Below are positions 1-60,435 of a DNA stretch of 60,435 bases, in pieces (the stretch's first letter is position 1; every line of letters begins with the position of its first letter). Under the pieces are notes generated by a model. That model saw only the letters and a list, made by a program, of their open reading frames with translations, ran no database searches and was not told where the DNA came from. Both the position numbers and the translations under genes were made by a program. The stretch comes from Crocinitomicaceae bacterium (GTDB lineage: Bacteria; Bacteroidota; Bacteroidia; Flavobacteriales_D; Crocinitomicaceae). The stretch lies in the NCBI GenBank assembly GCA_044375095.1, contig JBILNH010000001.1, forward strand, positions 1 to 60,435, written 5' to 3'.

Positions 1-220
1 TGGTTTGCTTTCCAGCATTAATTAAGTCAGGATCTTCTTCACCTTCGAAAGGAAAAGGACCCATTCCTAGCACACCGTTTTCAGATTGAAATTCGACTTC
101 AATTCCTTCAGGGATGTAATTTGCTACTAATGTTGGAATTCCTATACCCAAGTTTACATACCAGCCATCTTTTAGTTCTTGAGCGATACGTTTTGCAATC
201 CCGGTTTTATCAAGTGCCAT
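1..220 (-). CDS. scoB: 3-oxoacid (succinyl-CoA:3-ketoacid) CoA-transferase subunit B, N-terminal part; the C-terminus lies outside the window
   Basis: Hand translation from the ATG at 218-220 gives [73 protein letters not shown], open to the window edge. This is a typical beta-subunit N-terminus, and it starts 12 nt after the subunit A stop. Confidence 0.8.
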
Positions 221-232
221 GTTGTATAAGAA

Positions 233-934
233 TTAATTACTTTTTGATCGAACGGTTCGTTGCTCAATTCGTTTTTCAAACGCTTCTCCTTTGAAGATGC
301 GTTGGATGAAAATACCTGGTGTATGTATAAAATTGGGATCAAGTTCACCTGCAGGAACGAGCTCTTCTACTTCAGCTATGGTAATTTTTCCTGCCATGGC
401 CATCATCGGATTGAAATTGCGTGCGGTCGCCTTAAAAATCAGGTTACCTTCTGTATCCCCTTTCCATGCTTTCACAATTGCAAAGTCTGCCGTCAAGGCG
501 CTTTCCAATATGTGTGGTTTACCATTAAATACCCTAACTTCTTTCCCTTCAGCAATTTCAGTTCCGTAACCGGCTGGAGTAAAAAACGCTGGAATTCCTG
601 CACCTCCAGCACGACATCTTTCGGCTAAGCTACCTTGTGGAATAAGATCGACAATTAATTCTCCCGAGAGCATTTGTCGTTCAAATTCTGCATTTTCCCC
701 AACATAGGAGCTAATCATCTTCTTTATTTGCCGTTGTTGAAGAAGCAGTCCTAGACCAAAGTCATCCACTCCTGCATTATTTGAAATACACGTCAGCTCT
801 TTTACGCCCATTTTCACTAATTGAGCGATCGAATTTTCTGGAATACCACAAAGACCAAATCCGCCTAACATTAAGGTCATTCCATCTTCAATCCCTTGAA
901 GAGCTTCTTCAACGTTTGCTACTACTTTATTCAT
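233..934 (-). CDS. scoA: 3-oxoacid CoA-transferase subunit A
   Basis: The ORF track protein contains [34 protein letters not shown] and SENG-less alpha-subunit hallmarks. I place the start at internal Met14 (MNKVV), 1 nt after the PBP stop. Confidence 0.9.
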
Positions 935-935
935 G

Positions 936-3437
936 TTAAATACCAAATGGGTTTTCTTCTTCAGCTGGAACATCTAATGAAGGTTCACCTGCGCAAGAGA
1001 ATTGATTAGAATCGTATGATTTTGGTTGCTTGAAATCGGTCGTAGACAACGCCACAACGGGGTCTTTGTAAACTTTTTGCATGTAATACCCATATATTGG
1101 CAAAGCCATCCGTGCACCTTGTCCCCATGTCATAGAGCGGAATCGAACTGAACGATCTTCTGCACCAACCCAAACACCGGTAACCAGGTCAGGTGTGAGT
1201 CCAACAAACCAACCGTCAGAGTTACTTTGTGTTGTTCCTGTTTTTCCTGCTGTTGGCGCGAGTACATTCCCCCATGATTGCCCTCCTCTCAAACTTCCGG
1301 CAGTACCGTTGTTGACTACCTTTTTCATCATGAGTAAGGTTTCGTAAGCTACATTTTCATTCAACACTTCAACAGCATGAGGTTTGGCGTTATAGATTAC
1401 ATTGCCATTTCTGTCTTCAATACGGAGAATCGTTGTTGGACGATTGAATATTCCATCGTTCGCAAAAATACATTGAGCGCCGACAAGCTCAAACAAGGAT
1501 AAATCCATAATACCTAAACACAACGAAGGAACTTCTTGCTCAGGAGTGAGGTTGATATCCATTAATTTTAGTAGTTTGGAAATGGTTTTTGGTCCGGCAT
1601 AACCACCCATTTTCGCCATCACAGCTACCGTTATGTTATTCATTGAAAGCGCCAAACCTGTAGATGCGGAAACGGAACCTGCATCAGATCCACCTGCATT
1701 TTTAGGGCACCACCTTCCATCAATATTTCCTTCAGCATCTTGAAGATCGACACAATATGACGTATTTGCAAATTGCGTACATGGTTTAACAACCCCCATA
1801 GCCATAGCTGTACTGTAGACAAATGGTTTAATGGTTGATCCTACTTGGCGTTTTCCTTGCCTTACATGATCAAAAGCAAAGTGATTGAAATTTGCACCAC
1901 CAACCCAAGCCTTTACGAATCCTGTTTGAGGTTCTACGGAAATTAATCCGGCGTGTAAGAAGGCTTTGTAATAGCGAATAGAATCGTCTGGTGACATCAC
2001 CGTATCAATTTCTCCTCTCCAAGAGAAGACTTGCATTTCAGTTGGTGTTTGGAAATTTTTAACGATCTCATTGTTTGAATACCCAGCTTCTACCAACGCA
2101 GCATAACGCGTTGAGTTAAGTCGAGCTGACCGCATGATCGCATCAACTTGTTCTTTAGATAAATCGTTGGAGAATGGAAAATTTCGCACGCTTCGGTTGT
2201 TATCGTCGAAGGCCGGTTGAAGGTTTTCTTTCAGGTGACGTTCTACGGCTTCTTCAGCGTGTTTTTGAAGGTTCGCATCAATGGTCGTATAAATCTTTAG
2301 TCCATCTCTGTAGATATCATACGGTGTTCCGTCTTGACGCTGGTATTTCCAACTTCCATCCGGATTTTTTTGCATGAAGAGATTAGTTAATTCTTTTCGC
2401 AAAGATTCACGGAAGTAAGGCGCCATTCCTTGTTTATGATCCACAGCCTGATAATCAACAATAAGGGGTTGTGTTTTTAACTGGTTAAATTCTTCCTCGG
2501 TGAGCTTGTTTTTGACTGCTTCATTATTCGAATTACTGTTTTTTAACCACTGAGCAAGGACCTGGTTTCGGCGAGTAACAGCGCGTACGGAGTCTTTGGC
2601 ACGAGCAGCAGAAATATCTTCTGTATTGACTTCAGATGGATCAATTCCTTTGTCTTCTGCCAGTTCTGCTCTATAGTTTTTAATCTTGTAGGTGTAAGGA
2701 TTGTAAAGCGCAGGGTTTTTACACATTCCTACGAGCATTGCTGCTTCAACCTTGTTCAAATCCTTTGGTCGTTTCTTGAAGTATACCTTAGCTGCATTTT
2801 CGATTCCAACCGCATTATATAGAAAATCGAATTGATTGAGGTACATCGTAATAATCTCCTCTTTGGTAAAGCGTTTTTCCAATCGCGTGGCGATGATGTT
2901 CTCTCTGGCTTTTTCGTTTATACGTTTAAATATTCTTCCAATCCGCGAGGAAGATCCAGACGAGATATTCTCTCCACTTGCCCTCGCCAATTCCTCACGT
3001 TCACGTTGTTGCAGTGTAAACAATAACTTGGCGAGCTGTTGTGTAATTGTAGACGCACCACCGGCCCCACCAAAACTGAATACTGCTCTACCAATTGCTC
3101 GAAAATCAACCCCTGAGTGGTTAAGGAATCGTTCGTCTTCTGTGGAAATTAATGCGTCCGTTACGTAAGGTGAAATTTCCTTGTATGCGACACTAGTTCT
3201 GTTTACTTTCCAGTACCTGCCAAGTTCCGTTTCACCATCGCTTGCTAAAACTTGTGACGCCAGTAATTCGGGTGGATTATCCAACATGGCAACAGGTGGC
3301 AGGTCGTCTTCTGATTGAAAAAGCAACAAGGAAACAACGATGAGAAAAGGTAACATCGCAATCCCCCAGAAATAGTAGGTCATTTTTTTAACTTTTTCTT
3401 CAGGCAGTGCATTGAGTGAGCCTTTTTTATCCTTCAT
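936..3437 (-). CDS. mrcA: Class A penicillin-binding protein (bifunctional glycosyltransferase/transpeptidase, PBP1A-like)
   Basis: An N-terminal TM segment is present. The GT51 motif is [14 protein letters not shown], and the transpeptidase motifs are STIKP (SxxK), SMN (SxN) and KTGTT. Confidence 0.9.
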
Positions 3438-3489
3438 ATGCTACTTAATTTGTGTAAAAATACTGAAATTTCCTTGTGTTTGAAGATCC

Positions 3490-4887
3490 TTATTGCAGAA
3501 CATCTCTTCGTTGACTGTCCAGTTTTAGAAGTATGAACATCATGATTGAAAACGACATCATTGAAGACCCACCGTAACTGAAAAACGGCAAAGGAATTCC
3601 AATAACGGGAGCAAATCCGATGTTCATTCCGATATTGATTGCAAAATGGTAAAATAGGATCATCGCAACAGTATAGGCGTAAATGCGATTGAAAGCTGAT
3701 CGTTGGCGTTCTGCAATAAAAACGATGCGCAATAGCATAAACATGTACAATCCAATCAAGACAAAAGTGCCTGCAAAACCCCATTCTTCAGCAAATGGAC
3801 AAAATATGAAATCGGTTTCACTTTCAGGTACGTGATTACTTTCGACGGATGATACAGATGCTTTGTTGTATCCTTTCCCTAAAAATCCTCCTGAGCCTAC
3901 AGCAGCCATTGCGCGGTTGCGATTGTAATCTTTTCCGTTGGGATCTTCTTTTAATCCTAAGAATAATTCGATGCGATCTTTTTGGTGAGGCGCCAAACCC
4001 TGAAATCCAAAATTCACAACGGATGAGAGTAAAGAAGCCAAAACAAACGCAAGAATAACCACGAGTGTTAATTTGTTGCGTTCCCTTTTCGATACTAAAA
4101 ATCGAAGCATGAATATGATCAATAGTCCAATTACAGCGAGAGCAGCAACCACACTCCAAAAACCAGAAATCACCATGCCAGGAAGAAAGTCAACCGTTAA
4201 TACTTCGTTACTCATAAGTAAAGTAATGAGGCTTAAAAAAACGATGACAAATAAAATCGGTATGAAATGGCTTCCAACCCATGTTTGTTTGAATCTTACT
4301 CCGGGAATTGAATTGATAAATTTTAGAAGTAAAGGGTCGTAGGTAATGCCCTCGCGATACATCACAAATAGAAATGAGGTGAAAACTACAAAGGTCCCAG
4401 CATCCGGTTGAAGTAAAATCAATCCCATTGGAATCAGTATAATGGCATTGGCATAGAGTACCGTTTGAATGGTTTGTTGCTTTACATTCACGGTACTAAT
4501 GAATCGTGCCAGCAGTAATGCGGTAGAAATTTTTGCAAATTCGGCCGGTTGAATACCCATTGACCCAATACCTAGCCAAGCTCTTGCACCATTTACCGGA
4601 GGCATAAATAGGACAATTACCAACAGGATGAGTGTGAATACGAATATGGGGACACAGAATTTTCTGTAGATGTCAGAGTCAATTAAGAACACCATTAATC
4701 CGAGAAACAAAGAAATCCCCAACCACATGAGTTGCTTACCATATTTTTGACTAAAATCGAAAAGAAACGGGTGTTCTGGATTGTAGGCAGTTGAATAAAC
4801 TGTGGCTACTCCCATCAACATTAAAAGTATGAAGACGATGAACAATGGCCAATCAACATGTGCGACTATCGATTCGTCTTTTCTCAT
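3490..4887 (-). CDS. rodA: Rod shape-determining SEDS protein RodA (FtsW/RodA/SpoVE family)
   Basis: It is a polytopic membrane protein with the C-terminal PLPFFSYGGSS motif. It lies directly downstream of PBP2, with an ATGA stop/start overlap at 4884-4887. Confidence 0.85.
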   Translation of the reverse strand: MRKDESIVAHVDWPLFIVFILLMLMGVATVYSTAYNPEHPFLFDFSQKYGKQLMWLGISLFLGLMVFLIDSDIYRKFCVPIFVFTLILLVIVLFMPPVNGARAWLGIGSMGIQPAEFAKISTALLLARFISTVNVKQQTIQTVLYANAIILIPMGLILLQPDAGTFVVFTSFLFVMYREGITYDPLLLKFINSIPGVRFKQTWVGSHFIPILFVIVFLSLITLLMSNEVLTVDFLPGMVISGFWSVVAALAVIGLLIIFMLRFLVSKRERNKLTLVVILAFVLASLLSSVVNFGFQGLAPHQKDRIELFLGLKEDPNGKDYNRNRAMAAVGSGGFLGKGYNKASVSSVESNHVPESETDFIFCPFAEEWGFAGTFVLIGLYMFMLLRIVFIAERQRSAFNRIYAYTVAMILFYHFAINIGMNIGFAPVIGIPLPFFSYGGSSMMSFSIMMFILLKLDSQRRDVLQ

Positions 4888-6746
4888 TTTCGGTAGTAAA
4901 ATTTAGCGTTCAATATGGTGGCTTCTCGTTCTTTATCGGTAATCTTTTTCTTCAGGTATTTTTCGATCATCAATCCTGCTGTTGGTGCGGCCCACAATCC
5001 ACCACCTCCTTTGGCATTTTCAATAAAAACAGCAATGGCAATTTTGGGTTTATCCATTGGTGCAAAGGCAATAAATGTGGAATGATCATCCCCATGAGGA
5101 TTTTGAACGGTTCCTGTTTTACCACAAATAATGATGTCCTCTAACCGAGCCCGTTTTCCTGTTCCTCCGGGTTCATAAACCACCCGTCTCATTCCTTCAA
5201 CAACTACTTCGTAGTGTTCTTTCTTAATGTACGTTTGGTGTTTTTTTCTGTATTCAGGTAACGGACCATTTTTCCCAACGGATCGAACAAAATGAGGGGT
5301 AATGTACCATCCTCGATTAGCAATTAGAGCAGCCACATTTGCCATTTGCAGTGGTGTTAAGGTTACCTCACCCTGACCAATTGAAATGGAGCGAATGGTT
5401 GAAAATGCCCATCTGTGGTGCCCATACCATTTGTCGTAATACTTCGAATCAGGTATAGTGCCCGAACGCAATCCTGTGATGTCTGTTTCCAGTTTATTGC
5501 CAAGACCAAACCTGTACATATAATCAGCCCAGTGATTTAAACCGATTTCTGCATCACGAAACAAACTTTTGGCTTTTTTTTGCTGAATGATTCTTCGCAT
5601 TACTGAATAGTAATACGGATTGCATGAATGTTTAATGGCATCCGGTAGACTGCCAGCACTAGCGTGGTTATGACAACCAACAACTGATGTATTGCAAGGG
5701 AAACCAGAATTAGGTGTAATAACTCCTTCTTGAAGTCCAATTAATGAGTTCAATAATTTAAATGTTGATCCGGGAGGGTATTCTGCAGCTAACGGTCGAG
5801 GGTAGAGCGGCTTACTAGGATCATTCAGTAATTTGGTGAAGTTTCTAGAAATGTTCCTTCTTCCAATAAATAAATTGGGGTCGTAACTAGGTGCTGAGAT
5901 AAGCGCAAGAATTTCGCCACTTGACGGTTCGATGGCAACAATACATCCACGTTTACCTTCCAGCAATTTTTCTCCATAAGCCTGAAGCATAATATCAACA
6001 CCAAGGTGCAATGCTGGGCCTTGCTTGGCAACGGTGTCATACTTCCCATCTGCATATGATTCTATCGCATTATTCAATGCAGAGGTCACAATATACCGAA
6101 TCCCCTTTCTTCCACGAAGTTCTTTTTCGTAAAATCGTTCCAAGCCGGCTCGACCAATATTATTCCCTGGTTTATAGAAACGATCTTCGTCGATTTCTTC
6201 TCTATTCACCTCTGAAAGGTAACCCATGATATTGGCTGCATTCGCAAAAGGATAGCTTCTCATGCTAGTAACCTCCTCCTTAAATCCGGGGAAATCTTCT
6301 AGGAAGGGAGCTATTTTAGCAATCTCTTCTAACGTGAGCTCTTTAAGGAAAGGGTATGCACGAATTTTCTGGTAGTTGGAAGTACGTTTTCCAGTAGCTT
6401 TATTGTAATAGGTTCCTTCGCCCTTACGTATTTCAATGAAGCGTTGCTTGACTTGTTCTTTTGTCCAACCTATTAATTGCGCAAAGGCTAAGGTGTCAAA
6501 GTCTTTCATTTCCGCTTCCACCACCATCAGGTTATAATACGTTCGGTTGGCTACAATTTTTTTACCGTTCCGATCGAATAACACACCACGAGGCGGAGTG
6601 ATTTCTTTTCTTTTTTCTGCAATTTCCTGTGCTCGAAGTGTCCATGAATCGTCAATGACTTGCATATAGAACAATCGAAATATGTAGATCATTCCCACAA
6701 TGACCATGAAGGAAATGATTACATATTTGCGCGCATCTGTATTCAT
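4884..6746 (-). CDS. mrdA: Penicillin-binding protein 2 (elongasome transpeptidase)
   Basis: It has an N-terminal TM segment and the motifs STFK (SxxK) and KTGT. It sits between mreD and rodA. Confidence 0.9.
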   Translation of the reverse strand: MNTDARKYVIISFMVIVGMIYIFRLFYMQVIDDSWTLRAQEIAEKRKEITPPRGVLFDRNGKKIVANRTYYNLMVVEAEMKDFDTLAFAQLIGWTKEQVKQRFIEIRKGEGTYYNKATGKRTSNYQKIRAYPFLKELTLEEIAKIAPFLEDFPGFKEEVTSMRSYPFANAANIMGYLSEVNREEIDEDRFYKPGNNIGRAGLERFYEKELRGRKGIRYIVTSALNNAIESYADGKYDTVAKQGPALHLGVDIMLQAYGEKLLEGKRGCIVAIEPSSGEILALISAPSYDPNLFIGRRNISRNFTKLLNDPSKPLYPRPLAAEYPPGSTFKLLNSLIGLQEGVITPNSGFPCNTSVVGCHNHASAGSLPDAIKHSCNPYYYSVMRRIIQQKKAKSLFRDAEIGLNHWADYMYRFGLGNKLETDITGLRSGTIPDSKYYDKWYGHHRWAFSTIRSISIGQGEVTLTPLQMANVAALIANRGWYITPHFVRSVGKNGPLPEYRKKHQTYIKKEHYEVVVEGMRRVVYEPGGTGKRARLEDIIICGKTGTVQNPHGDDHSTFIAFAPMDKPKIAIAVFIENAKGGGGLWAAPTAGLMIEKYLKKKITDKEREATILNAKFYYRK

Positions 6747-7258
6747 CGTTCTTTGGGCTTAGATACGAATAATGCTTGAAGAAGTAAGGAAAGTAAAAAC
6801 GATAAAGGTAGACTCAGTACCGTTTTTTGAAGAATAAATAAGAAATCTGAAAACCTAAAAATCTCGACTATAAAAAAGAAAAAATGATGCGTAAACAAAA
6901 GGGTTCCATATACAGATATGAACCACTTCATCCCCATGTGAAAACTAGTGCCTTCCTTTAAGATATCGTATCCATCGCGTGGAGCAAACAATTTAAAAAC
7001 AATTGGTCTCATGTACGCAATGAGCAGAAGGGATGAGGTATGTAATCCATAGGTGTTTGATATGGCATCAATTGATATCCCCATTAAAAATGCAAGCAAA
7101 AGCATTGGGATCGTTGCTAGTTCAAATGGAAGTAATACAATGAAAAGTGGGTAGACCATTAATTGTATTCCCCATCCAAGTTCGAGATGATTAAGAAAGA
7201 GTGTTTGAATCAGCACCAACACTATAAAGCGAATACTATGTTTAATTACGTCGTTCAT
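6743..7258 (-). CDS. mreD: Rod shape-determining protein MreD
   Basis: It is a small (171 aa), very hydrophobic multi-TM protein in the canonical position between mreC and mrdA, with ATGA overlaps on both sides. Confidence 0.7.
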   Translation of the reverse strand: MNDVIKHSIRFIVLVLIQTLFLNHLELGWGIQLMVYPLFIVLLPFELATIPMLLLAFLMGISIDAISNTYGLHTSSLLLIAYMRPIVFKLFAPRDGYDILKEGTSFHMGMKWFISVYGTLLFTHHFFFFIVEIFRFSDFLFILQKTVLSLPLSFLLSLLLQALFVSKPKER

Positions 7259-8103
7259 TCTTCTTGTTGATCGTTGTCTGATGGCACGGCTAATTCGAGC
7301 TTTTGTTGTTCCTCACTCAGTAGGTTTTTGATGACATAAACACGTTGCAGCGTTCGATAGTCTTCCGAATACCTGATGATTACGTCCCATAGCGGCTTTC
7401 CTTCAACTGGTTTTAATTTTGCGATGTAACCAACAGTCAGTCCTCTTGGGAAAATTCCAGAACCGCCTCGCGTGACAACTTTCAACCATTTTTTCAATTT
7501 GAGGTCATTTGAAATTCCAGTGATGTTGCCAAATCGAGGATCTCTTCCATCCCATTTCATTAGCCCAAAAAGCCCCAACTTTTCCACCATGACATCAATA
7601 TTGATGTTTTCGGTCAAGACTGATTTTACTACGGCAAAATGTTTACTACTGTTGTGCACTCGTCCAACAATTCCTTTTTCGGAAAACACACCCATTCCGC
7701 GTTTAACCCCTTGTGCATAGCCGACATTTAACGTAAAATAGTTGTTTCGTTTGGTCAGTGTGGAATTGATAACAGTCGCAGGAATGTATTCGTATTGCTG
7801 GTTAAAAAGGGTATCATTTATTTTAACTAAACCATTTTGTAGCTGAATATAACTCAATGGTAACCTATTCCTGAGTGCGACATTTTCGCGTTGCAAATTT
7901 TCATTGTTCTTACTCAAGTTGAAATGCTTTGTTAAATCGAATCGTGCTTTTAAAATTGCTCCAGAAATAGTTGAAGCGGATGTGAGGTATTGCGCCCTCG
8001 GATACTGTAAAAATGAAAAGTATGTCGACAAGGCAATGACCTGCAACAAAGCAAACACCAAAAACACACGAAACCTTCTGAAAAAGGCAATTAAATTGCG
8101 CAT
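7255..8103 (-). CDS. mreC: Rod shape-determining protein MreC
   Basis: MRNLIAFFRRFRVFLVFALLQVIAL is a typical MreC N-terminus, followed by a coiled-coil and a beta-rich C-terminal part. The start is placed at Met13 of the track ORF; the alternative start is 8139. Confidence 0.85.
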   Translation of the reverse strand: MRNLIAFFRRFRVFLVFALLQVIALSTYFSFLQYPRAQYLTSASTISGAILKARFDLTKHFNLSKNNENLQRENVALRNRLPLSYIQLQNGLVKINDTLFNQQYEYIPATVINSTLTKRNNYFTLNVGYAQGVKRGMGVFSEKGIVGRVHNSSKHFAVVKSVLTENINIDVMVEKLGLFGLMKWDGRDPRFGNITGISNDLKLKKWLKVVTRGGSGIFPRGLTVGYIAKLKPVEGKPLWDVIIRYSEDYRTLQRVYVIKNLLSEEQQKLELAVPSDNDQQEE

Positions 8104-8221
8104 GTACAAAAATATAAAAGGTACCGTTGCAAATGGCAAGAAGTTGGATAAAAAAACGTATTTGTTTACAAGACAATAGGTTCAATAGAACAACAGATAC
8201 TTAACTGTTCTTGAAAAGCGA

Positions 8222-8255
8222 CAAATGAAAAGGGCCGTCTCTTGCGAGACAGCCC
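8222..8255 (-). terminator. Rho-independent terminator downstream of the 8280-10109 gene
   Basis: On the minus strand: GGGCUGUCUC-GCAA-GAGACGGCCC (10-bp stem, one G-U pair) followed by UUUUCAUUU. Confidence 0.6.
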
Positions 8256-8279
8256 TTCTTCAATTTATTTGATTGGTTC

Positions 8280-10109
8280 TTATTTCTTTACGAATTTCTT
8301 TGTAACAACTGATCCCTCAGAAGCGATCGTTACATAGTAAATTCCACTGTTGAAAGACGCAGCATCAAAAGACAAGCTGTGATCACCAGCTTCTTGTGTA
8401 CCTTCATTCCAGCTAGTGATTACCTTACCCGAAACATCCGTTAATTGAATAGTAACGTCAGCTGCATTGACTAAACTGTAATCAACGGTTGTAGTTCCAA
8501 CGGATGGGTTAGGATAAACAGTTGCTTTGGAAACCGTTCCTTCCATTTCCTCCATACCAACAGACGGATCGAAATTTAAGCGTACGTATGGCGTACCTGT
8601 TTGATAAAACCAAGTATCAGTTGGAGTATCATACAAAAACGAAGTTTGTGGATCAGATGTACCAGCATTCGCAACACGTAAACCTGGTCCAAAAGCTCCA
8701 ACAACAGCAAGATATGTACTGTTTGCAATTAGATCTACTGGAGTGTTTAGAACCATTACAAGATTCGTGTTTAAGTTATTCGAAGCCAAAATTTTAGGAT
8801 CAGATTCTCCTTCGTATACGAAGTCTCCAGTACCCGGATCAATAGAATAAAGTTTGACATAGATTTCTGTTCCTACTGTTGTACCATTACTTCCTCCACC
8901 AACTAGACGAACATTAATTGCGTTGAGTGTTTGGTCTTGCCAGATATCGAATAAGTTACCTACTTCAAATCCATCAGGACCGTTGTTCGTGCTACCAGCA
9001 GGAACGTTATTGTCACGTGCATAGATGAAATTTGTAGTGCTGAAGTTTATTGCAGGAAGCGCATTATTCGCCGGGATATCATCTGTAGCATCAGCTGTAA
9101 TTGTACGCGTGACATTGTACGTCGCAGTGGCAGTGCTACTTGGCGTGAATTGGGTTGAAACAACTAAACTGTCAGTCGCATTTGGAGCGATAGTTGCACC
9201 AGGTGACGAGCCTATCCAAGCTCCAGCGTTCACATTTACATTCAATTTCGCATTTGTCATAGGAAGCGTTCCTCCGTTTACAACGTTTGCTGTAAAATCA
9301 ATAGGTGCAACCTGTGTTAAAGGAAGTTGGAAGTAGTTTAAGAATGCTGTACCCCAATACGCAGATTGAAGCGCTAAATCGTATTCAGCATTTGTAGTAA
9401 GTTTTACGTCATCAATGTACCATCCGTAAGTAATCCACACATTCGGATTAGTTGCTAAAGTAGGAAATGCTGTTGTCCAAGAGTAACGAATCCATACTTG
9501 AGTTGCTCCGGCTAAAAACCCAGCAAGATTGATGGTTTTTGTATCTGGATTTGGATACGCCGTTCCTCCAGCTGCAGACAATACATCTTTATCCATATTG
9601 TCGCCTACAGGAAAAAAGGTTGTTCCGTTAGTTGAAATTTGAATTTCTTGTAAGTCATTGAAGCGCGCTCCAAACTGTTGAAACGACAACGTAACTTGCG
9701 TTCCGTTGGCAGTCAAATCTATTGGTTGGGCAGTGGTAAGCGTGTAAGTAACACCTAATGCTTGAGATGGAGTAGTTAATGTTGGATCACCATTTGACAC
9801 TTCAGCATAGTTTCCGCCTGAAGTAGAGTTTATTCCATTTGCCGAGTACCACCCGTCTGATGTGGCATCAATTGTCCAACCAAATTCACCTCCGGTTTGT
9901 CCGCTATTGTCAACAACCCAATTCGATGGAGTGTCAAAATTGTCTTGCCAAAAGACTGTTCCCAACTGTTTTTCTGTTGGCTTTATTGGCGACGACGCTG
10001 GTTTCATTCGGCTAATTTCTCCCGATACCAACGGTTTTTGAACAAGCTGTGCTACAGAACTTCCTGCAGTTATTCCAGCTAGTAGAATGCTTAAGTATAC
10101 TTTTTTCAT
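8280..10109 (-). CDS. Secreted protein of unknown function with a T9SS type A C-terminal sorting domain
   Basis: The signal peptide is MKKVYLSILLAGITAGSSVAQ. The last ~80 aa (TVYPNPSVGTTTVDYSL...SGIYYVTIASEGSVVTKKFVKK) match the Por/T9SS CTD pattern. The N-terminal region (FWQDNFD...GW) resembles MAM/choice-of-anchor-like modules. Confidence 0.8.
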   Translation of the reverse strand: MKKVYLSILLAGITAGSSVAQLVQKPLVSGEISRMKPASSPIKPTEKQLGTVFWQDNFDTPSNWVVDNSGQTGGEFGWTIDATSDGWYSANGINSTSGGNYAEVSNGDPTLTTPSQALGVTYTLTTAQPIDLTANGTQVTLSFQQFGARFNDLQEIQISTNGTTFFPVGDNMDKDVLSAAGGTAYPNPDTKTINLAGFLAGATQVWIRYSWTTAFPTLATNPNVWITYGWYIDDVKLTTNAEYDLALQSAYWGTAFLNYFQLPLTQVAPIDFTANVVNGGTLPMTNAKLNVNVNAGAWIGSSPGATIAPNATDSLVVSTQFTPSSTATATYNVTRTITADATDDIPANNALPAINFSTTNFIYARDNNVPAGSTNNGPDGFEVGNLFDIWQDQTLNAINVRLVGGGSNGTTVGTEIYVKLYSIDPGTGDFVYEGESDPKILASNNLNTNLVMVLNTPVDLIANSTYLAVVGAFGPGLRVANAGTSDPQTSFLYDTPTDTWFYQTGTPYVRLNFDPSVGMEEMEGTVSKATVYPNPSVGTTTVDYSLVNAADVTIQLTDVSGKVITSWNEGTQEAGDHSLSFDAASFNSGIYYVTIASEGSVVTKKFVKK

Positions 10110-10125
10110 TTTAATTCGGTTTTTA

Positions 10126-10133
10126 CAAATATA
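10126..10133 (-). promoter_or_regulatory. Candidate Bacteroidota -7 promoter box (TATATTTG) for the T9SS cargo gene
   Basis: The minus strand reads TATATTTG, matching the TAnnTTTG consensus, about 17 nt upstream of the ATG at 10109. Confidence 0.3.
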
Positions 10134-10175
10134 AGTGAATTAGCGTTTTAACAATGTCTAGAGAATAAATTAACA

Positions 10176-10943
10176 TTACCGATCCTTCAAAAAAGGCAAC
10201 TGTCCGTGCACGGAATGTAATTTTTCCTTTGTTAGTTTGATCACTTCAACTTGTTCGGAAGATAAATGAAGCATGGTTTCGCCAAGTGGATCAATGACCG
10301 TTGAATCGCCACTATATATTAACCCTTTTCCGTCCTCTCCAATTCGATTCACTGCTGCTACAAAACATTGATTTTCAATTGCTCTGGCAGTTAACAACGT
10401 GTTCCAATGGTGGCGTCGTTTAGCAGGCCAATTGGCGGTGTATAAAATGAGGTCATAGGCTGCGAAGCCATTTGAAATTCGGTTACGTACGATTTCAGGG
10501 AAGCGCAAATCGTAACAAATCTGAAGCTGAATGTTCCAGCCGCGAAAAGAAACGATTTTTTCAGCAGTGCCAGCTGTAAACACGTGGTCTTCTCCAGCAA
10601 GTCCAAACGATTTACGCTTGTCATAAAAGTGAACGTTTCCATTCGGTTCAACGAATAAACCTCGATTTCTGAATTTTCCGTCGTCCTGAATAATTAACGA
10701 AGTAAATACCGCACTGTTTTTTGATTCGGCTAATTTTTTTAGCCAATTCAAGGAACTCGAATTAGAAAAATCTTCTGCTAAATCGCCAGCGTTCATTGTG
10801 AATCCTGTTGTACACATTTCAGGTAAAAGAATGATATCCACTCCGTCAATAGCCGCCAATAACGATTCGTAGTTCGCAATATTGGCAGTTTTATCCTCCC
10901 AATGTTGGTCAGCCTGTACTAATGCTATTTTTAAATCTTGCAT
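10176..10943 (-). CDS. Carbon-nitrogen hydrolase family amidohydrolase (omega-amidase / YafV-like)
   Basis: MQDLKIALVQADQHWEDK...ILLPEMCTTGF...ICYDLRFPE carries the nitrilase-superfamily E-K-C signature. The start is placed at Met17 of the track ORF and overlaps the upstream aminotransferase stop by 13 nt. Confidence 0.85.
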   Translation of the reverse strand: MQDLKIALVQADQHWEDKTANIANYESLLAAIDGVDIILLPEMCTTGFTMNAGDLAEDFSNSSSLNWLKKLAESKNSAVFTSLIIQDDGKFRNRGLFVEPNGNVHFYDKRKSFGLAGEDHVFTAGTAEKIVSFRGWNIQLQICYDLRFPEIVRNRISNGFAAYDLILYTANWPAKRRHHWNTLLTARAIENQCFVAAVNRIGEDGKGLIYSGDSTVIDPLGETMLHLSSEQVEVIKLTKEKLHSVHGQLPFLKDR

Positions 10944-12058
10944 AAGCGTTCTGCTGCTTGTTCTAATGTATTGTCGTCTTTCGCAAAGCAAAATCGAACC
11001 AACTGTTGTTGTTTTTTATCTTCTCTAAATACTGAAACGGGTATCGCCGCCACACCGTGATTTGTTACGAGTTCTTTGCAAAAATCTACATCACTTTTTT
11101 CGGAAATAGCAGAATAATCCGCGAGCTGAAAGTACGTTCCTTGTGAAGGAAGCAACTTGAACTGACTTTGTTTAATAAACTCCCGAAAAGTGTCTCGTTT
11201 TTGTTGGTAGAATTTCCCCAATTCATTCACATTGACGAGTTTAATATATCTACTCAAGGCTTCTTGGGCGACACTATTTACACTGAAAACAAGAAACTGA
11301 TGGACTTTTTTGATTTCATTCATCAGGTGTTCAGGTGCAACGAGGTATCCGATTTTCCAACCGGTTATATGAAATGTCTTACCAAAGGAGGATACAATTA
11401 TTGTTCGTTCGCTTAGATTTGGTCGTGAATTAATGGAAATGTGTTTTTCTTCAAAGGTGATGAATTCATACACTTCATCTGACAAGAATGTTAACTTCGG
11501 ATGCTTATCGGCTAGCTTTTCGAGTCTGTCAATGTCTTCTTTTTTCCAAAGCGTTCCGGATGGATTGTGTGGATTATTGAAGATGAGTAAACGCGTTTTA
11601 CTGGTGATAGCCGCTTCAATGCGCTCCCAATTCGGCGAAAAATCAGCATTCAGCGGAATACGAACTGACTTGGCACCTGCGAGAATAATCGGCGGTTCAT
11701 AACAGTCATAACTGGGATCTAGAATAATTACTTCTTCTCCGCTGTTGACAAGTGCTTGAATGGTTGCAAAAATCGCTTCCGTTGCTCCAGCCGTGACAAG
11801 AATTTCTTGCGTTGGATGAACGGTACGCTGATACTGTTGCTGCACGAGTTGGCTAATTCCCTCCAATAAGGTGGTTGACCCTCCCATTGGAGCGTATTGA
11901 TGAATCGGATTGTTGGCAATTGATTGTAGAATATGGGTTAGGCGTTCATCAACCGGAAAATTTGGAAATCCTTGTGATAAATTAATGGCCTTGTGCGCAT
12001 TCGCTAATTGGGACATCACCGTAAAAATCGTCGTTCCGATATGAGGTAATTTCGACAT
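10931..12058 (-). CDS. Class I/II PLP-dependent aminotransferase (methionine/glutamine transaminase, YbdL-like)
   Basis: The sequence includes MSKLPHIGTTIFTVMSQLA...NLSQGFPNF...NNPHNPSG...SFGKTFHITGWKIGY (PLP lysine motif SxxK). The start is at Met16 of the track ORF. Confidence 0.85.
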   Translation of the reverse strand: MSKLPHIGTTIFTVMSQLANAHKAINLSQGFPNFPVDERLTHILQSIANNPIHQYAPMGGSTTLLEGISQLVQQQYQRTVHPTQEILVTAGATEAIFATIQALVNSGEEVIILDPSYDCYEPPIILAGAKSVRIPLNADFSPNWERIEAAITSKTRLLIFNNPHNPSGTLWKKEDIDRLEKLADKHPKLTFLSDEVYEFITFEEKHISINSRPNLSERTIIVSSFGKTFHITGWKIGYLVAPEHLMNEIKKVHQFLVFSVNSVAQEALSRYIKLVNVNELGKFYQQKRDTFREFIKQSQFKLLPSQGTYFQLADYSAISEKSDVDFCKELVTNHGVAAIPVSVFREDKKQQQLVRFCFAKDDNTLEQAAERLCKI

Positions 12059-12174
12059 GAAATGGGAGTTATACGTAAAATTAGCACATTTTAACAGGTA
12101 CAATTATACGGATAGCATACGAAATATGCTATAAATTGTGTATACTTGAACTCATCGTTTAAAATGATAAGGGT

Positions 12175-12432
12175 ATGAAAAATGGACGTTTTATCTTCAC
12201 AGCAGCTGTAGGTCTTTTACTGAGCGGTTCAGCAATGGCGCAAGATGTGAAGCAATCGAAAAAAGCAGAATTGAAACCATCCCAAACTGTGCAACCGGCA
12301 GTTGAGCAAAAGGCACCATCTGCGCAACCCGCAAAACCACTTCAGCGGCAACCTATGGGTAAGACTCAGGTAAATAAGGTAGCATTAAAACGTGCGGCGG
12401 CTAAAGAAAACCCCGAATTAGAGAATAACTAA
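12175..12432 (+). CDS. Small secreted low-complexity protein (hypothetical)
   Basis: It has a signal peptide ending AMAQ, followed by a P/Q/K/A-rich 60 aa. A terminator-like hairpin follows the gene. Confidence 0.5.
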   Translation: MKNGRFIFTAAVGLLLSGSAMAQDVKQSKKAELKPSQTVQPAVEQKAPSAQPAKPLQRQPMGKTQVNKVALKRAAAKENPELENN

Positions 12433-12456
12433 TCTTGTTATTTACCATAGCAAACC

Positions 12457-12484
12457 CCATTTTCATGGAGAATGGCGTTTTTTT
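12457..12484 (+). terminator. Rho-independent terminator
   Basis: CCAUUUUC-AUG-GAGAAUGG (8-bp stem, one G-U pair) followed by CGUUUUUUUG. Confidence 0.5.
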
Positions 12485-12497
12485 GTAGCTTTAACCT

Positions 12498-12752
12498 ATG
12501 AAAAACAGTATAATTATCTTTAGTGCAATCGTCTTGTCTGCGTGCACTTCCCGCGACGAGCAATTCTGTGAATGTCTTGAAATTGGAAACCAACTCAATG
12601 AAATTTCCGAGGGATTATTAACGGAAGGAACAACAGGCAAATCCGCACAAGAATTGAAGGAGCTGAAAGCGAAAAAAGTATCCGCTTGTCAAGACTATTT
12701 GACAATGGACGGTGTGGAATTGATTCAGAAAAAAGCAGCATGTCTGCCGTAA
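12498..12752 (+). CDS. Small lipoprotein (hypothetical)
   Basis: It has a signal peptide with a lipobox-like VLSAC|T. The protein is 84 aa with four Cys. Confidence 0.5.
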   Translation: MKNSIIIFSAIVLSACTSRDEQFCECLEIGNQLNEISEGLLTEGTTGKSAQELKELKAKKVSACQDYLTMDGVELIQKKAACLP

Positions 12753-14057
12753 CTATTTTTTGAAAATTTCATCCAGCACCGCACAGAAAATCCCTGCGCT
12801 GTGTTCCAAGATCTCTGGCGTATGCGCTTGAGACACAAATCCCACCTCATAACCACTCGGTCCGAGGTAAACCCCACGATTTAGCAATTCTCGGTGCATA
12901 TGTTTGAAACCGGTCATATCTGGATTGATTTCTTCCGATTGATGAATGCGTTTCTTCCCATTAAAAGATAACCAGAAAATAGACCCGATCGTAACAAGTT
13001 CAAAAGGATACTTATGGGCTTCGGCGTGAGCATTAATGGTTTGCACGAATGCCTTTGTTCTGCGCTCTTGTTCTTCGTAAAATCCAGGTTGTGCACATTC
13101 TGTAAGTTGGGCAATTCCAGCCGCCATAGCCACCGGATTTCCGGAAAGCGTTCCTGCTTGATAAACCGGACCATCAGGAGCCACACTTGCCATGATTGTT
13201 TTACTTGCGCCATAAGCGCCAACTGGCAGCCCTCCTCCGATTATTTTACCATAGGTGATGATATCAGGTGCAATCCCATAGTATTCCGCCGCGCCTGAAA
13301 ATGCCACTCGAAAACCAGAAATAACTTCGTCGAAGAAGAGCAGAATCCCTTGCTCTGTGCACAACTCGCGAAGGGTTAACAAAAAGGTTTTTTCTTGAAG
13401 TAAAAGACCATTATTTGCCGGAATTGGTTCGATAATCGCGCATGCTATCTCATCTTTATATGCAGCAATACATTCCCGAAGTGCTTTTTCATCGTTGAGT
13501 GGAAGTACCAATGTATCCGAAGCCAGTGATTCAGTTACTCCAGCACTTGAAGAAGTTCCCAATGTCGCTAATCCGCTACCGGCTTTTACCAATAGTGCAT
13601 CGACGTGACCGTGGTAACACCCTTCGAACTTGATGATTTTATCTCTGCCCGTAAAGCCGCGTGCTAATCGAATAGCCGACATAACTGCTTCAGTTCCGGA
13701 ACTTACAAACCGCAATTTCTCAATGAAAGGATTGCGACTTAAAATAAGTTCAGCCAGTTCGTTTTCTAATCTTGTGGGTGCTCCAAATGACGATCCATTT
13801 TGCAATGTTGAAACGATTTTCTCATACACTTTTGGATGGTTGTGCCCCAAAATGAGCGGTCCCCAGCTGCAACAGAAATCAATGAATTCATTGTCATCTT
13901 CATCCCAAATGCGGCAACCATCTCCTCGTTTAATGAACAATGGAGATCCTTCTACCGATTTAAACGCACGAACAGGTGAGTTTACTCCACCAGGGAAATA
14001 GGTTTTCGCTTTGTCAAATAACTGTTCTGAATTTGTACGTTTGATTGCTGTCGCCAT
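12753..14057 (-). CDS. hemL: Glutamate-1-semialdehyde 2,1-aminomutase
   Basis: The sequence includes MATAIKRTNSEQLFDKAKTYFPGGVNSPVRAF...FDEVISGFR...YGKIIGGGLPVGAYG (class III aminotransferase, HemL signature). The start is at Met13 of the track ORF. Confidence 0.92.
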   Translation of the reverse strand: MATAIKRTNSEQLFDKAKTYFPGGVNSPVRAFKSVEGSPLFIKRGDGCRIWDEDDNEFIDFCCSWGPLILGHNHPKVYEKIVSTLQNGSSFGAPTRLENELAELILSRNPFIEKLRFVSSGTEAVMSAIRLARGFTGRDKIIKFEGCYHGHVDALLVKAGSGLATLGTSSSAGVTESLASDTLVLPLNDEKALRECIAAYKDEIACAIIEPIPANNGLLLQEKTFLLTLRELCTEQGILLFFDEVISGFRVAFSGAAEYYGIAPDIITYGKIIGGGLPVGAYGASKTIMASVAPDGPVYQAGTLSGNPVAMAAGIAQLTECAQPGFYEEQERRTKAFVQTINAHAEAHKYPFELVTIGSIFWLSFNGKKRIHQSEEINPDMTGFKHMHRELLNRGVYLGPSGYEVGFVSQAHTPEILEHSAGIFCAVLDEIFKK

Positions 14058-14243
14058 GTGTCTTTCTTTGGTACAAAAATAACTAGAATTCAACAGCTTA
14101 TTTTCAATACTTATATCGGAATTTACTCAAAGTGTTAAATTTCGCAAAATGAGTAAACCAAGTGCAATTGCACCTGTAGAAAATAGTGGTTGAATAGACC
14201 CGTTTTCTATGGAAAACGATAAAATGAGCAGGGCCACGAGCAG

Positions 14244-14295
14244 AAAAAATAAAAAAAACCGGAAGCGCTTTCGTTGGCTTGAAGCGCTTTCCGGT
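14244..14295 (-). terminator. Strong rho-independent terminator of icd
   Basis: On the minus strand: ACCGGAAAGCGCUU...AAGCGCUUCCGGU (13-bp stem, one bulge) followed by UUUUUUUUAUUUUUU. It lies 30 nt after the icd stop. Confidence 0.8.
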
Positions 14296-14324
14296 TTCTT
14301 TGTAAATGGAGACATACTGAGCGG

Positions 14325-15761
14325 TTATTGGCCTTGGCCAAGTGAGAATTTCGGAACGCCATCAAAGGCATACAGATTTTCGGTTTTGATGGTGTCAATT
14401 CCCTGACTCAAGGCTTGTTGTAAAAGGTCGATTAGCGCTGTTTGGTTTAGCGTATTGTCAGAAGTTGGTTTAAAACGGCAGCGCCAGTGATCTGTGCAAA
14501 ACGTTTCTTTGAATCCGTCCGGCCAAACTTTAATACCACGGTTCGTGATCATAGAAAGTTCAACGCCGTCCGGTGCGATTGGTTGAATTTTTGCAGCTAA
14601 TTCATTTGGATCGGTTCCTGACCAATGCACAAATATGTCGACACCAACTAATTCTTTTTTAGCGGATGGCTTACGCACATATTTCGGCAATTTTAACGCA
14701 GAATTGGTTCCTTCAATAACTGGCGTAAGTACAGCAGGTTTGCTCCCGAGGTTTTCAATTACAGCATCAGCAAATTCTTTCGTTCCAACGCGTTGCTTAC
14801 TTACGCCTTCTTGAAAAATGTCAGCCGTGTGAATTCCTTTTTCTAGCGTAACTAACCACGCATTTTGAATTTTTTGAGCGACCTCAGACTGACCGATATG
14901 GTGCAACATCATGACGGCTCCTTGAAGAAGGCCGGAAGGATTAGCTATGTTTTTGCCACCGATGTCTGGTGCTGTACCATGAATGGCTTCGAACATCGCG
15001 CACTCTTCACCAATATTGGAAGATCCAGCCAGACCAACAGAGCCAGTTATTTCTGCTGCAATATCCGAGATAATGTCACCGTATAAATTGGGCATAACTA
15101 TTACATCAAAAGATTCAGGTGACTCTGCTACTTTTGCTGCTCCTATATCTACGATCCAATGCTCTTTCGTGATTTCAGGGTATTCTTTCCCGATTTCATC
15201 AAACACCTGATGGAAAAGACCATCTGTTTGTTTCATGATGTTATCTTTTGTGAAACAAGTGACTTTGTTTCGTTTTTGTTGGCGGGCAAATTCAAACGCA
15301 TAACGCACAATTTTTTCGCAACCTGGTCGGCTAATCAATTTGAGGCACTGAACGACTTCATCGGTTTGCTGATGTTCGATTCCTGCGTAGAGATCCTCCT
15401 CGTTTTCACGAACGATTACCAAGTCCATTTTTGGGTGCTTGGTACTCACAAACGGATGCAAACTGCGACACGGACGGATATTGGCATACAACCCTAAAAA
15501 TTTGCGTGTAGTTACATTCAAACTTTTATATCCACCACCTTGAGGAGTGGTAATGGGTGATTTCAGAAATACCTTTGTCTTTCGAATAGAATCCCATGCT
15601 TCGGCAGCAATTCCAGAAGTGTTTCCAGACAAGTATACCTTTTCACCGATTTGTATTTCTTCTGTTTCAATTTGAGCTCCTGCAGCATGCAAAATTCGGA
15701 GTGTGGCATCCATAATTTCTGGACCTATTCCATCTCCTTTGGCAATAGTAATCGTTTTCAT
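14325..15761 (-). CDS. icd: Isocitrate dehydrogenase (NAD(P)+), IPMDH-like type with a ~135-aa C-terminal extension
   Basis: The sequence includes MKTITIAKGDGIGPEIMDA...NLYGDIISDIAAEITGSVGLAGSSNIG (isocitrate/isopropylmalate dehydrogenase signature). The start is at Met14 of the track ORF. Confidence 0.88.
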   Translation of the reverse strand: MKTITIAKGDGIGPEIMDATLRILHAAGAQIETEEIQIGEKVYLSGNTSGIAAEAWDSIRKTKVFLKSPITTPQGGGYKSLNVTTRKFLGLYANIRPCRSLHPFVSTKHPKMDLVIVRENEEDLYAGIEHQQTDEVVQCLKLISRPGCEKIVRYAFEFARQQKRNKVTCFTKDNIMKQTDGLFHQVFDEIGKEYPEITKEHWIVDIGAAKVAESPESFDVIVMPNLYGDIISDIAAEITGSVGLAGSSNIGEECAMFEAIHGTAPDIGGKNIANPSGLLQGAVMMLHHIGQSEVAQKIQNAWLVTLEKGIHTADIFQEGVSKQRVGTKEFADAVIENLGSKPAVLTPVIEGTNSALKLPKYVRKPSAKKELVGVDIFVHWSGTDPNELAAKIQPIAPDGVELSMITNRGIKVWPDGFKETFCTDHWRCRFKPTSDNTLNQTALIDLLQQALSQGIDTIKTENLYAFDGVPKFSLGQGQ

Positions 15762-15959
15762 TTTAGATTTTTTTTCAAAAATGAGAACTTTAACACACAT
15801 ATTTTTATTAATATAAATTATGTATTACATAGTAAAAACTTATGATTATTTCTTGTGATATTTCCAATTCTCAAAAAATCAGTCTCTTTTTTAGTTTGTT
15901 TACCATTTCATTGTGAATAAGCATGTCTTCTAACTGTATTCAACTCCGTCAGGAATATG

Positions 15960-15967
15960 TAAATTTG
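15960..15967 (+). promoter_or_regulatory. Candidate -7 promoter box (TAAATTTG) for kynU
   Basis: It matches TAnnTTTG, 30 nt upstream of the kynU ATG, in the 236-bp divergent icd/kynU intergenic region. Confidence 0.3.
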
Positions 15968-15997
15968 AAACACTATTGAAGAGTTGATTTATCGCTT

Positions 15998-17275
15998 ATG
16001 ACATTTCAAAATACACTTGAATTTGCGCATCAATTGGATGCAAAAGATCCCCTTCGTTTATTTAGAGAACGGTTCTATTTTCCGACTTTTCTTGACAAAG
16101 AAGTTCGCTATTTTACAGGAAATTCCTTGGGTTTGCAACCGAAATCTGTCCGTTCTTACATTGAACAGGAATTAAATGATTGGGCTAAATATGGTGTTGA
16201 AGGACATTTTTTAGCGGAACGTCCTTGGTTTTCTTACCACGAACAGTTAACGGAAAAAGCGGCAAATGTCGTTGGTGCGCTTCCGATTGAGGTGGTCATT
16301 ACCCATTCATTAACCACCAATCTACATTTATTGATGGTTTCGTTTTATCAACCGAAAGGAAAACGAACCAAAATTTTGTGTGAGGCAAAGGCCTTTCCGA
16401 GTGATCAGTATGCCCTTGAGTCACAAGTTCATTTTCACGGGTTGGATGTTTCAGAACACCTTGTTGAGGTTGGACCGCGACCAGGGGAGCAACTCATCCA
16501 TGAAGAAGATATTATTGCCAAAATCAATGAGCTTGGGGATGAATTGGCGCTGGTGATGATTGGCGGTGTCAATTACTACACCGGACAATTGTTCGACATG
16601 GAAGCGATTACTAAAGCAGGACATGCTGTAGGGGCAATTGTAGGTTTTGATTTGGCGCATGCTGCCGGAAACATCAATTTACAATTACACGATTGGGGGC
16701 TTGATTTTGCAGCTTGGTGTGGGTATAAGTACCTTAATTCCTCACCGGGAGGTGTAAGTGGAATGTTTGTCCATGAGCGTCATGCCAATCGACCAGAGTT
16801 ACCACGATTTGCGGGATGGTGGGGTTACGATAAATCGAAAAGGTTTCAAATGGAACCAGGATTTAAACCGATGGCCGGAGCGGAGGGATGGCAGTTGAGT
16901 AATGCTCCTATTCTTGGAATGGCGGCTCATCTGGCGTCCTTGGAAATTTTTGAAGAGGCAGGGATGGATCGTATTGGAGCAAAACGAGATCAATTGACTG
17001 CATTTTTAGAATTTGTAATTGATGATATCTCTGCTAAAAATAGCGATCGAGTGACGTTTGAACTCATTACACCTAGGGATAAAACAAAGCGCGGTGCTCA
17101 ATTGTCTATCATGGCAAAAGGTCAAGGGAAAAAATTGTTTGATGCGTTGTCCGCTGAAGGCGTTGTTGCCGATTGGCGAGAACCGAATGTTATTCGGATT
17201 GCACCAGCACCCTTATACAATTCGTTCGAGGATTGTTATTGGTTTGGGCAATTGTTGCAGCGAGCGATTCAGTAA
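15998..17275 (+). CDS. kynU: Kynureninase
   Basis: It has a full-length kynureninase-like sequence (FYFPTF...YFTGNSLGLQP...WCGYKYLNSSPGGVSG, PLP lysine in CGYKYLN). Confidence 0.9.
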   Translation: MTFQNTLEFAHQLDAKDPLRLFRERFYFPTFLDKEVRYFTGNSLGLQPKSVRSYIEQELNDWAKYGVEGHFLAERPWFSYHEQLTEKAANVVGALPIEVVITHSLTTNLHLLMVSFYQPKGKRTKILCEAKAFPSDQYALESQVHFHGLDVSEHLVEVGPRPGEQLIHEEDIIAKINELGDELALVMIGGVNYYTGQLFDMEAITKAGHAVGAIVGFDLAHAAGNINLQLHDWGLDFAAWCGYKYLNSSPGGVSGMFVHERHANRPELPRFAGWWGYDKSKRFQMEPGFKPMAGAEGWQLSNAPILGMAAHLASLEIFEEAGMDRIGAKRDQLTAFLEFVIDDISAKNSDRVTFELITPRDKTKRGAQLSIMAKGQGKKLFDALSAEGVVADWREPNVIRIAPAPLYNSFEDCYWFGQLLQRAIQ

Positions 17276-17302
17276 TTCAACTGACGAAGAAGAAAGGAAA
17301 CT

Positions 17303-18652
17303 ATGGAAGCGAAAAAAGAAGTGATTATTATTGGAGCCGGTTTAGTTGGTTCATTGTGGGCGGTTTACCTGTCGAAAGCCGGATATAGCGTGACGATTTA
17401 TGAGCGCCGATCAGATATACGAAAAGCGGAAATATCTGCTGGGAAATCAATAAATCTTGCACTATCAAATCGCGGTTGGAAAGCACTTGACGCAGTTGGA
17501 GTAGGGGATGAGGTGAGAAAAATTGCGATTCCGATGTACGGACGGATGATGCACGATTTGAAAGGAAATTTGACCTACCAACAATACGGTAAAGACGGTG
17601 AAGCCATCTTCTCTGTATCTCGAGGAAAGGTCAATGCCACAATGATGGATATTGCGGAGAAATATGGAAATGCTACGATTCATTACAACCACGAGTGCAA
17701 ACGCGTTGACCTGAAGAATGGCATTGTGTATTTGAAGAACACGATTACCGGTGAGGAATTTGAACACCAAGCAGCATTGGTTTTTGCAGCAGATGGTGCG
17801 TTCTCTGCAGTGCGTTACAATTCCATGCAAAAACTCGATCGTTTCCAATACAGCCAAAATTACATAGCTGATGGTTACCGTGAAATCTTACTTCCTGCAA
17901 ATCCAGACGGTAGTTACAGAATGGATAAAGATGCCTTGCACATTTGGCCAAGAGGACGGTTTATGATGATTGCGCTTGCCAACGAAGATGGCTCGTTCAC
18001 TTGTACGCTATTTATGCCACATTCTGGAGGAGAACATGCATTTGACAGACTTACTTCGAAAGAAGCAATTGACAATTTCTTCAAGGAGGTTTTCCCTGAT
18101 TTTTACGACATGATGCCGAACATTGCCGATGCATGGGAAGATCACCCACTTTCTTCTTTGGCGATCATCAGAAGTTACCCATGGACCCATGGAAAAACAG
18201 CATTGATGGGTGACGCTGCTCATGCTACCGTTCCTTTTTACGGTCAAGGGATGAATGCCGGATTTGAGGATTGTACAGTGTTGTGGGACCTCATGCAAAA
18301 GCACAACCACGATTGGACAGCGATTTTTGACGAGTACAGCCGTGAGCGAAAACCGGATGGCGATGCCTTACAAGATCTTTCATTGGATAACTATTACGTC
18401 ATGCGTGACTATGTGGCTGATCCAGCGTTTTTACTGCGTAAGAAAATCGAAGCCAAATTCAGTGAATTGTACCCTGAAAAATGGATGCCGTTATACTCAC
18501 AAGTTACCTTCAGTGAAATTCGGTACAGCATAGCGTACAAACAAGGTCAAGTTCAGAATGGCATTATGGATCAAGTAATGGAAATACCTAACCTTGAAGA
18601 AAAATGGGATTCTTCTGAAGTAATGGATAAAATACTGAGTTTATGTTCGTAA
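17303..18652 (+). CDS. kmo: Kynurenine 3-monooxygenase (FAD-dependent)
   Basis: It has the N-terminal GAGLVGS Rossmann motif and LMGDAAHATVPFYGQGMNAGFEDC (FAD-binding GD motif). It is adjacent to kynU. Confidence 0.9.
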   Translation: MEAKKEVIIIGAGLVGSLWAVYLSKAGYSVTIYERRSDIRKAEISAGKSINLALSNRGWKALDAVGVGDEVRKIAIPMYGRMMHDLKGNLTYQQYGKDGEAIFSVSRGKVNATMMDIAEKYGNATIHYNHECKRVDLKNGIVYLKNTITGEEFEHQAALVFAADGAFSAVRYNSMQKLDRFQYSQNYIADGYREILLPANPDGSYRMDKDALHIWPRGRFMMIALANEDGSFTCTLFMPHSGGEHAFDRLTSKEAIDNFFKEVFPDFYDMMPNIADAWEDHPLSSLAIIRSYPWTHGKTALMGDAAHATVPFYGQGMNAGFEDCTVLWDLMQKHNHDWTAIFDEYSRERKPDGDALQDLSLDNYYVMRDYVADPAFLLRKKIEAKFSELYPEKWMPLYSQVTFSEIRYSIAYKQGQVQNGIMDQVMEIPNLEEKWDSSEVMDKILSLCS

Positions 18653-19554
18653 CTAATGCCTTTTCAAAATTCCTTTTGTTCGCCGTTTTTGTTGGATTGA
18701 CAGCGTCGTTAGTCGCTCAACGAAACCTTGTCCCAGGAAAACGACGAAGCGAAGTTTTCGGAAAAACAGATTACAAGGATTACCGTTTTTACGGCTTGCA
18801 ACTTTCCGGCGGACCGACATTCATGGCCACGCGATCGAATGCCAATAACCCCACGTATTCTGGAACCATTAATGGTCGACCAATTGACTACACGTTTGAT
18901 CCTGCCGGATTACCCGGATTTTTTTTGGAAGCGGGAATGGCACATTTTCCAAAGAAACGGTCTAATTTATCCAAAGCGTTAAAGACCATACTTATTTCTT
19001 ATTACGATTGGGGAGTTGGATTTAAATTGCTCGGTGGTCGGGAGTCTACTGTCGTAAACACCTATTCCAATTCGAATGCATTATTGAGTTCGTATTCCGG
19101 TTCGGGAGATTTTTATAATGGTTACATATACGGTCGATTCGCAGTACACAAGAATATCAATTTGAATAAACGGTATTTTATTGACAATGGATTGGGCATC
19201 AACTTAGATTACCGCGTACTTGAACAAGGGTCACCGACCTATCCCGTTGACGGAGTATTTAATTTCAATCAACAGAAACACCCAAATTTTGTCGCACAGC
19301 TCAATTATACCTTGGGATTTGGGTTCCGTTTGAGTCGCAGAAGTTTTGTCATTCCAGGGGTTCAACTACCGATTTTTGGCATTTACGATTGGCGACGCGG
19401 TGGAGCTGCGTTGAAATGGTACAATTCAAACTATTTACCAGTGCTTGTGCATGTGAAGTGGATTTATTTGTTTGAGAAAAAAGTGAAAGGTTGCAATACG
19501 CCGGGAACTGAAGAAGACAAAAAACGTAACAGGGAATACCTCCAGAATAACTAG
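18643..19554 (+). CDS. Hypothetical outer-membrane (beta-barrel-like) protein
   Basis: The signal peptide is FLLFAVFVGLTASLVAQ. The protein has alternating aromatic/Gly-rich segments, and its start overlaps the kmo 3' end by 10 nt. Confidence 0.55.
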   Translation: MFVTNAFSKFLLFAVFVGLTASLVAQRNLVPGKRRSEVFGKTDYKDYRFYGLQLSGGPTFMATRSNANNPTYSGTINGRPIDYTFDPAGLPGFFLEAGMAHFPKKRSNLSKALKTILISYYDWGVGFKLLGGRESTVVNTYSNSNALLSSYSGSGDFYNGYIYGRFAVHKNINLNKRYFIDNGLGINLDYRVLEQGSPTYPVDGVFNFNQQKHPNFVAQLNYTLGFGFRLSRRSFVIPGVQLPIFGIYDWRRGGAALKWYNSNYLPVLVHVKWIYLFEKKVKGCNTPGTEEDKKRNREYLQNN

Positions 19555-19558
19555 AGCC

Positions 19559-19912
19559 ATGAAGAAAATCTACCACTTGAGTTCCTGCTCAACTTGTCAG
19601 CGGATCATTAAGGAAATCAATCCGGATAATTCAGTTGATTTACAAGACATCAAAGTCCAAAACATTGATGCATCGATGTTAGATTGGATAAAAGATAAAG
19701 TGGGTTCGTATGAAGCGCTTTTTTCAAAACGTGCGATGAAATTTCGGGCAATGGGATTGCATGAGCAACAGTTGACAGATGACGATTACCGTCGTTTGAT
19801 GCTGGAAGAATATACTTTTTTGAAGCGACCATTCATCATTTTAGGTGATCAGGTGTTCATTGGCAATGCTAAAAAAGACGTTGAAGCAGCTGTCAAGGCC
19901 TTTCATTCCTGA
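19559..19912 (+). CDS. ArsC/Spx/YffB-family redox protein
   Basis: The 117-aa protein starts MKKIYHLSSCSTCQRI (N-terminal CxxC-like motif) and contains FLKRPFII. This is typical of the ArsC-family thioredoxin fold. Confidence 0.75.
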   Translation: MKKIYHLSSCSTCQRIIKEINPDNSVDLQDIKVQNIDASMLDWIKDKVGSYEALFSKRAMKFRAMGLHEQQLTDDDYRRLMLEEYTFLKRPFIILGDQVFIGNAKKDVEAAVKAFHS

Positions 19913-20832
19913 TGTCATCTGATACCTCAAAATCCATCTTTGGAGCGCATGGAGCACTTTTTTTAGTGAATACGTTATATGCCGCAAGTCATGTGATTGC
20001 CAAAGGCGTCATGCCTGACTACCTCACACCCAATGTGTTTATACTTCTCCGTGTTGTTGGAGCAACAGTGCTGTTTTGGTTGATTTGGTTGCTCGGTAAA
20101 CGAGAGGTCATCGCCAAAAAGGACATTCCGTTGGTTGCGCTTTGTGCCTTGTTCGGTGTGGCGATCAATCAATTGTTCTTTTTTCATGGATTGAATCTTT
20201 CTTCCTCCATTAATTCAGGTATAATCATGGCGACCAATCCCATGCTCGTTGTGGTGTTGTCTTATTTCTTGTTAAAGGAAGCCCTTTCATGGAAACGCAC
20301 AACTGGAATTCTAATTGGGGCGATTGGTGCAATACTGCTAACCTTGAAAGGAGGAACAGGCAAGGGCGATTCCGTTCTTGGAGACACTTTTCTATTCATC
20401 AATGCATTAAGTTATGCGTTCTATTTGGTACTGGTGAAACCACTGATGAAATCCTATTCACCCTTAACGGTTATAACGTATGTGTTTAGTTTTGGAATGC
20501 TCTACGTATTGATGTTTCCGCCGACCATTACCGATCTTTCTCAGACCGATTTCAGTCGAATTCCCACTTCCGCTTGGTGGATCATCTTGTATGTCATTGT
20601 CGGTGTTACGTTTCTGACCTACTTGTTAACCGTTTACGGACTAAAATATGTATCTCCATCGGTTTCCAGTGTGTACATTTATATTCAACCTGTGTTAGTC
20701 ATCGTATTCACCTTTCTTTTCTTCTACTTGGGTATGGTCGATTTCACCCAAACCATTACCGCGGAGAAAGTGATGTACATGTTGATGATCTTCTTTGGGG
20801 TGTATTTGGCTTCGGTGAGAAGTGTGCGATGA
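19912..20832 (+). CDS. EamA/DMT-family transporter
   Basis: It is a 10-TM-like hydrophobic profile with two EamA-like halves. Its start overlaps the preceding stop (TGATG). Confidence 0.8.
   Translation: MSSDTSKSIFGAHGALFLVNTLYAASHVIAKGVMPDYLTPNVFILLRVVGATVLFWLIWLLGKREVIAKKDIPLVALCALFGVAINQLFFFHGLNLSSSINSGIIMATNPMLVVVLSYFLLKEALSWKRTTGILIGAIGAILLTLKGGTGKGDSVLGDTFLFINALSYAFYLVLVKPLMKSYSPLTVITYVFSFGMLYVLMFPPTITDLSQTDFSRIPTSAWWIILYVIVGVTFLTYLLTVYGLKYVSPSVSSVYIYIQPVLVIVFTFLFFYLGMVDFTQTITAEKVMYMLMIFFGVYLASVRSVR
20733..20822 (+). repeat. Left 90-bp direct repeat (functional 3' end of the EamA gene)
   Basis: It is 87/90 identical to 22171-22259, by hand alignment. Confidence 0.9.
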
Positions 20833-20844
20833 GTCGCTGCTCCT

Positions 20845-22008
20845 TCAATCTTGATTAAAAACCCCTTTCCAACTCAAAACCTTTCCTGCCGTTCGTTCTT
20901 GATTGAATAAACCAGTATGCACTAACGTTTTGCTTTCAATGAGCTCTGGAACCAACTTTTCAAAATAGTTTAATCCTTTAAACATGGACGGCATAATCGT
21001 TTGACTGGCTTTTATTTCGACTACGTTTAATTTTTCGGTGTCTTGCCAAATCAAATCCACTTCATGACCTACGGCATCCCTCCAGAACCAATAATCGCGC
21101 AGCAGGTTTTGGTGGTAGTTTTGTTTGAGGTACTCGTTGATGATGTAGTTCTCAAATAAACTGCCTTTGTATGGACTTGTTTTTAAGTGTGCCGCATCTT
21201 TAATTTTGAGCAAAAAACAAAGCAATCCTGTATCATAGAAATAAAGTTTGGAACTCTTGGTAATCCGCTTGTTCATATTGGTATGATAAGGTTGCAGCTG
21301 GTAAACAATGTAACTTGTTTCCAAAACGGACAACCATGATTTTGCAGTGGGTTGTGAAATACCGCATTCGTTAGCTAGTGAATTGAGATTAAGCAATTGA
21401 CCGACACGCGCTGCGCAAAGCGAAATGAAATTGCGGAATTGTTTTAAATCTTTCACTTGAATAAGCTCAGACAAATCGCGCTCCACATAGGTTTGCAAGT
21501 AGTTTGAATAAAACGCTTTGGACGGAATATCTCGGTCATAAATCGCAGGATAAAATCCTTTTTGAAGGTTAACAGCGTAATCCTCATCCAGCCAACCAGC
21601 TTCTTGCATTTCTTGGCAATCAAATGGCAACAGTTTAAATAAGGCCACACGACCGGCAAGGCTTTGCGTAATGTTGCGCATCAAATGAAAATTCTGAGAT
21701 CCCGACAAAATGTACTGTCCCATGATTTTATCTTCATCCACCTTGGTTTGTATGTAGGAAAACAATTCGGGTACGCGTTGTACTTCGTCGAAAATAACAT
21801 AGCGGTCATGTTCCTTTAAAAATCCGTTGGGATCATTGCGTGCATAGTTTCGGTTATCTAAATTTTCAAGGTTGACATACGTGTAAGTAGGGAATTGATT
21901 TCTAAGAAAGGTTGTTTTGCCTGACTGTCTCGGACCGGTTAACACCAGTACAGGATACTTTTTCAGGTAAATATCCATTTCTTTTTTGATGATACGAATT
22001 GCTCCCAT
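20845..22008 (-). CDS. AAA+ ATPase with a DUF4143-type C-terminal domain
   Basis: It has Walker A (LTGPRQSGKTT) and Walker B (VIFDEVQ). The C-terminal part (WRD..GHEVDLI...VEIK) is typical of the AAA_14 + DUF4143 architecture. Confidence 0.8.
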   Translation of the reverse strand: MGAIRIIKKEMDIYLKKYPVLVLTGPRQSGKTTFLRNQFPTYTYVNLENLDNRNYARNDPNGFLKEHDRYVIFDEVQRVPELFSYIQTKVDEDKIMGQYILSGSQNFHLMRNITQSLAGRVALFKLLPFDCQEMQEAGWLDEDYAVNLQKGFYPAIYDRDIPSKAFYSNYLQTYVERDLSELIQVKDLKQFRNFISLCAARVGQLLNLNSLANECGISQPTAKSWLSVLETSYIVYQLQPYHTNMNKRITKSSKLYFYDTGLLCFLLKIKDAAHLKTSPYKGSLFENYIINEYLKQNYHQNLLRDYWFWRDAVGHEVDLIWQDTEKLNVVEIKASQTIMPSMFKGLNYFEKLVPELIESKTLVHTGLFNQERTAGKVLSWKGVFNQD

Positions 22009-22044
22009 AGACCTTGATTATACTGCACAAATGTACATCTAATT

Positions 22045-22136
22045 TTGAAAATACACTATACATAACTTTGAAAATACACATATATTAACTTTGAAAATAC
22101 ACTACTATATATTTTGAAAATGCACGGTTTTTAGTT
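22045..22136. repeat. Tandem array, 4 units of exactly 23 bp (TTGAAAATACAC + 11 nt)
   Basis: Units start at 22045, 22068, 22091 and 22114. The first three share TTGAAAATACAC, and the fourth is TTGAAAATGCAC. The array begins 37 nt upstream of the ATPase ATG. Confidence 0.9.
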
Positions 22137-22170
22137 GGGTGGTTGGGGTGGGGGATATTTCGAATTTCCC

Positions 22171-22259
22171 TATGGTCGATTTCACCCAAACCATTACTGC
22201 GGAGAAAGTGAGTACATGTTAATGATCTTCTTTGGGGTGTATTTGGCTTCGGTGAGAAG
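22171..22259 (+). pseudogene. Displaced, frameshifted remnant of the EamA gene 3' end (right direct repeat)
   Basis: It is an 89-bp copy of 20733-20822 with 2 substitutions and a 1-nt deletion that breaks the reading frame. Confidence 0.8.
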
Positions 22260-22314
22260 GTAATATCGTTTTCTCCACATTTTTCCCTATTTTGCATCTC
22301 TAAAACTGCTGATT

Positions 22315-23883
22315 ATGAAAAATCTAGTGCTACTGATCCTTTTGTTTCAATCACTTTCCTCGTTCGCTCAAACCTGGAGTGACAATGTCGCCCAATTGGT
22401 TTACGATAAGTGTACTAAATGCCATCATACCGGAGGAATTGCCCAATTTCCACTAATGACCTACAGTGAAACAAGTCCAATGGCTGCTGCCATTTACGAT
22501 GCTGTTGCGCAAGATCGAATGCCGCCTTGGCCACCGGATAACAACTACCAACAGTACGTGCACAACCGCGCGTTGAGTGCTTCAGAAAAAACGACCATTC
22601 AAAATTGGATTTTATCGGGAGCACCTGAAGGAAATGCAGCAAATACGCCTCCGCCACCGGTATATACCTCTTCAACCTTGTTAGGCAACGGCGACTTAAC
22701 GATTCAAATGCCGGCATACATGAGTAAAGCAACAGCGCAAACGGACGATTACGCCTGTTTTGCCGTTCCATCAGGGTTATTACAAAATCGGGTCATTCGT
22801 GCAGTGGAAATTGTCCCAGCGAACCGTCAAATCGTACACCACGCATTGATTTACATCGATCCGGGTGCGGTAGAAGTAACCGATTCAATAGGCGGTAATT
22901 GTGCGAGCCCATCCAGTCAAAACACAAAATTAATCGCAGGATATACGCCTGGTGCCACACCGATGGTTTTACCGTCATCAAGTCCGCTCAAACTTGGAAT
23001 TGATATCGACGCAGGATCTCAGGTTTATTTTACGATGCACTATCCCGCCGGAAGTTATGGTCAATTCGATAGCACAAAAGTGATTTTCCATTTTTACCCA
23101 CCAGGTACAACAGGAATCCGTCAAGTTGGTGCCGACCCAATCATTCAAAATTGGTCGTTTAGTTTACCGCCAAATCAGGTGACTTCTGTCTCTGCCCAAT
23201 ATCCTGCAGGATCAGGAGGCGTACCTGCAACTATTTCCGTATTAAGTGTCTTTCCACACATGCATTTACTTGGGAAAACGATAAAGTCTTATGCAATAAC
23301 TCCAACAAGCGATACCATAAAATTTGCCAATATTCCACATTGGGATTTCCATTGGCAGGATTTCTATTTCTTCAAGCACATGCAAAAAGTTCCCCAAGGA
23401 TCTAAAATTAAGGGTGTAGGGGTATATGACAATACGGCAACCAACGAGCACAATCCCAACAATCCGCCGGTAATGGTAACTGCCGGATTGAATACCAACG
23501 ATGAAATGTTCCTTGTGTATTTTCATTACATGTTGTACCAAAACGGCGATGAAAACTATGACATGGAAGAATTGATGAGTGCTGGATTAACTGACCAACT
23601 TGCGGATGATCACAGTCCACTTCACGTTTTTCCGAATCCATTTGAAGAAGGAATGGAGATTTCCATGGCCACAAATGAAGGTGCCCAAGCGTCAGTTTTT
23701 GTTTACGATTTTACAGGTAAGTTAGTAAAGAGAGTGGTACATAATGAGGCCCTAACTTCAGGGAAATTAAGTGCTTCTTGGGATGGAACAAATGAATCAG
23801 GTCAATCGGTCAATAAAGGAGTTTACTTTCTCTCTGTTACGATTGACGGAAAGGTTTATACGAAACAAGTCGTGAAACTGTAA
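22315..23883 (+). CDS. Secreted heme-c-motif / PHM-DBH-like copper monooxygenase with a T9SS type A CTD
   Basis: The protein has a signal peptide and a CTKCH (CxxCH) motif at aa 33-37 within C..CH..G.A.FPL.TY...MPPW. Copper ligand-like residues are HH175/176, H242, HxH315/317 and M398, spaced as in peptidylglycine alpha-hydroxylating monooxygenase. The C-terminal sequence is VFPNP...GVYFLSVTIDGKVYTKQVVKL. Confidence 0.7.
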   Translation: MKNLVLLILLFQSLSSFAQTWSDNVAQLVYDKCTKCHHTGGIAQFPLMTYSETSPMAAAIYDAVAQDRMPPWPPDNNYQQYVHNRALSASEKTTIQNWILSGAPEGNAANTPPPPVYTSSTLLGNGDLTIQMPAYMSKATAQTDDYACFAVPSGLLQNRVIRAVEIVPANRQIVHHALIYIDPGAVEVTDSIGGNCASPSSQNTKLIAGYTPGATPMVLPSSSPLKLGIDIDAGSQVYFTMHYPAGSYGQFDSTKVIFHFYPPGTTGIRQVGADPIIQNWSFSLPPNQVTSVSAQYPAGSGGVPATISVLSVFPHMHLLGKTIKSYAITPTSDTIKFANIPHWDFHWQDFYFFKHMQKVPQGSKIKGVGVYDNTATNEHNPNNPPVMVTAGLNTNDEMFLVYFHYMLYQNGDENYDMEELMSAGLTDQLADDHSPLHVFPNPFEEGMEISMATNEGAQASVFVYDFTGKLVKRVVHNEALTSGKLSASWDGTNESGQSVNKGVYFLSVTIDGKVYTKQVVKL

Positions 23884-25464
23884 TTATCGAAGTGATCGTA
23901 ACGCGCGTTGTACCTCTTTATCCGTGGTATTCATGATGCGGTAATAGCCGTCCTCTAACCAGATTTGTCGGGCGATTTCTGCTTTCATGGTTTGAACGAT
24001 CAACCCTTTTCCTCGTTTGATTGCTCCTTGATCGGGTTTGATTTTCAGTTCTTTTTCTGAGAATTGCACAAAACGCTGAAGGAGTGCGTCTGAAACAACG
24101 AACTTACGTTCGAAGTCATCTAAGGATTTCCATGTGGATCGTTTTCCCTGCAAGAAATCAAATGCAAAGGCATTGAATGCTTGTGAATAGCGCAATTCGG
24201 TGTAATACCATGACATGCCACTTGAGTCAAAGGGAATGAAAACATCTGGCGAAATACCACCACCACCGTAAACGATTTTTCCTTTCGGTGTTCTGTAACG
24301 CAACGAATCTACCTTATTGGTATCCGGTTTGAACAATTCACCATTGTCGTATTCTGCCATTTTCTCTTGGTAGTACTCGTCGAAACCTTTATCGTATGAT
24401 CGTTGGATGCACCGTCCTGTTGGCGTATAATAGCGCGCCACTGTTAAACGCAAATTACTTCCATCACGAAGTGGCAAATCTTCTTGAACCAGCCCTTTTC
24501 CAAACGAGCGACGTCCGACAATTGTGCCGCGATCATTGTCTTGAATGGCTCCTGCGAGAATTTCACTAGCGGATGCCGAATTGGAGTTGATCATTACAAC
24601 AACCTGAGCGTTCTCTAACATGCCTCCTCGCGTGGCGTAGTACTTTTTCGAACCACTGTGCTCTCCTTTTGTTTCCACAATTGTCATACCGTTTGGTAGC
24701 AATTCATCGGCAATTTCAACGGCTGTTTGCATCACTCCACCGCCATTATTTCGCAAATCAAGGACTAACTTGCCCATTCCTTTTTGTTTTAACCAGCTTA
24801 CGGCTCGACGGAATTCATCGGCAGTGGTAACGGAAAATTCATCAATTTTCACATAACCTGTTCGTGGTGCAATGAGGTAAGCGGCACTAACCGATTCAAT
24901 CGGAATACTTCCTCGAACTAATTTCTTTTTGATGAGTTGTTTTTCACGTAAAATAGCCACTTGGACAACCGTATTTTCTTTCCCTTTAAGCAATTTCATC
25001 ACCTTTTCATTCGTGATTTTCTTACTTGCAACCGACTTCCCATCAACTTGAATAATCTTGTCTCCAGCTTTAATTCCTGCTCGTTGAGAAGGAGAACCTT
25101 GAACAACCGCTGTTACACAAATGGTATCCCGTAAAATGAAAAAACGTACACCAATTCCGCCGAATTTGCCTTCAATAGTTTCGTTGATCATCGCTAGATC
25201 ACGCGCTGGAATGTAATTGCTGTGCGGATCTAATTTATGCAACATGTCACTGATGGTCTGTTCAAACAAGGAGTCTGCCTGAATTGGATCTACATACCTT
25301 TCGTCAAGAATATTGATGATGTCAGACAATTTTTGGTAGTGGCCTCCTGAGGTATCAGCAGAAAAACCAAAACTCTTTGGCGCCAAAAAATAGCCTAACC
25401 AAACACCAATGGACAATACCACCGCAAATATGGTAGGAAGTAAATAGGAATTATTCCGTTTCAT
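23884..25464 (-). CDS. S41-family C-terminal processing (tail-specific) peptidase with a PDZ domain
   Basis: The PDZ region is GSPSQRAGIKAGDKI, and the S41 catalytic region is SASASEILAGA...GKG. The start is at Met11 (MKRNNSYLL, TM segment); the alternative start is 25494. Confidence 0.88.
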   Translation of the reverse strand: MKRNNSYLLPTIFAVVLSIGVWLGYFLAPKSFGFSADTSGGHYQKLSDIINILDERYVDPIQADSLFEQTISDMLHKLDPHSNYIPARDLAMINETIEGKFGGIGVRFFILRDTICVTAVVQGSPSQRAGIKAGDKIIQVDGKSVASKKITNEKVMKLLKGKENTVVQVAILREKQLIKKKLVRGSIPIESVSAAYLIAPRTGYVKIDEFSVTTADEFRRAVSWLKQKGMGKLVLDLRNNGGGVMQTAVEIADELLPNGMTIVETKGEHSGSKKYYATRGGMLENAQVVVMINSNSASASEILAGAIQDNDRGTIVGRRSFGKGLVQEDLPLRDGSNLRLTVARYYTPTGRCIQRSYDKGFDEYYQEKMAEYDNGELFKPDTNKVDSLRYRTPKGKIVYGGGGISPDVFIPFDSSGMSWYYTELRYSQAFNAFAFDFLQGKRSTWKSLDDFERKFVVSDALLQRFVQFSEKELKIKPDQGAIKRGKGLIVQTMKAEIARQIWLEDGYYRIMNTTDKEVQRALRSLR

Positions 25465-25900
25465 CGTTAAATTCTTCAATGTGAATGACTTCAAGTCCAG
25501 CGCTGGTCAAGAAATCGATTCCTGATGGATCTTTGTATTGTTCGGCATACACCAAGCGCGTGATTCCTGCTTGTAAGACTAATTTACTACAGTCTTTGCA
25601 TGGTGAATGTGTCAAGTATAATGTTGCGCCTTTGCAGTTATTGGTCGATTTCGCTACCTTCAAAATGGCATTTGCCTCTGCGTGTAACACGTACCAATGT
25701 GTGTTACCTTCATCATCCTCGCAGCAATTATCGAACCCACCTGGCGTACCGTTGTAACCATCTGAGATGATCATTTCATCTTTTACGATGATTGCTCCGA
25801 CTTGTTTTCTGTTGCAATGCGATAATTTTGACCACGAACGTGCCATTCGGAGGTAAGCTTGATCATAACGAAGCTGCTTGTTTTTATCCTTTTCTACCAT
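25451..25900 (-). CDS. dCMP deaminase (ComEB-like)
   Basis: The zinc-binding motifs HAEANAI and PCKDCSKL are present. The protein is 149 aa. Confidence 0.9.
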   Translation of the reverse strand: MVEKDKNKQLRYDQAYLRMARSWSKLSHCNRKQVGAIIVKDEMIISDGYNGTPGGFDNCCEDDEGNTHWYVLHAEANAILKVAKSTNNCKGATLYLTHSPCKDCSKLVLQAGITRLVYAEQYKDPSGIDFLTSAGLEVIHIEEFNDETE

Positions 25901-25941
25901 ACGCGTTTACTTCTGCAAAAATAGCAAATAGTTAGCCTTTC

Positions 25942-26640
25942 TCAACCGCGGGTGAATTTGTATCCAACGGCACGGATAGAGTGGAAGTAAGCCGGGTTGC
26001 GTGGATCTGTCTCGAAAAGTTTACGGAAAGCTAAAATATAATTATCGATGGTACGAGAAGTTGGAAATTGATCTGTCCCCCAAATGGAATCCAGAATTTC
26101 ATCCCTTGAAACTACTTGTCCTTCGCGCTCGGCAAATAGGCGAAGTAATTCGACTTCTTTTTTACTGAGTGTTGCAATCAACACATTATCAGAGAGTTGC
26201 CTCACCTCATAGGTTTGAAAATCAATGCGTTTACCTGCAATGGTGAGAAGCGTTGATTTCGTGGAAGTTTCAGGTTGGAATAATTTAGTCAAGTTATGGA
26301 CGCGAAGCAGCAATTCCTCTAAATCAAACGGTTTACTCAAATAATCGTTGGCGCCGCGTTTCAATCCCGCAATTTTATCTTCTGTCGTTCCTTTCGCAGA
26401 AAGAAATAAAATGGGAACATCGCTGTCTTTTCGGATTGCTTCACAGATTTCAAGCCCACTAAAATCGGGTAACATGACATCTAAAATGACCAGGTTAAAT
26501 TGGTTCATTTGAGGCGCAAGATCCATGGCTTCTTTTCCTGTAGTTAATAAACGTACGGTATAACCTTCCAGCTCCAGATTCATGTGAATCAGTTCTGCCA
26601 GACTTTGCTCATCTTCTACAATACAAATGTTCATTTCCAT
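25942..26640 (-). CDS. OmpR-family response regulator (receiver + winged-helix); no kinase gene adjacent
   Basis: The receiver domain is MEMNICIVEDE...LVILDVMLPD...LSAKG. The C-terminal part (VLIATLSKKEVELLRLF...VGYKF) is a trans_reg_C-like domain. The start is at Met22 of the track ORF. Confidence 0.88.
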   Translation of the reverse strand: MEMNICIVEDEQSLAELIHMNLELEGYTVRLLTTGKEAMDLAPQMNQFNLVILDVMLPDFSGLEICEAIRKDSDVPILFLSAKGTTEDKIAGLKRGANDYLSKPFDLEELLLRVHNLTKLFQPETSTKSTLLTIAGKRIDFQTYEVRQLSDNVLIATLSKKEVELLRLFAEREGQVVSRDEILDSIWGTDQFPTSRTIDNYILAFRKLFETDPRNPAYFHSIRAVGYKFTRG

Positions 26641-26732
26641 CGATTCCTTTTGTAAATGTAGCAATTTGGAAAAACATTGAAATTCAGCAATCAATTCAGT
26701 CAACAGAATGCCTAAAAACCGAAATAAACCAC

Positions 26733-26740
26733 TAATTTTG
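26733..26740 (+). promoter_or_regulatory. Candidate -7 promoter box (TAATTTTG) for purH
   Basis: It matches TAnnTTTG, 22 nt upstream of the purH ATG. Confidence 0.3.
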
Positions 26741-26762
26741 ACCTTTCTTTTTCTATCCCGTC

Positions 26763-28292
26763 ATGAATACGTTAAAACCCATCAAATCCGCACTGATTTC
26801 TGTTTTTGATAAAACCGGTCTGGCGCCAATTGTTGAACTTCTACATACGCACGGAGTAACCATTTATTCAACCGGAGGAACGCAATCGTTTATCGAAGAA
26901 ATGGAAATCCCAGTTCAGCGGGTGGAAGATTTAACTTCGTATCCATCTATATTGGGTGGACGTGTGAAAACCTTACATCCGAAGGTGTTCGGTGGAATTT
27001 TAAATCGGCGACATTTGACGGAAGATCAAGCGCAAATTGCTGAATACGGCATTCCGGAAATTGATTTGGTAATCGTGGACTTGTATCCATTTGAGGCTAC
27101 CGTTGCTTCAGGAGCGAGTCATGAAGACGTTATTGAGAAAATTGACATTGGTGGAATTTCACTCATCCGCGCAGCAGCGAAGAATTACCGCGATGTCGTA
27201 ATTATTCCTTCACAAGCACAATATGCCCCACTACTTAAGCTGATGACTGAGCAAGGTGCGGCGACAACAGAACCACAGCGTAAACAATTCGCAGCAGACG
27301 CATTCAATGTCTCTTCGCACTACGATACGCATATTTTCAAGTATTTTGACGAGGAAAATATGCACGTATTTAAGGAGAGTATTCAACGCGCACAAGTACT
27401 TCGCTATGGAGAAAACCCACACCAAAAAGGAGTGTTTCATGGTGATTTATCAGCGGTTTTTGATCAATTGCACGGAAAAGAGCTGTCTTATAATAATTTA
27501 TTAGACGTTGATGCAGCGGTTAATTTGATGGGTGAATTTCAACACGGCGATCCCGCTTTTGCCATTTTGAAACACAACAATCCGTGTGGATTAGCCATTC
27601 GCAGTTCATTGAAACACGCATATGAAGCGGCACTTGAAGCTGATCCTGTTAGTGCTTTCGGTGGAATTTTAATTGCCAATCGACCAATCGACCAGGAAAC
27701 GGCGGAGTTGATCCATGAATTGTTCTGTGAAGTAGTTATTGCTCCAGGATTTGATTCTGAAGCGCTCGAATTATTGAAAGGCAAAAAGAACCGAATCTTG
27801 CTTGTTCAAAAGCAGTTTTCGTTTCCTGAAAAACAATTTCGTTCTATTTTGAATGGTGTGCTTGAACAAGACAAGGATACTGTTTCGGAGTCAGCGACTG
27901 ATTTAGAGCCAAAAACAACAGCGCAACCTTCTGCTGAAGAAGTTCAAGACTTATTGTTTGCCAATCACATTGTGAAACATGTAAAGTCGAATACGATAGT
28001 AATTGCAAAAGACCGTCAGCTGTTGGCCTGTGGTACGGGTCAGACCTCACGTGTAGACGCATTGAATCAAGCGATTCACAAAGCTCAGGCATTTGGATTT
28101 GATTTATCGGGTTCAGTAATGGCGTCAGATGCCTTTTTCCCTTTCCCTGATTGTGTGGAGATCGCTAATCTTGCGGGAATAAAAGCGGTGATTCAACCTG
28201 GAGGATCGATTAAAGACGACCTTTCAATTGACTTCTGTAATGCCAATGGAGTTGCTATGGTATTTACAGGAAACAGACATTTTAAGCACTAA
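26763..28292 (+). CDS. purH: Bifunctional AICAR transformylase / IMP cyclohydrolase
   Basis: It has the MGS-like N-terminal domain (ALISVFDKTGL...YSTGGT) and the AICARFT domain. The protein is 509 aa. Confidence 0.93.
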   Translation: MNTLKPIKSALISVFDKTGLAPIVELLHTHGVTIYSTGGTQSFIEEMEIPVQRVEDLTSYPSILGGRVKTLHPKVFGGILNRRHLTEDQAQIAEYGIPEIDLVIVDLYPFEATVASGASHEDVIEKIDIGGISLIRAAAKNYRDVVIIPSQAQYAPLLKLMTEQGAATTEPQRKQFAADAFNVSSHYDTHIFKYFDEENMHVFKESIQRAQVLRYGENPHQKGVFHGDLSAVFDQLHGKELSYNNLLDVDAAVNLMGEFQHGDPAFAILKHNNPCGLAIRSSLKHAYEAALEADPVSAFGGILIANRPIDQETAELIHELFCEVVIAPGFDSEALELLKGKKNRILLVQKQFSFPEKQFRSILNGVLEQDKDTVSESATDLEPKTTAQPSAEEVQDLLFANHIVKHVKSNTIVIAKDRQLLACGTGQTSRVDALNQAIHKAQAFGFDLSGSVMASDAFFPFPDCVEIANLAGIKAVIQPGGSIKDDLSIDFCNANGVAMVFTGNRHFKH

Positions 28293-28375
28293 GTTGACTT
28301 TTTTTCAAATTATTGAAACAAAAAGTCGAAATTTACGATTAACGGAACGACTTATAAAATAGCCAGTTATAGAAC

Positions 28376-29401
28376 ATGGGATTATTTAGCTTTTTAACGC
28401 AAGAAATTGCGATCGATTTAGGTACAGCTAACACCTTGATCATTCAGAATGACAAAGTGGTGGTAGATGAACCATCGATTGTTGCAAAAGACATACAAAC
28501 CGGAAAGATTGTTGCGATCGGTAAAAAAGCGCAGCAAATGCACGGTAAAACGCATAAACTTATTGAAACTATCCGTCCATTAAAAGATGGTGTAATTGCC
28601 GATTTCCAAAGTGCGGAACAAATGATTCGCGGGATGATTAAGATGATCAATCCTGGTCGTAGTTTGTTCAATCCAACGCTTCGCATGGTGATTTGTATTC
28701 CTTCTGGAATTACCGAAGTAGAAAAACGTGCGGTGCGCGATTCTGCGGAACATGCAGGAGCAAAAGAAGTGTACCTTATTCATGAACCTATGGCAGCGGC
28801 AATTGGTATCGGAATCGATGTGGAGGAACCAATGGGGAACATGATCATCGATATCGGTGGTGGAACCTCTGAAATTGCGGTTATTGCATTAGGTGGAATC
28901 GTTTGTGATAAATCGATTCGTATTGCAGGTGACGATTTCACGGATGATATTGAAGATTACATGCGCCGTCAACACAACATTCTTGTCGGTGAACGTACAG
29001 CTGAACAGATTAAAATTGAAGTTGGTGCCGCCTTACCAGAGTTAGACAATCCACCGGAAGATTTTGCTGTTCGTGGCCGCGATTTAATGACCGGAATTCC
29101 GAAAGAAATTGTGATTTCGTATACTGAAGTCGCACACGCATTAGACAAAACCATTTCGAAAATAGAAGAAGCGATTTTGAGTGCATTGGAGATGACGCCA
29201 CCTGAATTATCTGCTGATATTTACAAAACGGGAATTTACCTTGCAGGAGGAGGATCGATGTTGCGTGGATTAGACAAGCGTATTTCTGCGAAAACAAAAC
29301 TTCCTGTGCACATTGCTGAAGATCCGCTTCGCGCCGTGGCAAGAGGAACGAGTATCGCATTGAAAAACATCGATAAGTTCCAGTTCCTTATCCGCGATTA
29401 A
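28376..29401 (+). CDS. mreB: Rod shape-determining actin homologue MreB
   Basis: The sequence includes IAIDLGTANTLI...DIGGGTSEIAVI...LAGGGSMLRGL. The protein is 341 aa. Confidence 0.95.
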   Translation: MGLFSFLTQEIAIDLGTANTLIIQNDKVVVDEPSIVAKDIQTGKIVAIGKKAQQMHGKTHKLIETIRPLKDGVIADFQSAEQMIRGMIKMINPGRSLFNPTLRMVICIPSGITEVEKRAVRDSAEHAGAKEVYLIHEPMAAAIGIGIDVEEPMGNMIIDIGGGTSEIAVIALGGIVCDKSIRIAGDDFTDDIEDYMRRQHNILVGERTAEQIKIEVGAALPELDNPPEDFAVRGRDLMTGIPKEIVISYTEVAHALDKTISKIEEAILSALEMTPPELSADIYKTGIYLAGGGSMLRGLDKRISAKTKLPVHIAEDPLRAVARGTSIALKNIDKFQFLIRD

Positions 29402-29409
29402 TTCAGTTG

Positions 29410-29433
29410 AGGATAGTGGGTTATCCTTTTTTC
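29410..29433 (+). terminator. Weak rho-independent terminator after mreB
   Basis: AGGAUA-GUGGGU-UAUCCU (6-bp stem) followed by UUUUUUC. Confidence 0.4.
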
Positions 29434-29440
29434 TGCAAGA

Positions 29441-30148
29441 ATGATTATCAAACGTTTGAATGAAGATTCCTCCTGGTGGTGGGAAATCGATGGGAAGTCG
29501 TTCATTGTTGACCCATGGTTTTCACCTTCTCAGATTGATGTAGCACCATGGTTCAGTGAACAATTTCATGTAACTGATCAACCAGAAGTTAGCGAATTAG
29601 AACAGCCAGATTTTATCTTTGTTTCCCACCCCTTTACAGATCATTGCAACAAGGAGACATTGCTTCAGTTTTCATCTGATATTCCGCTAATTGCGCTACC
29701 TTCTATACAACGTAAAATCCGGAAATGGAACCATTTTACGACCTTTCTAACACCCGATGAAGCACCTGTTTCCATCTCCTATTTAAAGCCTAAATCACTT
29801 CTTGATTTGGTACATGGAGCGTTTGTCTTCAGAGATAGAAGTGGAAAATCACTAATATACTCCCCGCACGGATCTCAGTTCTCCAACCTGCCTAAAGCAG
29901 ACGTATTGATAACAACTACTATTCGTTATTACCTTCCGTTTTGGCTGGGTGGTACCGTGAATTTAGGTTGGGATGTTGCCATCAAAAACGCAGACTTATC
30001 TGAAGCAACTGCCGTTTTATCAACACACGATGAACCCAAGCGTGGCAAAGGATTGGTGGCGAAATTAGCGAGACGAACGGAACGAAATTCTACGTTCAAT
30101 GACCCACGTTTTATCCAGTTAGCGTGTGGTGAATCTTTTATAGGATAA
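29441..30148 (+). CDS. Hypothetical protein, MBL-fold-like with a degenerate metal motif
   Basis: FIFVSHPFTDHCN aligns with the HxHxDH motif, with the second His replaced by Phe. A later STHDEP is present. The protein is 235 aa. Confidence 0.45.
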   Translation: MIIKRLNEDSSWWWEIDGKSFIVDPWFSPSQIDVAPWFSEQFHVTDQPEVSELEQPDFIFVSHPFTDHCNKETLLQFSSDIPLIALPSIQRKIRKWNHFTTFLTPDEAPVSISYLKPKSLLDLVHGAFVFRDRSGKSLIYSPHGSQFSNLPKADVLITTTIRYYLPFWLGGTVNLGWDVAIKNADLSEATAVLSTHDEPKRGKGLVAKLARRTERNSTFNDPRFIQLACGESFIG

Positions 30149-30439
30149 TCTTTTTTTAATTCTTTCCTGTTACTTTTTACCTCATCAACATTAGAGGGGC
30201 ATAAACAACCTGAAAAGGCTAGTTCAATTGTCTCACTAAAACGTTAATGCTATGAAAAAGTTAATCAACACGCAGAAAGACCTTGCTGAGAAGAAAAATC
30301 TCAATTGCGAGGATCACCCGAAATCCCTTTTTAACTCTTTAGGAGTATTCTAAACCAGCGCATTACCCAACCTGCATTCTACATCCATCAAACCTTTTAC
30401 ACAGTAAACAATAGAGTATTCACCCTTAATTTTTTAACG

Positions 30440-30814
30440 ATGAACAGATTAGTAACTAGCATGCTAATGGTAACGCTTAGCGCCATGACTTTAGCACAAG
30501 AAGTATATACTCGATACGAGAAACTTCCGGATTTAGAATGGGTAGAGGTAGGCCCAGAGCCAGGTCACCGCGTAATGAAAGGAAGGAATTTTGAGTTGAA
30601 TGCTTTCTTATACAATTTCATGGAGGATACACAAATGGATATTGTTCACCCCGATGAAGAGTTCTTAGATAAAAAATCTGGTGTCCCGGTAAAGATCTGG
30701 TATTACACGAGCAAAATAGGCTATGACATTCAAATGACCTTATTCCGAGACGAACCGAGAAGTGTAATTGTACAGCGTATATTGAACCCGGAAATAGTTG
30801 AACATGAAGAATGA
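30440..30814 (+). CDS. Hypothetical secreted protein (124 aa)
   Basis: It has a signal peptide ending TLAQ. I recognise no family. Confidence 0.45.
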   Translation: MNRLVTSMLMVTLSAMTLAQEVYTRYEKLPDLEWVEVGPEPGHRVMKGRNFELNAFLYNFMEDTQMDIVHPDEEFLDKKSGVPVKIWYYTSKIGYDIQMTLFRDEPRSVIVQRILNPEIVEHEE

Positions 30815-31016
30815 AAGTAGATAAAGCGAGCAGAGAACAGAGAAAGACTTGTCTTATTCCAGTTAACAAATAGACCGGTTTTAATTTGTGCTGTTAAAAC
30901 AAATACCATTTAAAAAAAAGACCGGTAAAGCAATGGTCATCAGGTAGACTATGCAAGAAAAGTTCAAACAATAGATTTACGCATTAATTTAATTAACCTT
31001 ACAAAAAACACAATAG

Positions 31017-31110
31017 TCGGAAATAAACCGATTATTGTGTTTTAAAATAGCATTAAATGATAAAAAATGTGTAGATAATCGGAAAATATCCGATATTTGT
31101 GTTTTAAAAT
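31017..31110 (+). promoter_or_regulatory. Two 32-bp direct repeats (27/32 identical) in the abiEi upstream region; candidate AbiEi operator
   Basis: The copies are 31017-31048 (TCGGAAATAAACCGATTATTGTGTTTTAAAAT) and 31079-31110 (TCGGAAAATATCCGATATTTGTGTTTTAAAAT). Each has an internal TCGG(A)-N5-7-(T)CCGA palindrome, and the second copy ends in the abiEi ATG. Confidence 0.55.
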
Positions 31111-31747
31111 GAATTTAAGAAGAAAAATAAAGTATTATACTGACGCACCGATTACGCATAATGTGTTGTTAGAGGCGCTTGGTTCATACCGAAGGCCCAA
31201 CGACAAGGTAAGTGAAATGATAAAAGGTGGGGAGTTGATTGCGCTGCGTCGTGGTTTGTATATTCCTGGACCAGAATTCGATTTACCTGTGCCGGAAGCT
31301 TTTGTAATTGCCAATCACTTGAGGGGTCCAAGTTATGTTTCGTTGGAAACAGCACTTTCGTATTGGGGATTCATTCCAGAACGCGTTCACGAAATAGCCT
31401 CAGTAACAATCAAGACCACAAAAGCATATAATACGCCAATTGGTCGGTTCAGCTTTCAACACCTCAATGTCCCTTATTATTCGTTTGGAATACGAATGGT
31501 TAGACTTACAGCACAACAAACGGCATTGATGGCGTCACCAGAAAAAGCGGTATGTGATAAAATTGTGTTGACTGCCGGGGTTCTTTTAAGAAGTATGGAT
31601 CAAACACTTGATTTTCTGACAGAGGACTTACGCATTGATGAGGAACAATTGCGCACATTGAATACTGAGGCTATTCAAAGTTGGATAGAGGATGCTCCAA
31701 AAAAAAGCAGTTTGCAGATGCTTGTTAACACGCTCCAAAAACTATGA
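31109..31747 (+). CDS. abiEi: AbiEi-family antitoxin / transcriptional regulator (type IV TA, abortive infection)
   Basis: The N-terminus is MNLRRKIKYY...GELIALRRGLYIP (AbiEi_4-like wHTH). It has a 4-nt ATGA overlap with the downstream AbiEii gene. Confidence 0.75.
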   Translation: MNLRRKIKYYTDAPITHNVLLEALGSYRRPNDKVSEMIKGGELIALRRGLYIPGPEFDLPVPEAFVIANHLRGPSYVSLETALSYWGFIPERVHEIASVTIKTTKAYNTPIGRFSFQHLNVPYYSFGIRMVRLTAQQTALMASPEKAVCDKIVLTAGVLLRSMDQTLDFLTEDLRIDEEQLRTLNTEAIQSWIEDAPKKSSLQMLVNTLQKL

Positions 31748-32601
31748 TTAAAGAATGGATTGCCGAATATAATCCAAGTAATGAGGAAGAGACACTTGCT
31801 GCCATGCGTGAGATCATGCAGGAGATTGCGTTGGCTGCTTTGTCGCGGACTGATTTCTTCAAAAAAGCTGCTTTTTATGGTGGTACCGCATTGCGCATTT
31901 TCCATGGACTCGATCGCTATTCGGAAGATCTGGATTTCTCCCTTTTAGAGAAAGACCCAACGTTCTCCTTGAACCCTTACTTCCAAGTGATTGCTGAAGA
32001 ATTTGAGTCGCTTGGTATACGTGTGAGTATAAGAGAGAAAGAAAAACGCGTTAAAACAGCGATCGAATCGGCATTCTTGAAATCAGAAACCATTTGGCAA
32101 GAATTGGTATTGGAGGACATCATTAAGCAGCACGGCATAACTTCTAATAAATCGATCAAAATAAAGATTGAAATTGATCGGGTACCACCGTTGGAGTTTG
32201 ACACGGAAGAAAAACTATTGGTTCGGCCTTTTTCCTTTTATGTCAACTGTTTCGATCTCTCCAGTTTATTTGCGGGTAAACTACATGCGCTGTTGTTTCG
32301 AAAATGGAAAAATCGGGTGAAGGGAAGGGATTGGTACGATATGGAATGGTACATTCGAAAAGGAGTTGCGTTGAACATGAACCATTTTCTACTTCGCGCC
32401 ATTGAAACAAATGACTGGAACGAAGATCACATAAGCGAAGCACAACTTCTAGACCTATTAAACCAGAAAATCAATTCGGTTTCTTTCAAGTCTGTGAAAG
32501 AAGATGTCCGAAAATTCATAAAAGATGATCAGCAATTGGAAATTTGGAGTGCGGATTATTTTACTGATTTGGTGGAGAGAATGAAGTTTTGTAGAGGGTA
32601 G
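31744..32601 (+). CDS. abiEii: AbiEii/AbiGii-family nucleotidyltransferase toxin
   Basis: The pol-beta-like NTase motifs are FYGGTALRIFHGLDRYSEDLDFSL and a later K..A...R....RDWYD. The protein is 285 aa. Confidence 0.8.
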   Translation: MIKEWIAEYNPSNEEETLAAMREIMQEIALAALSRTDFFKKAAFYGGTALRIFHGLDRYSEDLDFSLLEKDPTFSLNPYFQVIAEEFESLGIRVSIREKEKRVKTAIESAFLKSETIWQELVLEDIIKQHGITSNKSIKIKIEIDRVPPLEFDTEEKLLVRPFSFYVNCFDLSSLFAGKLHALLFRKWKNRVKGRDWYDMEWYIRKGVALNMNHFLLRAIETNDWNEDHISEAQLLDLLNQKINSVSFKSVKEDVRKFIKDDQQLEIWSADYFTDLVERMKFCRG

Positions 32602-32803
32602 GAAGCTGAGATTAGCACTTCGTTACTTTCATTCATTATTCCATCTGGAATTCAGTTGAGCTGATTAGCTATAAACACGTTTCGCTATATTCAAAAAAAA
32701 TAGTAGTATTGAGTGTTGATTGTGGAATAGAAGTTCCACTAAAAAAATACGGCGCAATCCGAAAAGCCATACGAGTAGGAGCACTATTTTAAGGACAAAC
32801 GAT

Positions 32804-33139
32804 ATGAAAAAATTCCTGATTTTAACGGCTATGCTTTTGGTATATAATGTATCAACGGCTCAAAAGATCTATTCAGTAGACTATGAAAATCAAGCAGATG
32901 TGAAGGTTTTTGTAGTTGACTACGAGAACCAGGCTGACTTAAAAGTCTACAAAGTGAAGTACGAAAACCAAGCTGGCAGTAACGACGGAAAATGGTTTTT
33001 CACTGAATATGCTAACCAGGCAAAAAAGAAAATCTACTTTGTAAAGTATGAAAATCAGGCAGATGTAAAGATTTACTTTGTGAACTATGAAAATCAGGCT
33101 GGTTGGAGAAATGCGTCTAAAAAGAGCTTTTTTTATTAA
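32804..33139 (+). CDS. Small secreted repeat protein, six (V/I)xY(E/A)NQA(D/G/K) units
   Basis: The start is placed at MKKFLILTAMLLVYNVSTAQ (signal peptide). The mature ~91 aa consists almost entirely of 12-13-aa repeats: KIYSVDYENQAD / VKVFVVDYENQAD / LKVYKVKYENQAG.. / FFTEYANQAKK / KIYFVKYENQAD / VKIYFVNYENQAG. Confidence 0.65.
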   Translation: MKKFLILTAMLLVYNVSTAQKIYSVDYENQADVKVFVVDYENQADLKVYKVKYENQAGSNDGKWFFTEYANQAKKKIYFVKYENQADVKIYFVNYENQAGWRNASKKSFFY

Positions 33140-33200
33140 GGTTAATTAGAACAACTATTTAGACAATTTCTAATAGAATTTTTTAAAAAATAAAATTCAT

Positions 33201-33230
33201 AAAAAAAGCCCCAAGAGATTGGGGCTTTTT
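33201..33230. terminator. Bidirectional rho-independent terminator between convergent genes
   Basis: A7-GCCCCAA-GAGA-TTGGGGC-T5, a perfect 7-bp stem flanked by an A-tract and a T-tract. Confidence 0.8.
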
Positions 33231-33233
33231 CGT

Positions 33234-35654
33234 TTACTGTTTAATCAACCGTTCAGTAAAGGTTCCTTTTTCAGTACTCACATTTACCAGGTAAATTCCT
33301 TGTGGTAATGTGGAAATATCGACTGTCGGATTTAAGGAAGTAGGTCTCAAATTTTTCCATTCTTTGCCTAACATGTCGTAAATCCTGATCTGTTCTATTC
33401 GTTCATTGGCTTTAATTGTAAAATTGTTTGAAGTAGGGTTCGGGTAAATTACACTCGAATTACCTAACTCCTCAATTCCTAAACTTGTATTGATATTGTA
33501 CGTAGTGTTCGTCACAATGGCCGGATTCCAATCAAAGTAAATGTGAGCCGTATTGAAGATCTCTTCACCTTCACCGTTGGTTACCAATTCTTTTATTCGG
33601 TAAACTATCATTCCGTGACTTTCTGGTTCGTTTGACGTTGAATCAGGTAACCAAATTTGTGGGAAATCGAATTTTCTAACGCCATTTCCTAAGTCAACTA
33701 CATTCATGTAATGACTAGCATAGATCAAGTCAAATGTCGACCAGTCTAAATTAGTTGAAAGTGTATCCAAAATGTGAACGTTCTGTGCTGGTGCTGTACC
33801 TGTATTTTGGAACCGAATCGTGTAGGTTAAATTATCCGTAATTACTGGACTCATTTGCTCCGCTTGATGCACTGTTTTGTCGTTTGGATCGTAACTGTTA
33901 CCTAAAATTTGAAGCAAACTTCCATCGTTATTCGCATAGTTGCAATCCGTATTCGATCCTGTAGCGGTGATGGTTGACGTGAAATAATGTTGTGCGCCAT
34001 TAATCAATCCAGATGGTAACGTAAATTGAATATAATCTGTAAACGTATAACCTGCAGCTGCATTTGTTAAATTCCAACTAATGGTATTGCCACTAATGGT
34101 ATAACCGGGAATACTGATTGAACTAACAACGGGTGTAACACCTACAGGATATGACAGCGATAAACCGTAAGTCGTTGCAGTACCAGGGCCGTAGTTTCCA
34201 AAATTCAATCGAATTGTTGCAGTGGTCCCCTGAAAATAACCAATCCATGGTGTTACAGTTGTCCATAAATCGTCACATGCATTCGATGTAGTTCCACCGC
34301 AGTTTACGGCAAACATACCAGGAGAAGGTGTTGTAGCTGGAATAGCTTGCAGGGTTATTAGGTTTGAATTCATTGTGTAACCATGTTGCGTCAACCAGTA
34401 CGGACTGATTTGAGCCGTAATTAAATTGTTTGTGAAGTAATTTCCGCATACGATTACCCAACCGTTTGAATCGGTGTAGGAAGTAATTGCGGGTGAATTA
34501 CCATTGTAAAAAGTGACAGGAGCATTTTGTAACAGGTTTTCACCATTGTCTAAAATGTTGTTTCCATTTGCATCGCAGTAAACGATGGCTGAGGCACACA
34601 AGGACTGACAAGAACTTCCGCAAATCAATGGGATGTTCGTTGTTGATGGCGTTCCACAAGTCGCACCGAGCACTGTAAACACCGTACTTTGAGCAGTGTA
34701 GTTATTTTGATTCAACCAGAGACCGTTTAAGCTAATCACCGTTGGACTTCCCACCGTTCCTGAGTAATTCAAGTTGTATTGACCATTCGAATTGGTATAG
34801 ACAAGATAGTTCGTGCCATTATTGTTGATGCTTACAGGAGCATTCGCAATGACATTCTCTCCTGTGTTTAAAATCCCATTCGAATTGGCATCGCAGAAAA
34901 GCGTTCCATTCACGCAGAGGTTGGTCGTGGCGTTGGCGCAATTGAGGATTAGATAAGCAGTATCCCCTCCGAAGGTTGAGTTTATAAATAGTTGTGAAGT
35001 GCTCGAAGAAGATAGAATATAGTTGTTCGCATTAAGCCAGGCAGTATCGACATACACATCGTAAATGCCAAGTGCCACATTCGACAAATAGGCACCACCA
35101 TTTGAAGTCATGATTTGCGTTGATCCCCCATTAATTGCATCGAAAACAACAGGAACATTCGATAGATACGAACTTTCAGGAACACCGTCATTGTTGCAAT
35201 CAAGACTAACATATGCACTTAGGTCTGCGCAAGATGAAATCAAATAATACAAGTTTGTACTGACAGTACTATTGTTTTGTGGATTGGTAAGTTGCAACGA
35301 AATAGGGTAGGTTCCAGCAGTATTATATGCATGATAAAGTGATGGTGTCCAGGTAATTGGTGCACCACTTACAGTCGTTGTTCCCATGTGTGTTGTGGTA
35401 GTTCCGTCACCCCAATTAATAATCAGTGTAAATTGCGACGGAGCAAAATTGGACCCATTCAACACAAGATTATACGTTGAACTGGTTGATGTGTTTGCCA
35501 ACGCACCAATTGAAATGGTTACATATGAATCACAATTTTGAGCAGTCGGTAAATTGGTCGTTAATCCACTCAATATAAATCCTGACTGCGCAGAAGTTAC
35601 GAATGAAGTAAGTGCACTTCCTAGAATAAGGACAAGAAGTTGGAATGTTTTCAT
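33234..35654 (-). CDS. Secreted multidomain T9SS type A cargo (PKD-like + 3 SdrD-B/Cna-B-like modules + DUF11-like module)
   Basis: The signal peptide is MKTFQLLVLILGSALTSFVTSAQ, and a WGDG PKD-like motif is present. Three D(A/C)N.NG..(D/N).GE...N(A/V)PV modules follow. It also contains SYDPNDK...YTIRFQNTGTAPAQNV and the C-terminal VIYPNPTSNNFTI...GIYLVNVSTEKGTFTERLIKQ. Confidence 0.8.
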   Translation of the reverse strand: MKTFQLLVLILGSALTSFVTSAQSGFILSGLTTNLPTAQNCDSYVTISIGALANTSTSSTYNLVLNGSNFAPSQFTLIINWGDGTTTTHMGTTTVSGAPITWTPSLYHAYNTAGTYPISLQLTNPQNNSTVSTNLYYLISSCADLSAYVSLDCNNDGVPESSYLSNVPVVFDAINGGSTQIMTSNGGAYLSNVALGIYDVYVDTAWLNANNYILSSSSTSQLFINSTFGGDTAYLILNCANATTNLCVNGTLFCDANSNGILNTGENVIANAPVSINNNGTNYLVYTNSNGQYNLNYSGTVGSPTVISLNGLWLNQNNYTAQSTVFTVLGATCGTPSTTNIPLICGSSCQSLCASAIVYCDANGNNILDNGENLLQNAPVTFYNGNSPAITSYTDSNGWVIVCGNYFTNNLITAQISPYWLTQHGYTMNSNLITLQAIPATTPSPGMFAVNCGGTTSNACDDLWTTVTPWIGYFQGTTATIRLNFGNYGPGTATTYGLSLSYPVGVTPVVSSISIPGYTISGNTISWNLTNAAAGYTFTDYIQFTLPSGLINGAQHYFTSTITATGSNTDCNYANNDGSLLQILGNSYDPNDKTVHQAEQMSPVITDNLTYTIRFQNTGTAPAQNVHILDTLSTNLDWSTFDLIYASHYMNVVDLGNGVRKFDFPQIWLPDSTSNEPESHGMIVYRIKELVTNGEGEEIFNTAHIYFDWNPAIVTNTTYNINTSLGIEELGNSSVIYPNPTSNNFTIKANERIEQIRIYDMLGKEWKNLRPTSLNPTVDISTLPQGIYLVNVSTEKGTFTERLIKQ

Positions 35655-35715
35655 ATACATACGATTAGTAGTTCATTCTACAGACGATAAGAAATCGCAA
35701 ATGGTTGTTTGGTAA

Positions 35716-35749
35716 ATAAAAAATCCGTGTAAAGCAGGTTTACACGGAT
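35716..35749 (-). terminator. Rho-independent terminator of gcvP
   Basis: On the minus strand: AUCCGUGUAAA-CCUGC-UUUACACGGAU (11-bp perfect stem) followed by UUUUUUAUUU. Confidence 0.8.
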
Positions 35750-35769
35750 GATATTGTAATTCTTTCTGA

Positions 35770-38622
35770 TTAAACCGTCATGTAACTTTCCACACTTGGG
35801 CATGAACATACGAGGTTGCGGTCACCATATGCATTGTCCACACGGCGAACCGGGACCCAATATTTCCAATCCTTTAGGTAGTCAACCGGGTAAGCAGCCT
35901 GTTGTGGGGAATACGGATAGTTCCATTCTTTGTTGATGATGCAATCTGCTGTATGTGGCGCATTCTTGATCACGTTGTTTTCTTTATCTGCTTCGCCATT
36001 TTCAATTGCAGCGATTTCTTTGCGAATAGTAATCATGGCCTCAATGAAGCGATCCAATTCATCCTTATCCTCTGATTCCGTTGGTTCAATCATTAGCGTT
36101 CCGGCAACAGGGAAAGAAACCGTTGGTGCGTGGAAACCGTAATCAATTAAACGCTTTGCGATATCAGCGACTTCCACATCTGATGTCTTTTTGATTTCGC
36201 GACAATCGAGAATCAACTCGTGCGCTACCGTACCATTTTTACCAGTGTACAAAATATCGTAATGTCCCCTTAACGAAGAAGCTATGTAATTGGCATTCAC
36301 AATCGCTAGTTCTGTGGATTCACGCAGTCCTTTTGCACCAAGCATTTTGATGTATCCATAGGAAATTAATAGGATCAATGCACTCCCGTATGGTGCAGCT
36401 GAAATCGCATGAATGGCTTTTTCTCCGCCTGCTTTGATCAACGGATTACTCGGCAAGAACGGCGCTAAATGAGCAGCCACGCCAATCGGTCCCATTCCAG
36501 GTCCACCGCCACCATGCGGAATAGCAAACGTTTTGTGCAAGTTCAAGTGACACACATCTGCTCCAATATTTCCAGGATTTGTCAACCCAACTTGGGCATT
36601 CATGTTCGCGCCATCCATGTACACCTGTCCGCCATTTTCGTGAATGATCGAGGTGATTTCTTGAATACCTTCTTCGTAAACTCCGTGAGTAGAAGGATAG
36701 GTAACCATCAATCCAGCCAACTCATTTTTCAATGAGGTAGCTACTTCTCTCAATTCATCAATGTTGATGTTTCCGTTTTCATCGCAACCGGTAACCACAA
36801 CCTCAAACCCTGCCATTACTGCAGAAGCTGGATTTGTACCGTGCGCAGAGGATGGAATAATCATCTTCTTACGTTGGAAATCGCCACGGGATTCATGGTA
36901 TGCTTTGATGACCATCAATCCGGCGTATTCACCTTGAGCTCCTGAGTTAGGTTGTAACGACATCGCTGCAAAACCTGTACATTCACACAAGTCTTTTTCC
37001 AATTGACGGAACATTTCATGGTAACCTTCAGCCTGATTCACCGGCGCAAATGGATGCATATTCCCAAACTGCGGGTTGGTTATCGGGATTAGTTCTGATG
37101 CTGCGTTCAGTTTCATGGTGCATGATCCCAGTGGAATCATGCTATGAACCAACGAAAGGTCTTTATTTTCCAAACGCTTCAAGTAGCGCATCATCTTCGA
37201 TTCCGATTGGTAGGCATGGAAGGTTGGATGCGTGAGAATCGCATCTGTACGTAATACGTCAGCCGACAAACCACTTGTTAATGCGCCTACAGATGGGGTA
37301 GATTTACCCATGGCTTGCGCAAATACGGCTAAAACTGTGTTTACATCTTCTGTTGTATGTGGTTCACCGAAGCTAATCGTGAGTTCGTTACCGTTGATGT
37401 AATGGAAATTCATTCCATGGTTTTCAGCAATCGGTTGAATGGCTGATACTGGAACATTTTTCACCCAAATCGTGTCGAAAAAACGATCAGTTCCAATTTC
37501 GACGCCGAGTGACTTCAAGCCGTTAGCGGTGGAAGTAGCTAAACCATTCACGTGATGGGCAATTGCTTTCAAGCCATGCGGTCCGTGGTAAACAGCGTAC
37601 ATACTCGCCATTACAGCAAGAAGTGCCTGAGCTGTACAAATATTTGAAGTTGCTTTATCTCGTTTGATGTGCTGTTCGCGCGTTTGTAGCGCCATTCGCA
37701 AGGCTATATTGTCGTCTGCGTCTTTCGATACACCGATCAATCGACCTGGAATGTTCCGCTTGTAATCGTCTTTTACTGCAAAAAATGCCGCGTGAGGACC
37801 ACCGTAACCCATCGGTACACCGAATCGTTGTGAAGATCCAAGTACACAATCAGCTCCCATTGAACCTGGAGATGTCAAAAGCACCAACGATAAAATATCT
37901 GCAGCTACGGCAACTTGAATTCCTTGCGTTTTTGTGCGTTCAATGAATGACTTAAGGTCGATAATCTCCCCATGTGCATCCGGATATTGAACAAGCGCCC
38001 CAAAGTAAAATTCATCGTAAGTATGTGTTTTTGGATCTCCGATAATCAACTCAATGCCTAAATTCAGTGCGCGACCTGTAACTACATCGATGGTTTGCGG
38101 AAAACACGTTTCTGCGATAAAGAATTTATTTTTCCCTTCTTTCACATCGCTTCTTGAGCGTGAATTCCAGAACATGATCATGGCTTCAGCAGCAGCAGTT
38201 GCTTCATCAAGTAAGGATGCATTGGCAATTTCCATTCCGGTTAACTCCACGACCATTGTCTGAAAGTTTAACAACGCTTCCAATCGACCTTGAGAAATTT
38301 CAGCTTGATAAGGTGTGTATGCTGTATACCATCCTGGATTTTCAAGAACGTTTCTTAAAATTACCGAAGGAACGATCGTCTCATTGTATCCTAATCCAAT
38401 GAATGACTTGAACACCTTATTCTTGGAGCCAAGTTCTTGGATGTGTTGCAAATAGGCTTGTTCAGAAAGTCCTTCAGACACGTCTAACTCACGATTTAAG
38501 CGAATTGGTGCAGGAATGGTTTTATCAACTAGCTCAGCAACGGATTGTACGCCAATTTTGGCAAGCATTGCGTTTCTTTCTGAATCGTTTGGACCGATGT
38601 GACGGTGAGAAAATGCACTCAT
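35770..38622 (-). CDS. gcvP: Glycine dehydrogenase (decarboxylating), single-chain P protein of the glycine cleavage system
   Basis: The N-terminus is MSAFSHRHIGPNDSE, followed by full-length homology-like features (NLHKTFAIPHGGGGPG, PLP lysine). The start is at Met10 of the track ORF. Confidence 0.93.
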   Translation of the reverse strand: MSAFSHRHIGPNDSERNAMLAKIGVQSVAELVDKTIPAPIRLNRELDVSEGLSEQAYLQHIQELGSKNKVFKSFIGLGYNETIVPSVILRNVLENPGWYTAYTPYQAEISQGRLEALLNFQTMVVELTGMEIANASLLDEATAAAEAMIMFWNSRSRSDVKEGKNKFFIAETCFPQTIDVVTGRALNLGIELIIGDPKTHTYDEFYFGALVQYPDAHGEIIDLKSFIERTKTQGIQVAVAADILSLVLLTSPGSMGADCVLGSSQRFGVPMGYGGPHAAFFAVKDDYKRNIPGRLIGVSKDADDNIALRMALQTREQHIKRDKATSNICTAQALLAVMASMYAVYHGPHGLKAIAHHVNGLATSTANGLKSLGVEIGTDRFFDTIWVKNVPVSAIQPIAENHGMNFHYINGNELTISFGEPHTTEDVNTVLAVFAQAMGKSTPSVGALTSGLSADVLRTDAILTHPTFHAYQSESKMMRYLKRLENKDLSLVHSMIPLGSCTMKLNAASELIPITNPQFGNMHPFAPVNQAEGYHEMFRQLEKDLCECTGFAAMSLQPNSGAQGEYAGLMVIKAYHESRGDFQRKKMIIPSSAHGTNPASAVMAGFEVVVTGCDENGNINIDELREVATSLKNELAGLMVTYPSTHGVYEEGIQEITSIIHENGGQVYMDGANMNAQVGLTNPGNIGADVCHLNLHKTFAIPHGGGGPGMGPIGVAAHLAPFLPSNPLIKAGGEKAIHAISAAPYGSALILLISYGYIKMLGAKGLRESTELAIVNANYIASSLRGHYDILYTGKNGTVAHELILDCREIKKTSDVEVADIAKRLIDYGFHAPTVSFPVAGTLMIEPTESEDKDELDRFIEAMITIRKEIAAIENGEADKENNVIKNAPHTADCIINKEWNYPYSPQQAAYPVDYLKDWKYWVPVRRVDNAYGDRNLVCSCPSVESYMTV

Positions 38623-38655
38623 TGTGTGGTGTTTTTTTTGCGTGTACAAATATAG

Positions 38656-38689
38656 CAGGAAAGGCTAAAACAGACTTTAGCCTTTCCTG
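38656..38689 (-). terminator. Hairpin terminator downstream of the giant gene
   Basis: It has a 14-bp perfect stem (CAGGAAAGGCTAAA / TTTAGCCTTTCCTG) with a 6-nt loop, 58 nt after the stop. The U-tract is weak (CUAUAUUUGU). Confidence 0.55.
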
Positions 38690-38746
38690 AAAATAACCAA
38701 CACTGAAGTGATCTTTTTGTTTATAACTTGACGCGATTCATCAAGC

Positions 38747-41700
38747 TTAACGAAGCAAGGTGACGTGTCCCACTTTTTCTACTGCACCTTCGTTTTGGGA
38801 ACTGTTGAGGATGATTTTCCAGGTATATGTTCCGTCTTGAGCGAAGTTATCTTCACCGGTAAGGAACTCTTGAAGATTCATATACGTGCCATCCCATCCC
38901 ATTGTTGGATCAGTTGTGGAGAATACCACTTGACCCCAACGATTGAAAATGAGTAACTGGTAGTTACCTAAATCTACTCCAGATGTAATTACCGGAAGGA
39001 AAACATCATTTGTTCCATCGCCATTCGGAGTGAACGAGTTCGGCACATAGAAGATCAAATCTTCATACACAGTAACAGTTAAAAACGTGCTATCATAACA
39101 ACCGAATTCGTTGTAAGCAAATAGAGTGACCACATATGACTCAGGGACATCATCGTATTCGTGAATAGGGTTAGTGGACAAGCTAGAGCTTCCATCGCCG
39201 AAGTCCCACAAGTACGTGAACGCATCTATCGATTGATTCGTAAATTCAAACAACGGTTCAGATACAAGTGCTGAATCTGGACTGACAATGAAGTCTGCTA
39301 CAGGAATATCGTAAGCGCAAACAAAGTCTACCTGGGTTAACGTAGAGCTACAACCTGCCGCATTCGTCACGGTTAATGTGACATCATAGCAACCCGCTTC
39401 GTCGTATTGGTGATCGATAGCAAACGGTTGGTTCGATGTTGCACCGTCACCAAAATTCCATGTTAACGTCGTGTTTGGAGCGTTAATTATATCCGTAAAC
39501 ACTGTTTCAAATAGCACACACCCTTCAGTTGCAGATGCTGTAAATCCAACAGCAGGACTTTCTAGAATAGTTACTGGTTGAATTAAACTATCCACGCAGC
39601 CCGTCACTGAATTAGTGGCAGTTAACGATACATTGTAGGTGCCAAAAGCATCATACACATTGGTTGGATTTTGGTCCGTAGACGTTGAACCATCACCAAA
39701 ATTCCATACGTAAGTGTTTGTTCCAGGTGTAGTATTTTGGAATTGAATAGGATCCAAATCACAGAATGGTGCGTTAATAGGTGCAAATTGAACGTCTGGA
39801 AGCGCGTTGACAATCACTGGGATTGTAAATGGACCGGAAGGACAACCGAAATCACTCGTGATTAGCGCGATAGTGTAGGTTACAATTTGCGCATTATTCG
39901 TTGGATTGATTAACAAGTCATTGATCAAGTTCGATGCTTGAGGAACAAGAGTTTCTCCTGTAACGTTGACATTATTCGTTCCTTGCCAAGAGATAATTGA
40001 AGGAATATTACTTGTTAATGTTAGACCAACATTCTCATTTGAACAGATCTCAGTTCCACCTGACGTTAAGTTAGCCGTTGGATGAACGGTAATCGTAAAG
40101 TTTTGAGGAGTTCCTGTACATGTCACACCTAAATTCGTAAACGTCGGCGTAACAGAAAGATCCGCAATTACAGTTGTTGTCGAAGGATTGGTCGCAACAA
40201 ACGGAGCGATGTTTCCAGTACCCGTGCTTGTTAGGCCTATGTTCGGCAAGGAGTTCGTCCAGTTGTAAACTGTACCCGCTACATTGCCAGTGAAATTAAC
40301 TGGATTCGTTTGTGCGTTATTACACAAGGTAAGATCAAGTGGATCATTCACTGTAGGTGTTGGATTGACTGTAACCGTAAATGTTTGTGTTGTTCCTGTA
40401 CATGTTACACCCGCATTGGTGAATGAGGAGGTAACAGTAATGGTTGCCACTTGAGGTATGTTCGTGCCATTCACCGCAATGAATGATGGAATCGGTCCAT
40501 TTCCTGAAGCTCCTAATCCAATTGTGGTATTGGTGTTTGTCCAGCTGTAACTTGAATTATTTACTGAAGACGTAAAGTTCACCGCTTGTGTGCTTGATCC
40601 GTTACAAAGTACTTGATCAATAGGGTCAGTTGTTATTGGAGTTGGGTTAACTGTAATTGTAAAGATCTGACTAGCACCTGTACATGTTATATTATTCGTA
40701 TAGCTCGGGGTAATTGTAATTGTACTTACCTCAGGGTTTATTAACGTAGACGATGTAATGAAACTGTTGATATTGCCTTGCCCATTGGTTGCTAATCCAG
40801 TTAACGTGTTGCTGTTTGTCCAGGTATAAACTGTATTTGGAACATTGCCTGTAAACGCTACGTTGTTGGTCGCCGATCCACCACATACTACCTGATCCAC
40901 TGGATCGACTACGTTTGGTGTTGGATTAACGGTAATTGCAAAGTTTTGAGGGTTTCCTGAACAACTTGTCCCATTGAAATTCACGACTGGTACAACCGTA
41001 AAGTTCCCAGTGATCGGAACGATCCCTGAATTAGTCGCTACAAATGGTGAAATGGTACCAGATCCTGTAGCCGGAAGCCCGATGGCTGTATTGTTGTTCG
41101 TCCACGTAAATTGAGTGCCTGATATAGAACCGTTGAACAAGACGTTATTTGTTGTTGCATTGTTACAGTAAATACTATTAGCAACGGCATTTACTGTCGG
41201 AATTGGATTCACGGCAATAGTAAACACCTCAGGAGTACCTGTACATGTTGCCCCATTAAACGCAAAGCTTGGCGTAACTGTTATTGTTGCAGTCGAAATG
41301 GCAGTCGAATTGTTAACCGCTGTAAATGGTGGAATACTTCCTGTTCCGCTAGCTGCTAGTCCAATAGTTGTATTGTTATTTGTCCACTGATAACTTGCAC
41401 CTGGTGTATTTCCGCTAAACACAATTTGGCTGCTCAATCCATTTGCACAAAGTGTTATGTCAGGTACATTATTAATGACAGGTGAAGGATTGATAGAAAT
41501 GGAGAAGAGTTGATTTGAACCTGTACATGTCACTGCATTGTTTGTATAGCTCGCAGCAACTTGGAAGTTCCCTGAGTTCACCGCTGTAGAGGAATTAAGC
41601 CCAACAAATGCAGGAATATTTCCTTGTCCGCTTGTTCCTATTCCTATCGAACCATTCGAGTTTGTCCAACTGTATGTGGTATTCGAAACATTACTGCTAA

Positions 41701-44700
41701 AGTTAACCGCAAGTGAATTGGTGTTTGCACAGATCACTTGACTTTGTATGGCATTCACCACAGGAACAGGATTCACAGTAATACTAAATGATGCTGGAAT
41801 TCCCGGACAGCTCGCTCCTTGATTGGTGAAAACTGGGGTAACAATGACATTACCTGTTAACGGTCCGTTTGTATTGTTCACTGCATTGAATGAAATATCC
41901 CCACTTCCACTGCCTGCAAGACCAATTCCTGGTGTTGTATTGGTCCATGTGAAGTTCGTATTGAATGCATTTAGTGATGTAGTGAAATCGACAGCAACGG
42001 TGTTGTTTGCACAAACCGTTTGATTAAGAACCGGATCAACCGTCGGTGTCGGATTGATTACGACGGAAACAGACAGTGTAGAACCCGAACAACTTACGCC
42101 ATTCGAGCTATAAACAGGAGTAACAAGAAGTTGAGCATTAATTGGTGTATTTCCTGTATTTGATGCAAGGAAGTTTATGTCTCCTGTTCCACTTGCAGGA
42201 ATTCCAGTTGCTGTATTTGAATTGATCCAATTGTACGTAACAGCAGGGTTGTTATTCATGAATGTGCTGTTGAAATCAACGAGTGAAACCGTATTGTGAC
42301 AATACGTTAACGTTGGCATTGGATCAACAGTTGGTGTAGGGTTAACCTGATAAGTAAACGAAGTTGGTATACCCGAACACGTCAATGTACCTGCTACAAA
42401 AATAGGGGTAACAGTAACCAGACCATTTGATGGAAGATTCGTTCCGTTTACCGCAGTAAACGCTTGAATATTTCCATTGCCAATTGGTGATAATCCAATC
42501 GATGGCGTTGAATTCGTCCAGTTGAATTGCGTGCCCGTAACATTACTAACAAAGTTTACCGGAGTTGTTGTATTGCCATTACAAAGCACCTGATTCGCCA
42601 CAGGTAACACATCTGGTGTTGGATTCACAATAAACGTGAAGTTTGTTGAAGTACCAGGACATGTTACACCATTATTTGTATAGTTCGGAATTATAACAAC
42701 ATTCGATTGAATTGGCGACTGTGTCGGATTTTGAGCCACAAAGACAGGTATGTTTCCAGTTCCAAGGTTTTGCAGACCTATTGACGGATTCGAATTCGTC
42801 CAGTTGTAAATCGTTCCAGCAACAGGGCCACTCAAAAGTACTTGGTTGCTTGAACTGTTGTTACATACATTTTGATTGAGTACAGGGTTTACAATTGGAG
42901 TAGGGTTTACGTTAATTATAAAGTTTTGAGAAGTTCCAGTACAGGTTAATCCATTAAAGGTTAATGTTGGACTCACACTAATTGACGCATTTACAGGGCT
43001 AAATCCTTGATTTATTGCTGTGAAGCCAGGAATAGAACCTGTTCCGGTTGCTGCCAAGCCAATTGATTGCGTCGTATTTGCCCAATTATAGGCTGTTGCT
43101 GTTGAATTACTGCTAAATGGAATGAAAGGAGTTTGTAATCCGTTACAAACTGTTAAAGCAGGAACTGGATTCATCACAGGAGCCGGATTTACAGTTACCC
43201 AAATTGGGAATACAGGTGTCGAACAACCGTTAAATGTAGAAGTACCAATTACGTTGTAAACCAACTCTTGCGGAACAGCAGTTTGGTTAACCAACACATC
43301 GGAAATGGTTGATGAAGTAACTGCAGAAAGGCTTTCCCCTGTCACATTTACGTATTGCTGCGTTGCTAACCAATTGAATGTAACGGCTGAATTGGCGATT
43401 AAGTTCAAGTTAACCGGATTACCGCTACAAATAGTGATTGAATCTTGATTCAAAAGCGCAAGTGGCGGACGTACGGTCACAGCAATTGTCTGAGCACTTC
43501 CTACACAATTCCCATCGATTGATGTTGGTGTAATACTGTAAATAACAAGTTGATTTGTTGTAGTGTTATTTACGAGTACGTCGTTAATTACTCCACCTGT
43601 ATTTGTTGTTAAGGATTCACCGGTCACATTCGGATTATCTATGGTTGTAAACCAACTGTAAGTCGAAGGTACATTTGCGCCTAAAATGGCATTTACTGGA
43701 GCGCCACTACAAATTTCTAATGTACTCGGAATATTTAACTGTACATCTGGGATAACCTCAATGATAAAAGTAGAATCGGGACCAACACATCCTGCCAACG
43801 CCGAGATTGGAGTGACGTTGTAAACCACGAACTGTGGTTGCGATGTAGTATTTGTTAACGTATTCGATACTACTGCTGAACTTTGAATAATCGACACTTC
43901 ACCATTCACGTTTGGATTTGGAGTAGCAAACCAATTGAAGGTTGCAGGAATGTCACTCGATAAATTTACCGTAAATCCATCGCCATTACATATAGTCTGA
44001 TCGCTAATGGCATCTATAAGTGGGAGAGGATTTACTGTAACAGTAACATTTTGATTTACCCCGGTGCATCCATTGTTTGTTGGAGTTACGATGTAGTTAA
44101 TTGACTGAGGATTTAACGTCGAGTTAATCAGGTTATCATTTATGACATTGGTGTTTTGACTCAGTGTACTTTCACCAGTGACATTTGGATTATTTAGAGC
44201 CAACCAGTTAAAAGTAGAACCTTGAACATTCGTTGTCAAATTAAAGTTAAGCGGTGTTCCACTACAAACAGCAACAGTTGATGAGCTCGTCATTACTGGA
44301 ATTGGACGTACAGTCACGTTAACTGTCTGAGGCAATCCATTACAGCCATTTGCAGCAGGTGTAACAGTGTAAACTACCAGTTGATCAGTTGTTCCATTAT
44401 TGTTTAGAACATCTGTAATCGTCGCTGTGTTTTGTGGGAATAAACTTTCACCTGTAACAAGTAAATTATCAGCTCCAACCCAATTAAATGTCGTTCCTAT
44501 AACATTTGTTGTTAAACCGAAGTTTAACGGTAATCCACTACAAATGGAAAGAAGGTTAGCGCTTGTCATTGATGGCGTAGGACGAACGGTCGCAACTACG
44601 GTAACTGGTGACCCTATACAGCCATTAAATGTTGGCGTAACAGTGTAATTAATTTGTTGATCAATTGATGAGGTATTGAATAGCAAATCAGTTATTGTGT

Positions 44701-47700
44701 TTGTACTTTGAATAGAAGTGCTTTCACCGGAAACATTGTTATTTGGAGCGGCGATCCAAGTGAATGTTGTCCCAACAATATTTGCATTTAGTGGCACAGC
44801 AACAGCATTTCCGCTACAAATATTTGCTGTTGTATTACTTGTGATCGTTGGTGCTGGACTTACTGTGACTGTAACCGTTTGTTGCGCGCCATTACATCCA
44901 TTCAATGAAGGTGTTATGGTGTAAGTTACCACCTGGTTTACAAGTGTTGTATTTGTAAGCACATCATTGATGATCGATCCGGTCTGATTGCCTGTACTTA
45001 GACCGACAACATTGGCATTTGGTTGAGCTGCCCATTGGAAAGTAGACCCAACTAGGTTGGCATTTAAACTCAATGAGACAGGTTGACCACTGCAAATGTT
45101 TACGGTTGCCGTATTTGTCATTAGAGGTCTAGGTTTCACAACGACAGATAATGACTGAGGAACACCTGAACATCCGTTAATTGTTGGTGTAATGGTATAA
45201 ACTACTGTTTGATCTATTAAACTCGTGTTTTCCAGCACATCACCAATTGTTGATGAGTTTTGTATCGCGATTGTTTCACCTGTAACTGAACCGTTTGCCG
45301 CGGCACTCCATGTGAAAGATGCACCAGGAATATCTGCTAATAAGGTTAGATTCACTGACTCTCCGCTACAGATACTCAATGCGGATGAGCTTGTCATAGA
45401 AGGATTTGGTAAAACTGTTATAGATACGTTTTGTGTCGTTCCTGAACAAAGATTAAATGTTGGAGTAACAGCGTATAGTACAGTTTGACTTAAGAGTGTT
45501 GTATTTATCAAATAGTCATTGATGAGATTGGAGTTTTGATTGGACGTGCTTTCACCAGTAACAAATGGATTCGAGACAGCTGACCATACAAATGTTGTAT
45601 TGTTAATGTTCGAAGTCAGATTCAGGTTGACAAAATTGCCACTACAAATAGAATCAGTTGCGGCATTAGTCGTTGTTGGGTTTGGTTTGACAATTACACT
45701 GACCGTTTGTTGAGGTCCGTTACAACCGTTGGCATTAGGAACAATAGTATAAATGACTGTTTGGTTAACCAACGTGGAATTTGTCAGTACATCGCTGATT
45801 GGATTAATGACCTGGTTACTGGTACTTTCACCAGTCACATTAACATTATCAGTAGCTACCCAAGTAAACGATGAACCGTTTACAGATGACGTCAAGTTCA
45901 ATCCTACAGGATTTCCACTACAAATTGCCAAAGAATTGGAACTTGTCATTTGTGGAGTAGGGAAGACTGTAACATCGATAGTAACAGGATTTCCAGCACA
46001 TCCATTGAAGGATGGAGTTACAGTATAAACAACCGTTTGATTAACATTGGTAGTGTTAATGAGGTTGTCAGATAATAACGCGCCTGACTGATTCGTTGTA
46101 CTTTCTCCGGTTACAGATGGATTGGCCGCAGCGGACCATGTAAACGTCGTTCCTCCAATATCCGAAGTCAGTGGTAGACCAACAGTTGAATTACTACAAA
46201 TACTTACGACTGTATCATTTGTGATGCTTGGGTATGGCCCAACGTTCACCGTAATACTCTGTGCGTTACCCAAACACCCAAATGCTGTTGGAGTCACAGT
46301 GTAAATGACTTGTTGGTTTAACAAGGTTAAATTTGTCAATTGATCATTGATGACAGAAGTAATCTGAAGTGACGTAGTTTCACCATTTACGTTCACGTTA
46401 GTTGCTGCGTTCCATCCGAATTGTGTTCCAATTACTGTAGAAGTTAAATTCAGCGCTAATGTCTCCTCACTACATATAGTCAGTGTATTTTGACTCGTGA
46501 TTGATGGGATAGGTTTGACTACAACCTGTATTGTTTCAGATGGGCCCTGACAACCATTGAATGTTGGGGTTACTGTGTATGAAACCAATTGATTCACAGT
46601 TGAGTTGTTTACTAAAACATCTGTAATTGTAGTTGACGACTGAAGTGTGGTTGATTCACCAGTAACATTAGCTGATGCATTAGCTTGCCAAGTAAAAGTG
46701 GAACCTAAGATCGTTGAACTTAAATTTATGTTGGCACTTTCCTGGCTACAGATAGAATCCTGTAAAACACCATTGTAGGTAGGTTTAGGTTTTACCGTCA
46801 CACTAAGTTGGAATGGTAAACCAGGACATCCGTTGACTATTGGTGTAACAGTATATTGTACAACCTGATTTATGAGTGTAGTGTTTGTCAGTACATCATT
46901 CAGTGTTGATGAATTTTGAGCTATAGTGCTTTCGCCATTTACCGAAGTAGAAGATGCAGCAACCCAAGCAAACGTTGTTCCAGCGATAGTTGATGTAAAT
47001 GGTTGGTTTACATTATCTCCACTACATATAGTTACAGATGGTTGATTGGTAACTGAAGGGAGTGGTTGTACAGTCACGTTAACAGTTTGTGGTAAACCAT
47101 TACAACCGTTCGCATTAGGAGTGACCGTGTAACTAACAAGTTGATTGGTCAGCACATTATTAATGAGCGTATCAGCAATAATAGAGGTTGTTTGTGTCCC
47201 CAAACTTTCACCGAAAACATTTACTGCATCTGAAGCAATCCAGCTGAATGAAGTTCCAGTGACATTACTTGTTAAGGTTAGCCCGACACTATCTCCGCTG
47301 CATATATTCAGTGCAGATGCACTTGTAACAGAAGGAGACGGGAATAGCGTTACAACAATTGGCACCGGTGTTCCAGAACAACCATTAAAAATTGGCGTCA
47401 CTAAATAATTCACCGTTTGATTAGTTGAGCTGTTATTCAATAATAAATCATTGATCAGTATTCCATTTTGTGTTGTTGTACTTTCACCGGTTACATTCGT
47501 ATTATTCGATGCAATCCAATTGAATGTTGCACCGGTGATATTTGATGTTAGGTTAATATTTAGACTGTTCCCGCTACATATATCAAACGTATTTGCGCTT
47601 GTTACTTGAATGGTTGGTACAACTGTAACATTGAGTGTTTGACCGAGGCCATTACAACTGTTGGCAACAGGATTAATCAGGTAAGAAACAATCTGATTTG

Positions 47701-50700
47701 AAAGCGTTGTATTGATTAGCACATCATTAATTGAAGAGGTACTCTGTGTTGTCGTGGCTTCACCTGTAACGCTTCCGTTGTCAACTGCTGACCACGTGTA
47801 TGTTGTTCCAGCAACATTTGATGTAATTGAATAATTTACATTGTTACCTGAACAAATAGTAAGTGATGTTCCACTGGTAATTACCGGACTAGGTTTCACC
47901 GTTACGGTAATGGTGAAGTTATTTCCAGCACAATTGTTAGCCGTGGGTGTGATCGTATAGATGACTTGTTGATTGACATTGGATGTATTGATCAATACTT
48001 CAGAAATGGATGACGAATTTTGAGCGGTCGTGCTTTCTCCATTCACTTGTGGGTTGTTTTGAGCAGACCATTGGAAGGTAGATCCTGTGACTGAACTCAA
48101 AAGATTGGTTGTGAAATTTTCTCCAGAACAAATAGTAAAGGAACTTAAATTGGTCACAACTGGTAATGGATTAATCGTAACAAATACGTTTTGATTTGTT
48201 CCTGAACATCCATTTAGTAATGGTGTTACTGTGTAATCAATCTGTTGAGCGATTGACGTGTTATTCGTCAAAGCATCAGTTATAGTCGCTCCATTTTGGG
48301 TCGTAATCGATTCGCCTGTGACGTTCAAATTATTTTGAGCAGACCAGTTAAATGTGGTTCCATTGATGTTTGCTGTAAGCGGAATAGAGAGAGTTTCTTC
48401 ACTACAAATAGTTACGGGTGCAATTGGTGTAATTGATGGAAGAGGCTTAACAGTAACTGTAATCGATTGATTTGGTCCAACACAACCATCTGCAGTTGGC
48501 TGTACAGTATACGTTACGTTCTGATTGGTCAATGATGTATTGATTAAAACATCTGTAATTGAGGATACATTTTGAACAGTTATACTCTCACCACTAACAG
48601 AAGTATTGTCAGAGGCTGACCAGTTGAAGGTCGTTCCAACAACGTTTGATGTTAATGCAACATTGACATTTTCGCCACTACATATTGATAATGTAGTTGC
48701 ATTAGTTACTGTAGGTGTTGGTTTCACTGTAACTTGGGCAACTGCAACAGGACTACTACAACCGTTGAATGTAGAAAGTAATGAATATGCAACGATTTGA
48801 TTTGTCGAGCTGGTATTAATTAACTGATCACTTATTAAATTTCCTGTCTGTGTTGTTAGACTTTCTCCAGTTACATTTCCATTATTTTGCGCAACCCAAG
48901 TCAATGTAGTTCCTGGGATAGTCGAACTTATAGGTAAGTCAACGCTTTCTCCACTACAGATTGTTGCTGTGAGCAAACTATTAATTGTTGGAATTGGGGT
49001 TACTGTTACAACAAGTGTTTGACCTGCTCCGGTACATCCAGCCGCAGATGGAATTACTGTATATGTTACATCCTGTTCAAATAATGTTGTATTAACAAGA
49101 ATATCAGTTAGTGATGAGGTTGATTGTGGAGATGTACTTTCTCCAGTAATATTCACGTTATCATTGGCTACCCAAGAATAAGTCGTACCTGATACGTTAG
49201 AAGCAAATGGGAAGTTAAGTGCAACGTTACTGCAAACCTGGGTGCTATTTACACTTGTTATTGCAGGATTTGGTTTTATGTTAACCGCAACGCTTTGAGC
49301 TGATCCAGTACATCCATTAAATGACGGTGTAACAACGTAATTTACCGTTTGATTGACAGTTGAACTACTTGTAAGGATATCGGAAATTAAACCAGAAGTT
49401 TGGAGGGTTAAACTTTCCCCTGAAACAAGCGGGTTGTTAGCCGCTATCCAAGTAAATGTTGAATTTGTCAGCGATGCGTTCAATGCCAAGTTAACACTTG
49501 AACCACTACAAATTGCTGCCGAATTGTTGCTTAACATTGTAGGTCGTGGCTTAACGATAACGGTAACCAATTGGCCTGTTCCTAAACAGTTATTCGCCGA
49601 AGGTGTAACCGTATAAACTACAGTCTGATCTGAAGTTGTAGTATTCGTCAAAACATCTGTAATCGTAGATGTCGTTTGAAGTGCTGTTGTTTCTCCTCCT
49701 ACATTTGCGTTACTTGCAGCTGACCAGTTAAATGTTGTTCCCGCAACTGTAGACGCTAACGACTGTCCAACCGCTTCACCACTACATATTGAAAGGTTAC
49801 TGGGACTTGAAAGAACAGGAGAAGGGAATACTGTAACCGTAACCGTTTGAACATTTCCATTACACCCATTACCAGATGGGGTAACCGTGTAAAGCACATT
49901 TTGATTAACGTTGGTCGTATTGACTAATGTATTCGTAATTGTTGACGTAGAAACAGCACTTAAGCTTTCTCCTGTTACATTTGGGTTATCTGTTGCAACC
50001 CAAGAATAAGCTGAACCGGAAACATTTGACGTCAATGCAAGGTTAATATTGCTACCACTACAAATACTCAAGCTAGAAATACTTGTCATTGAAGGAATCG
50101 GATCGACAGAAACGGTAATTGTTTGAGGCAATCCGGCACAACCATTTAGAATAGGGGTAATCGTGTAGGTAACAGTTTGCGGTGAGGTAGTGGTATTGAC
50201 AAGTACATCATTAATTAGGCTTGTGTTTTGAAGCACCGTATTTTCGCCACTTACTGATGCATTTGGCGTGGCTACCCAACTAAAGGTTGTACCTGGGATA
50301 TTGGACGTTAAGTTCAAATTGACAGCTACGTTACTACATATTGTAACAGTTGATAGGTTTGTTACTACCGGTAAAGGATTTACAGTAACGATAAGGTTTT
50401 GAGTTGTTCCAACGCAACCACCAGGACCTGTTGGTGTAATGGTATAATTGACGACTTGTGCTGTAGTAGTCGTATTGATGAGTACATCGTTTATTGATGA
50501 AGTGTTTTGATTTGTTAAACTTTCACCGTTAATATTGGCGTTATTGCTTGCAATCCAGCTAAAGGCTGTGCCAGAAACGTTAGATGAAATAGCGAGATTG
50601 ACAGGACTGTTACTGCAAATTGTTAAGGCACTTGATGACGTTAATGATGGATTTGGATTAACTGTAACTGACACTGTTTGAGGTGTACCTGAGCATGAAT

Positions 50701-53700
50701 TAAATGTAGGAGTTACCGTGTATAAAACAGTTTGAGCTGTATTCGTTGTATTGATAAGTTGGTCACTAATGATTCCAGAAGTTTGGGCAGTTACACTGTT
50801 TTCTCCGGTTACGTTCGCATTATCTTGAGCAATCCATGTGAAAGTAGATCCTGATATTGAAGCGGAAAGATTTAATCCCACATTTGACCCACTACAAATA
50901 GAAACAGTAGTACCGCTCGTCATGACCGGGTTAGGTTTAACTAAAACATTCACGAGTTGCGCTGTTCCTGGACATCCATTTAAAGTTGGAATGACTGAAT
51001 ACGTCACAGTTTGGTTGGATGTCGTCGTGTTAATTAGTACGTCACTAATTATCGAGGTGTTTTGTTGTGTTGTACTTTCTCCATTTACTGAAATCGTTGC
51101 TGTTGCTACCCAAGAAAATGTCGTTCCGGGAAGACTTGAAGTTAACGGCAAGTTCACACCACTTCCACTACAAATGGTAACATTACTTGCACTTGAAACA
51201 GAAGGATTAGGCTGAACGGTTACAGTCACGGTCTGATTGCCGCCAATACATCCATTGGCTGCAGGAGTAATGGTATAGGTCACTTGTTCATTCGATCCAG
51301 TTGTATTGATCAAAATGTCTCCAATCGTCGCAGTAAATTGATTGGTAGTACTTTCGCCGCTGACATTAAGATTTTCTGTTGCAGACCAAGTGAATGAGGA
51401 GCTTGTTACGTTAGATGATAAATTCAATCCAATTGAACTTCCGCTACAAATCGTCAAATTCGAAAGGCTTGTCATAGATGGACCTGGATTCACAGTAATG
51501 ACAACTGTTTGTGGTGTTCCAGAACATCCATTGAATAAAGGGGTTACAGTGTAAGTGACTGTTTGAACGATATTCGTCGTATTAATCAATACATCCGTAA
51601 TCGTACTGCTGTTCTGTGAAGAGATGCTTTCACCTGTCACGTTTGCATTTGGACTCGCCACCCAACTAAATGTAGTTCCCGGTATTGAGGCATTCAAATT
51701 AATGTTCACATTAGCTCCGCTACAAATCGTAGAATTTGCCACACTGTTCATCACCGGTTTTGGTTTAACCACAACCGTTAAGGCTTGCGCGTTACCAAAA
51801 CATCCATTCGCAACAGGTGTAATCAAGTAGTTTATTATTTGATCTGCGCCACTTGTATTCACAACCAAATCTGATATTGTGGAAGTCGATTGTGGTGATG
51901 TGCTTTCTCCTGTGACATTTGTATTGTCAGCAGCAGACCATGTATAGGTTGTTCCAGCAACAGTGGACGATAAACTCAATCCAATTACATTACCACTGCA
52001 CAGTGTAAGATTGTTCGCACTTGTAATTGAAGGCGTTGGATATACCATAACACTTACTGTTTGCGTAACTCCGTTGCAACCATTCAAGGTTGGAGTAACA
52101 CTGTATAGTACAGTTTGATTTGTAGATGCGGTGTTTACTAAAACATCATTAATTAAACCGCTGGAAACAGCAGTAGATGTTTCTCCAGTTATGTTTGGAT
52201 TATCAGTTGCAACCCAAGAAAATGACGTTGCTGAAATACTCGACTGGAGACTAAGGTTAACATTACTTCCCGAGCACAACGCGAGACTTGCTGCACTTGT
52301 CATTACTGGAGTTGGTTTAACGGTCACTGTCACAAGTTGTGAAGGACCAGAACATCCATTAAGTGTTGGAATAACAGTATAAATCACATCCTGAGAAGAC
52401 CCACTTGTATTGGTAAGTACATCAGTCAGTGTATTTCCCGTTTGTGCTGTCGTACTTTCACCATTTACAAACGAGTTAGCAGCAGCAGACCAGCTAAATG
52501 TTGTGCCTGAAATTGAAGAGGTAAACGCAAGATTGACGGCCGTTCCACTACAAATTACCGCAGTATTTGTGCTGTTGACTATCGGTGCAGGTCGAACGGT
52601 AACAGTAATTGTTTGCGCCGTACCCGAACAACCGTTTGCAGTTGGCGAAACAGTATAAATAACTTGTTGATCAGTTAATGAGTTATTGGTAAGTACGTTG
52701 GCAATTGCTGTTGTCGTTTGAGGCGTGGTACTTTCACCTGATACTTCTACGTTGTCAGCAGCTACCCAGCTGAATACCGTACCAGTTACGTTGGAAGTTA
52801 AGTTAATTGCCAATGCACTTCCACTGCAGATATTGGCAGTAGTTGAACTCGTTAAAACAGGATTCGGTTTTACAGTAATGGTAACAATTTGAGTCGCTCC
52901 AACACAACCGTTAAACGTTGGTGTTACGGTGTAAGTCACTACTTGATCGACATTTGTTGTATTGACCAAATTATCAGTGATGAATGCACCGTTTTGAAGG
53001 GAAACACTCGATTCACCCGTTACGTTATTATTCGTTGTAGCAATCCAAGAGAAATTAGTGCCTGAGATGCTTGATATAAGCGGAAAACTTAATGTTGTTC
53101 CACTACAAATGGACTGGGTTGAGGCACTTGTAATCGATGGAGTTGGTTTCACTGTAACAGTAACCTGTTGAGGGTTTCCACTGCAACCAGCAACGGTTGG
53201 CGTAACGGTATAGAATACGGTTTGATCAGTTGTCAAGTTATTGATCAACACATCGTTTATGGTTGCGGTGGACTGAGGTGTAGCGCTTTCACCGGAAACA
53301 TTACTTGTTTGAGTTGCAACCCATGAGAAAGAAGAACCTATTATTGTCGAACCAAGGTTGAGCGAAACACTGTTTCCGCTACAGATAGTGACCGCCGCTG
53401 AACTGGTCATTTGAGGATTTGGATTCACCGTTACATTAATGGTAACCGCCGAACCGGTGCAACCATTAAAGGCAGGAGTAGCTGAATATGCGACAGTTTG
53501 CGGCAACAAAGAAGTGTTAATTATAATATCACTTATCGTACTAGTTGATTGTAAAGACGTTGATTCACCTGTTGCATTGATATTGTCAGCAGCTAACCAG
53601 CTGTAGGTGCTGCCTGTTATGGTAGAAGTCAACGCTAATTCAACAGTGTCTCCGCTGCAAATAGTTAATGCTACAGGAGCCGTCAATACAGGACGAGGCT

Positions 53701-56700
53701 TCACTGTTACTGTTACAGTTTGTGTAGGTCCTGAGCAGCCATTCAATGAAGGGATTACATTGTAATTAACTACTTGATTGATTAGTGAAGTGTTTGTAAG
53801 TATGTCAGTGATTGAAGTAGTGTTTTGGGATGTAGTACTTTCACCACTTACGTTATTGTTTGCAGCTGCTGACCAGGTGAATGTCGTGTTTGTTATACTT
53901 GCACTCAATGGAATTGCTACCGCTGAACCGCTACAAATGGTTAGTGATGTGGCACTATTCATTACAGGGTTAGGTTGAACGATAACACTTACTTGTTGAT
54001 TATTACTAGAACAACCATTCGCAGTTGTTACCACGGAATAATTTACGGTTTGATTAACCAATCCCGGATTGATTAAAATATCGTTTATACTATTTGTGTT
54101 CTGTGTTGTTGTCGTCTCTCCTGTCGTAGAATTATTATCGGTCGCCGACCAACTAAATGCAGCACCTGAGACATTTGATGTCAAGTTAAGGTTTACAGCA
54201 GAGCCACTGCAAATGGTGTTAGTTAAATTACTTGTAAGCACAGGAATAGGAGCAACCGTAACAGTTAACTGCTGTGCAGCACCAAAACATCCATTGAAGG
54301 ACGGTGTTATTGAGTAAACGACCTGCTGTGTTGTCGTTGTTGTATTCGTCAACGCATCAGTAATAATAGCTGAATTCTGAATGTTTGTACTTTCCCCAGT
54401 TACTCCTGCGTTTGACTGCGCTGACCAGCTAAAGGTAGTACCACTAATTGTAGCATTCAGGTTTATAGATAGAGAAGAACCACTGCATATAGTTAATGGA
54501 GAAAGTCCAGTTAATGAAGGCGTTGGTTTCACGGTTACTGTAACCACTTGACTAGGACCAGAGCAGCCATTGACAATTGGTGTAACCGTATACAGAACGA
54601 GCTGTTCAGTTGTTTGATTTGTAGATAACACATCGTTAATCGCAGCACTTGTTTGTAACGATGTACTTTCACCGGTCACCGTGTTTGTTGCGGCGGCTTG
54701 CCAAGTGAAACTTGTACCTGGTATTGAGGAACTCAGGTTTAGTCCGACTGCATTTCCACTACAAATTGTTACAGTTGCGGAACTGTTTATTACTGGAGAT
54801 GGATTCACAGTTACTTGAACCGTTTGGGGTGGTCCGTTACAACCATTGTAGGATGGATTTATCGTATAATTAACGATTTGCGCAATTGAGGTTGTATTGA
54901 CTAAAGAATCATTAATAAATGAACTGGTTTGAGGACTTGAATTTTCACCTTGAACGTTTGCGTTAGACGTCGCTAACCATTGAAATGAGGTGCCAACAAT
55001 AGATGAGGTAAGCGATAAATTTACAAGTTGTCCGCTACACAATGTCAAGGAGTTTGCACTCGTTACTACAGGTGTTGGTTTTACAAGTACATTTATTAAT
55101 TGTGAACTTCCCGAACATCCATTTGCACTTGGGGTAACAGTATACGTGACGGTTTGATCGCTTGTAGAGTTATTAATTAAAACATTATTTATGGTTGAAG
55201 TTGTCTGTACAGTTGTGCTTTCTCCAGTAACATCCGTATTATTTTGAGCTACCCAAGAATAGGTTACGCCGCTAACGTTGCTCGTTAATTGCAAGTTTAC
55301 TGGTTGACCACTACATATAGTAAGGTTGGTTAGATTAGATAAGGTTGGATTTGGATTAACAACTACGGTTACTGTTTGGGTCGTACCCGCACAACCGTTG
55401 GCTGTTGGCGTAATATTGTAAATTACGGTCTGAGAAGCTGTAGTTAAATTCACCAATACATCGCTAATTGACGAGGAAGATTGCAGGGTTGAACTTTCTC
55501 CGTTCACATTAACGGTTGAATTAGCGATCCAACTAAAAGTGCTTCCTGAAACTGATGATGTCAAATTCAAGTTGACTTGCGCACCTGAACATATGGTGAC
55601 ATTGGGTAAACTCGTTACAGAAGGAGTCGGGTTAACATTTACAGTGATAGTAAGGGGTGAACTCGCGCATCCATTGAATGACGAAGAATAAGTGTAAACA
55701 ACTTGTTGAACTGTTGACGTATTATTAATTAAAATGTCGTTAACCGTTGATGAATTTTGTGTGGCATTCGATTCTCCAGTAATGCTTGTATTACTGGCAG
55801 CTGACCAGCTTATAGTTGCTCCAGTAATGTTGGTAATCAGAGGCACGTTTAACGATTGACCACTACAAATTGTAAGTGGATTAACCGGACTGATCTGAGG
55901 TCGAGGTTTAACCGTTATGGTTAGCGTTTGAGTTGCACCTGTACATCCATTAAAGGTAGGAGTGACTGTATAGACAACTTGTTGATCGGAAAGCGTAAGG
56001 TTGTTGAGAACATCTGAAATAATTCCTGTGTTTTGAGCAGTTGTACTTTCACCGGACACGTCTGCAGTTGCAGCGGCTACCCAATTGAATGTTGTTCCTG
56101 AGATATTTGATGTTAATGCGAAATTGAGTGCGTCCCCACTACAAATGGTTAATGCAGAAGCACTAGTAATCGTTGGGCTAGAATTTACAGTTACAGCCAC
56201 AACCTGGGATGTACCAGTACATTGATTAAAGGTTGGTATAACAGTATAATTGACAACCTGACTGCTAGCAGTAGTGTTTATTAATTGATCATTAATTGTG
56301 GCAGATACTTGCGCTGTAAGGCTTTCTCCAGTCACGTTAGAGTTGGATGCTGCGGACCAACTGAAACTTGTTCCACTGATGTTTGCGTTCAATGGTATTG
56401 ATAGTGAACCCCCGCTACAGATGGATGAGGTGGAAGAGATAAGTAAACTTGGTCGTGGTTTCACAACCACATTCAATTGTTGCGATTGTCCTGGACAGCC
56501 ATTAAACGTAGGTATAATTGAATAGACAACCGTTTGATCTGCTGTCGTTGAATTGATCAGTACGTCGCTAATGCTTGAAGTGCTCTGATTGGTTGTTGTT
56601 TCACCTCCAACAGATGCATTATTCGCTGCGGACCATGTAAAATTTGAACCGTTTAATGAAGAAGTTAGGTTCAGGTTAACGGCCTCACCACTACAAATAG

Positions 56701-59700
56701 TCAATTGTGACGGACTTGTAACAGTTGGTAATGGATTAACTGTAACATTAACAGTTTGCGGCAAACCACTACACCCATTGACAGAAGGCTGAATGGAATA
56801 ACTTACAACACTGCTGTTATTACTAGTATTCGTAAGTAAATCGTTAATTGTAGAAGATGATGTTGCTGTTGTTGTTTCTCCACCAACTGTTGCATTGGTT
56901 GCTGCTGACCAGGTAAAGTTTGTTCCTGTAACATCAGCAGTTAATGTCAATCCAACTGTATTTCCGCTACACAATGAAAGTGCCGAAGCACTTGTCATAT
57001 TTGGATTCGGTTTAACTGTCACCGTGAATTGTTGACTAAGCCCACTACAACTATTGAATATAGGTGTTACAGTATAGGTAACTGTTTGGTCAATAGGCGT
57101 AGTATTGATAAGAACATCATTGATTAATCCGGTAGTTTGATTGGATGTACTCTCGCCCGTAACACTAGAATTTGAAGTTGCAACCCAAGAAAAAGTGGAT
57201 CCGGTAACATTCGCATTCAGAATGGTATTGACATTACCTCCACTACAAAATGTTATATTTTGCAGTCCAACAACACTTGGTATTGGTTTAACAGTTACAT
57301 TCAATATAAATGGAGATCCTGAACAGCCGTTTAAGGTTGGTGTTATCGTGTATTGAACTGTTTCATTAGCAAATGAATTGTTTATCAAGACATCTGTAAT
57401 TGTTCCACCCGTTTGGGAGGTTGTACTTTCACCTGTAACAACTGCATTATTAGTCGCAATCCATAAAAATGTTGTACCTGTAACAGTTGAGGTTAACGTT
57501 TGATTTACCGCGGAATTACTGCAAATAGAAAGTGTATTTGGACCAGTTATCGATGGGGTAGGCAGAACAGTTATGGTAACTTGCTGAACAGGGCCAGGAC
57601 AACCATTAAATGTTGGTGTAACATTATATACTACTTGCTGAACAGCTGTTGAAGTATTAACAAGTGTGTTTGTTATAGCATTACTATTCTGTGTTGTTGT
57701 TGATTCTCCTGTTACATTTGCATTGGCAACAGCTATCCATGAAAAAGTTGTACCGGTTATTGAACTCGTTAAACTTAAGTTTGGTGAACTTCCACTACAA
57801 ATTGAAGCAGTTGCATTCGATGTCATAGTTGGGGTTGGTTTAACAACTATGGTAATCGTTTGCACCGTACCTTGACACCCATTTGCAGTAGGTGTAACAG
57901 AATATGTTACTACTTGATTTACGCCACTTGAATTTATGAGTGTATTATTAATTAAAGAGGTAGTTTGAGCAGTTGTACTTTCGCCAGTAACGTTTGTGTT
58001 ATCAACTGCGGACCAAGAATAACTCACACCAGAGACATTTGAACTAAGTGCAATTGCTAGGGTTGTTCCACTACATATTGTATCAATCGATGCGCTCGTA
58101 AGCAGTGGACTTGGCTGAACAGAAACCAACACATTAATTGTGTTTCCAGGGCATCCCAATAGCGTTGGAGTTACGGTGTAATTTACCTGTTGAGTTGAAT
58201 TACTCGTGTTGATCAATACATCATTGATAAGTGAACTGTTAACAGGTGTTGTACTTTCTCCTGTTACATTGGCATTCGCAAGAGCCGACCAACTAAATTG
58301 TGTTCCGGTAATCGGTCCAGATAGAGAAATAGACAGCGTTTGTCCGCTACAAATCGGAGTGCTTACCGGTGGTGTAACTGACGGTGGAGGAACTACAGTA
58401 ATTGCTAACTGTTGAGGCGTTCCTGTACATCCATTCACTGTAGGCGTAATGGTATAATTTACTACTTGGAAAATACTTGTTGTGTTAACAAGCGTATTAT
58501 TAATTATTGAGGCTGTTTGAGGAGTTATGCTTTCACCATTCACAAAGGCGTTAGGAGCAGCCTGCCAACTGAAACTCGAACCAGGAACACTGGCTGAAAG
58601 CGTGAAATTGACTGCTGTATTGTTACAGATTGTATCAGACGTCGCACTAGTCATTACCGGACGAGGCTTTACAGTAATGGTAACCGTCTGAGGATCACCT
58701 AAACAACCATTTAGATTTGGAGTTATTGTGTAGGTTACCAGTTGGTTGGTGGTTGACGTATTAACAAGTTGGTCAGTGATTGTTCCAACGGTTTGTGCTG
58801 TAGTACTCTCTCCATTTACCAAAGGATTATCTGTCGCTGACCAACTAAATGACGATCCGTTTAGCGAGGAAGACAGAACCAGATTCACAGCATCACCACT
58901 ACATATCGTGGCAGCATTTGAACTAACCATTTGAGGGTTAGGCTGAACGGTAACATTGACGATTTGCTGTGTTCCAACACATGAATTTAGCGTTGGTGTT
59001 ACGGTGTAGGTAACAATTGTTGACTGATTTCCAGTTAATGTCAATACATCAGGTATTGTTGCTGTTGATTGCGGTGTCGTCGTTTCCCCAGTAACGTTTG
59101 TATTTGGCGATCCAACCCATGAAAAAGTCGTCCCACTTAAGTTAGACGTGAGTGCCAAGTTTACAGCCGCTCCGCTACAAATTGTTAATGTCGCAGGGCT
59201 AGTAAGTATCGGGTTAGGTCGAACGGTAATAGAAATAGTCTGGTTTGAACTACAACCATTTAGTGTTGAAGAAACTGTGTAAACTACAATTTGATCCAAG
59301 AGGGTATTGTTCGTTAACACATCATTTATAATTCCGGTACTTTGAATGCTGGTAGTTTCTCCTCCAACATTATTATTCGCAGCTGCAGACCAACTAAAAG
59401 TTGTTCCGGGAATATTCGCTGTTAAATTAATTGCAAGGGTTGCTCCGCTACAAATCGTTTGGTTAGTAGTGTTGGTTAATACGGGATTAGGTCGAACAGT
59501 AACCGTTACAAGTTGCGGAGTGCCAAGACAGCCATTCGCAGTTGGAGTAACAGTATACGTAACAACTTGATTTGTCGCAGTAGAGTTCAATAAAATATCC
59601 GTAATTGTAGCACCTGTTTGTGCAACGAGGCTTTCTCCGGCTACATTTAAACTGTCCGCCGCAACCCAACTAAACGTTGATCCTGCCACTGTAGAAGATA

Positions 59701-60435
59701 GCGCCAATCCAACAGGCGAACCGCTACAAATGGATGCAGTCGAACTACTTGCCATTGCTGGAATAGGCTTTACAGTAACTTGTAAGGTCTGCGGAGTTCC
59801 CTGACAACCATTAATGAATGGAGTAATAGTATAATTTACTGTTTGATTACTTGCCGTAGGATTGGAAAGAATATCAGTAATTACTGAACTGGTTTGTAAT
59901 GAGGTCGATTCGCCTGTAACTTGAGTACTATTTGCTGCAATCCAAGTGAAGTTCGCACCAGCAACATTGGAGACTAAAGCAAGATTGACAGCGCTTCCAC
60001 TACAAATAGTTAACGCATTAACACTCGTGATAATTGGCAACGGATTAACCGTAACAGTTATTGTAAAAGGTTGACCAGGACAGCCACCAACAGTTGGGGT
60101 AACAGTATAGGTTACCACTTGGGCAGTTGAAGATGTATTTGTTAATGTTTGTGAGATGGTCGCGACTCCAGTTGTTTGTGACGACTCTCCTGTAATGTTT
60201 GTGTTATCAATAACAGTCCAAGTGTATGTCGTTCCAGTAGGAACGACATTTCCAGTTCCACTGAATGAAGCAAGGTTTGAATATGAAAATGATCCACCTG
60301 AACAAATGGTACTGGCTTGATTTGCAATTATTGGTGCAGTGTTGACGTTAGCAATAAAAGTTTGAGAGTTCCCAACACATCCAAAAGGAGAGGTTGGAGT
60401 AATTGTGTAGTTAACTTGTTGAACAGTATTTGTGA
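38747..60435 (-). CDS. Giant repeat-rich cell-surface protein with a T9SS type B C-terminal domain (5'-truncated by the window edge; more than 7,229 codons present)
   Basis: It is one uninterrupted ORF. The track start at 60118 is an internal GTG (Val) codon. Hand translation of 60119-60435 in the same frame has no stop and continues the repeat pattern. Domain sub-features are listed below. Confidence 0.9.
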   Translation of the reverse strand, partial: TNTVQQVNYTITPTSPFGCVGNSQTFIANVNTAPIIANQASTICSGGSFSYSNLASFSGTGNVVPTGTTYTWTVIDNTNITGESSQTTGVATISQTLTNTSSTAQVVTYTVTPTVGGCPGQPFTITVTVNPLPIITSVNALTICSGSAVNLALVSNVAGANFTWIAANSTQVTGESTSLQTSSVITDILSNPTASNQTVNYTITPFINGCQGTPQTLQVTVKPIPAMASSSTASICSGSPVGLALSSTVAGSTFSWVAADSLNVAGESLVAQTGATITDILLNSTATNQVVTYTVTPTANGCLGTPQLVTVTVRPNPVLTNTTNQTICSGATLAINLTANIPGTTFSWSAAANNNVGGETTSIQSTGIINDVLTNNTLLDQIVVYTVSSTLNGCSSNQTISITVRPNPILTSPATLTICSGAAVNLALTSNLSGTTFSWVGSPNTNVTGETTTPQSTATIPDVLTLTGNQSTIVTYTVTPTLNSCVGTQQIVNVTVQPNPQMVSSNAATICSGDAVNLVLSSSLNGSSFSWSATDNPLVNGESTTAQTVGTITDQLVNTSTTNQLVTYTITPNLNGCLGDPQTVTITVKPRPVMTSATSDTICNNTAVNFTLSASVPGSSFSWQAAPNAFVNGESITPQTASIINNTLVNTTSIFQVVNYTITPTVNGCTGTPQQLAITVVPPPSVTPPVSTPICSGQTLSISLSGPITGTQFSWSALANANVTGESTTPVNSSLINDVLINTSNSTQQVNYTVTPTLLGCPGNTINVLVSVQPSPLLTSASIDTICSGTTLAIALSSNVSGVSYSWSAVDNTNVTGESTTAQTTSLINNTLINSSGVNQVVTYSVTPTANGCQGTVQTITIVVKPTPTMTSNATASICSGSSPNLSLTSSITGTTFSWIAVANANVTGESTTTQNSNAITNTLVNTSTAVQQVVYNVTPTFNGCPGPVQQVTITVLPTPSITGPNTLSICSNSAVNQTLTSTVTGTTFLWIATNNAVVTGESTTSQTGGTITDVLINNSFANETVQYTITPTLNGCSGSPFILNVTVKPIPSVVGLQNITFCSGGNVNTILNANVTGSTFSWVATSNSSVTGESTSNQTTGLINDVLINTTPIDQTVTYTVTPIFNSCSGLSQQFTVTVKPNPNMTSASALSLCSGNTVGLTLTADVTGTNFTWSAATNATVGGETTTATSSSTINDLLTNTSNNSSVVSYSIQPSVNGCSGLPQTVNVTVNPLPTVTSPSQLTICSGEAVNLNLTSSLNGSNFTWSAANNASVGGETTTNQSTSSISDVLINSTTADQTVVYSIIPTFNGCPGQSQQLNVVVKPRPSLLISSTSSICSGGSLSIPLNANISGTSFSWSAASNSNVTGESLTAQVSATINDQLINTTASSQVVNYTVIPTFNQCTGTSQVVAVTVNSSPTITSASALTICSGDALNFALTSNISGTTFNWVAAATADVSGESTTAQNTGIISDVLNNLTLSDQQVVYTVTPTFNGCTGATQTLTITVKPRPQISPVNPLTICSGQSLNVPLITNITGATISWSAASNTSITGESNATQNSSTVNDILINNTSTVQQVVYTYSSSFNGCASSPLTITVNVNPTPSVTSLPNVTICSGAQVNLNLTSSVSGSTFSWIANSTVNVNGESSTLQSSSSISDVLVNLTTASQTVIYNITPTANGCAGTTQTVTVVVNPNPTLSNLTNLTICSGQPVNLQLTSNVSGVTYSWVAQNNTDVTGESTTVQTTSTINNVLINNSTSDQTVTYTVTPSANGCSGSSQLINVLVKPTPVVTSANSLTLCSGQLVNLSLTSSIVGTSFQWLATSNANVQGENSSPQTSSFINDSLVNTTSIAQIVNYTINPSYNGCNGPPQTVQVTVNPSPVINSSATVTICSGNAVGLNLSSSIPGTSFTWQAAATNTVTGESTSLQTSAAINDVLSTNQTTEQLVLYTVTPIVNGCSGPSQVVTVTVKPTPSLTGLSPLTICSGSSLSINLNATISGTTFSWSAQSNAGVTGESTNIQNSAIITDALTNTTTTTQQVVYSITPSFNGCFGAAQQLTVTVAPIPVLTSNLTNTICSGSAVNLNLTSNVSGAAFSWSATDNNSTTGETTTTQNTNSINDILINPGLVNQTVNYSVVTTANGCSSNNQQVSVIVQPNPVMNSATSLTICSGSAVAIPLSASITNTTFTWSAAANNNVSGESTTSQNTTSITDILTNTSLINQVVNYNVIPSLNGCSGPTQTVTVTVKPRPVLTAPVALTICSGDTVELALTSTITGSTYSWLAADNINATGESTSLQSTSTISDIIINTSLLPQTVAYSATPAFNGCTGSAVTINVTVNPNPQMTSSAAVTICSGNSVSLNLGSTIIGSSFSWVATQTSNVSGESATPQSTATINDVLINNLTTDQTVFYTVTPTVAGCSGNPQQVTVTVKPTPSITSASTQSICSGTTLSFPLISSISGTNFSWIATTNNNVTGESSVSLQNGAFITDNLVNTTNVDQVVTYTVTPTFNGCVGATQIVTITVKPNPVLTSSTTANICSGSALAINLTSNVTGTVFSWVAADNVEVSGESTTPQTTTAIANVLTNNSLTDQQVIYTVSPTANGCSGTAQTITVTVRPAPIVNSTNTAVICSGTAVNLAFTSSISGTTFSWSAAANSFVNGESTTAQTGNTLTDVLTNTSGSSQDVIYTVIPTLNGCSGPSQLVTVTVKPTPVMTSAASLALCSGSNVNLSLQSSISATSFSWVATDNPNITGETSTAVSSGLINDVLVNTASTNQTVLYSVTPTLNGCNGVTQTVSVMVYPTPSITSANNLTLCSGNVIGLSLSSTVAGTTYTWSAADNTNVTGESTSPQSTSTISDLVVNTSGADQIINYLITPVANGCFGNAQALTVVVKPKPVMNSVANSTICSGANVNINLNASIPGTTFSWVASPNANVTGESISSQNSSTITDVLINTTNIVQTVTYTVTPLFNGCSGTPQTVVITVNPGPSMTSLSNLTICSGSSIGLNLSSNVTSSSFTWSATENLNVSGESTTNQFTATIGDILINTTGSNEQVTYTITPAANGCIGGNQTVTVTVQPNPSVSSASNVTICSGSGVNLPLTSSLPGTTFSWVATATISVNGESTTQQNTSIISDVLINTTTSNQTVTYSVIPTLNGCPGTAQLVNVLVKPNPVMTSGTTVSICSGSNVGLNLSASISGSTFTWIAQDNANVTGENSVTAQTSGIISDQLINTTNTAQTVLYTVTPTFNSCSGTPQTVSVTVNPNPSLTSSSALTICSNSPVNLAISSNVSGTAFSWIASNNANINGESLTNQNTSSINDVLINTTTTAQVVNYTITPTGPGGCVGTTQNLIVTVNPLPVVTNLSTVTICSNVAVNLNLTSNIPGTTFSWVATPNASVSGENTVLQNTSLINDVLVNTTTSPQTVTYTITPILNGCAGLPQTITVSVDPIPSMTSISSLSICSGSNINLALTSNVSGSAYSWVATDNPNVTGESLSAVSTSTITNTLVNTTNVNQNVLYTVTPSGNGCNGNVQTVTVTVFPSPVLSSPSNLSICSGEAVGQSLASTVAGTTFNWSAASNANVGGETTALQTTSTITDVLTNTTTSDQTVVYTVTPSANNCLGTGQLVTVIVKPRPTMLSNNSAAICSGSSVNLALNASLTNSTFTWIAANNPLVSGESLTLQTSGLISDILTSSSTVNQTVNYVVTPSFNGCTGSAQSVAVNIKPNPAITSVNSTQVCSNVALNFPFASNVSGTTYSWVANDNVNITGESTSPQSTSSLTDILVNTTLFEQDVTYTVIPSAAGCTGAGQTLVVTVTPIPTINSLLTATICSGESVDLPISSTIPGTTLTWVAQNNGNVTGESLTTQTGNLISDQLINTSSTNQIVAYSLLSTFNGCSSPVAVAQVTVKPTPTVTNATTLSICSGENVNVALTSNVVGTTFNWSASDNTSVSGESITVQNVSSITDVLINTSLTNQNVTYTVQPTADGCVGPNQSITVTVKPLPSITPIAPVTICSEETLSIPLTANINGTTFNWSAQNNLNVTGESITTQNGATITDALTNNTSIAQQIDYTVTPLLNGCSGTNQNVFVTINPLPVVTNLSSFTICSGENFTTNLLSSVTGSTFQWSAQNNPQVNGESTTAQNSSSISEVLINTSNVNQQVIYTITPTANNCAGNNFTITVTVKPSPVITSGTSLTICSGNNVNYSITSNVAGTTYTWSAVDNGSVTGEATTTQSTSSINDVLINTTLSNQIVSYLINPVANSCNGLGQTLNVTVVPTIQVTSANTFDICSGNSLNINLTSNITGATFNWIASNNTNVTGESTTTQNGILINDLLLNNSSTNQTVNYLVTPIFNGCSGTPVPIVVTLFPSPSVTSASALNICSGDSVGLTLTSNVTGTSFSWIASDAVNVFGESLGTQTTSIIADTLINNVLTNQLVSYTVTPNANGCNGLPQTVNVTVQPLPSVTNQPSVTICSGDNVNQPFTSTIAGTTFAWVAASSTSVNGESTIAQNSSTLNDVLTNTTLINQVVQYTVTPIVNGCPGLPFQLSVTVKPKPTYNGVLQDSICSQESANINLSSTILGSTFTWQANASANVTGESTTLQSSTTITDVLVNNSTVNQLVSYTVTPTFNGCQGPSETIQVVVKPIPSITSQNTLTICSEETLALNLTSTVIGTQFGWNAATNVNVNGETTSLQITSVINDQLTNLTLLNQQVIYTVTPTAFGCLGNAQSITVNVGPYPSITNDTVVSICSNSTVGLPLTSDIGGTTFTWSAAANPSVTGESTTNQSGALLSDNLINTTNVNQTVVYTVTPSFNGCAGNPVTIDVTVFPTPQMTSSNSLAICSGNPVGLNLTSSVNGSSFTWVATDNVNVTGESTSNQVINPISDVLTNSTLVNQTVIYTIVPNANGCNGPQQTVSVIVKPNPTTTNAATDSICSGNFVNLNLTSNINNTTFVWSAVSNPFVTGESTSNQNSNLINDYLINTTLLSQTVLYAVTPTFNLCSGTTQNVSITVLPNPSMTSSSALSICSGESVNLTLLADIPGASFTWSAAANGSVTGETIAIQNSSTIGDVLENTSLIDQTVVYTITPTINGCSGVPQSLSVVVKPRPLMTNTATVNICSGQPVSLSLNANLVGSTFQWAAQPNANVVGLSTGNQTGSIINDVLTNTTLVNQVVTYTITPSLNGCNGAQQTVTVTVSPAPTITSNTTANICSGNAVAVPLNANIVGTTFTWIAAPNNNVSGESTSIQSTNTITDLLFNTSSIDQQINYTVTPTFNGCIGSPVTVVATVRPTPSMTSANLLSICSGLPLNFGLTTNVIGTTFNWVGADNLLVTGESLFPQNTATITDVLNNNGTTDQLVVYTVTPAANGCNGLPQTVNVTVRPIPVMTSSSTVAVCSGTPLNFNLTTNVQGSTFNWLALNNPNVTGESTLSQNTNVINDNLINSTLNPQSINYIVTPTNNGCTGVNQNVTVTVNPLPLIDAISDQTICNGDGFTVNLSSDIPATFNWFATPNPNVNGEVSIIQSSAVVSNTLTNTTSQPQFVVYNVTPISALAGCVGPDSTFIIEVIPDVQLNIPSTLEICSGAPVNAILGANVPSTYSWFTTIDNPNVTGESLTTNTGGVINDVLVNNTTTNQLVIYSITPTSIDGNCVGSAQTIAVTVRPPLALLNQDSITICSGNPVNLNLIANSAVTFNWLATQQYVNVTGESLSAVTSSTISDVLVNQTAVPQELVYNVIGTSTFNGCSTPVFPIWVTVNPAPVMNPVPALTVCNGLQTPFIPFSSNSTATAYNWANTTQSIGLAATGTGSIPGFTAINQGFSPVNASISVSPTLTFNGLTCTGTSQNFIINVNPTPIVNPVLNQNVCNNSSSNQVLLSGPVAGTIYNWTNSNPSIGLQNLGTGNIPVFVAQNPTQSPIQSNVVIIPNYTNNGVTCPGTSTNFTFIVNPTPDVLPVANQVLCNGNTTTPVNFVSNVTGTQFNWTNSTPSIGLSPIGNGNIQAFTAVNGTNLPSNGLVTVTPIFVAGTLTCSGIPTSFTYQVNPTPTVDPMPTLTYCHNTVSLVDFNSTFMNNNPAVTYNWINSNTATGIPASGTGDINFLASNTGNTPINAQLLVTPVYSSNGVSCSGSTLSVSVVINPTPTVDPVLNQTVCANNTVAVDFTTSLNAFNTNFTWTNTTPGIGLAGSGSGDISFNAVNNTNGPLTGNVIVTPVFTNQGASCPGIPASFSITVNPVPVVNAIQSQVICANTNSLAVNFSSNVSNTTYSWTNSNGSIGIGTSGQGNIPAFVGLNSSTAVNSGNFQVAASYTNNAVTCTGSNQLFSISINPSPVINNVPDITLCANGLSSQIVFSGNTPGASYQWTNNNTTIGLAASGTGSIPPFTAVNNSTAISTATITVTPSFAFNGATCTGTPEVFTIAVNPIPTVNAVANSIYCNNATTNNVLFNGSISGTQFTWTNNNTAIGLPATGSGTISPFVATNSGIVPITGNFTVVPVVNFNGTSCSGNPQNFAITVNPTPNVVDPVDQVVCGGSATNNVAFTGNVPNTVYTWTNSNTLTGLATNGQGNINSFITSSTLINPEVSTITITPSYTNNITCTGASQIFTITVNPTPITTDPIDQVLCNGSSTQAVNFTSSVNNSSYSWTNTNTTIGLGASGNGPIPSFIAVNGTNIPQVATITVTSSFTNAGVTCTGTTQTFTVTVNPTPTVNDPLDLTLCNNAQTNPVNFTGNVAGTVYNWTNSLPNIGLTSTGTGNIAPFVATNPSTTTVIADLSVTPTFTNLGVTCTGTPQNFTITVHPTANLTSGGTEICSNENVGLTLTSNIPSIISWQGTNNVNVTGETLVPQASNLINDLLINPTNNAQIVTYTIALITSDFGCPSGPFTIPVIVNALPDVQFAPINAPFCDLDPIQFQNTTPGTNTYVWNFGDGSTSTDQNPTNVYDAFGTYNVSLTATNSVTGCVDSLIQPVTILESPAVGFTASATEGCVLFETVFTDIINAPNTTLTWNFGDGATSNQPFAIDHQYDEAGCYDVTLTVTNAAGCSSTLTQVDFVCAYDIPVADFIVSPDSALVSEPLFEFTNQSIDAFTYLWDFGDGSSSLSTNPIHEYDDVPESYVVTLFAYNEFGCYDSTFLTVTVYEDLIFYVPNSFTPNGDGTNDVFLPVITSGVDLGNYQLLIFNRWGQVVFSTTDPTMGWDGTYMNLQEFLTGEDNFAQDGTYTWKIILNSSQNEGAVEKVGHVTLLR
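38750..39061 (-). other. T9SS type B sorting domain (gliding motility-associated C-terminal domain, CHU_C/SprB-like)
   Basis: LIFYVPNSFTPNGDGTNDVFLPV...LLIFNRWGQVVFST...GWDGTY...DGTYTWKI...GHVTLLR matches the TIGR04131-type pattern. Confidence 0.85.
39062..39799 (-). other. Three canonical PKD domains
   Basis: The three W(N/D)FGDG motifs are YVWNFGDGSTS, LTWNFGDGATS and YLWDFGDGSSS, each followed by Y..G.Y.V.L. Confidence 0.85.
39800..40072 (-). repeat. Single terminal type-A-like module
   Basis: NLTSGGTEICSNENVGLTLTSNIPSIISWQGTNNVNVTGETLVPQ...IVTYTIALITSDFGCPSG. Confidence 0.7.
40073..43177 (-). repeat. Type B module array: 11 tandem ~94-aa repeats
   Basis: The consensus is ..(V/L)C.N.......F.(S/G)N..GT.(Y/F).WTN(S/N)N..IGL...G.G.I..F.A.N......(V/I)TP.....G(V/A)(T/S)C.G....F.I.VNPTP. 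I counted 11 units in the translation. Confidence 0.8.
43178..60435 (-). repeat. Type A module array: about 62 tandem ~92-aa repeats (~276-nt period)
   Basis: The consensus is P.P..TS....TICSG..VNL.LTS...GT.F(S/T)W.A..N.NVTGES(T/L)..Q....I.D.L.N.....Q.V.YTVTP..NGC.G..Q...VTV.P. ICSG codons recur every 272-278 nt (e.g. ~60000, 59725, 59447, 59172, 58897). Confidence 0.85.

Follow-up and report, generated by a model that had tools for sequence, protein, structure and literature searches.

Near the end of the contig analysed here (60,435 nucleotides; hereafter the window, which is the whole contig), a minus-strand reading frame of extraordinary length runs off the contig edge. It raises the questions of whether such a frame is a genuine gene, of which domains the encoded protein is built, and how this protein might reach the cell surface, be held there and act. 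Giant type-B substrates of the T9SS are the least understood surface structures of the Bacteroidota, and to our knowledge only SprB and GhpA have been studied so far. The source lineage of the gene belongs to the freshwater Bacteroidota.

Extent and integrity of the reading frame

The ORF listing places the gene at positions 38747..60118 of the minus strand, with a GTG start and 7,123 amino acids. The first-pass annotation had taken this GTG for an internal codon within a single minus-strand ORF spanning the last 21.7 kb, and translation bears this out: 7,228 codons are open, the lone stop in the frame 38747-60433 is the terminal one (38747-38749), and the first residues, TNTVQQVNYTITPTSPFGCVGNSQ, match the earlier translation. 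Since the frame remains open past the GTG at 60118 up to the contig end, the N-terminus lies beyond the contig (Table 1). A chance origin of a 7,228-codon open frame in DNA of 41% GC is impossible. An antisense ORF within the gene (50838-51215, plus strand, 125 aa) was attributed to the long open frame itself and set aside.

The possibility that the gene is a pseudogene, or an artefact of repeat collapse or expansion during assembly, is raised by the fact that all public assemblies of the lineage break inside it, and that two ENA scaffolds have it split in two. These ENA splits are, however, 10-N scaffold gaps and not stops; sequences from independent samples are 99.95% (L001, over 9,876 nt) and 99.25% identical at the nucleotide level, and a relative is collinear and gapless over 2,632 and 2,742 aa. 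Compared with the relatives L007/L129, dN/dS is 0.07 in the C-terminal and 0.098 in the N-terminal part (overall span 0.04-0.11), while dS resembles that of gcvP; the gene is under purifying selection. Given this selection (dN/dS 0.07-0.10) and a coding sequence devoid of any exact repeated 20-mer, the gene is neither a pseudogene nor a collapsed assembly, and we consider an artefactual origin to be effectively refuted.

Table 1. Coordinates of the giant gene, its domains and its downstream neighbourhood (residue numbers refer to the visible 7,228 residues unless stated otherwise)
Feature	Position	Strand	Remarks
Giant ORF	38747..60435	minus	7,228 codons + stop, frame 38747-60433; 5'-truncated by the contig end
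Partial type-I (PKD_5) module, C-terminal 25 residues	60359..60433	minus	start beyond the contig; equals aa 694-718 of the L129 giant protein
62 tandem type-I modules, PF19406 (PKD_5)	43208..60355	minus	aa 27-5742; period 92 aa
11 type-II modules, ~94 aa	40085..43189	minus	aa 5749-6783
One further type-I (PKD_5) module	39824..40084	minus	aa 6784-6870; PF19406 88.9 bits
Three classical PKD domains, PF18911 / PF00801	39059..39805	minus	about aa 6877-7125
T9SS type-B sorting domain, CHU_C PF13585 / TIGR04131	38750..39046	minus	aa 7130-7228
Terminator-like hairpin	38656..38689	minus	15-bp stem + T-rich tail, 58 nt past the stop, ahead of gcvP
gcvP (glycine dehydrogenase)	35770..38622	minus	downstream neighbour; housekeeping, not PorP/SprF

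Repeat modules and domain architecture

[quoted passage not shown] The 92-aa period of the principal (type-I) module, its richness in T (17%), S (12.5%), N (11.6%) and V (10.5%) and its two cysteines (each present in 63 of 63 modules) were correctly recognized at the outset; the N(V/I)TGES core, then described as invariant, occurs in its exact form in only 19 of the 63 modules, and just its G (63/63) and E (62/63) hold. Across the type-I modules, which share a mean pairwise identity of 47%, the two cysteines, a tryptophan, the G-E pair and a tyrosine are (nearly) invariant, and the cysteines may form disulfides, either within a module (C20-C86) or between neighbouring ones (C86-C20').

Although the module had been taken for an uncharacterised one, it is already represented in Pfam by PF19406 (PKD_5, 'PKD-like domain'), which tiles the protein with 711.8 bits in 12 stretches (aa 1-1000), 3,020.4 bits in 46 stretches (the middle 4,229 aa, 1001-5229) and a further 356 bits in six stretches. 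Every type-I module matches this family, and the protein hence shares its repeat with the PKD_5 proteins of other Bacteroidota. Homologue searches place the number of related proteins in the thousands; database entries for PKD_5 homologues are labelled 'PKD-like domain-containing protein' or 'gliding motility-associated C-terminal domain-containing protein', and they likewise combine PF19406 with PF19081 (Ig_7), PKD_4 and CHU_C. As its repeat unit is already in Pfam, the protein is large but otherwise a rather typical representative of a class already known, and the gene reveals no new kind of system. It differs from other PKD_5 proteins in its exceptionally high copy number (65 in the full-length protein) and in the embedded block of 11 type-II modules, which the Pfam model barely recognizes.

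This block (aa 5749-6783), followed by one more type-I module and the three PKD domains, is at odds with the notion that the protein is built from a single module type. The type-II consensus reads NPTP..C..YxWTNxxxxIGLxxxGxGxIxxFxAxN...C.G; against PF19406 the whole block attains 40.6 bits summed over seven stretches, while a single module gives no match. An hhalign comparison of type II with type I yields a probability of 98.7%, and judged by these profiles, type II is a divergent subfamily of PKD_5 that Pfam almost misses. It is carried by 4,531 representative proteins. With 76 PKD_5-type modules from two subfamilies, the locus is a clean natural example.

The Ig-like beta-sandwich that had been anticipated for consecutive modules is what AF2 predicts, namely tandem Ig-like folds with high confidence (pLDDT 96.4 for a type-I di-module and 95.5 for type II), so that a confident predicted model is now at hand for both module types. 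A literature search found no relevant experimental work on PF19406/PKD_5 or on giant PKD-like T9SS proteins; the earlier view that no experimental structure describes the module needs to be qualified, since cryo-EM structures exist for related Ig-like repeats of GhpA (PDB 9flp and others). For the PKD region, the match by sequence in the PDB is to the PKD domains of the collagenase ColH. The C-terminal ~100 residues are a type-B sorting domain, as originally assigned: in the HMM check, PF13585 (56.6 bits, cut-off 27; aa 7130-7224) and TIGR04131 (42.5 bits, cut-off 35) both score above their cut-offs, and the type-A sorting domain TIGR04183 has no match. HMM matches, fold prediction and the open frame concur with the initial description of a 5'-incomplete giant protein of Ig-like modules, with a type-B CTD and a presumed place on the cell surface. 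Two findings weigh against the surface-fibre reading given below: no ligand-binding domain was identified in the giant protein, and it shows no enrichment of the O-glycosylation motif of Bacteroidota, D(S/T)(A/I/L/V/M/T) (15 observed versus 22.6 expected).

The missing N-terminus, the operon and its alleles in related lineages

The N-terminus and the operon are seen in relatives alone and not in this contig. A metagenome scan with aa 1-124 retrieved no match above 90% identity to this segment but uncovered in L009 a 69% identical collinear orthologue with a true start; its modules pair one-for-one with those studied here at 55-84% identity, whereas paralogous modules do not exceed 63%. With the first 308 aa as query, the homologues retrieved were all fragments of up to 540 aa at 32-49% identity, none of which was near-identical and reached further upstream (match length seemingly tied to query length), and the L009 N-terminus, compared with species-representative contigs, gave 25-60% identity over the best, mostly short, segments and no close orthologue. 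The route to a closer relative led from the PorE-like protein of L009 through 90%-identity clusters to the member P0331 on the 50,540-bp scaffold of L007. This collinear relative (L129/L007, the same ENA scaffold) is 90-96% identical, and residues 698-3329 of the L129 protein equal residues 5-2636 in the window without a gap (90.3% identity). It supplies the missing 693 N-terminal residues (6609-8687 in L129), consisting of a putative signal peptide followed by Ig/PKD-like domains, and the full-length protein would thus comprise about 7,920 aa. The L129 protein starts with MKLRIAQFSILVTFLLLLFEGYAQQ and that of L009 with MIASQRILLLKLSLLFLIVSKFSIAQ; both starts lie outside the window, and the putative signal peptides were judged by eye. 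The 5' end sought by the first-pass annotation was thereby found in a collinear relative, while the contig itself stops short of it.

In L129, the giant gene is the last of an operon that begins with a gene for a 1,042-aa CHU_C cargo and continues with those for a PorP_SprF protein (302 aa) and an OmpA/PorE-like protein (741 aa); the intergenic gaps measure 4, 1 and 11 nt, and gcvP follows. The same gene order is found in L009, L127 and L128. The PorP/SprF-like protein, whose gene lies two upstream of the giant gene in the relatives, scores 250 bits against TIGR03519 in L009, and its counterparts in all four lineages end in ...RKNAYLSPRYF and contain a single internal cysteine. The small upstream cargo of the relatives carries SprB repeats (PF13573), and its CTD is about 22% identical to that of the giant protein.

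A lineage equally close by its housekeeping genes (gcvP 93.5% identical at the nucleotide level, MreB 100% at the amino acid level) carries at the same locus a differently built allele that is only 34-43% identical, and the locus is hence hypervariable. The identity break between the allele types is sharp (at about 38,810-38,960), the CTD is 70% identical to that of an otherwise unrelated allele (L003), and further non-collinear alleles of 5,307 and 5,940 aa occupy the same operon. Values of dS form a mosaic: they are about 2 distally and range from 0.15 to 0.36 in the remainder. Within an allele class, the low dN/dS gives no hint of positive selection. Sharp allele replacement at about 94% gcvP nucleotide identity identifies the site as a surface locus that is hypervariable in a freshwater lineage, which bears on strain-level ecology and on the systematic fragmentation of such genes in MAGs.

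Export, anchoring and possible functions

We suggest, with a probability of roughly 0.72 for the reading as a whole, that the ORF covers the greater part of a protein about 7,920 residues long, which would be exported via Sec, cross the outer membrane through the T9SS by means of its type-B CTD, and remain attached to the cell surface as a long, unbranched and acidic fibre. This fibre would string together about 85 domains of the Ig-like beta-sandwich type, made up of about six Ig/PKD-like ones that form the distal N-terminal tip, 65 PKD_5 modules together with 11 divergent ones, and three PKD domains. With the proportions of GhpA (240 nm for 5,898 aa), its length may be about 300 nm. Its most likely role is that of an adhesin or spacer fibre making contacts through its distal N-terminal end, probably anchored statically by a PorP-like (possibly PorE-like) complex rather than propelled along the gliding track. 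Static anchoring is favoured because the giant gene is the last of a tight operon that, in the closest relative, also encodes a cargo, a PorP/SprF-like and a PorE-like protein. Type-B substrates of F. johnsoniae that are linked to PorE are static (PMC12618676, PMC9143113), and operons such as Fjoh_3952/3951/3950 likewise combine a cargo with PorP/SprF-like and PorE-like OmpA proteins (PMC12618676). The order in the relatives is cargo1-porP-porE-giant, however, so that the pair stands ahead of the giant gene instead of behind it. Gene order also speaks against static anchoring: a cargo gene of F. johnsoniae is normally followed at once by its cognate porP-like gene (PMC12618676), whereas directly downstream of the giant gene there is no PorP/SprF-like gene but a putative terminator and then gcvP. 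A downstream cognate shuttle gene is a common, not an obligatory, feature, and orphan substrates are known (PMC12618676). Furthermore, the PorP/PorE pair sits downstream of the small cargo; with a CTD only ~22% identical to the giant's, the small cargo may be the only one served by this pair, and the giant protein may be an 'orphan' type-B substrate that uses another shuttle. The locus is a candidate test case for an orphan giant cargo that relies either on a neighbouring PorP/PorE pair (static) or on an SprF-type carrier (mobile).

Some Crocinitomicaceae glide, and the giant protein shares with SprB of F. johnsoniae the type-B CTD (TIGR04131/CHU_C), a comparable size (SprB 6,497 aa) and a predicted filamentous surface location. 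It might thus be a mobile adhesin of the SprB type, riding on an SprF-like carrier, itself joined to GldK by a disulfide, and driven along the helical gliding track. Orphan type-B substrates of F. johnsoniae go to the gliding machinery (PMC12618676), and the gene order makes the giant protein a possible orphan; another SprF-type carrier may be encoded elsewhere in the genome. Yet linkage to the gliding track requires the C-terminal Cys-X-Cys of the SprF type (PMC12635249), and the sole PorP/SprF-like protein encoded at the locus in the relatives lacks this twin-cysteine tail and adjoins, in the same operon, a PorE-like OmpA gene. SprB has SprB repeats and sprF downstream; here the classical repeat is not used, just as the first-pass annotation had stated (PF13573 has no match across all 7,228 aa at E<=0.01 or E<=0.001), and gcvP stands downstream. 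Neither sprC/sprD-like genes upstream in the relatives nor gld/spr genes in the window were found. Judged by its repeats and the tail of the neighbouring PorP-like protein, the giant protein is not a SprB homologue, and movement by the gliding machinery, which had been entertained initially, is unlikely.

GhpA of Aureispira sp. CCB-QB1 (PDB 9flp, 9fls, 9flu-9fly, 9g8b; bioRxiv 10.1101/2024.01.29.577165) is the best PDB match both by sequence (profile E=2.7e-84, distant and spread over many 10-30-bit stretches) and by fold (seven fragments with Foldseek E-values of 6e-7 to 4e-5 and an eighth with 1.5e-4, at 16-26% identity). It, too, is a giant T9SS substrate of similar size with tens of tandem Cys-containing Ig-like domains and a CTD as T9SS signal, and its locus contains PorP-like and PorE-like genes (ghpB/ghpC; bioRxiv 10.1101/2024.01.29.577165), as does that of the relatives. 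Moreover, the N-terminal Ig doublet of the L009 protein matches the GhpA stem repeats with 30-36 bits per repeat. The giant protein could accordingly be imagined as a grappling hook, in which several protomers, lined up side by side, would build a hollow, rigid stem to capture prey cells for contact-dependent killing by a T6SS (ixotrophy). We deem this quite improbable. The similarity of the Ig domains is at the superfamily level and common to thousands of proteins; the repeats are 20-26% identical and their periods differ (about 83 aa in GhpA, 92 aa here), and the CTD and PKD region have no GhpA match. The hook module of GhpA (residues 26-1402) finds no significant match in the N-terminal ~690 aa of the giant's relative, and the N-terminal 640 aa of the L009 protein match only stem/neck repeats (residue 1174 onward), with residues 26-1170 scoring negative. 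In GhpA, a heptamer that co-occurs with T6SS(iv), the PorP/PorE genes are downstream; in the relatives they are found upstream and probably serve another cargo, and besides the giant gene the window holds only housekeeping genes and no T6SS genes.

The hypervariability of the locus would also suit a non-adhesive protective or spacer coat, i.e., a dense, highly acidic brush that hides the outer membrane from phages or grazers and whose sequence is swapped by recombination under negative frequency-dependent selection. The 34-43% identical allele of the equally close lineage, the further non-collinear alleles, the mosaic dS and the acidity of the visible part (742 kDa, pI 4.05, net charge -225) fit such a coat. 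An adhesin or a phage receptor is equally expected to be hypervariable, however, and the low dN/dS (0.04-0.11) speaks against the coat, so that we regard this role as very improbable. A broader conception is unlikely as well: the gene would be a single allele of a hypervariable fibre cassette that is swapped by recombination within a conserved PorP/PorE operon, in Flavobacteriales that are abundant in freshwater, and the fibre might form a GhpA-like multimeric rigid appendage. If it were true, strain-specific 'harpoons' or recognition fibres would be a feature of planktonic lake Bacteroidota, and their turnover through interactions with phages, grazers or prey would explain why metagenome assemblies always break at this locus.

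Reading frame and modules of the giant protein

The last third of the window is filled by one minus-strand reading frame, correctly observed in the first-pass annotation. While the ORF listing places it at 38747..60118 (-), with 7,123 aa and a GTG start, translation of minus-strand 38747-60433 yields 7,228 codons in which the sole stop is the terminal one; the frame opens with TNTVQQVNYTITPTSPFGC..., just as the first-pass annotation had translated it. Since no in-frame stop lies upstream of the GTG at 60118 and the frame stays free of stops on to 60433, this codon is internal, as had been claimed, and the gene continues past the end of the contig (window and contig are coextensive, at 60,435 bp). 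The visible protein has a mass of 742 kDa and a pI of 4.05; T, S, N and V account for 52% of its residues, and K and R together for only 42 residues. An antisense ORF of 125 aa (50,838-51,215, +) lies within the gene; nothing supports it as a gene, and it probably just reflects the long stretch free of stops.

Features of the giant ORF, the window and the operon upstream of the giant gene in related loci
Feature	Position	Strand or context	Assignment
Partial module	residues 1-25	giant ORF (-)	module HMM
62 tandem 92-aa type-I modules	residues 27-5742	giant ORF (-)	
11 type-II modules, ~94 aa	residues 5749-6783 (window 40,085-43,189)	giant ORF (-)	
One additional type-I module	residues 6784-6870	giant ORF (-)	
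Three classical PKD domains	residues ~6877-7125	giant ORF (-)	
C-terminal sorting domain	residues 7130-7228	giant ORF (-)	CHU_C, TIGR04131
Strong terminator-like hairpin	38689-38656	just 3' of giant gene	
Three T9SS substrates with type-A CTD	8,283-10,109 (-); 22,315-23,880 (+); 33,237-35,660 (-)	window	Por_Secre_tail
AbiEii nucleotidyltransferase toxin and preceding ORF	31,097-32,601	window (+)	type IV TA / abortive infection
Type-B cargo, 1,042 aa		first gene of upstream operon, L129	PKD_4, PKD_5, SprB repeats, CHU_C
PorP/SprF-family protein, 302 aa		after cargo, L129	
OmpA-family protein, 741 aa		after PorP/SprF-like gene, L129; giant gene next	
Upstream operon	L129 329-6,597; L009 25-4,288; L127 and L128 5,900-12,226	related loci	

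A module HMM made from 18 copies covers the giant protein without gaps. The type-I unit had been thought uncharacterised; it is in fact catalogued in Pfam as PF19406 (PKD_5, 'PKD-like domain'), and there are thousands of homologous giants. PKD_5 matches the first 1,000 aa with 711.8 bits (12 stretches), the middle 4,229 aa with 3,020 bits (46 stretches), and regions nearer the C-terminus with 356 bits (6 stretches) and 88.9 bits (1 stretch). Both Cys residues, a Trp, a Gly and a Tyr are found in 63/63 type-I modules and a Glu in 62/63, whereas the N(V/I)TGES core, previously described as invariant, occurs as the exact hexamer in only 19 of the 63; pairwise identity among these modules averages 47% and does not exceed 64%. 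An HMM check of the C-terminus, proposed earlier, identified a type-B sorting domain (CHU_C, 56.6 bits; TIGR04131, 42.5 bits with a cut-off of 35), and the SprB repeat (PF13573) was found nowhere in the giant protein, so that the description as a giant T9SS type-B surface protein distinct from classical SprB holds.

The second module type has the consensus NPTPxV..C....F......YxWTNxxxxIGLxxxGxGxIxxFxAxN........VTP.....C.G. A single copy has no match in Pfam or NCBIfam at E<=10, and all 11 copies jointly reach only 40.6 bits on PKD_5. Profile-profile comparison with type I (98.7% probability, E=1.6e-16), in which both Cys and the Trp occupy the same positions, shows the two to be homologous. 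Judged by its profile matches, type II is not rare: among 1.84 billion representative proteins at least 4,531 were retrieved at E<=1e-3 (1,579 at E<=1e-30), among them giants reaching 6,808 aa and some proteins with dozens of copies (up to 62). Type II seems to be a PKD_5 subfamily that is under-modelled and would deserve an HMM of its own. A weak match of the type-I di-module (E=0.022) was also seen in residues 979-1106 of All3314 from Anabaena (PDB 7b5h chain AA); it is motif-true, with ..CS.e.. and ..GC.. at the same positions, and suggests that PKD_5-like domains occur outside the Bacteroidota, in this cyanobacterial protein.

Structure prediction of consecutive modules with AlphaFold2, using alignments of the giant protein's own di-modules, gave confident all-beta tandem domains for both type I (pLDDT 96.4, pTM 0.83) and type II (pLDDT 95.5, pTM 0.83). 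When the type-I model was compared with the PDB by Foldseek, cryo-EM fragments of GhpA, the grappling hook protein of Aureispira, ranked first (9fly, 9flv, 9flu, 9fls, 9flp, 9flw, 9g8b; E 6e-7 to 4e-5; 20-26% identity), above generic Ig, cadherin and FN3 tandems; the type-II model retrieved cadherin and protocadherin tandems, SraP and GhpA. The type-I sequence profile matches full-length GhpA (5,898 aa) with E=2.7e-84, by way of dozens of weak stretches. GhpA is secreted by the T9SS and forms heptamers; its stem has 52 Ig-like repeats, with disulfides between domains and probable O-glycans, and downstream of its gene lie ghpB and ghpC, which encode homologues of PorP and PorE, respectively (bioRxiv 10.1101/2024.01.29.577165). 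The earlier statement that the structure of the module has not been described thus holds only in part: there is no solved structure of a PKD_5 domain proper, whereas distant homologues in GhpA have been solved. The giant protein is a new, unusually large representative of the known PKD_5 class with a solved distant relative; its two module subfamilies, its placement in a PorP/PorE operon and the cassette-like replacement of its alleles are mildly interesting additional features.

Full length, integrity and allelic variation

All assemblies with the same or a near-identical gcvP (L001-L008, related contigs from JGI and ENA metagenomes) end inside the giant gene. In two ENA scaffolds public gene calls show the gene as two ORFs (L007, 5,195 + 2,684 aa; L008, 899 + 1,665 aa); the junctions (L007 ~1,720-1,730; L008 ~2,667-2,680) are 10-N scaffold gaps with a change of frame rather than real stops. 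A metagenome scan with window aa 1-124 found L009, a more distant orthologue whose giant ORF starts with MIASQRILLLKLSLLFLIVSKFSIAQ and is collinear with that of the window, module i of the window corresponding to module i+1 of L009; orthologous modules are 55-84% identical, non-orthologous ones at most 63%. The PorE-like neighbour in L009 led to P0331, a member of a 90%-identity cluster, encoded on L007's own 50,540-bp scaffold, and thus to locus L129, where the giant gene of the closest relative starts with MKLRIAQFSILVTFLLLLFEGYAQQCNV... On this scaffold the gene spans 23,737 nt. L129 aa 698-3329 align without gaps to window aa 5-2636 (90.3% identity), and the C-terminal 2,742 aa, compared with L007, are likewise free of gaps (96.1% identity); by the gap-free alignment to L129 the window lacks 693 N-terminal residues, and the full protein would comprise about 7,920 aa. 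In the relatives, this N-terminal part starts with a putative signal peptide and further comprises two domains of Ig-like type, several that are PKD-like and a single PKD_5 module.

A pseudogene or an assembly collapse is excluded for practical purposes. Independent samples are 99.95% (L001) and 99.25% (L006) identical to the window at the nucleotide level over 9.9 kb. For the C-terminal 2,742 codons, comparison with the L007/L129 relative gives a dN/dS of 0.07 (dS 0.28); the N-terminal 2,632 codons give 0.098, and values stay within 0.04-0.11 throughout. For gcvP, dS is 0.27 and dN/dS 0.034. Module collinearity with L009 shows that the array is old and position-specific, without recent amplification.

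The locus varies strongly among close relatives. L003, L004 and L005 have flanks syntenic with the window and are about as close to it as L007 (gcvP 93.5% versus 94.1% nucleotide identity; MreB 100% identical in amino acids), whereas the giant gene shares only 34-43% identity and, in these three, encodes mainly type-II modules (at least 23 copies). In the comparison of window 38,750-39,000 with L003 9,600-10,000, gcvP and the intergenic region are 84-99% identical in nucleotides; identity then declines to about 60% at ~38,810-38,960, still in the final ~200 nt of the giant ORF, and the repeats show 30-58%. As aligned, this break at the 3' end is sharp and recombination-like. L127 and L128, with the same operon, carry further non-collinear alleles (5,307 and 5,940 aa). 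Even towards L129, dS is about 2, and hence saturated, over window aa 5-924 (57,660-60,420); deeper into the protein it is 0.15-0.68, and towards the C-terminus 0.18-0.36. This high dS marks the distal part as a mosaic of deeper origin, and the giant gene is, by these comparisons, a recombination mosaic. Because the giant CDS contains no exact repeated 20-mer, allele heterogeneity probably explains why assemblies break inside it.

Gene neighborhood and anchoring

In L129 the genes for the small cargo, the PorP/SprF-like protein, the OmpA/PorE-like protein and the giant protein are separated by only 4, 1 and 11 nt, and the order cargo-porP-porE-giant recurs in L009, L127 (GCA_964577845.1) and L128. 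The L009 orthologue of the 741-aa protein (61% identical) has CHU_0125-type OmpA and PorE as its best NCBIfam matches. The ~1,040-aa cargo of the relatives combines SprB repeats with one type-I and one type-II module.

The first-pass annotation considered that the giant protein might be moved by the gliding machinery, a link that the locus does not support; neither gld/spr/por machinery nor T6SS genes were found within the window. In F. johnsoniae, static type-B substrates are encoded together with PorE-like genes and mobile ones are not (PMC12618676; PMC9143113). SprF, the carrier of the mobile adhesin SprB, possesses an invariant periplasmic C-terminal Cys-X-Cys that forms a disulfide link to GldK of the gliding track (PMC12635249), whereas the PorP/SprF-like protein of the relatives' operon lacks this tail. 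Our analysis thus favours static anchoring of the giant protein. In the canonical order, however, porP and porE follow their cargo, and the simplest reading is that the pair belongs to the small cargo encoded upstream, whose CTD is only ~22% identical to that of the giant. The gene order would thus allow the giant to be an 'orphan' substrate with its shuttle encoded elsewhere. Its CTD is 70% identical between otherwise unrelated alleles, which is consistent with a fixed partner.

Beyond the hairpin follows gcvP, and the remaining window is mostly of a housekeeping nature (mreB, mreC, pbp2, rodA, purH, icd, aminotransferases). The 90%-identity cluster of its MreB includes proteins named from 'Crocinitomicaceae bacterium' and 'Bacteroidota bacterium' MAGs, and an origin in the Flavobacteriales/Crocinitomicaceae is probable. 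About 20 kb separate mreB (28,376-29,401, +) from the mreC-171-aa ORF-pbp2-rodA cluster (3,493-8,139, -), which is encoded on the other strand and whose 171-aa ORF is a possible mreD. One of the type-A-CTD proteins carries a Cu2_monoox_C domain, and another, with DUF7619/DUF11/SdrD_B, shares only 83% identity across lineages in which that of GcvP reaches 98%. The AbiEii gene is preceded and overlapped by a 216-aa ORF that has no Pfam match and is probably an AbiEi-like antitoxin; the pair is kept in all related contigs.
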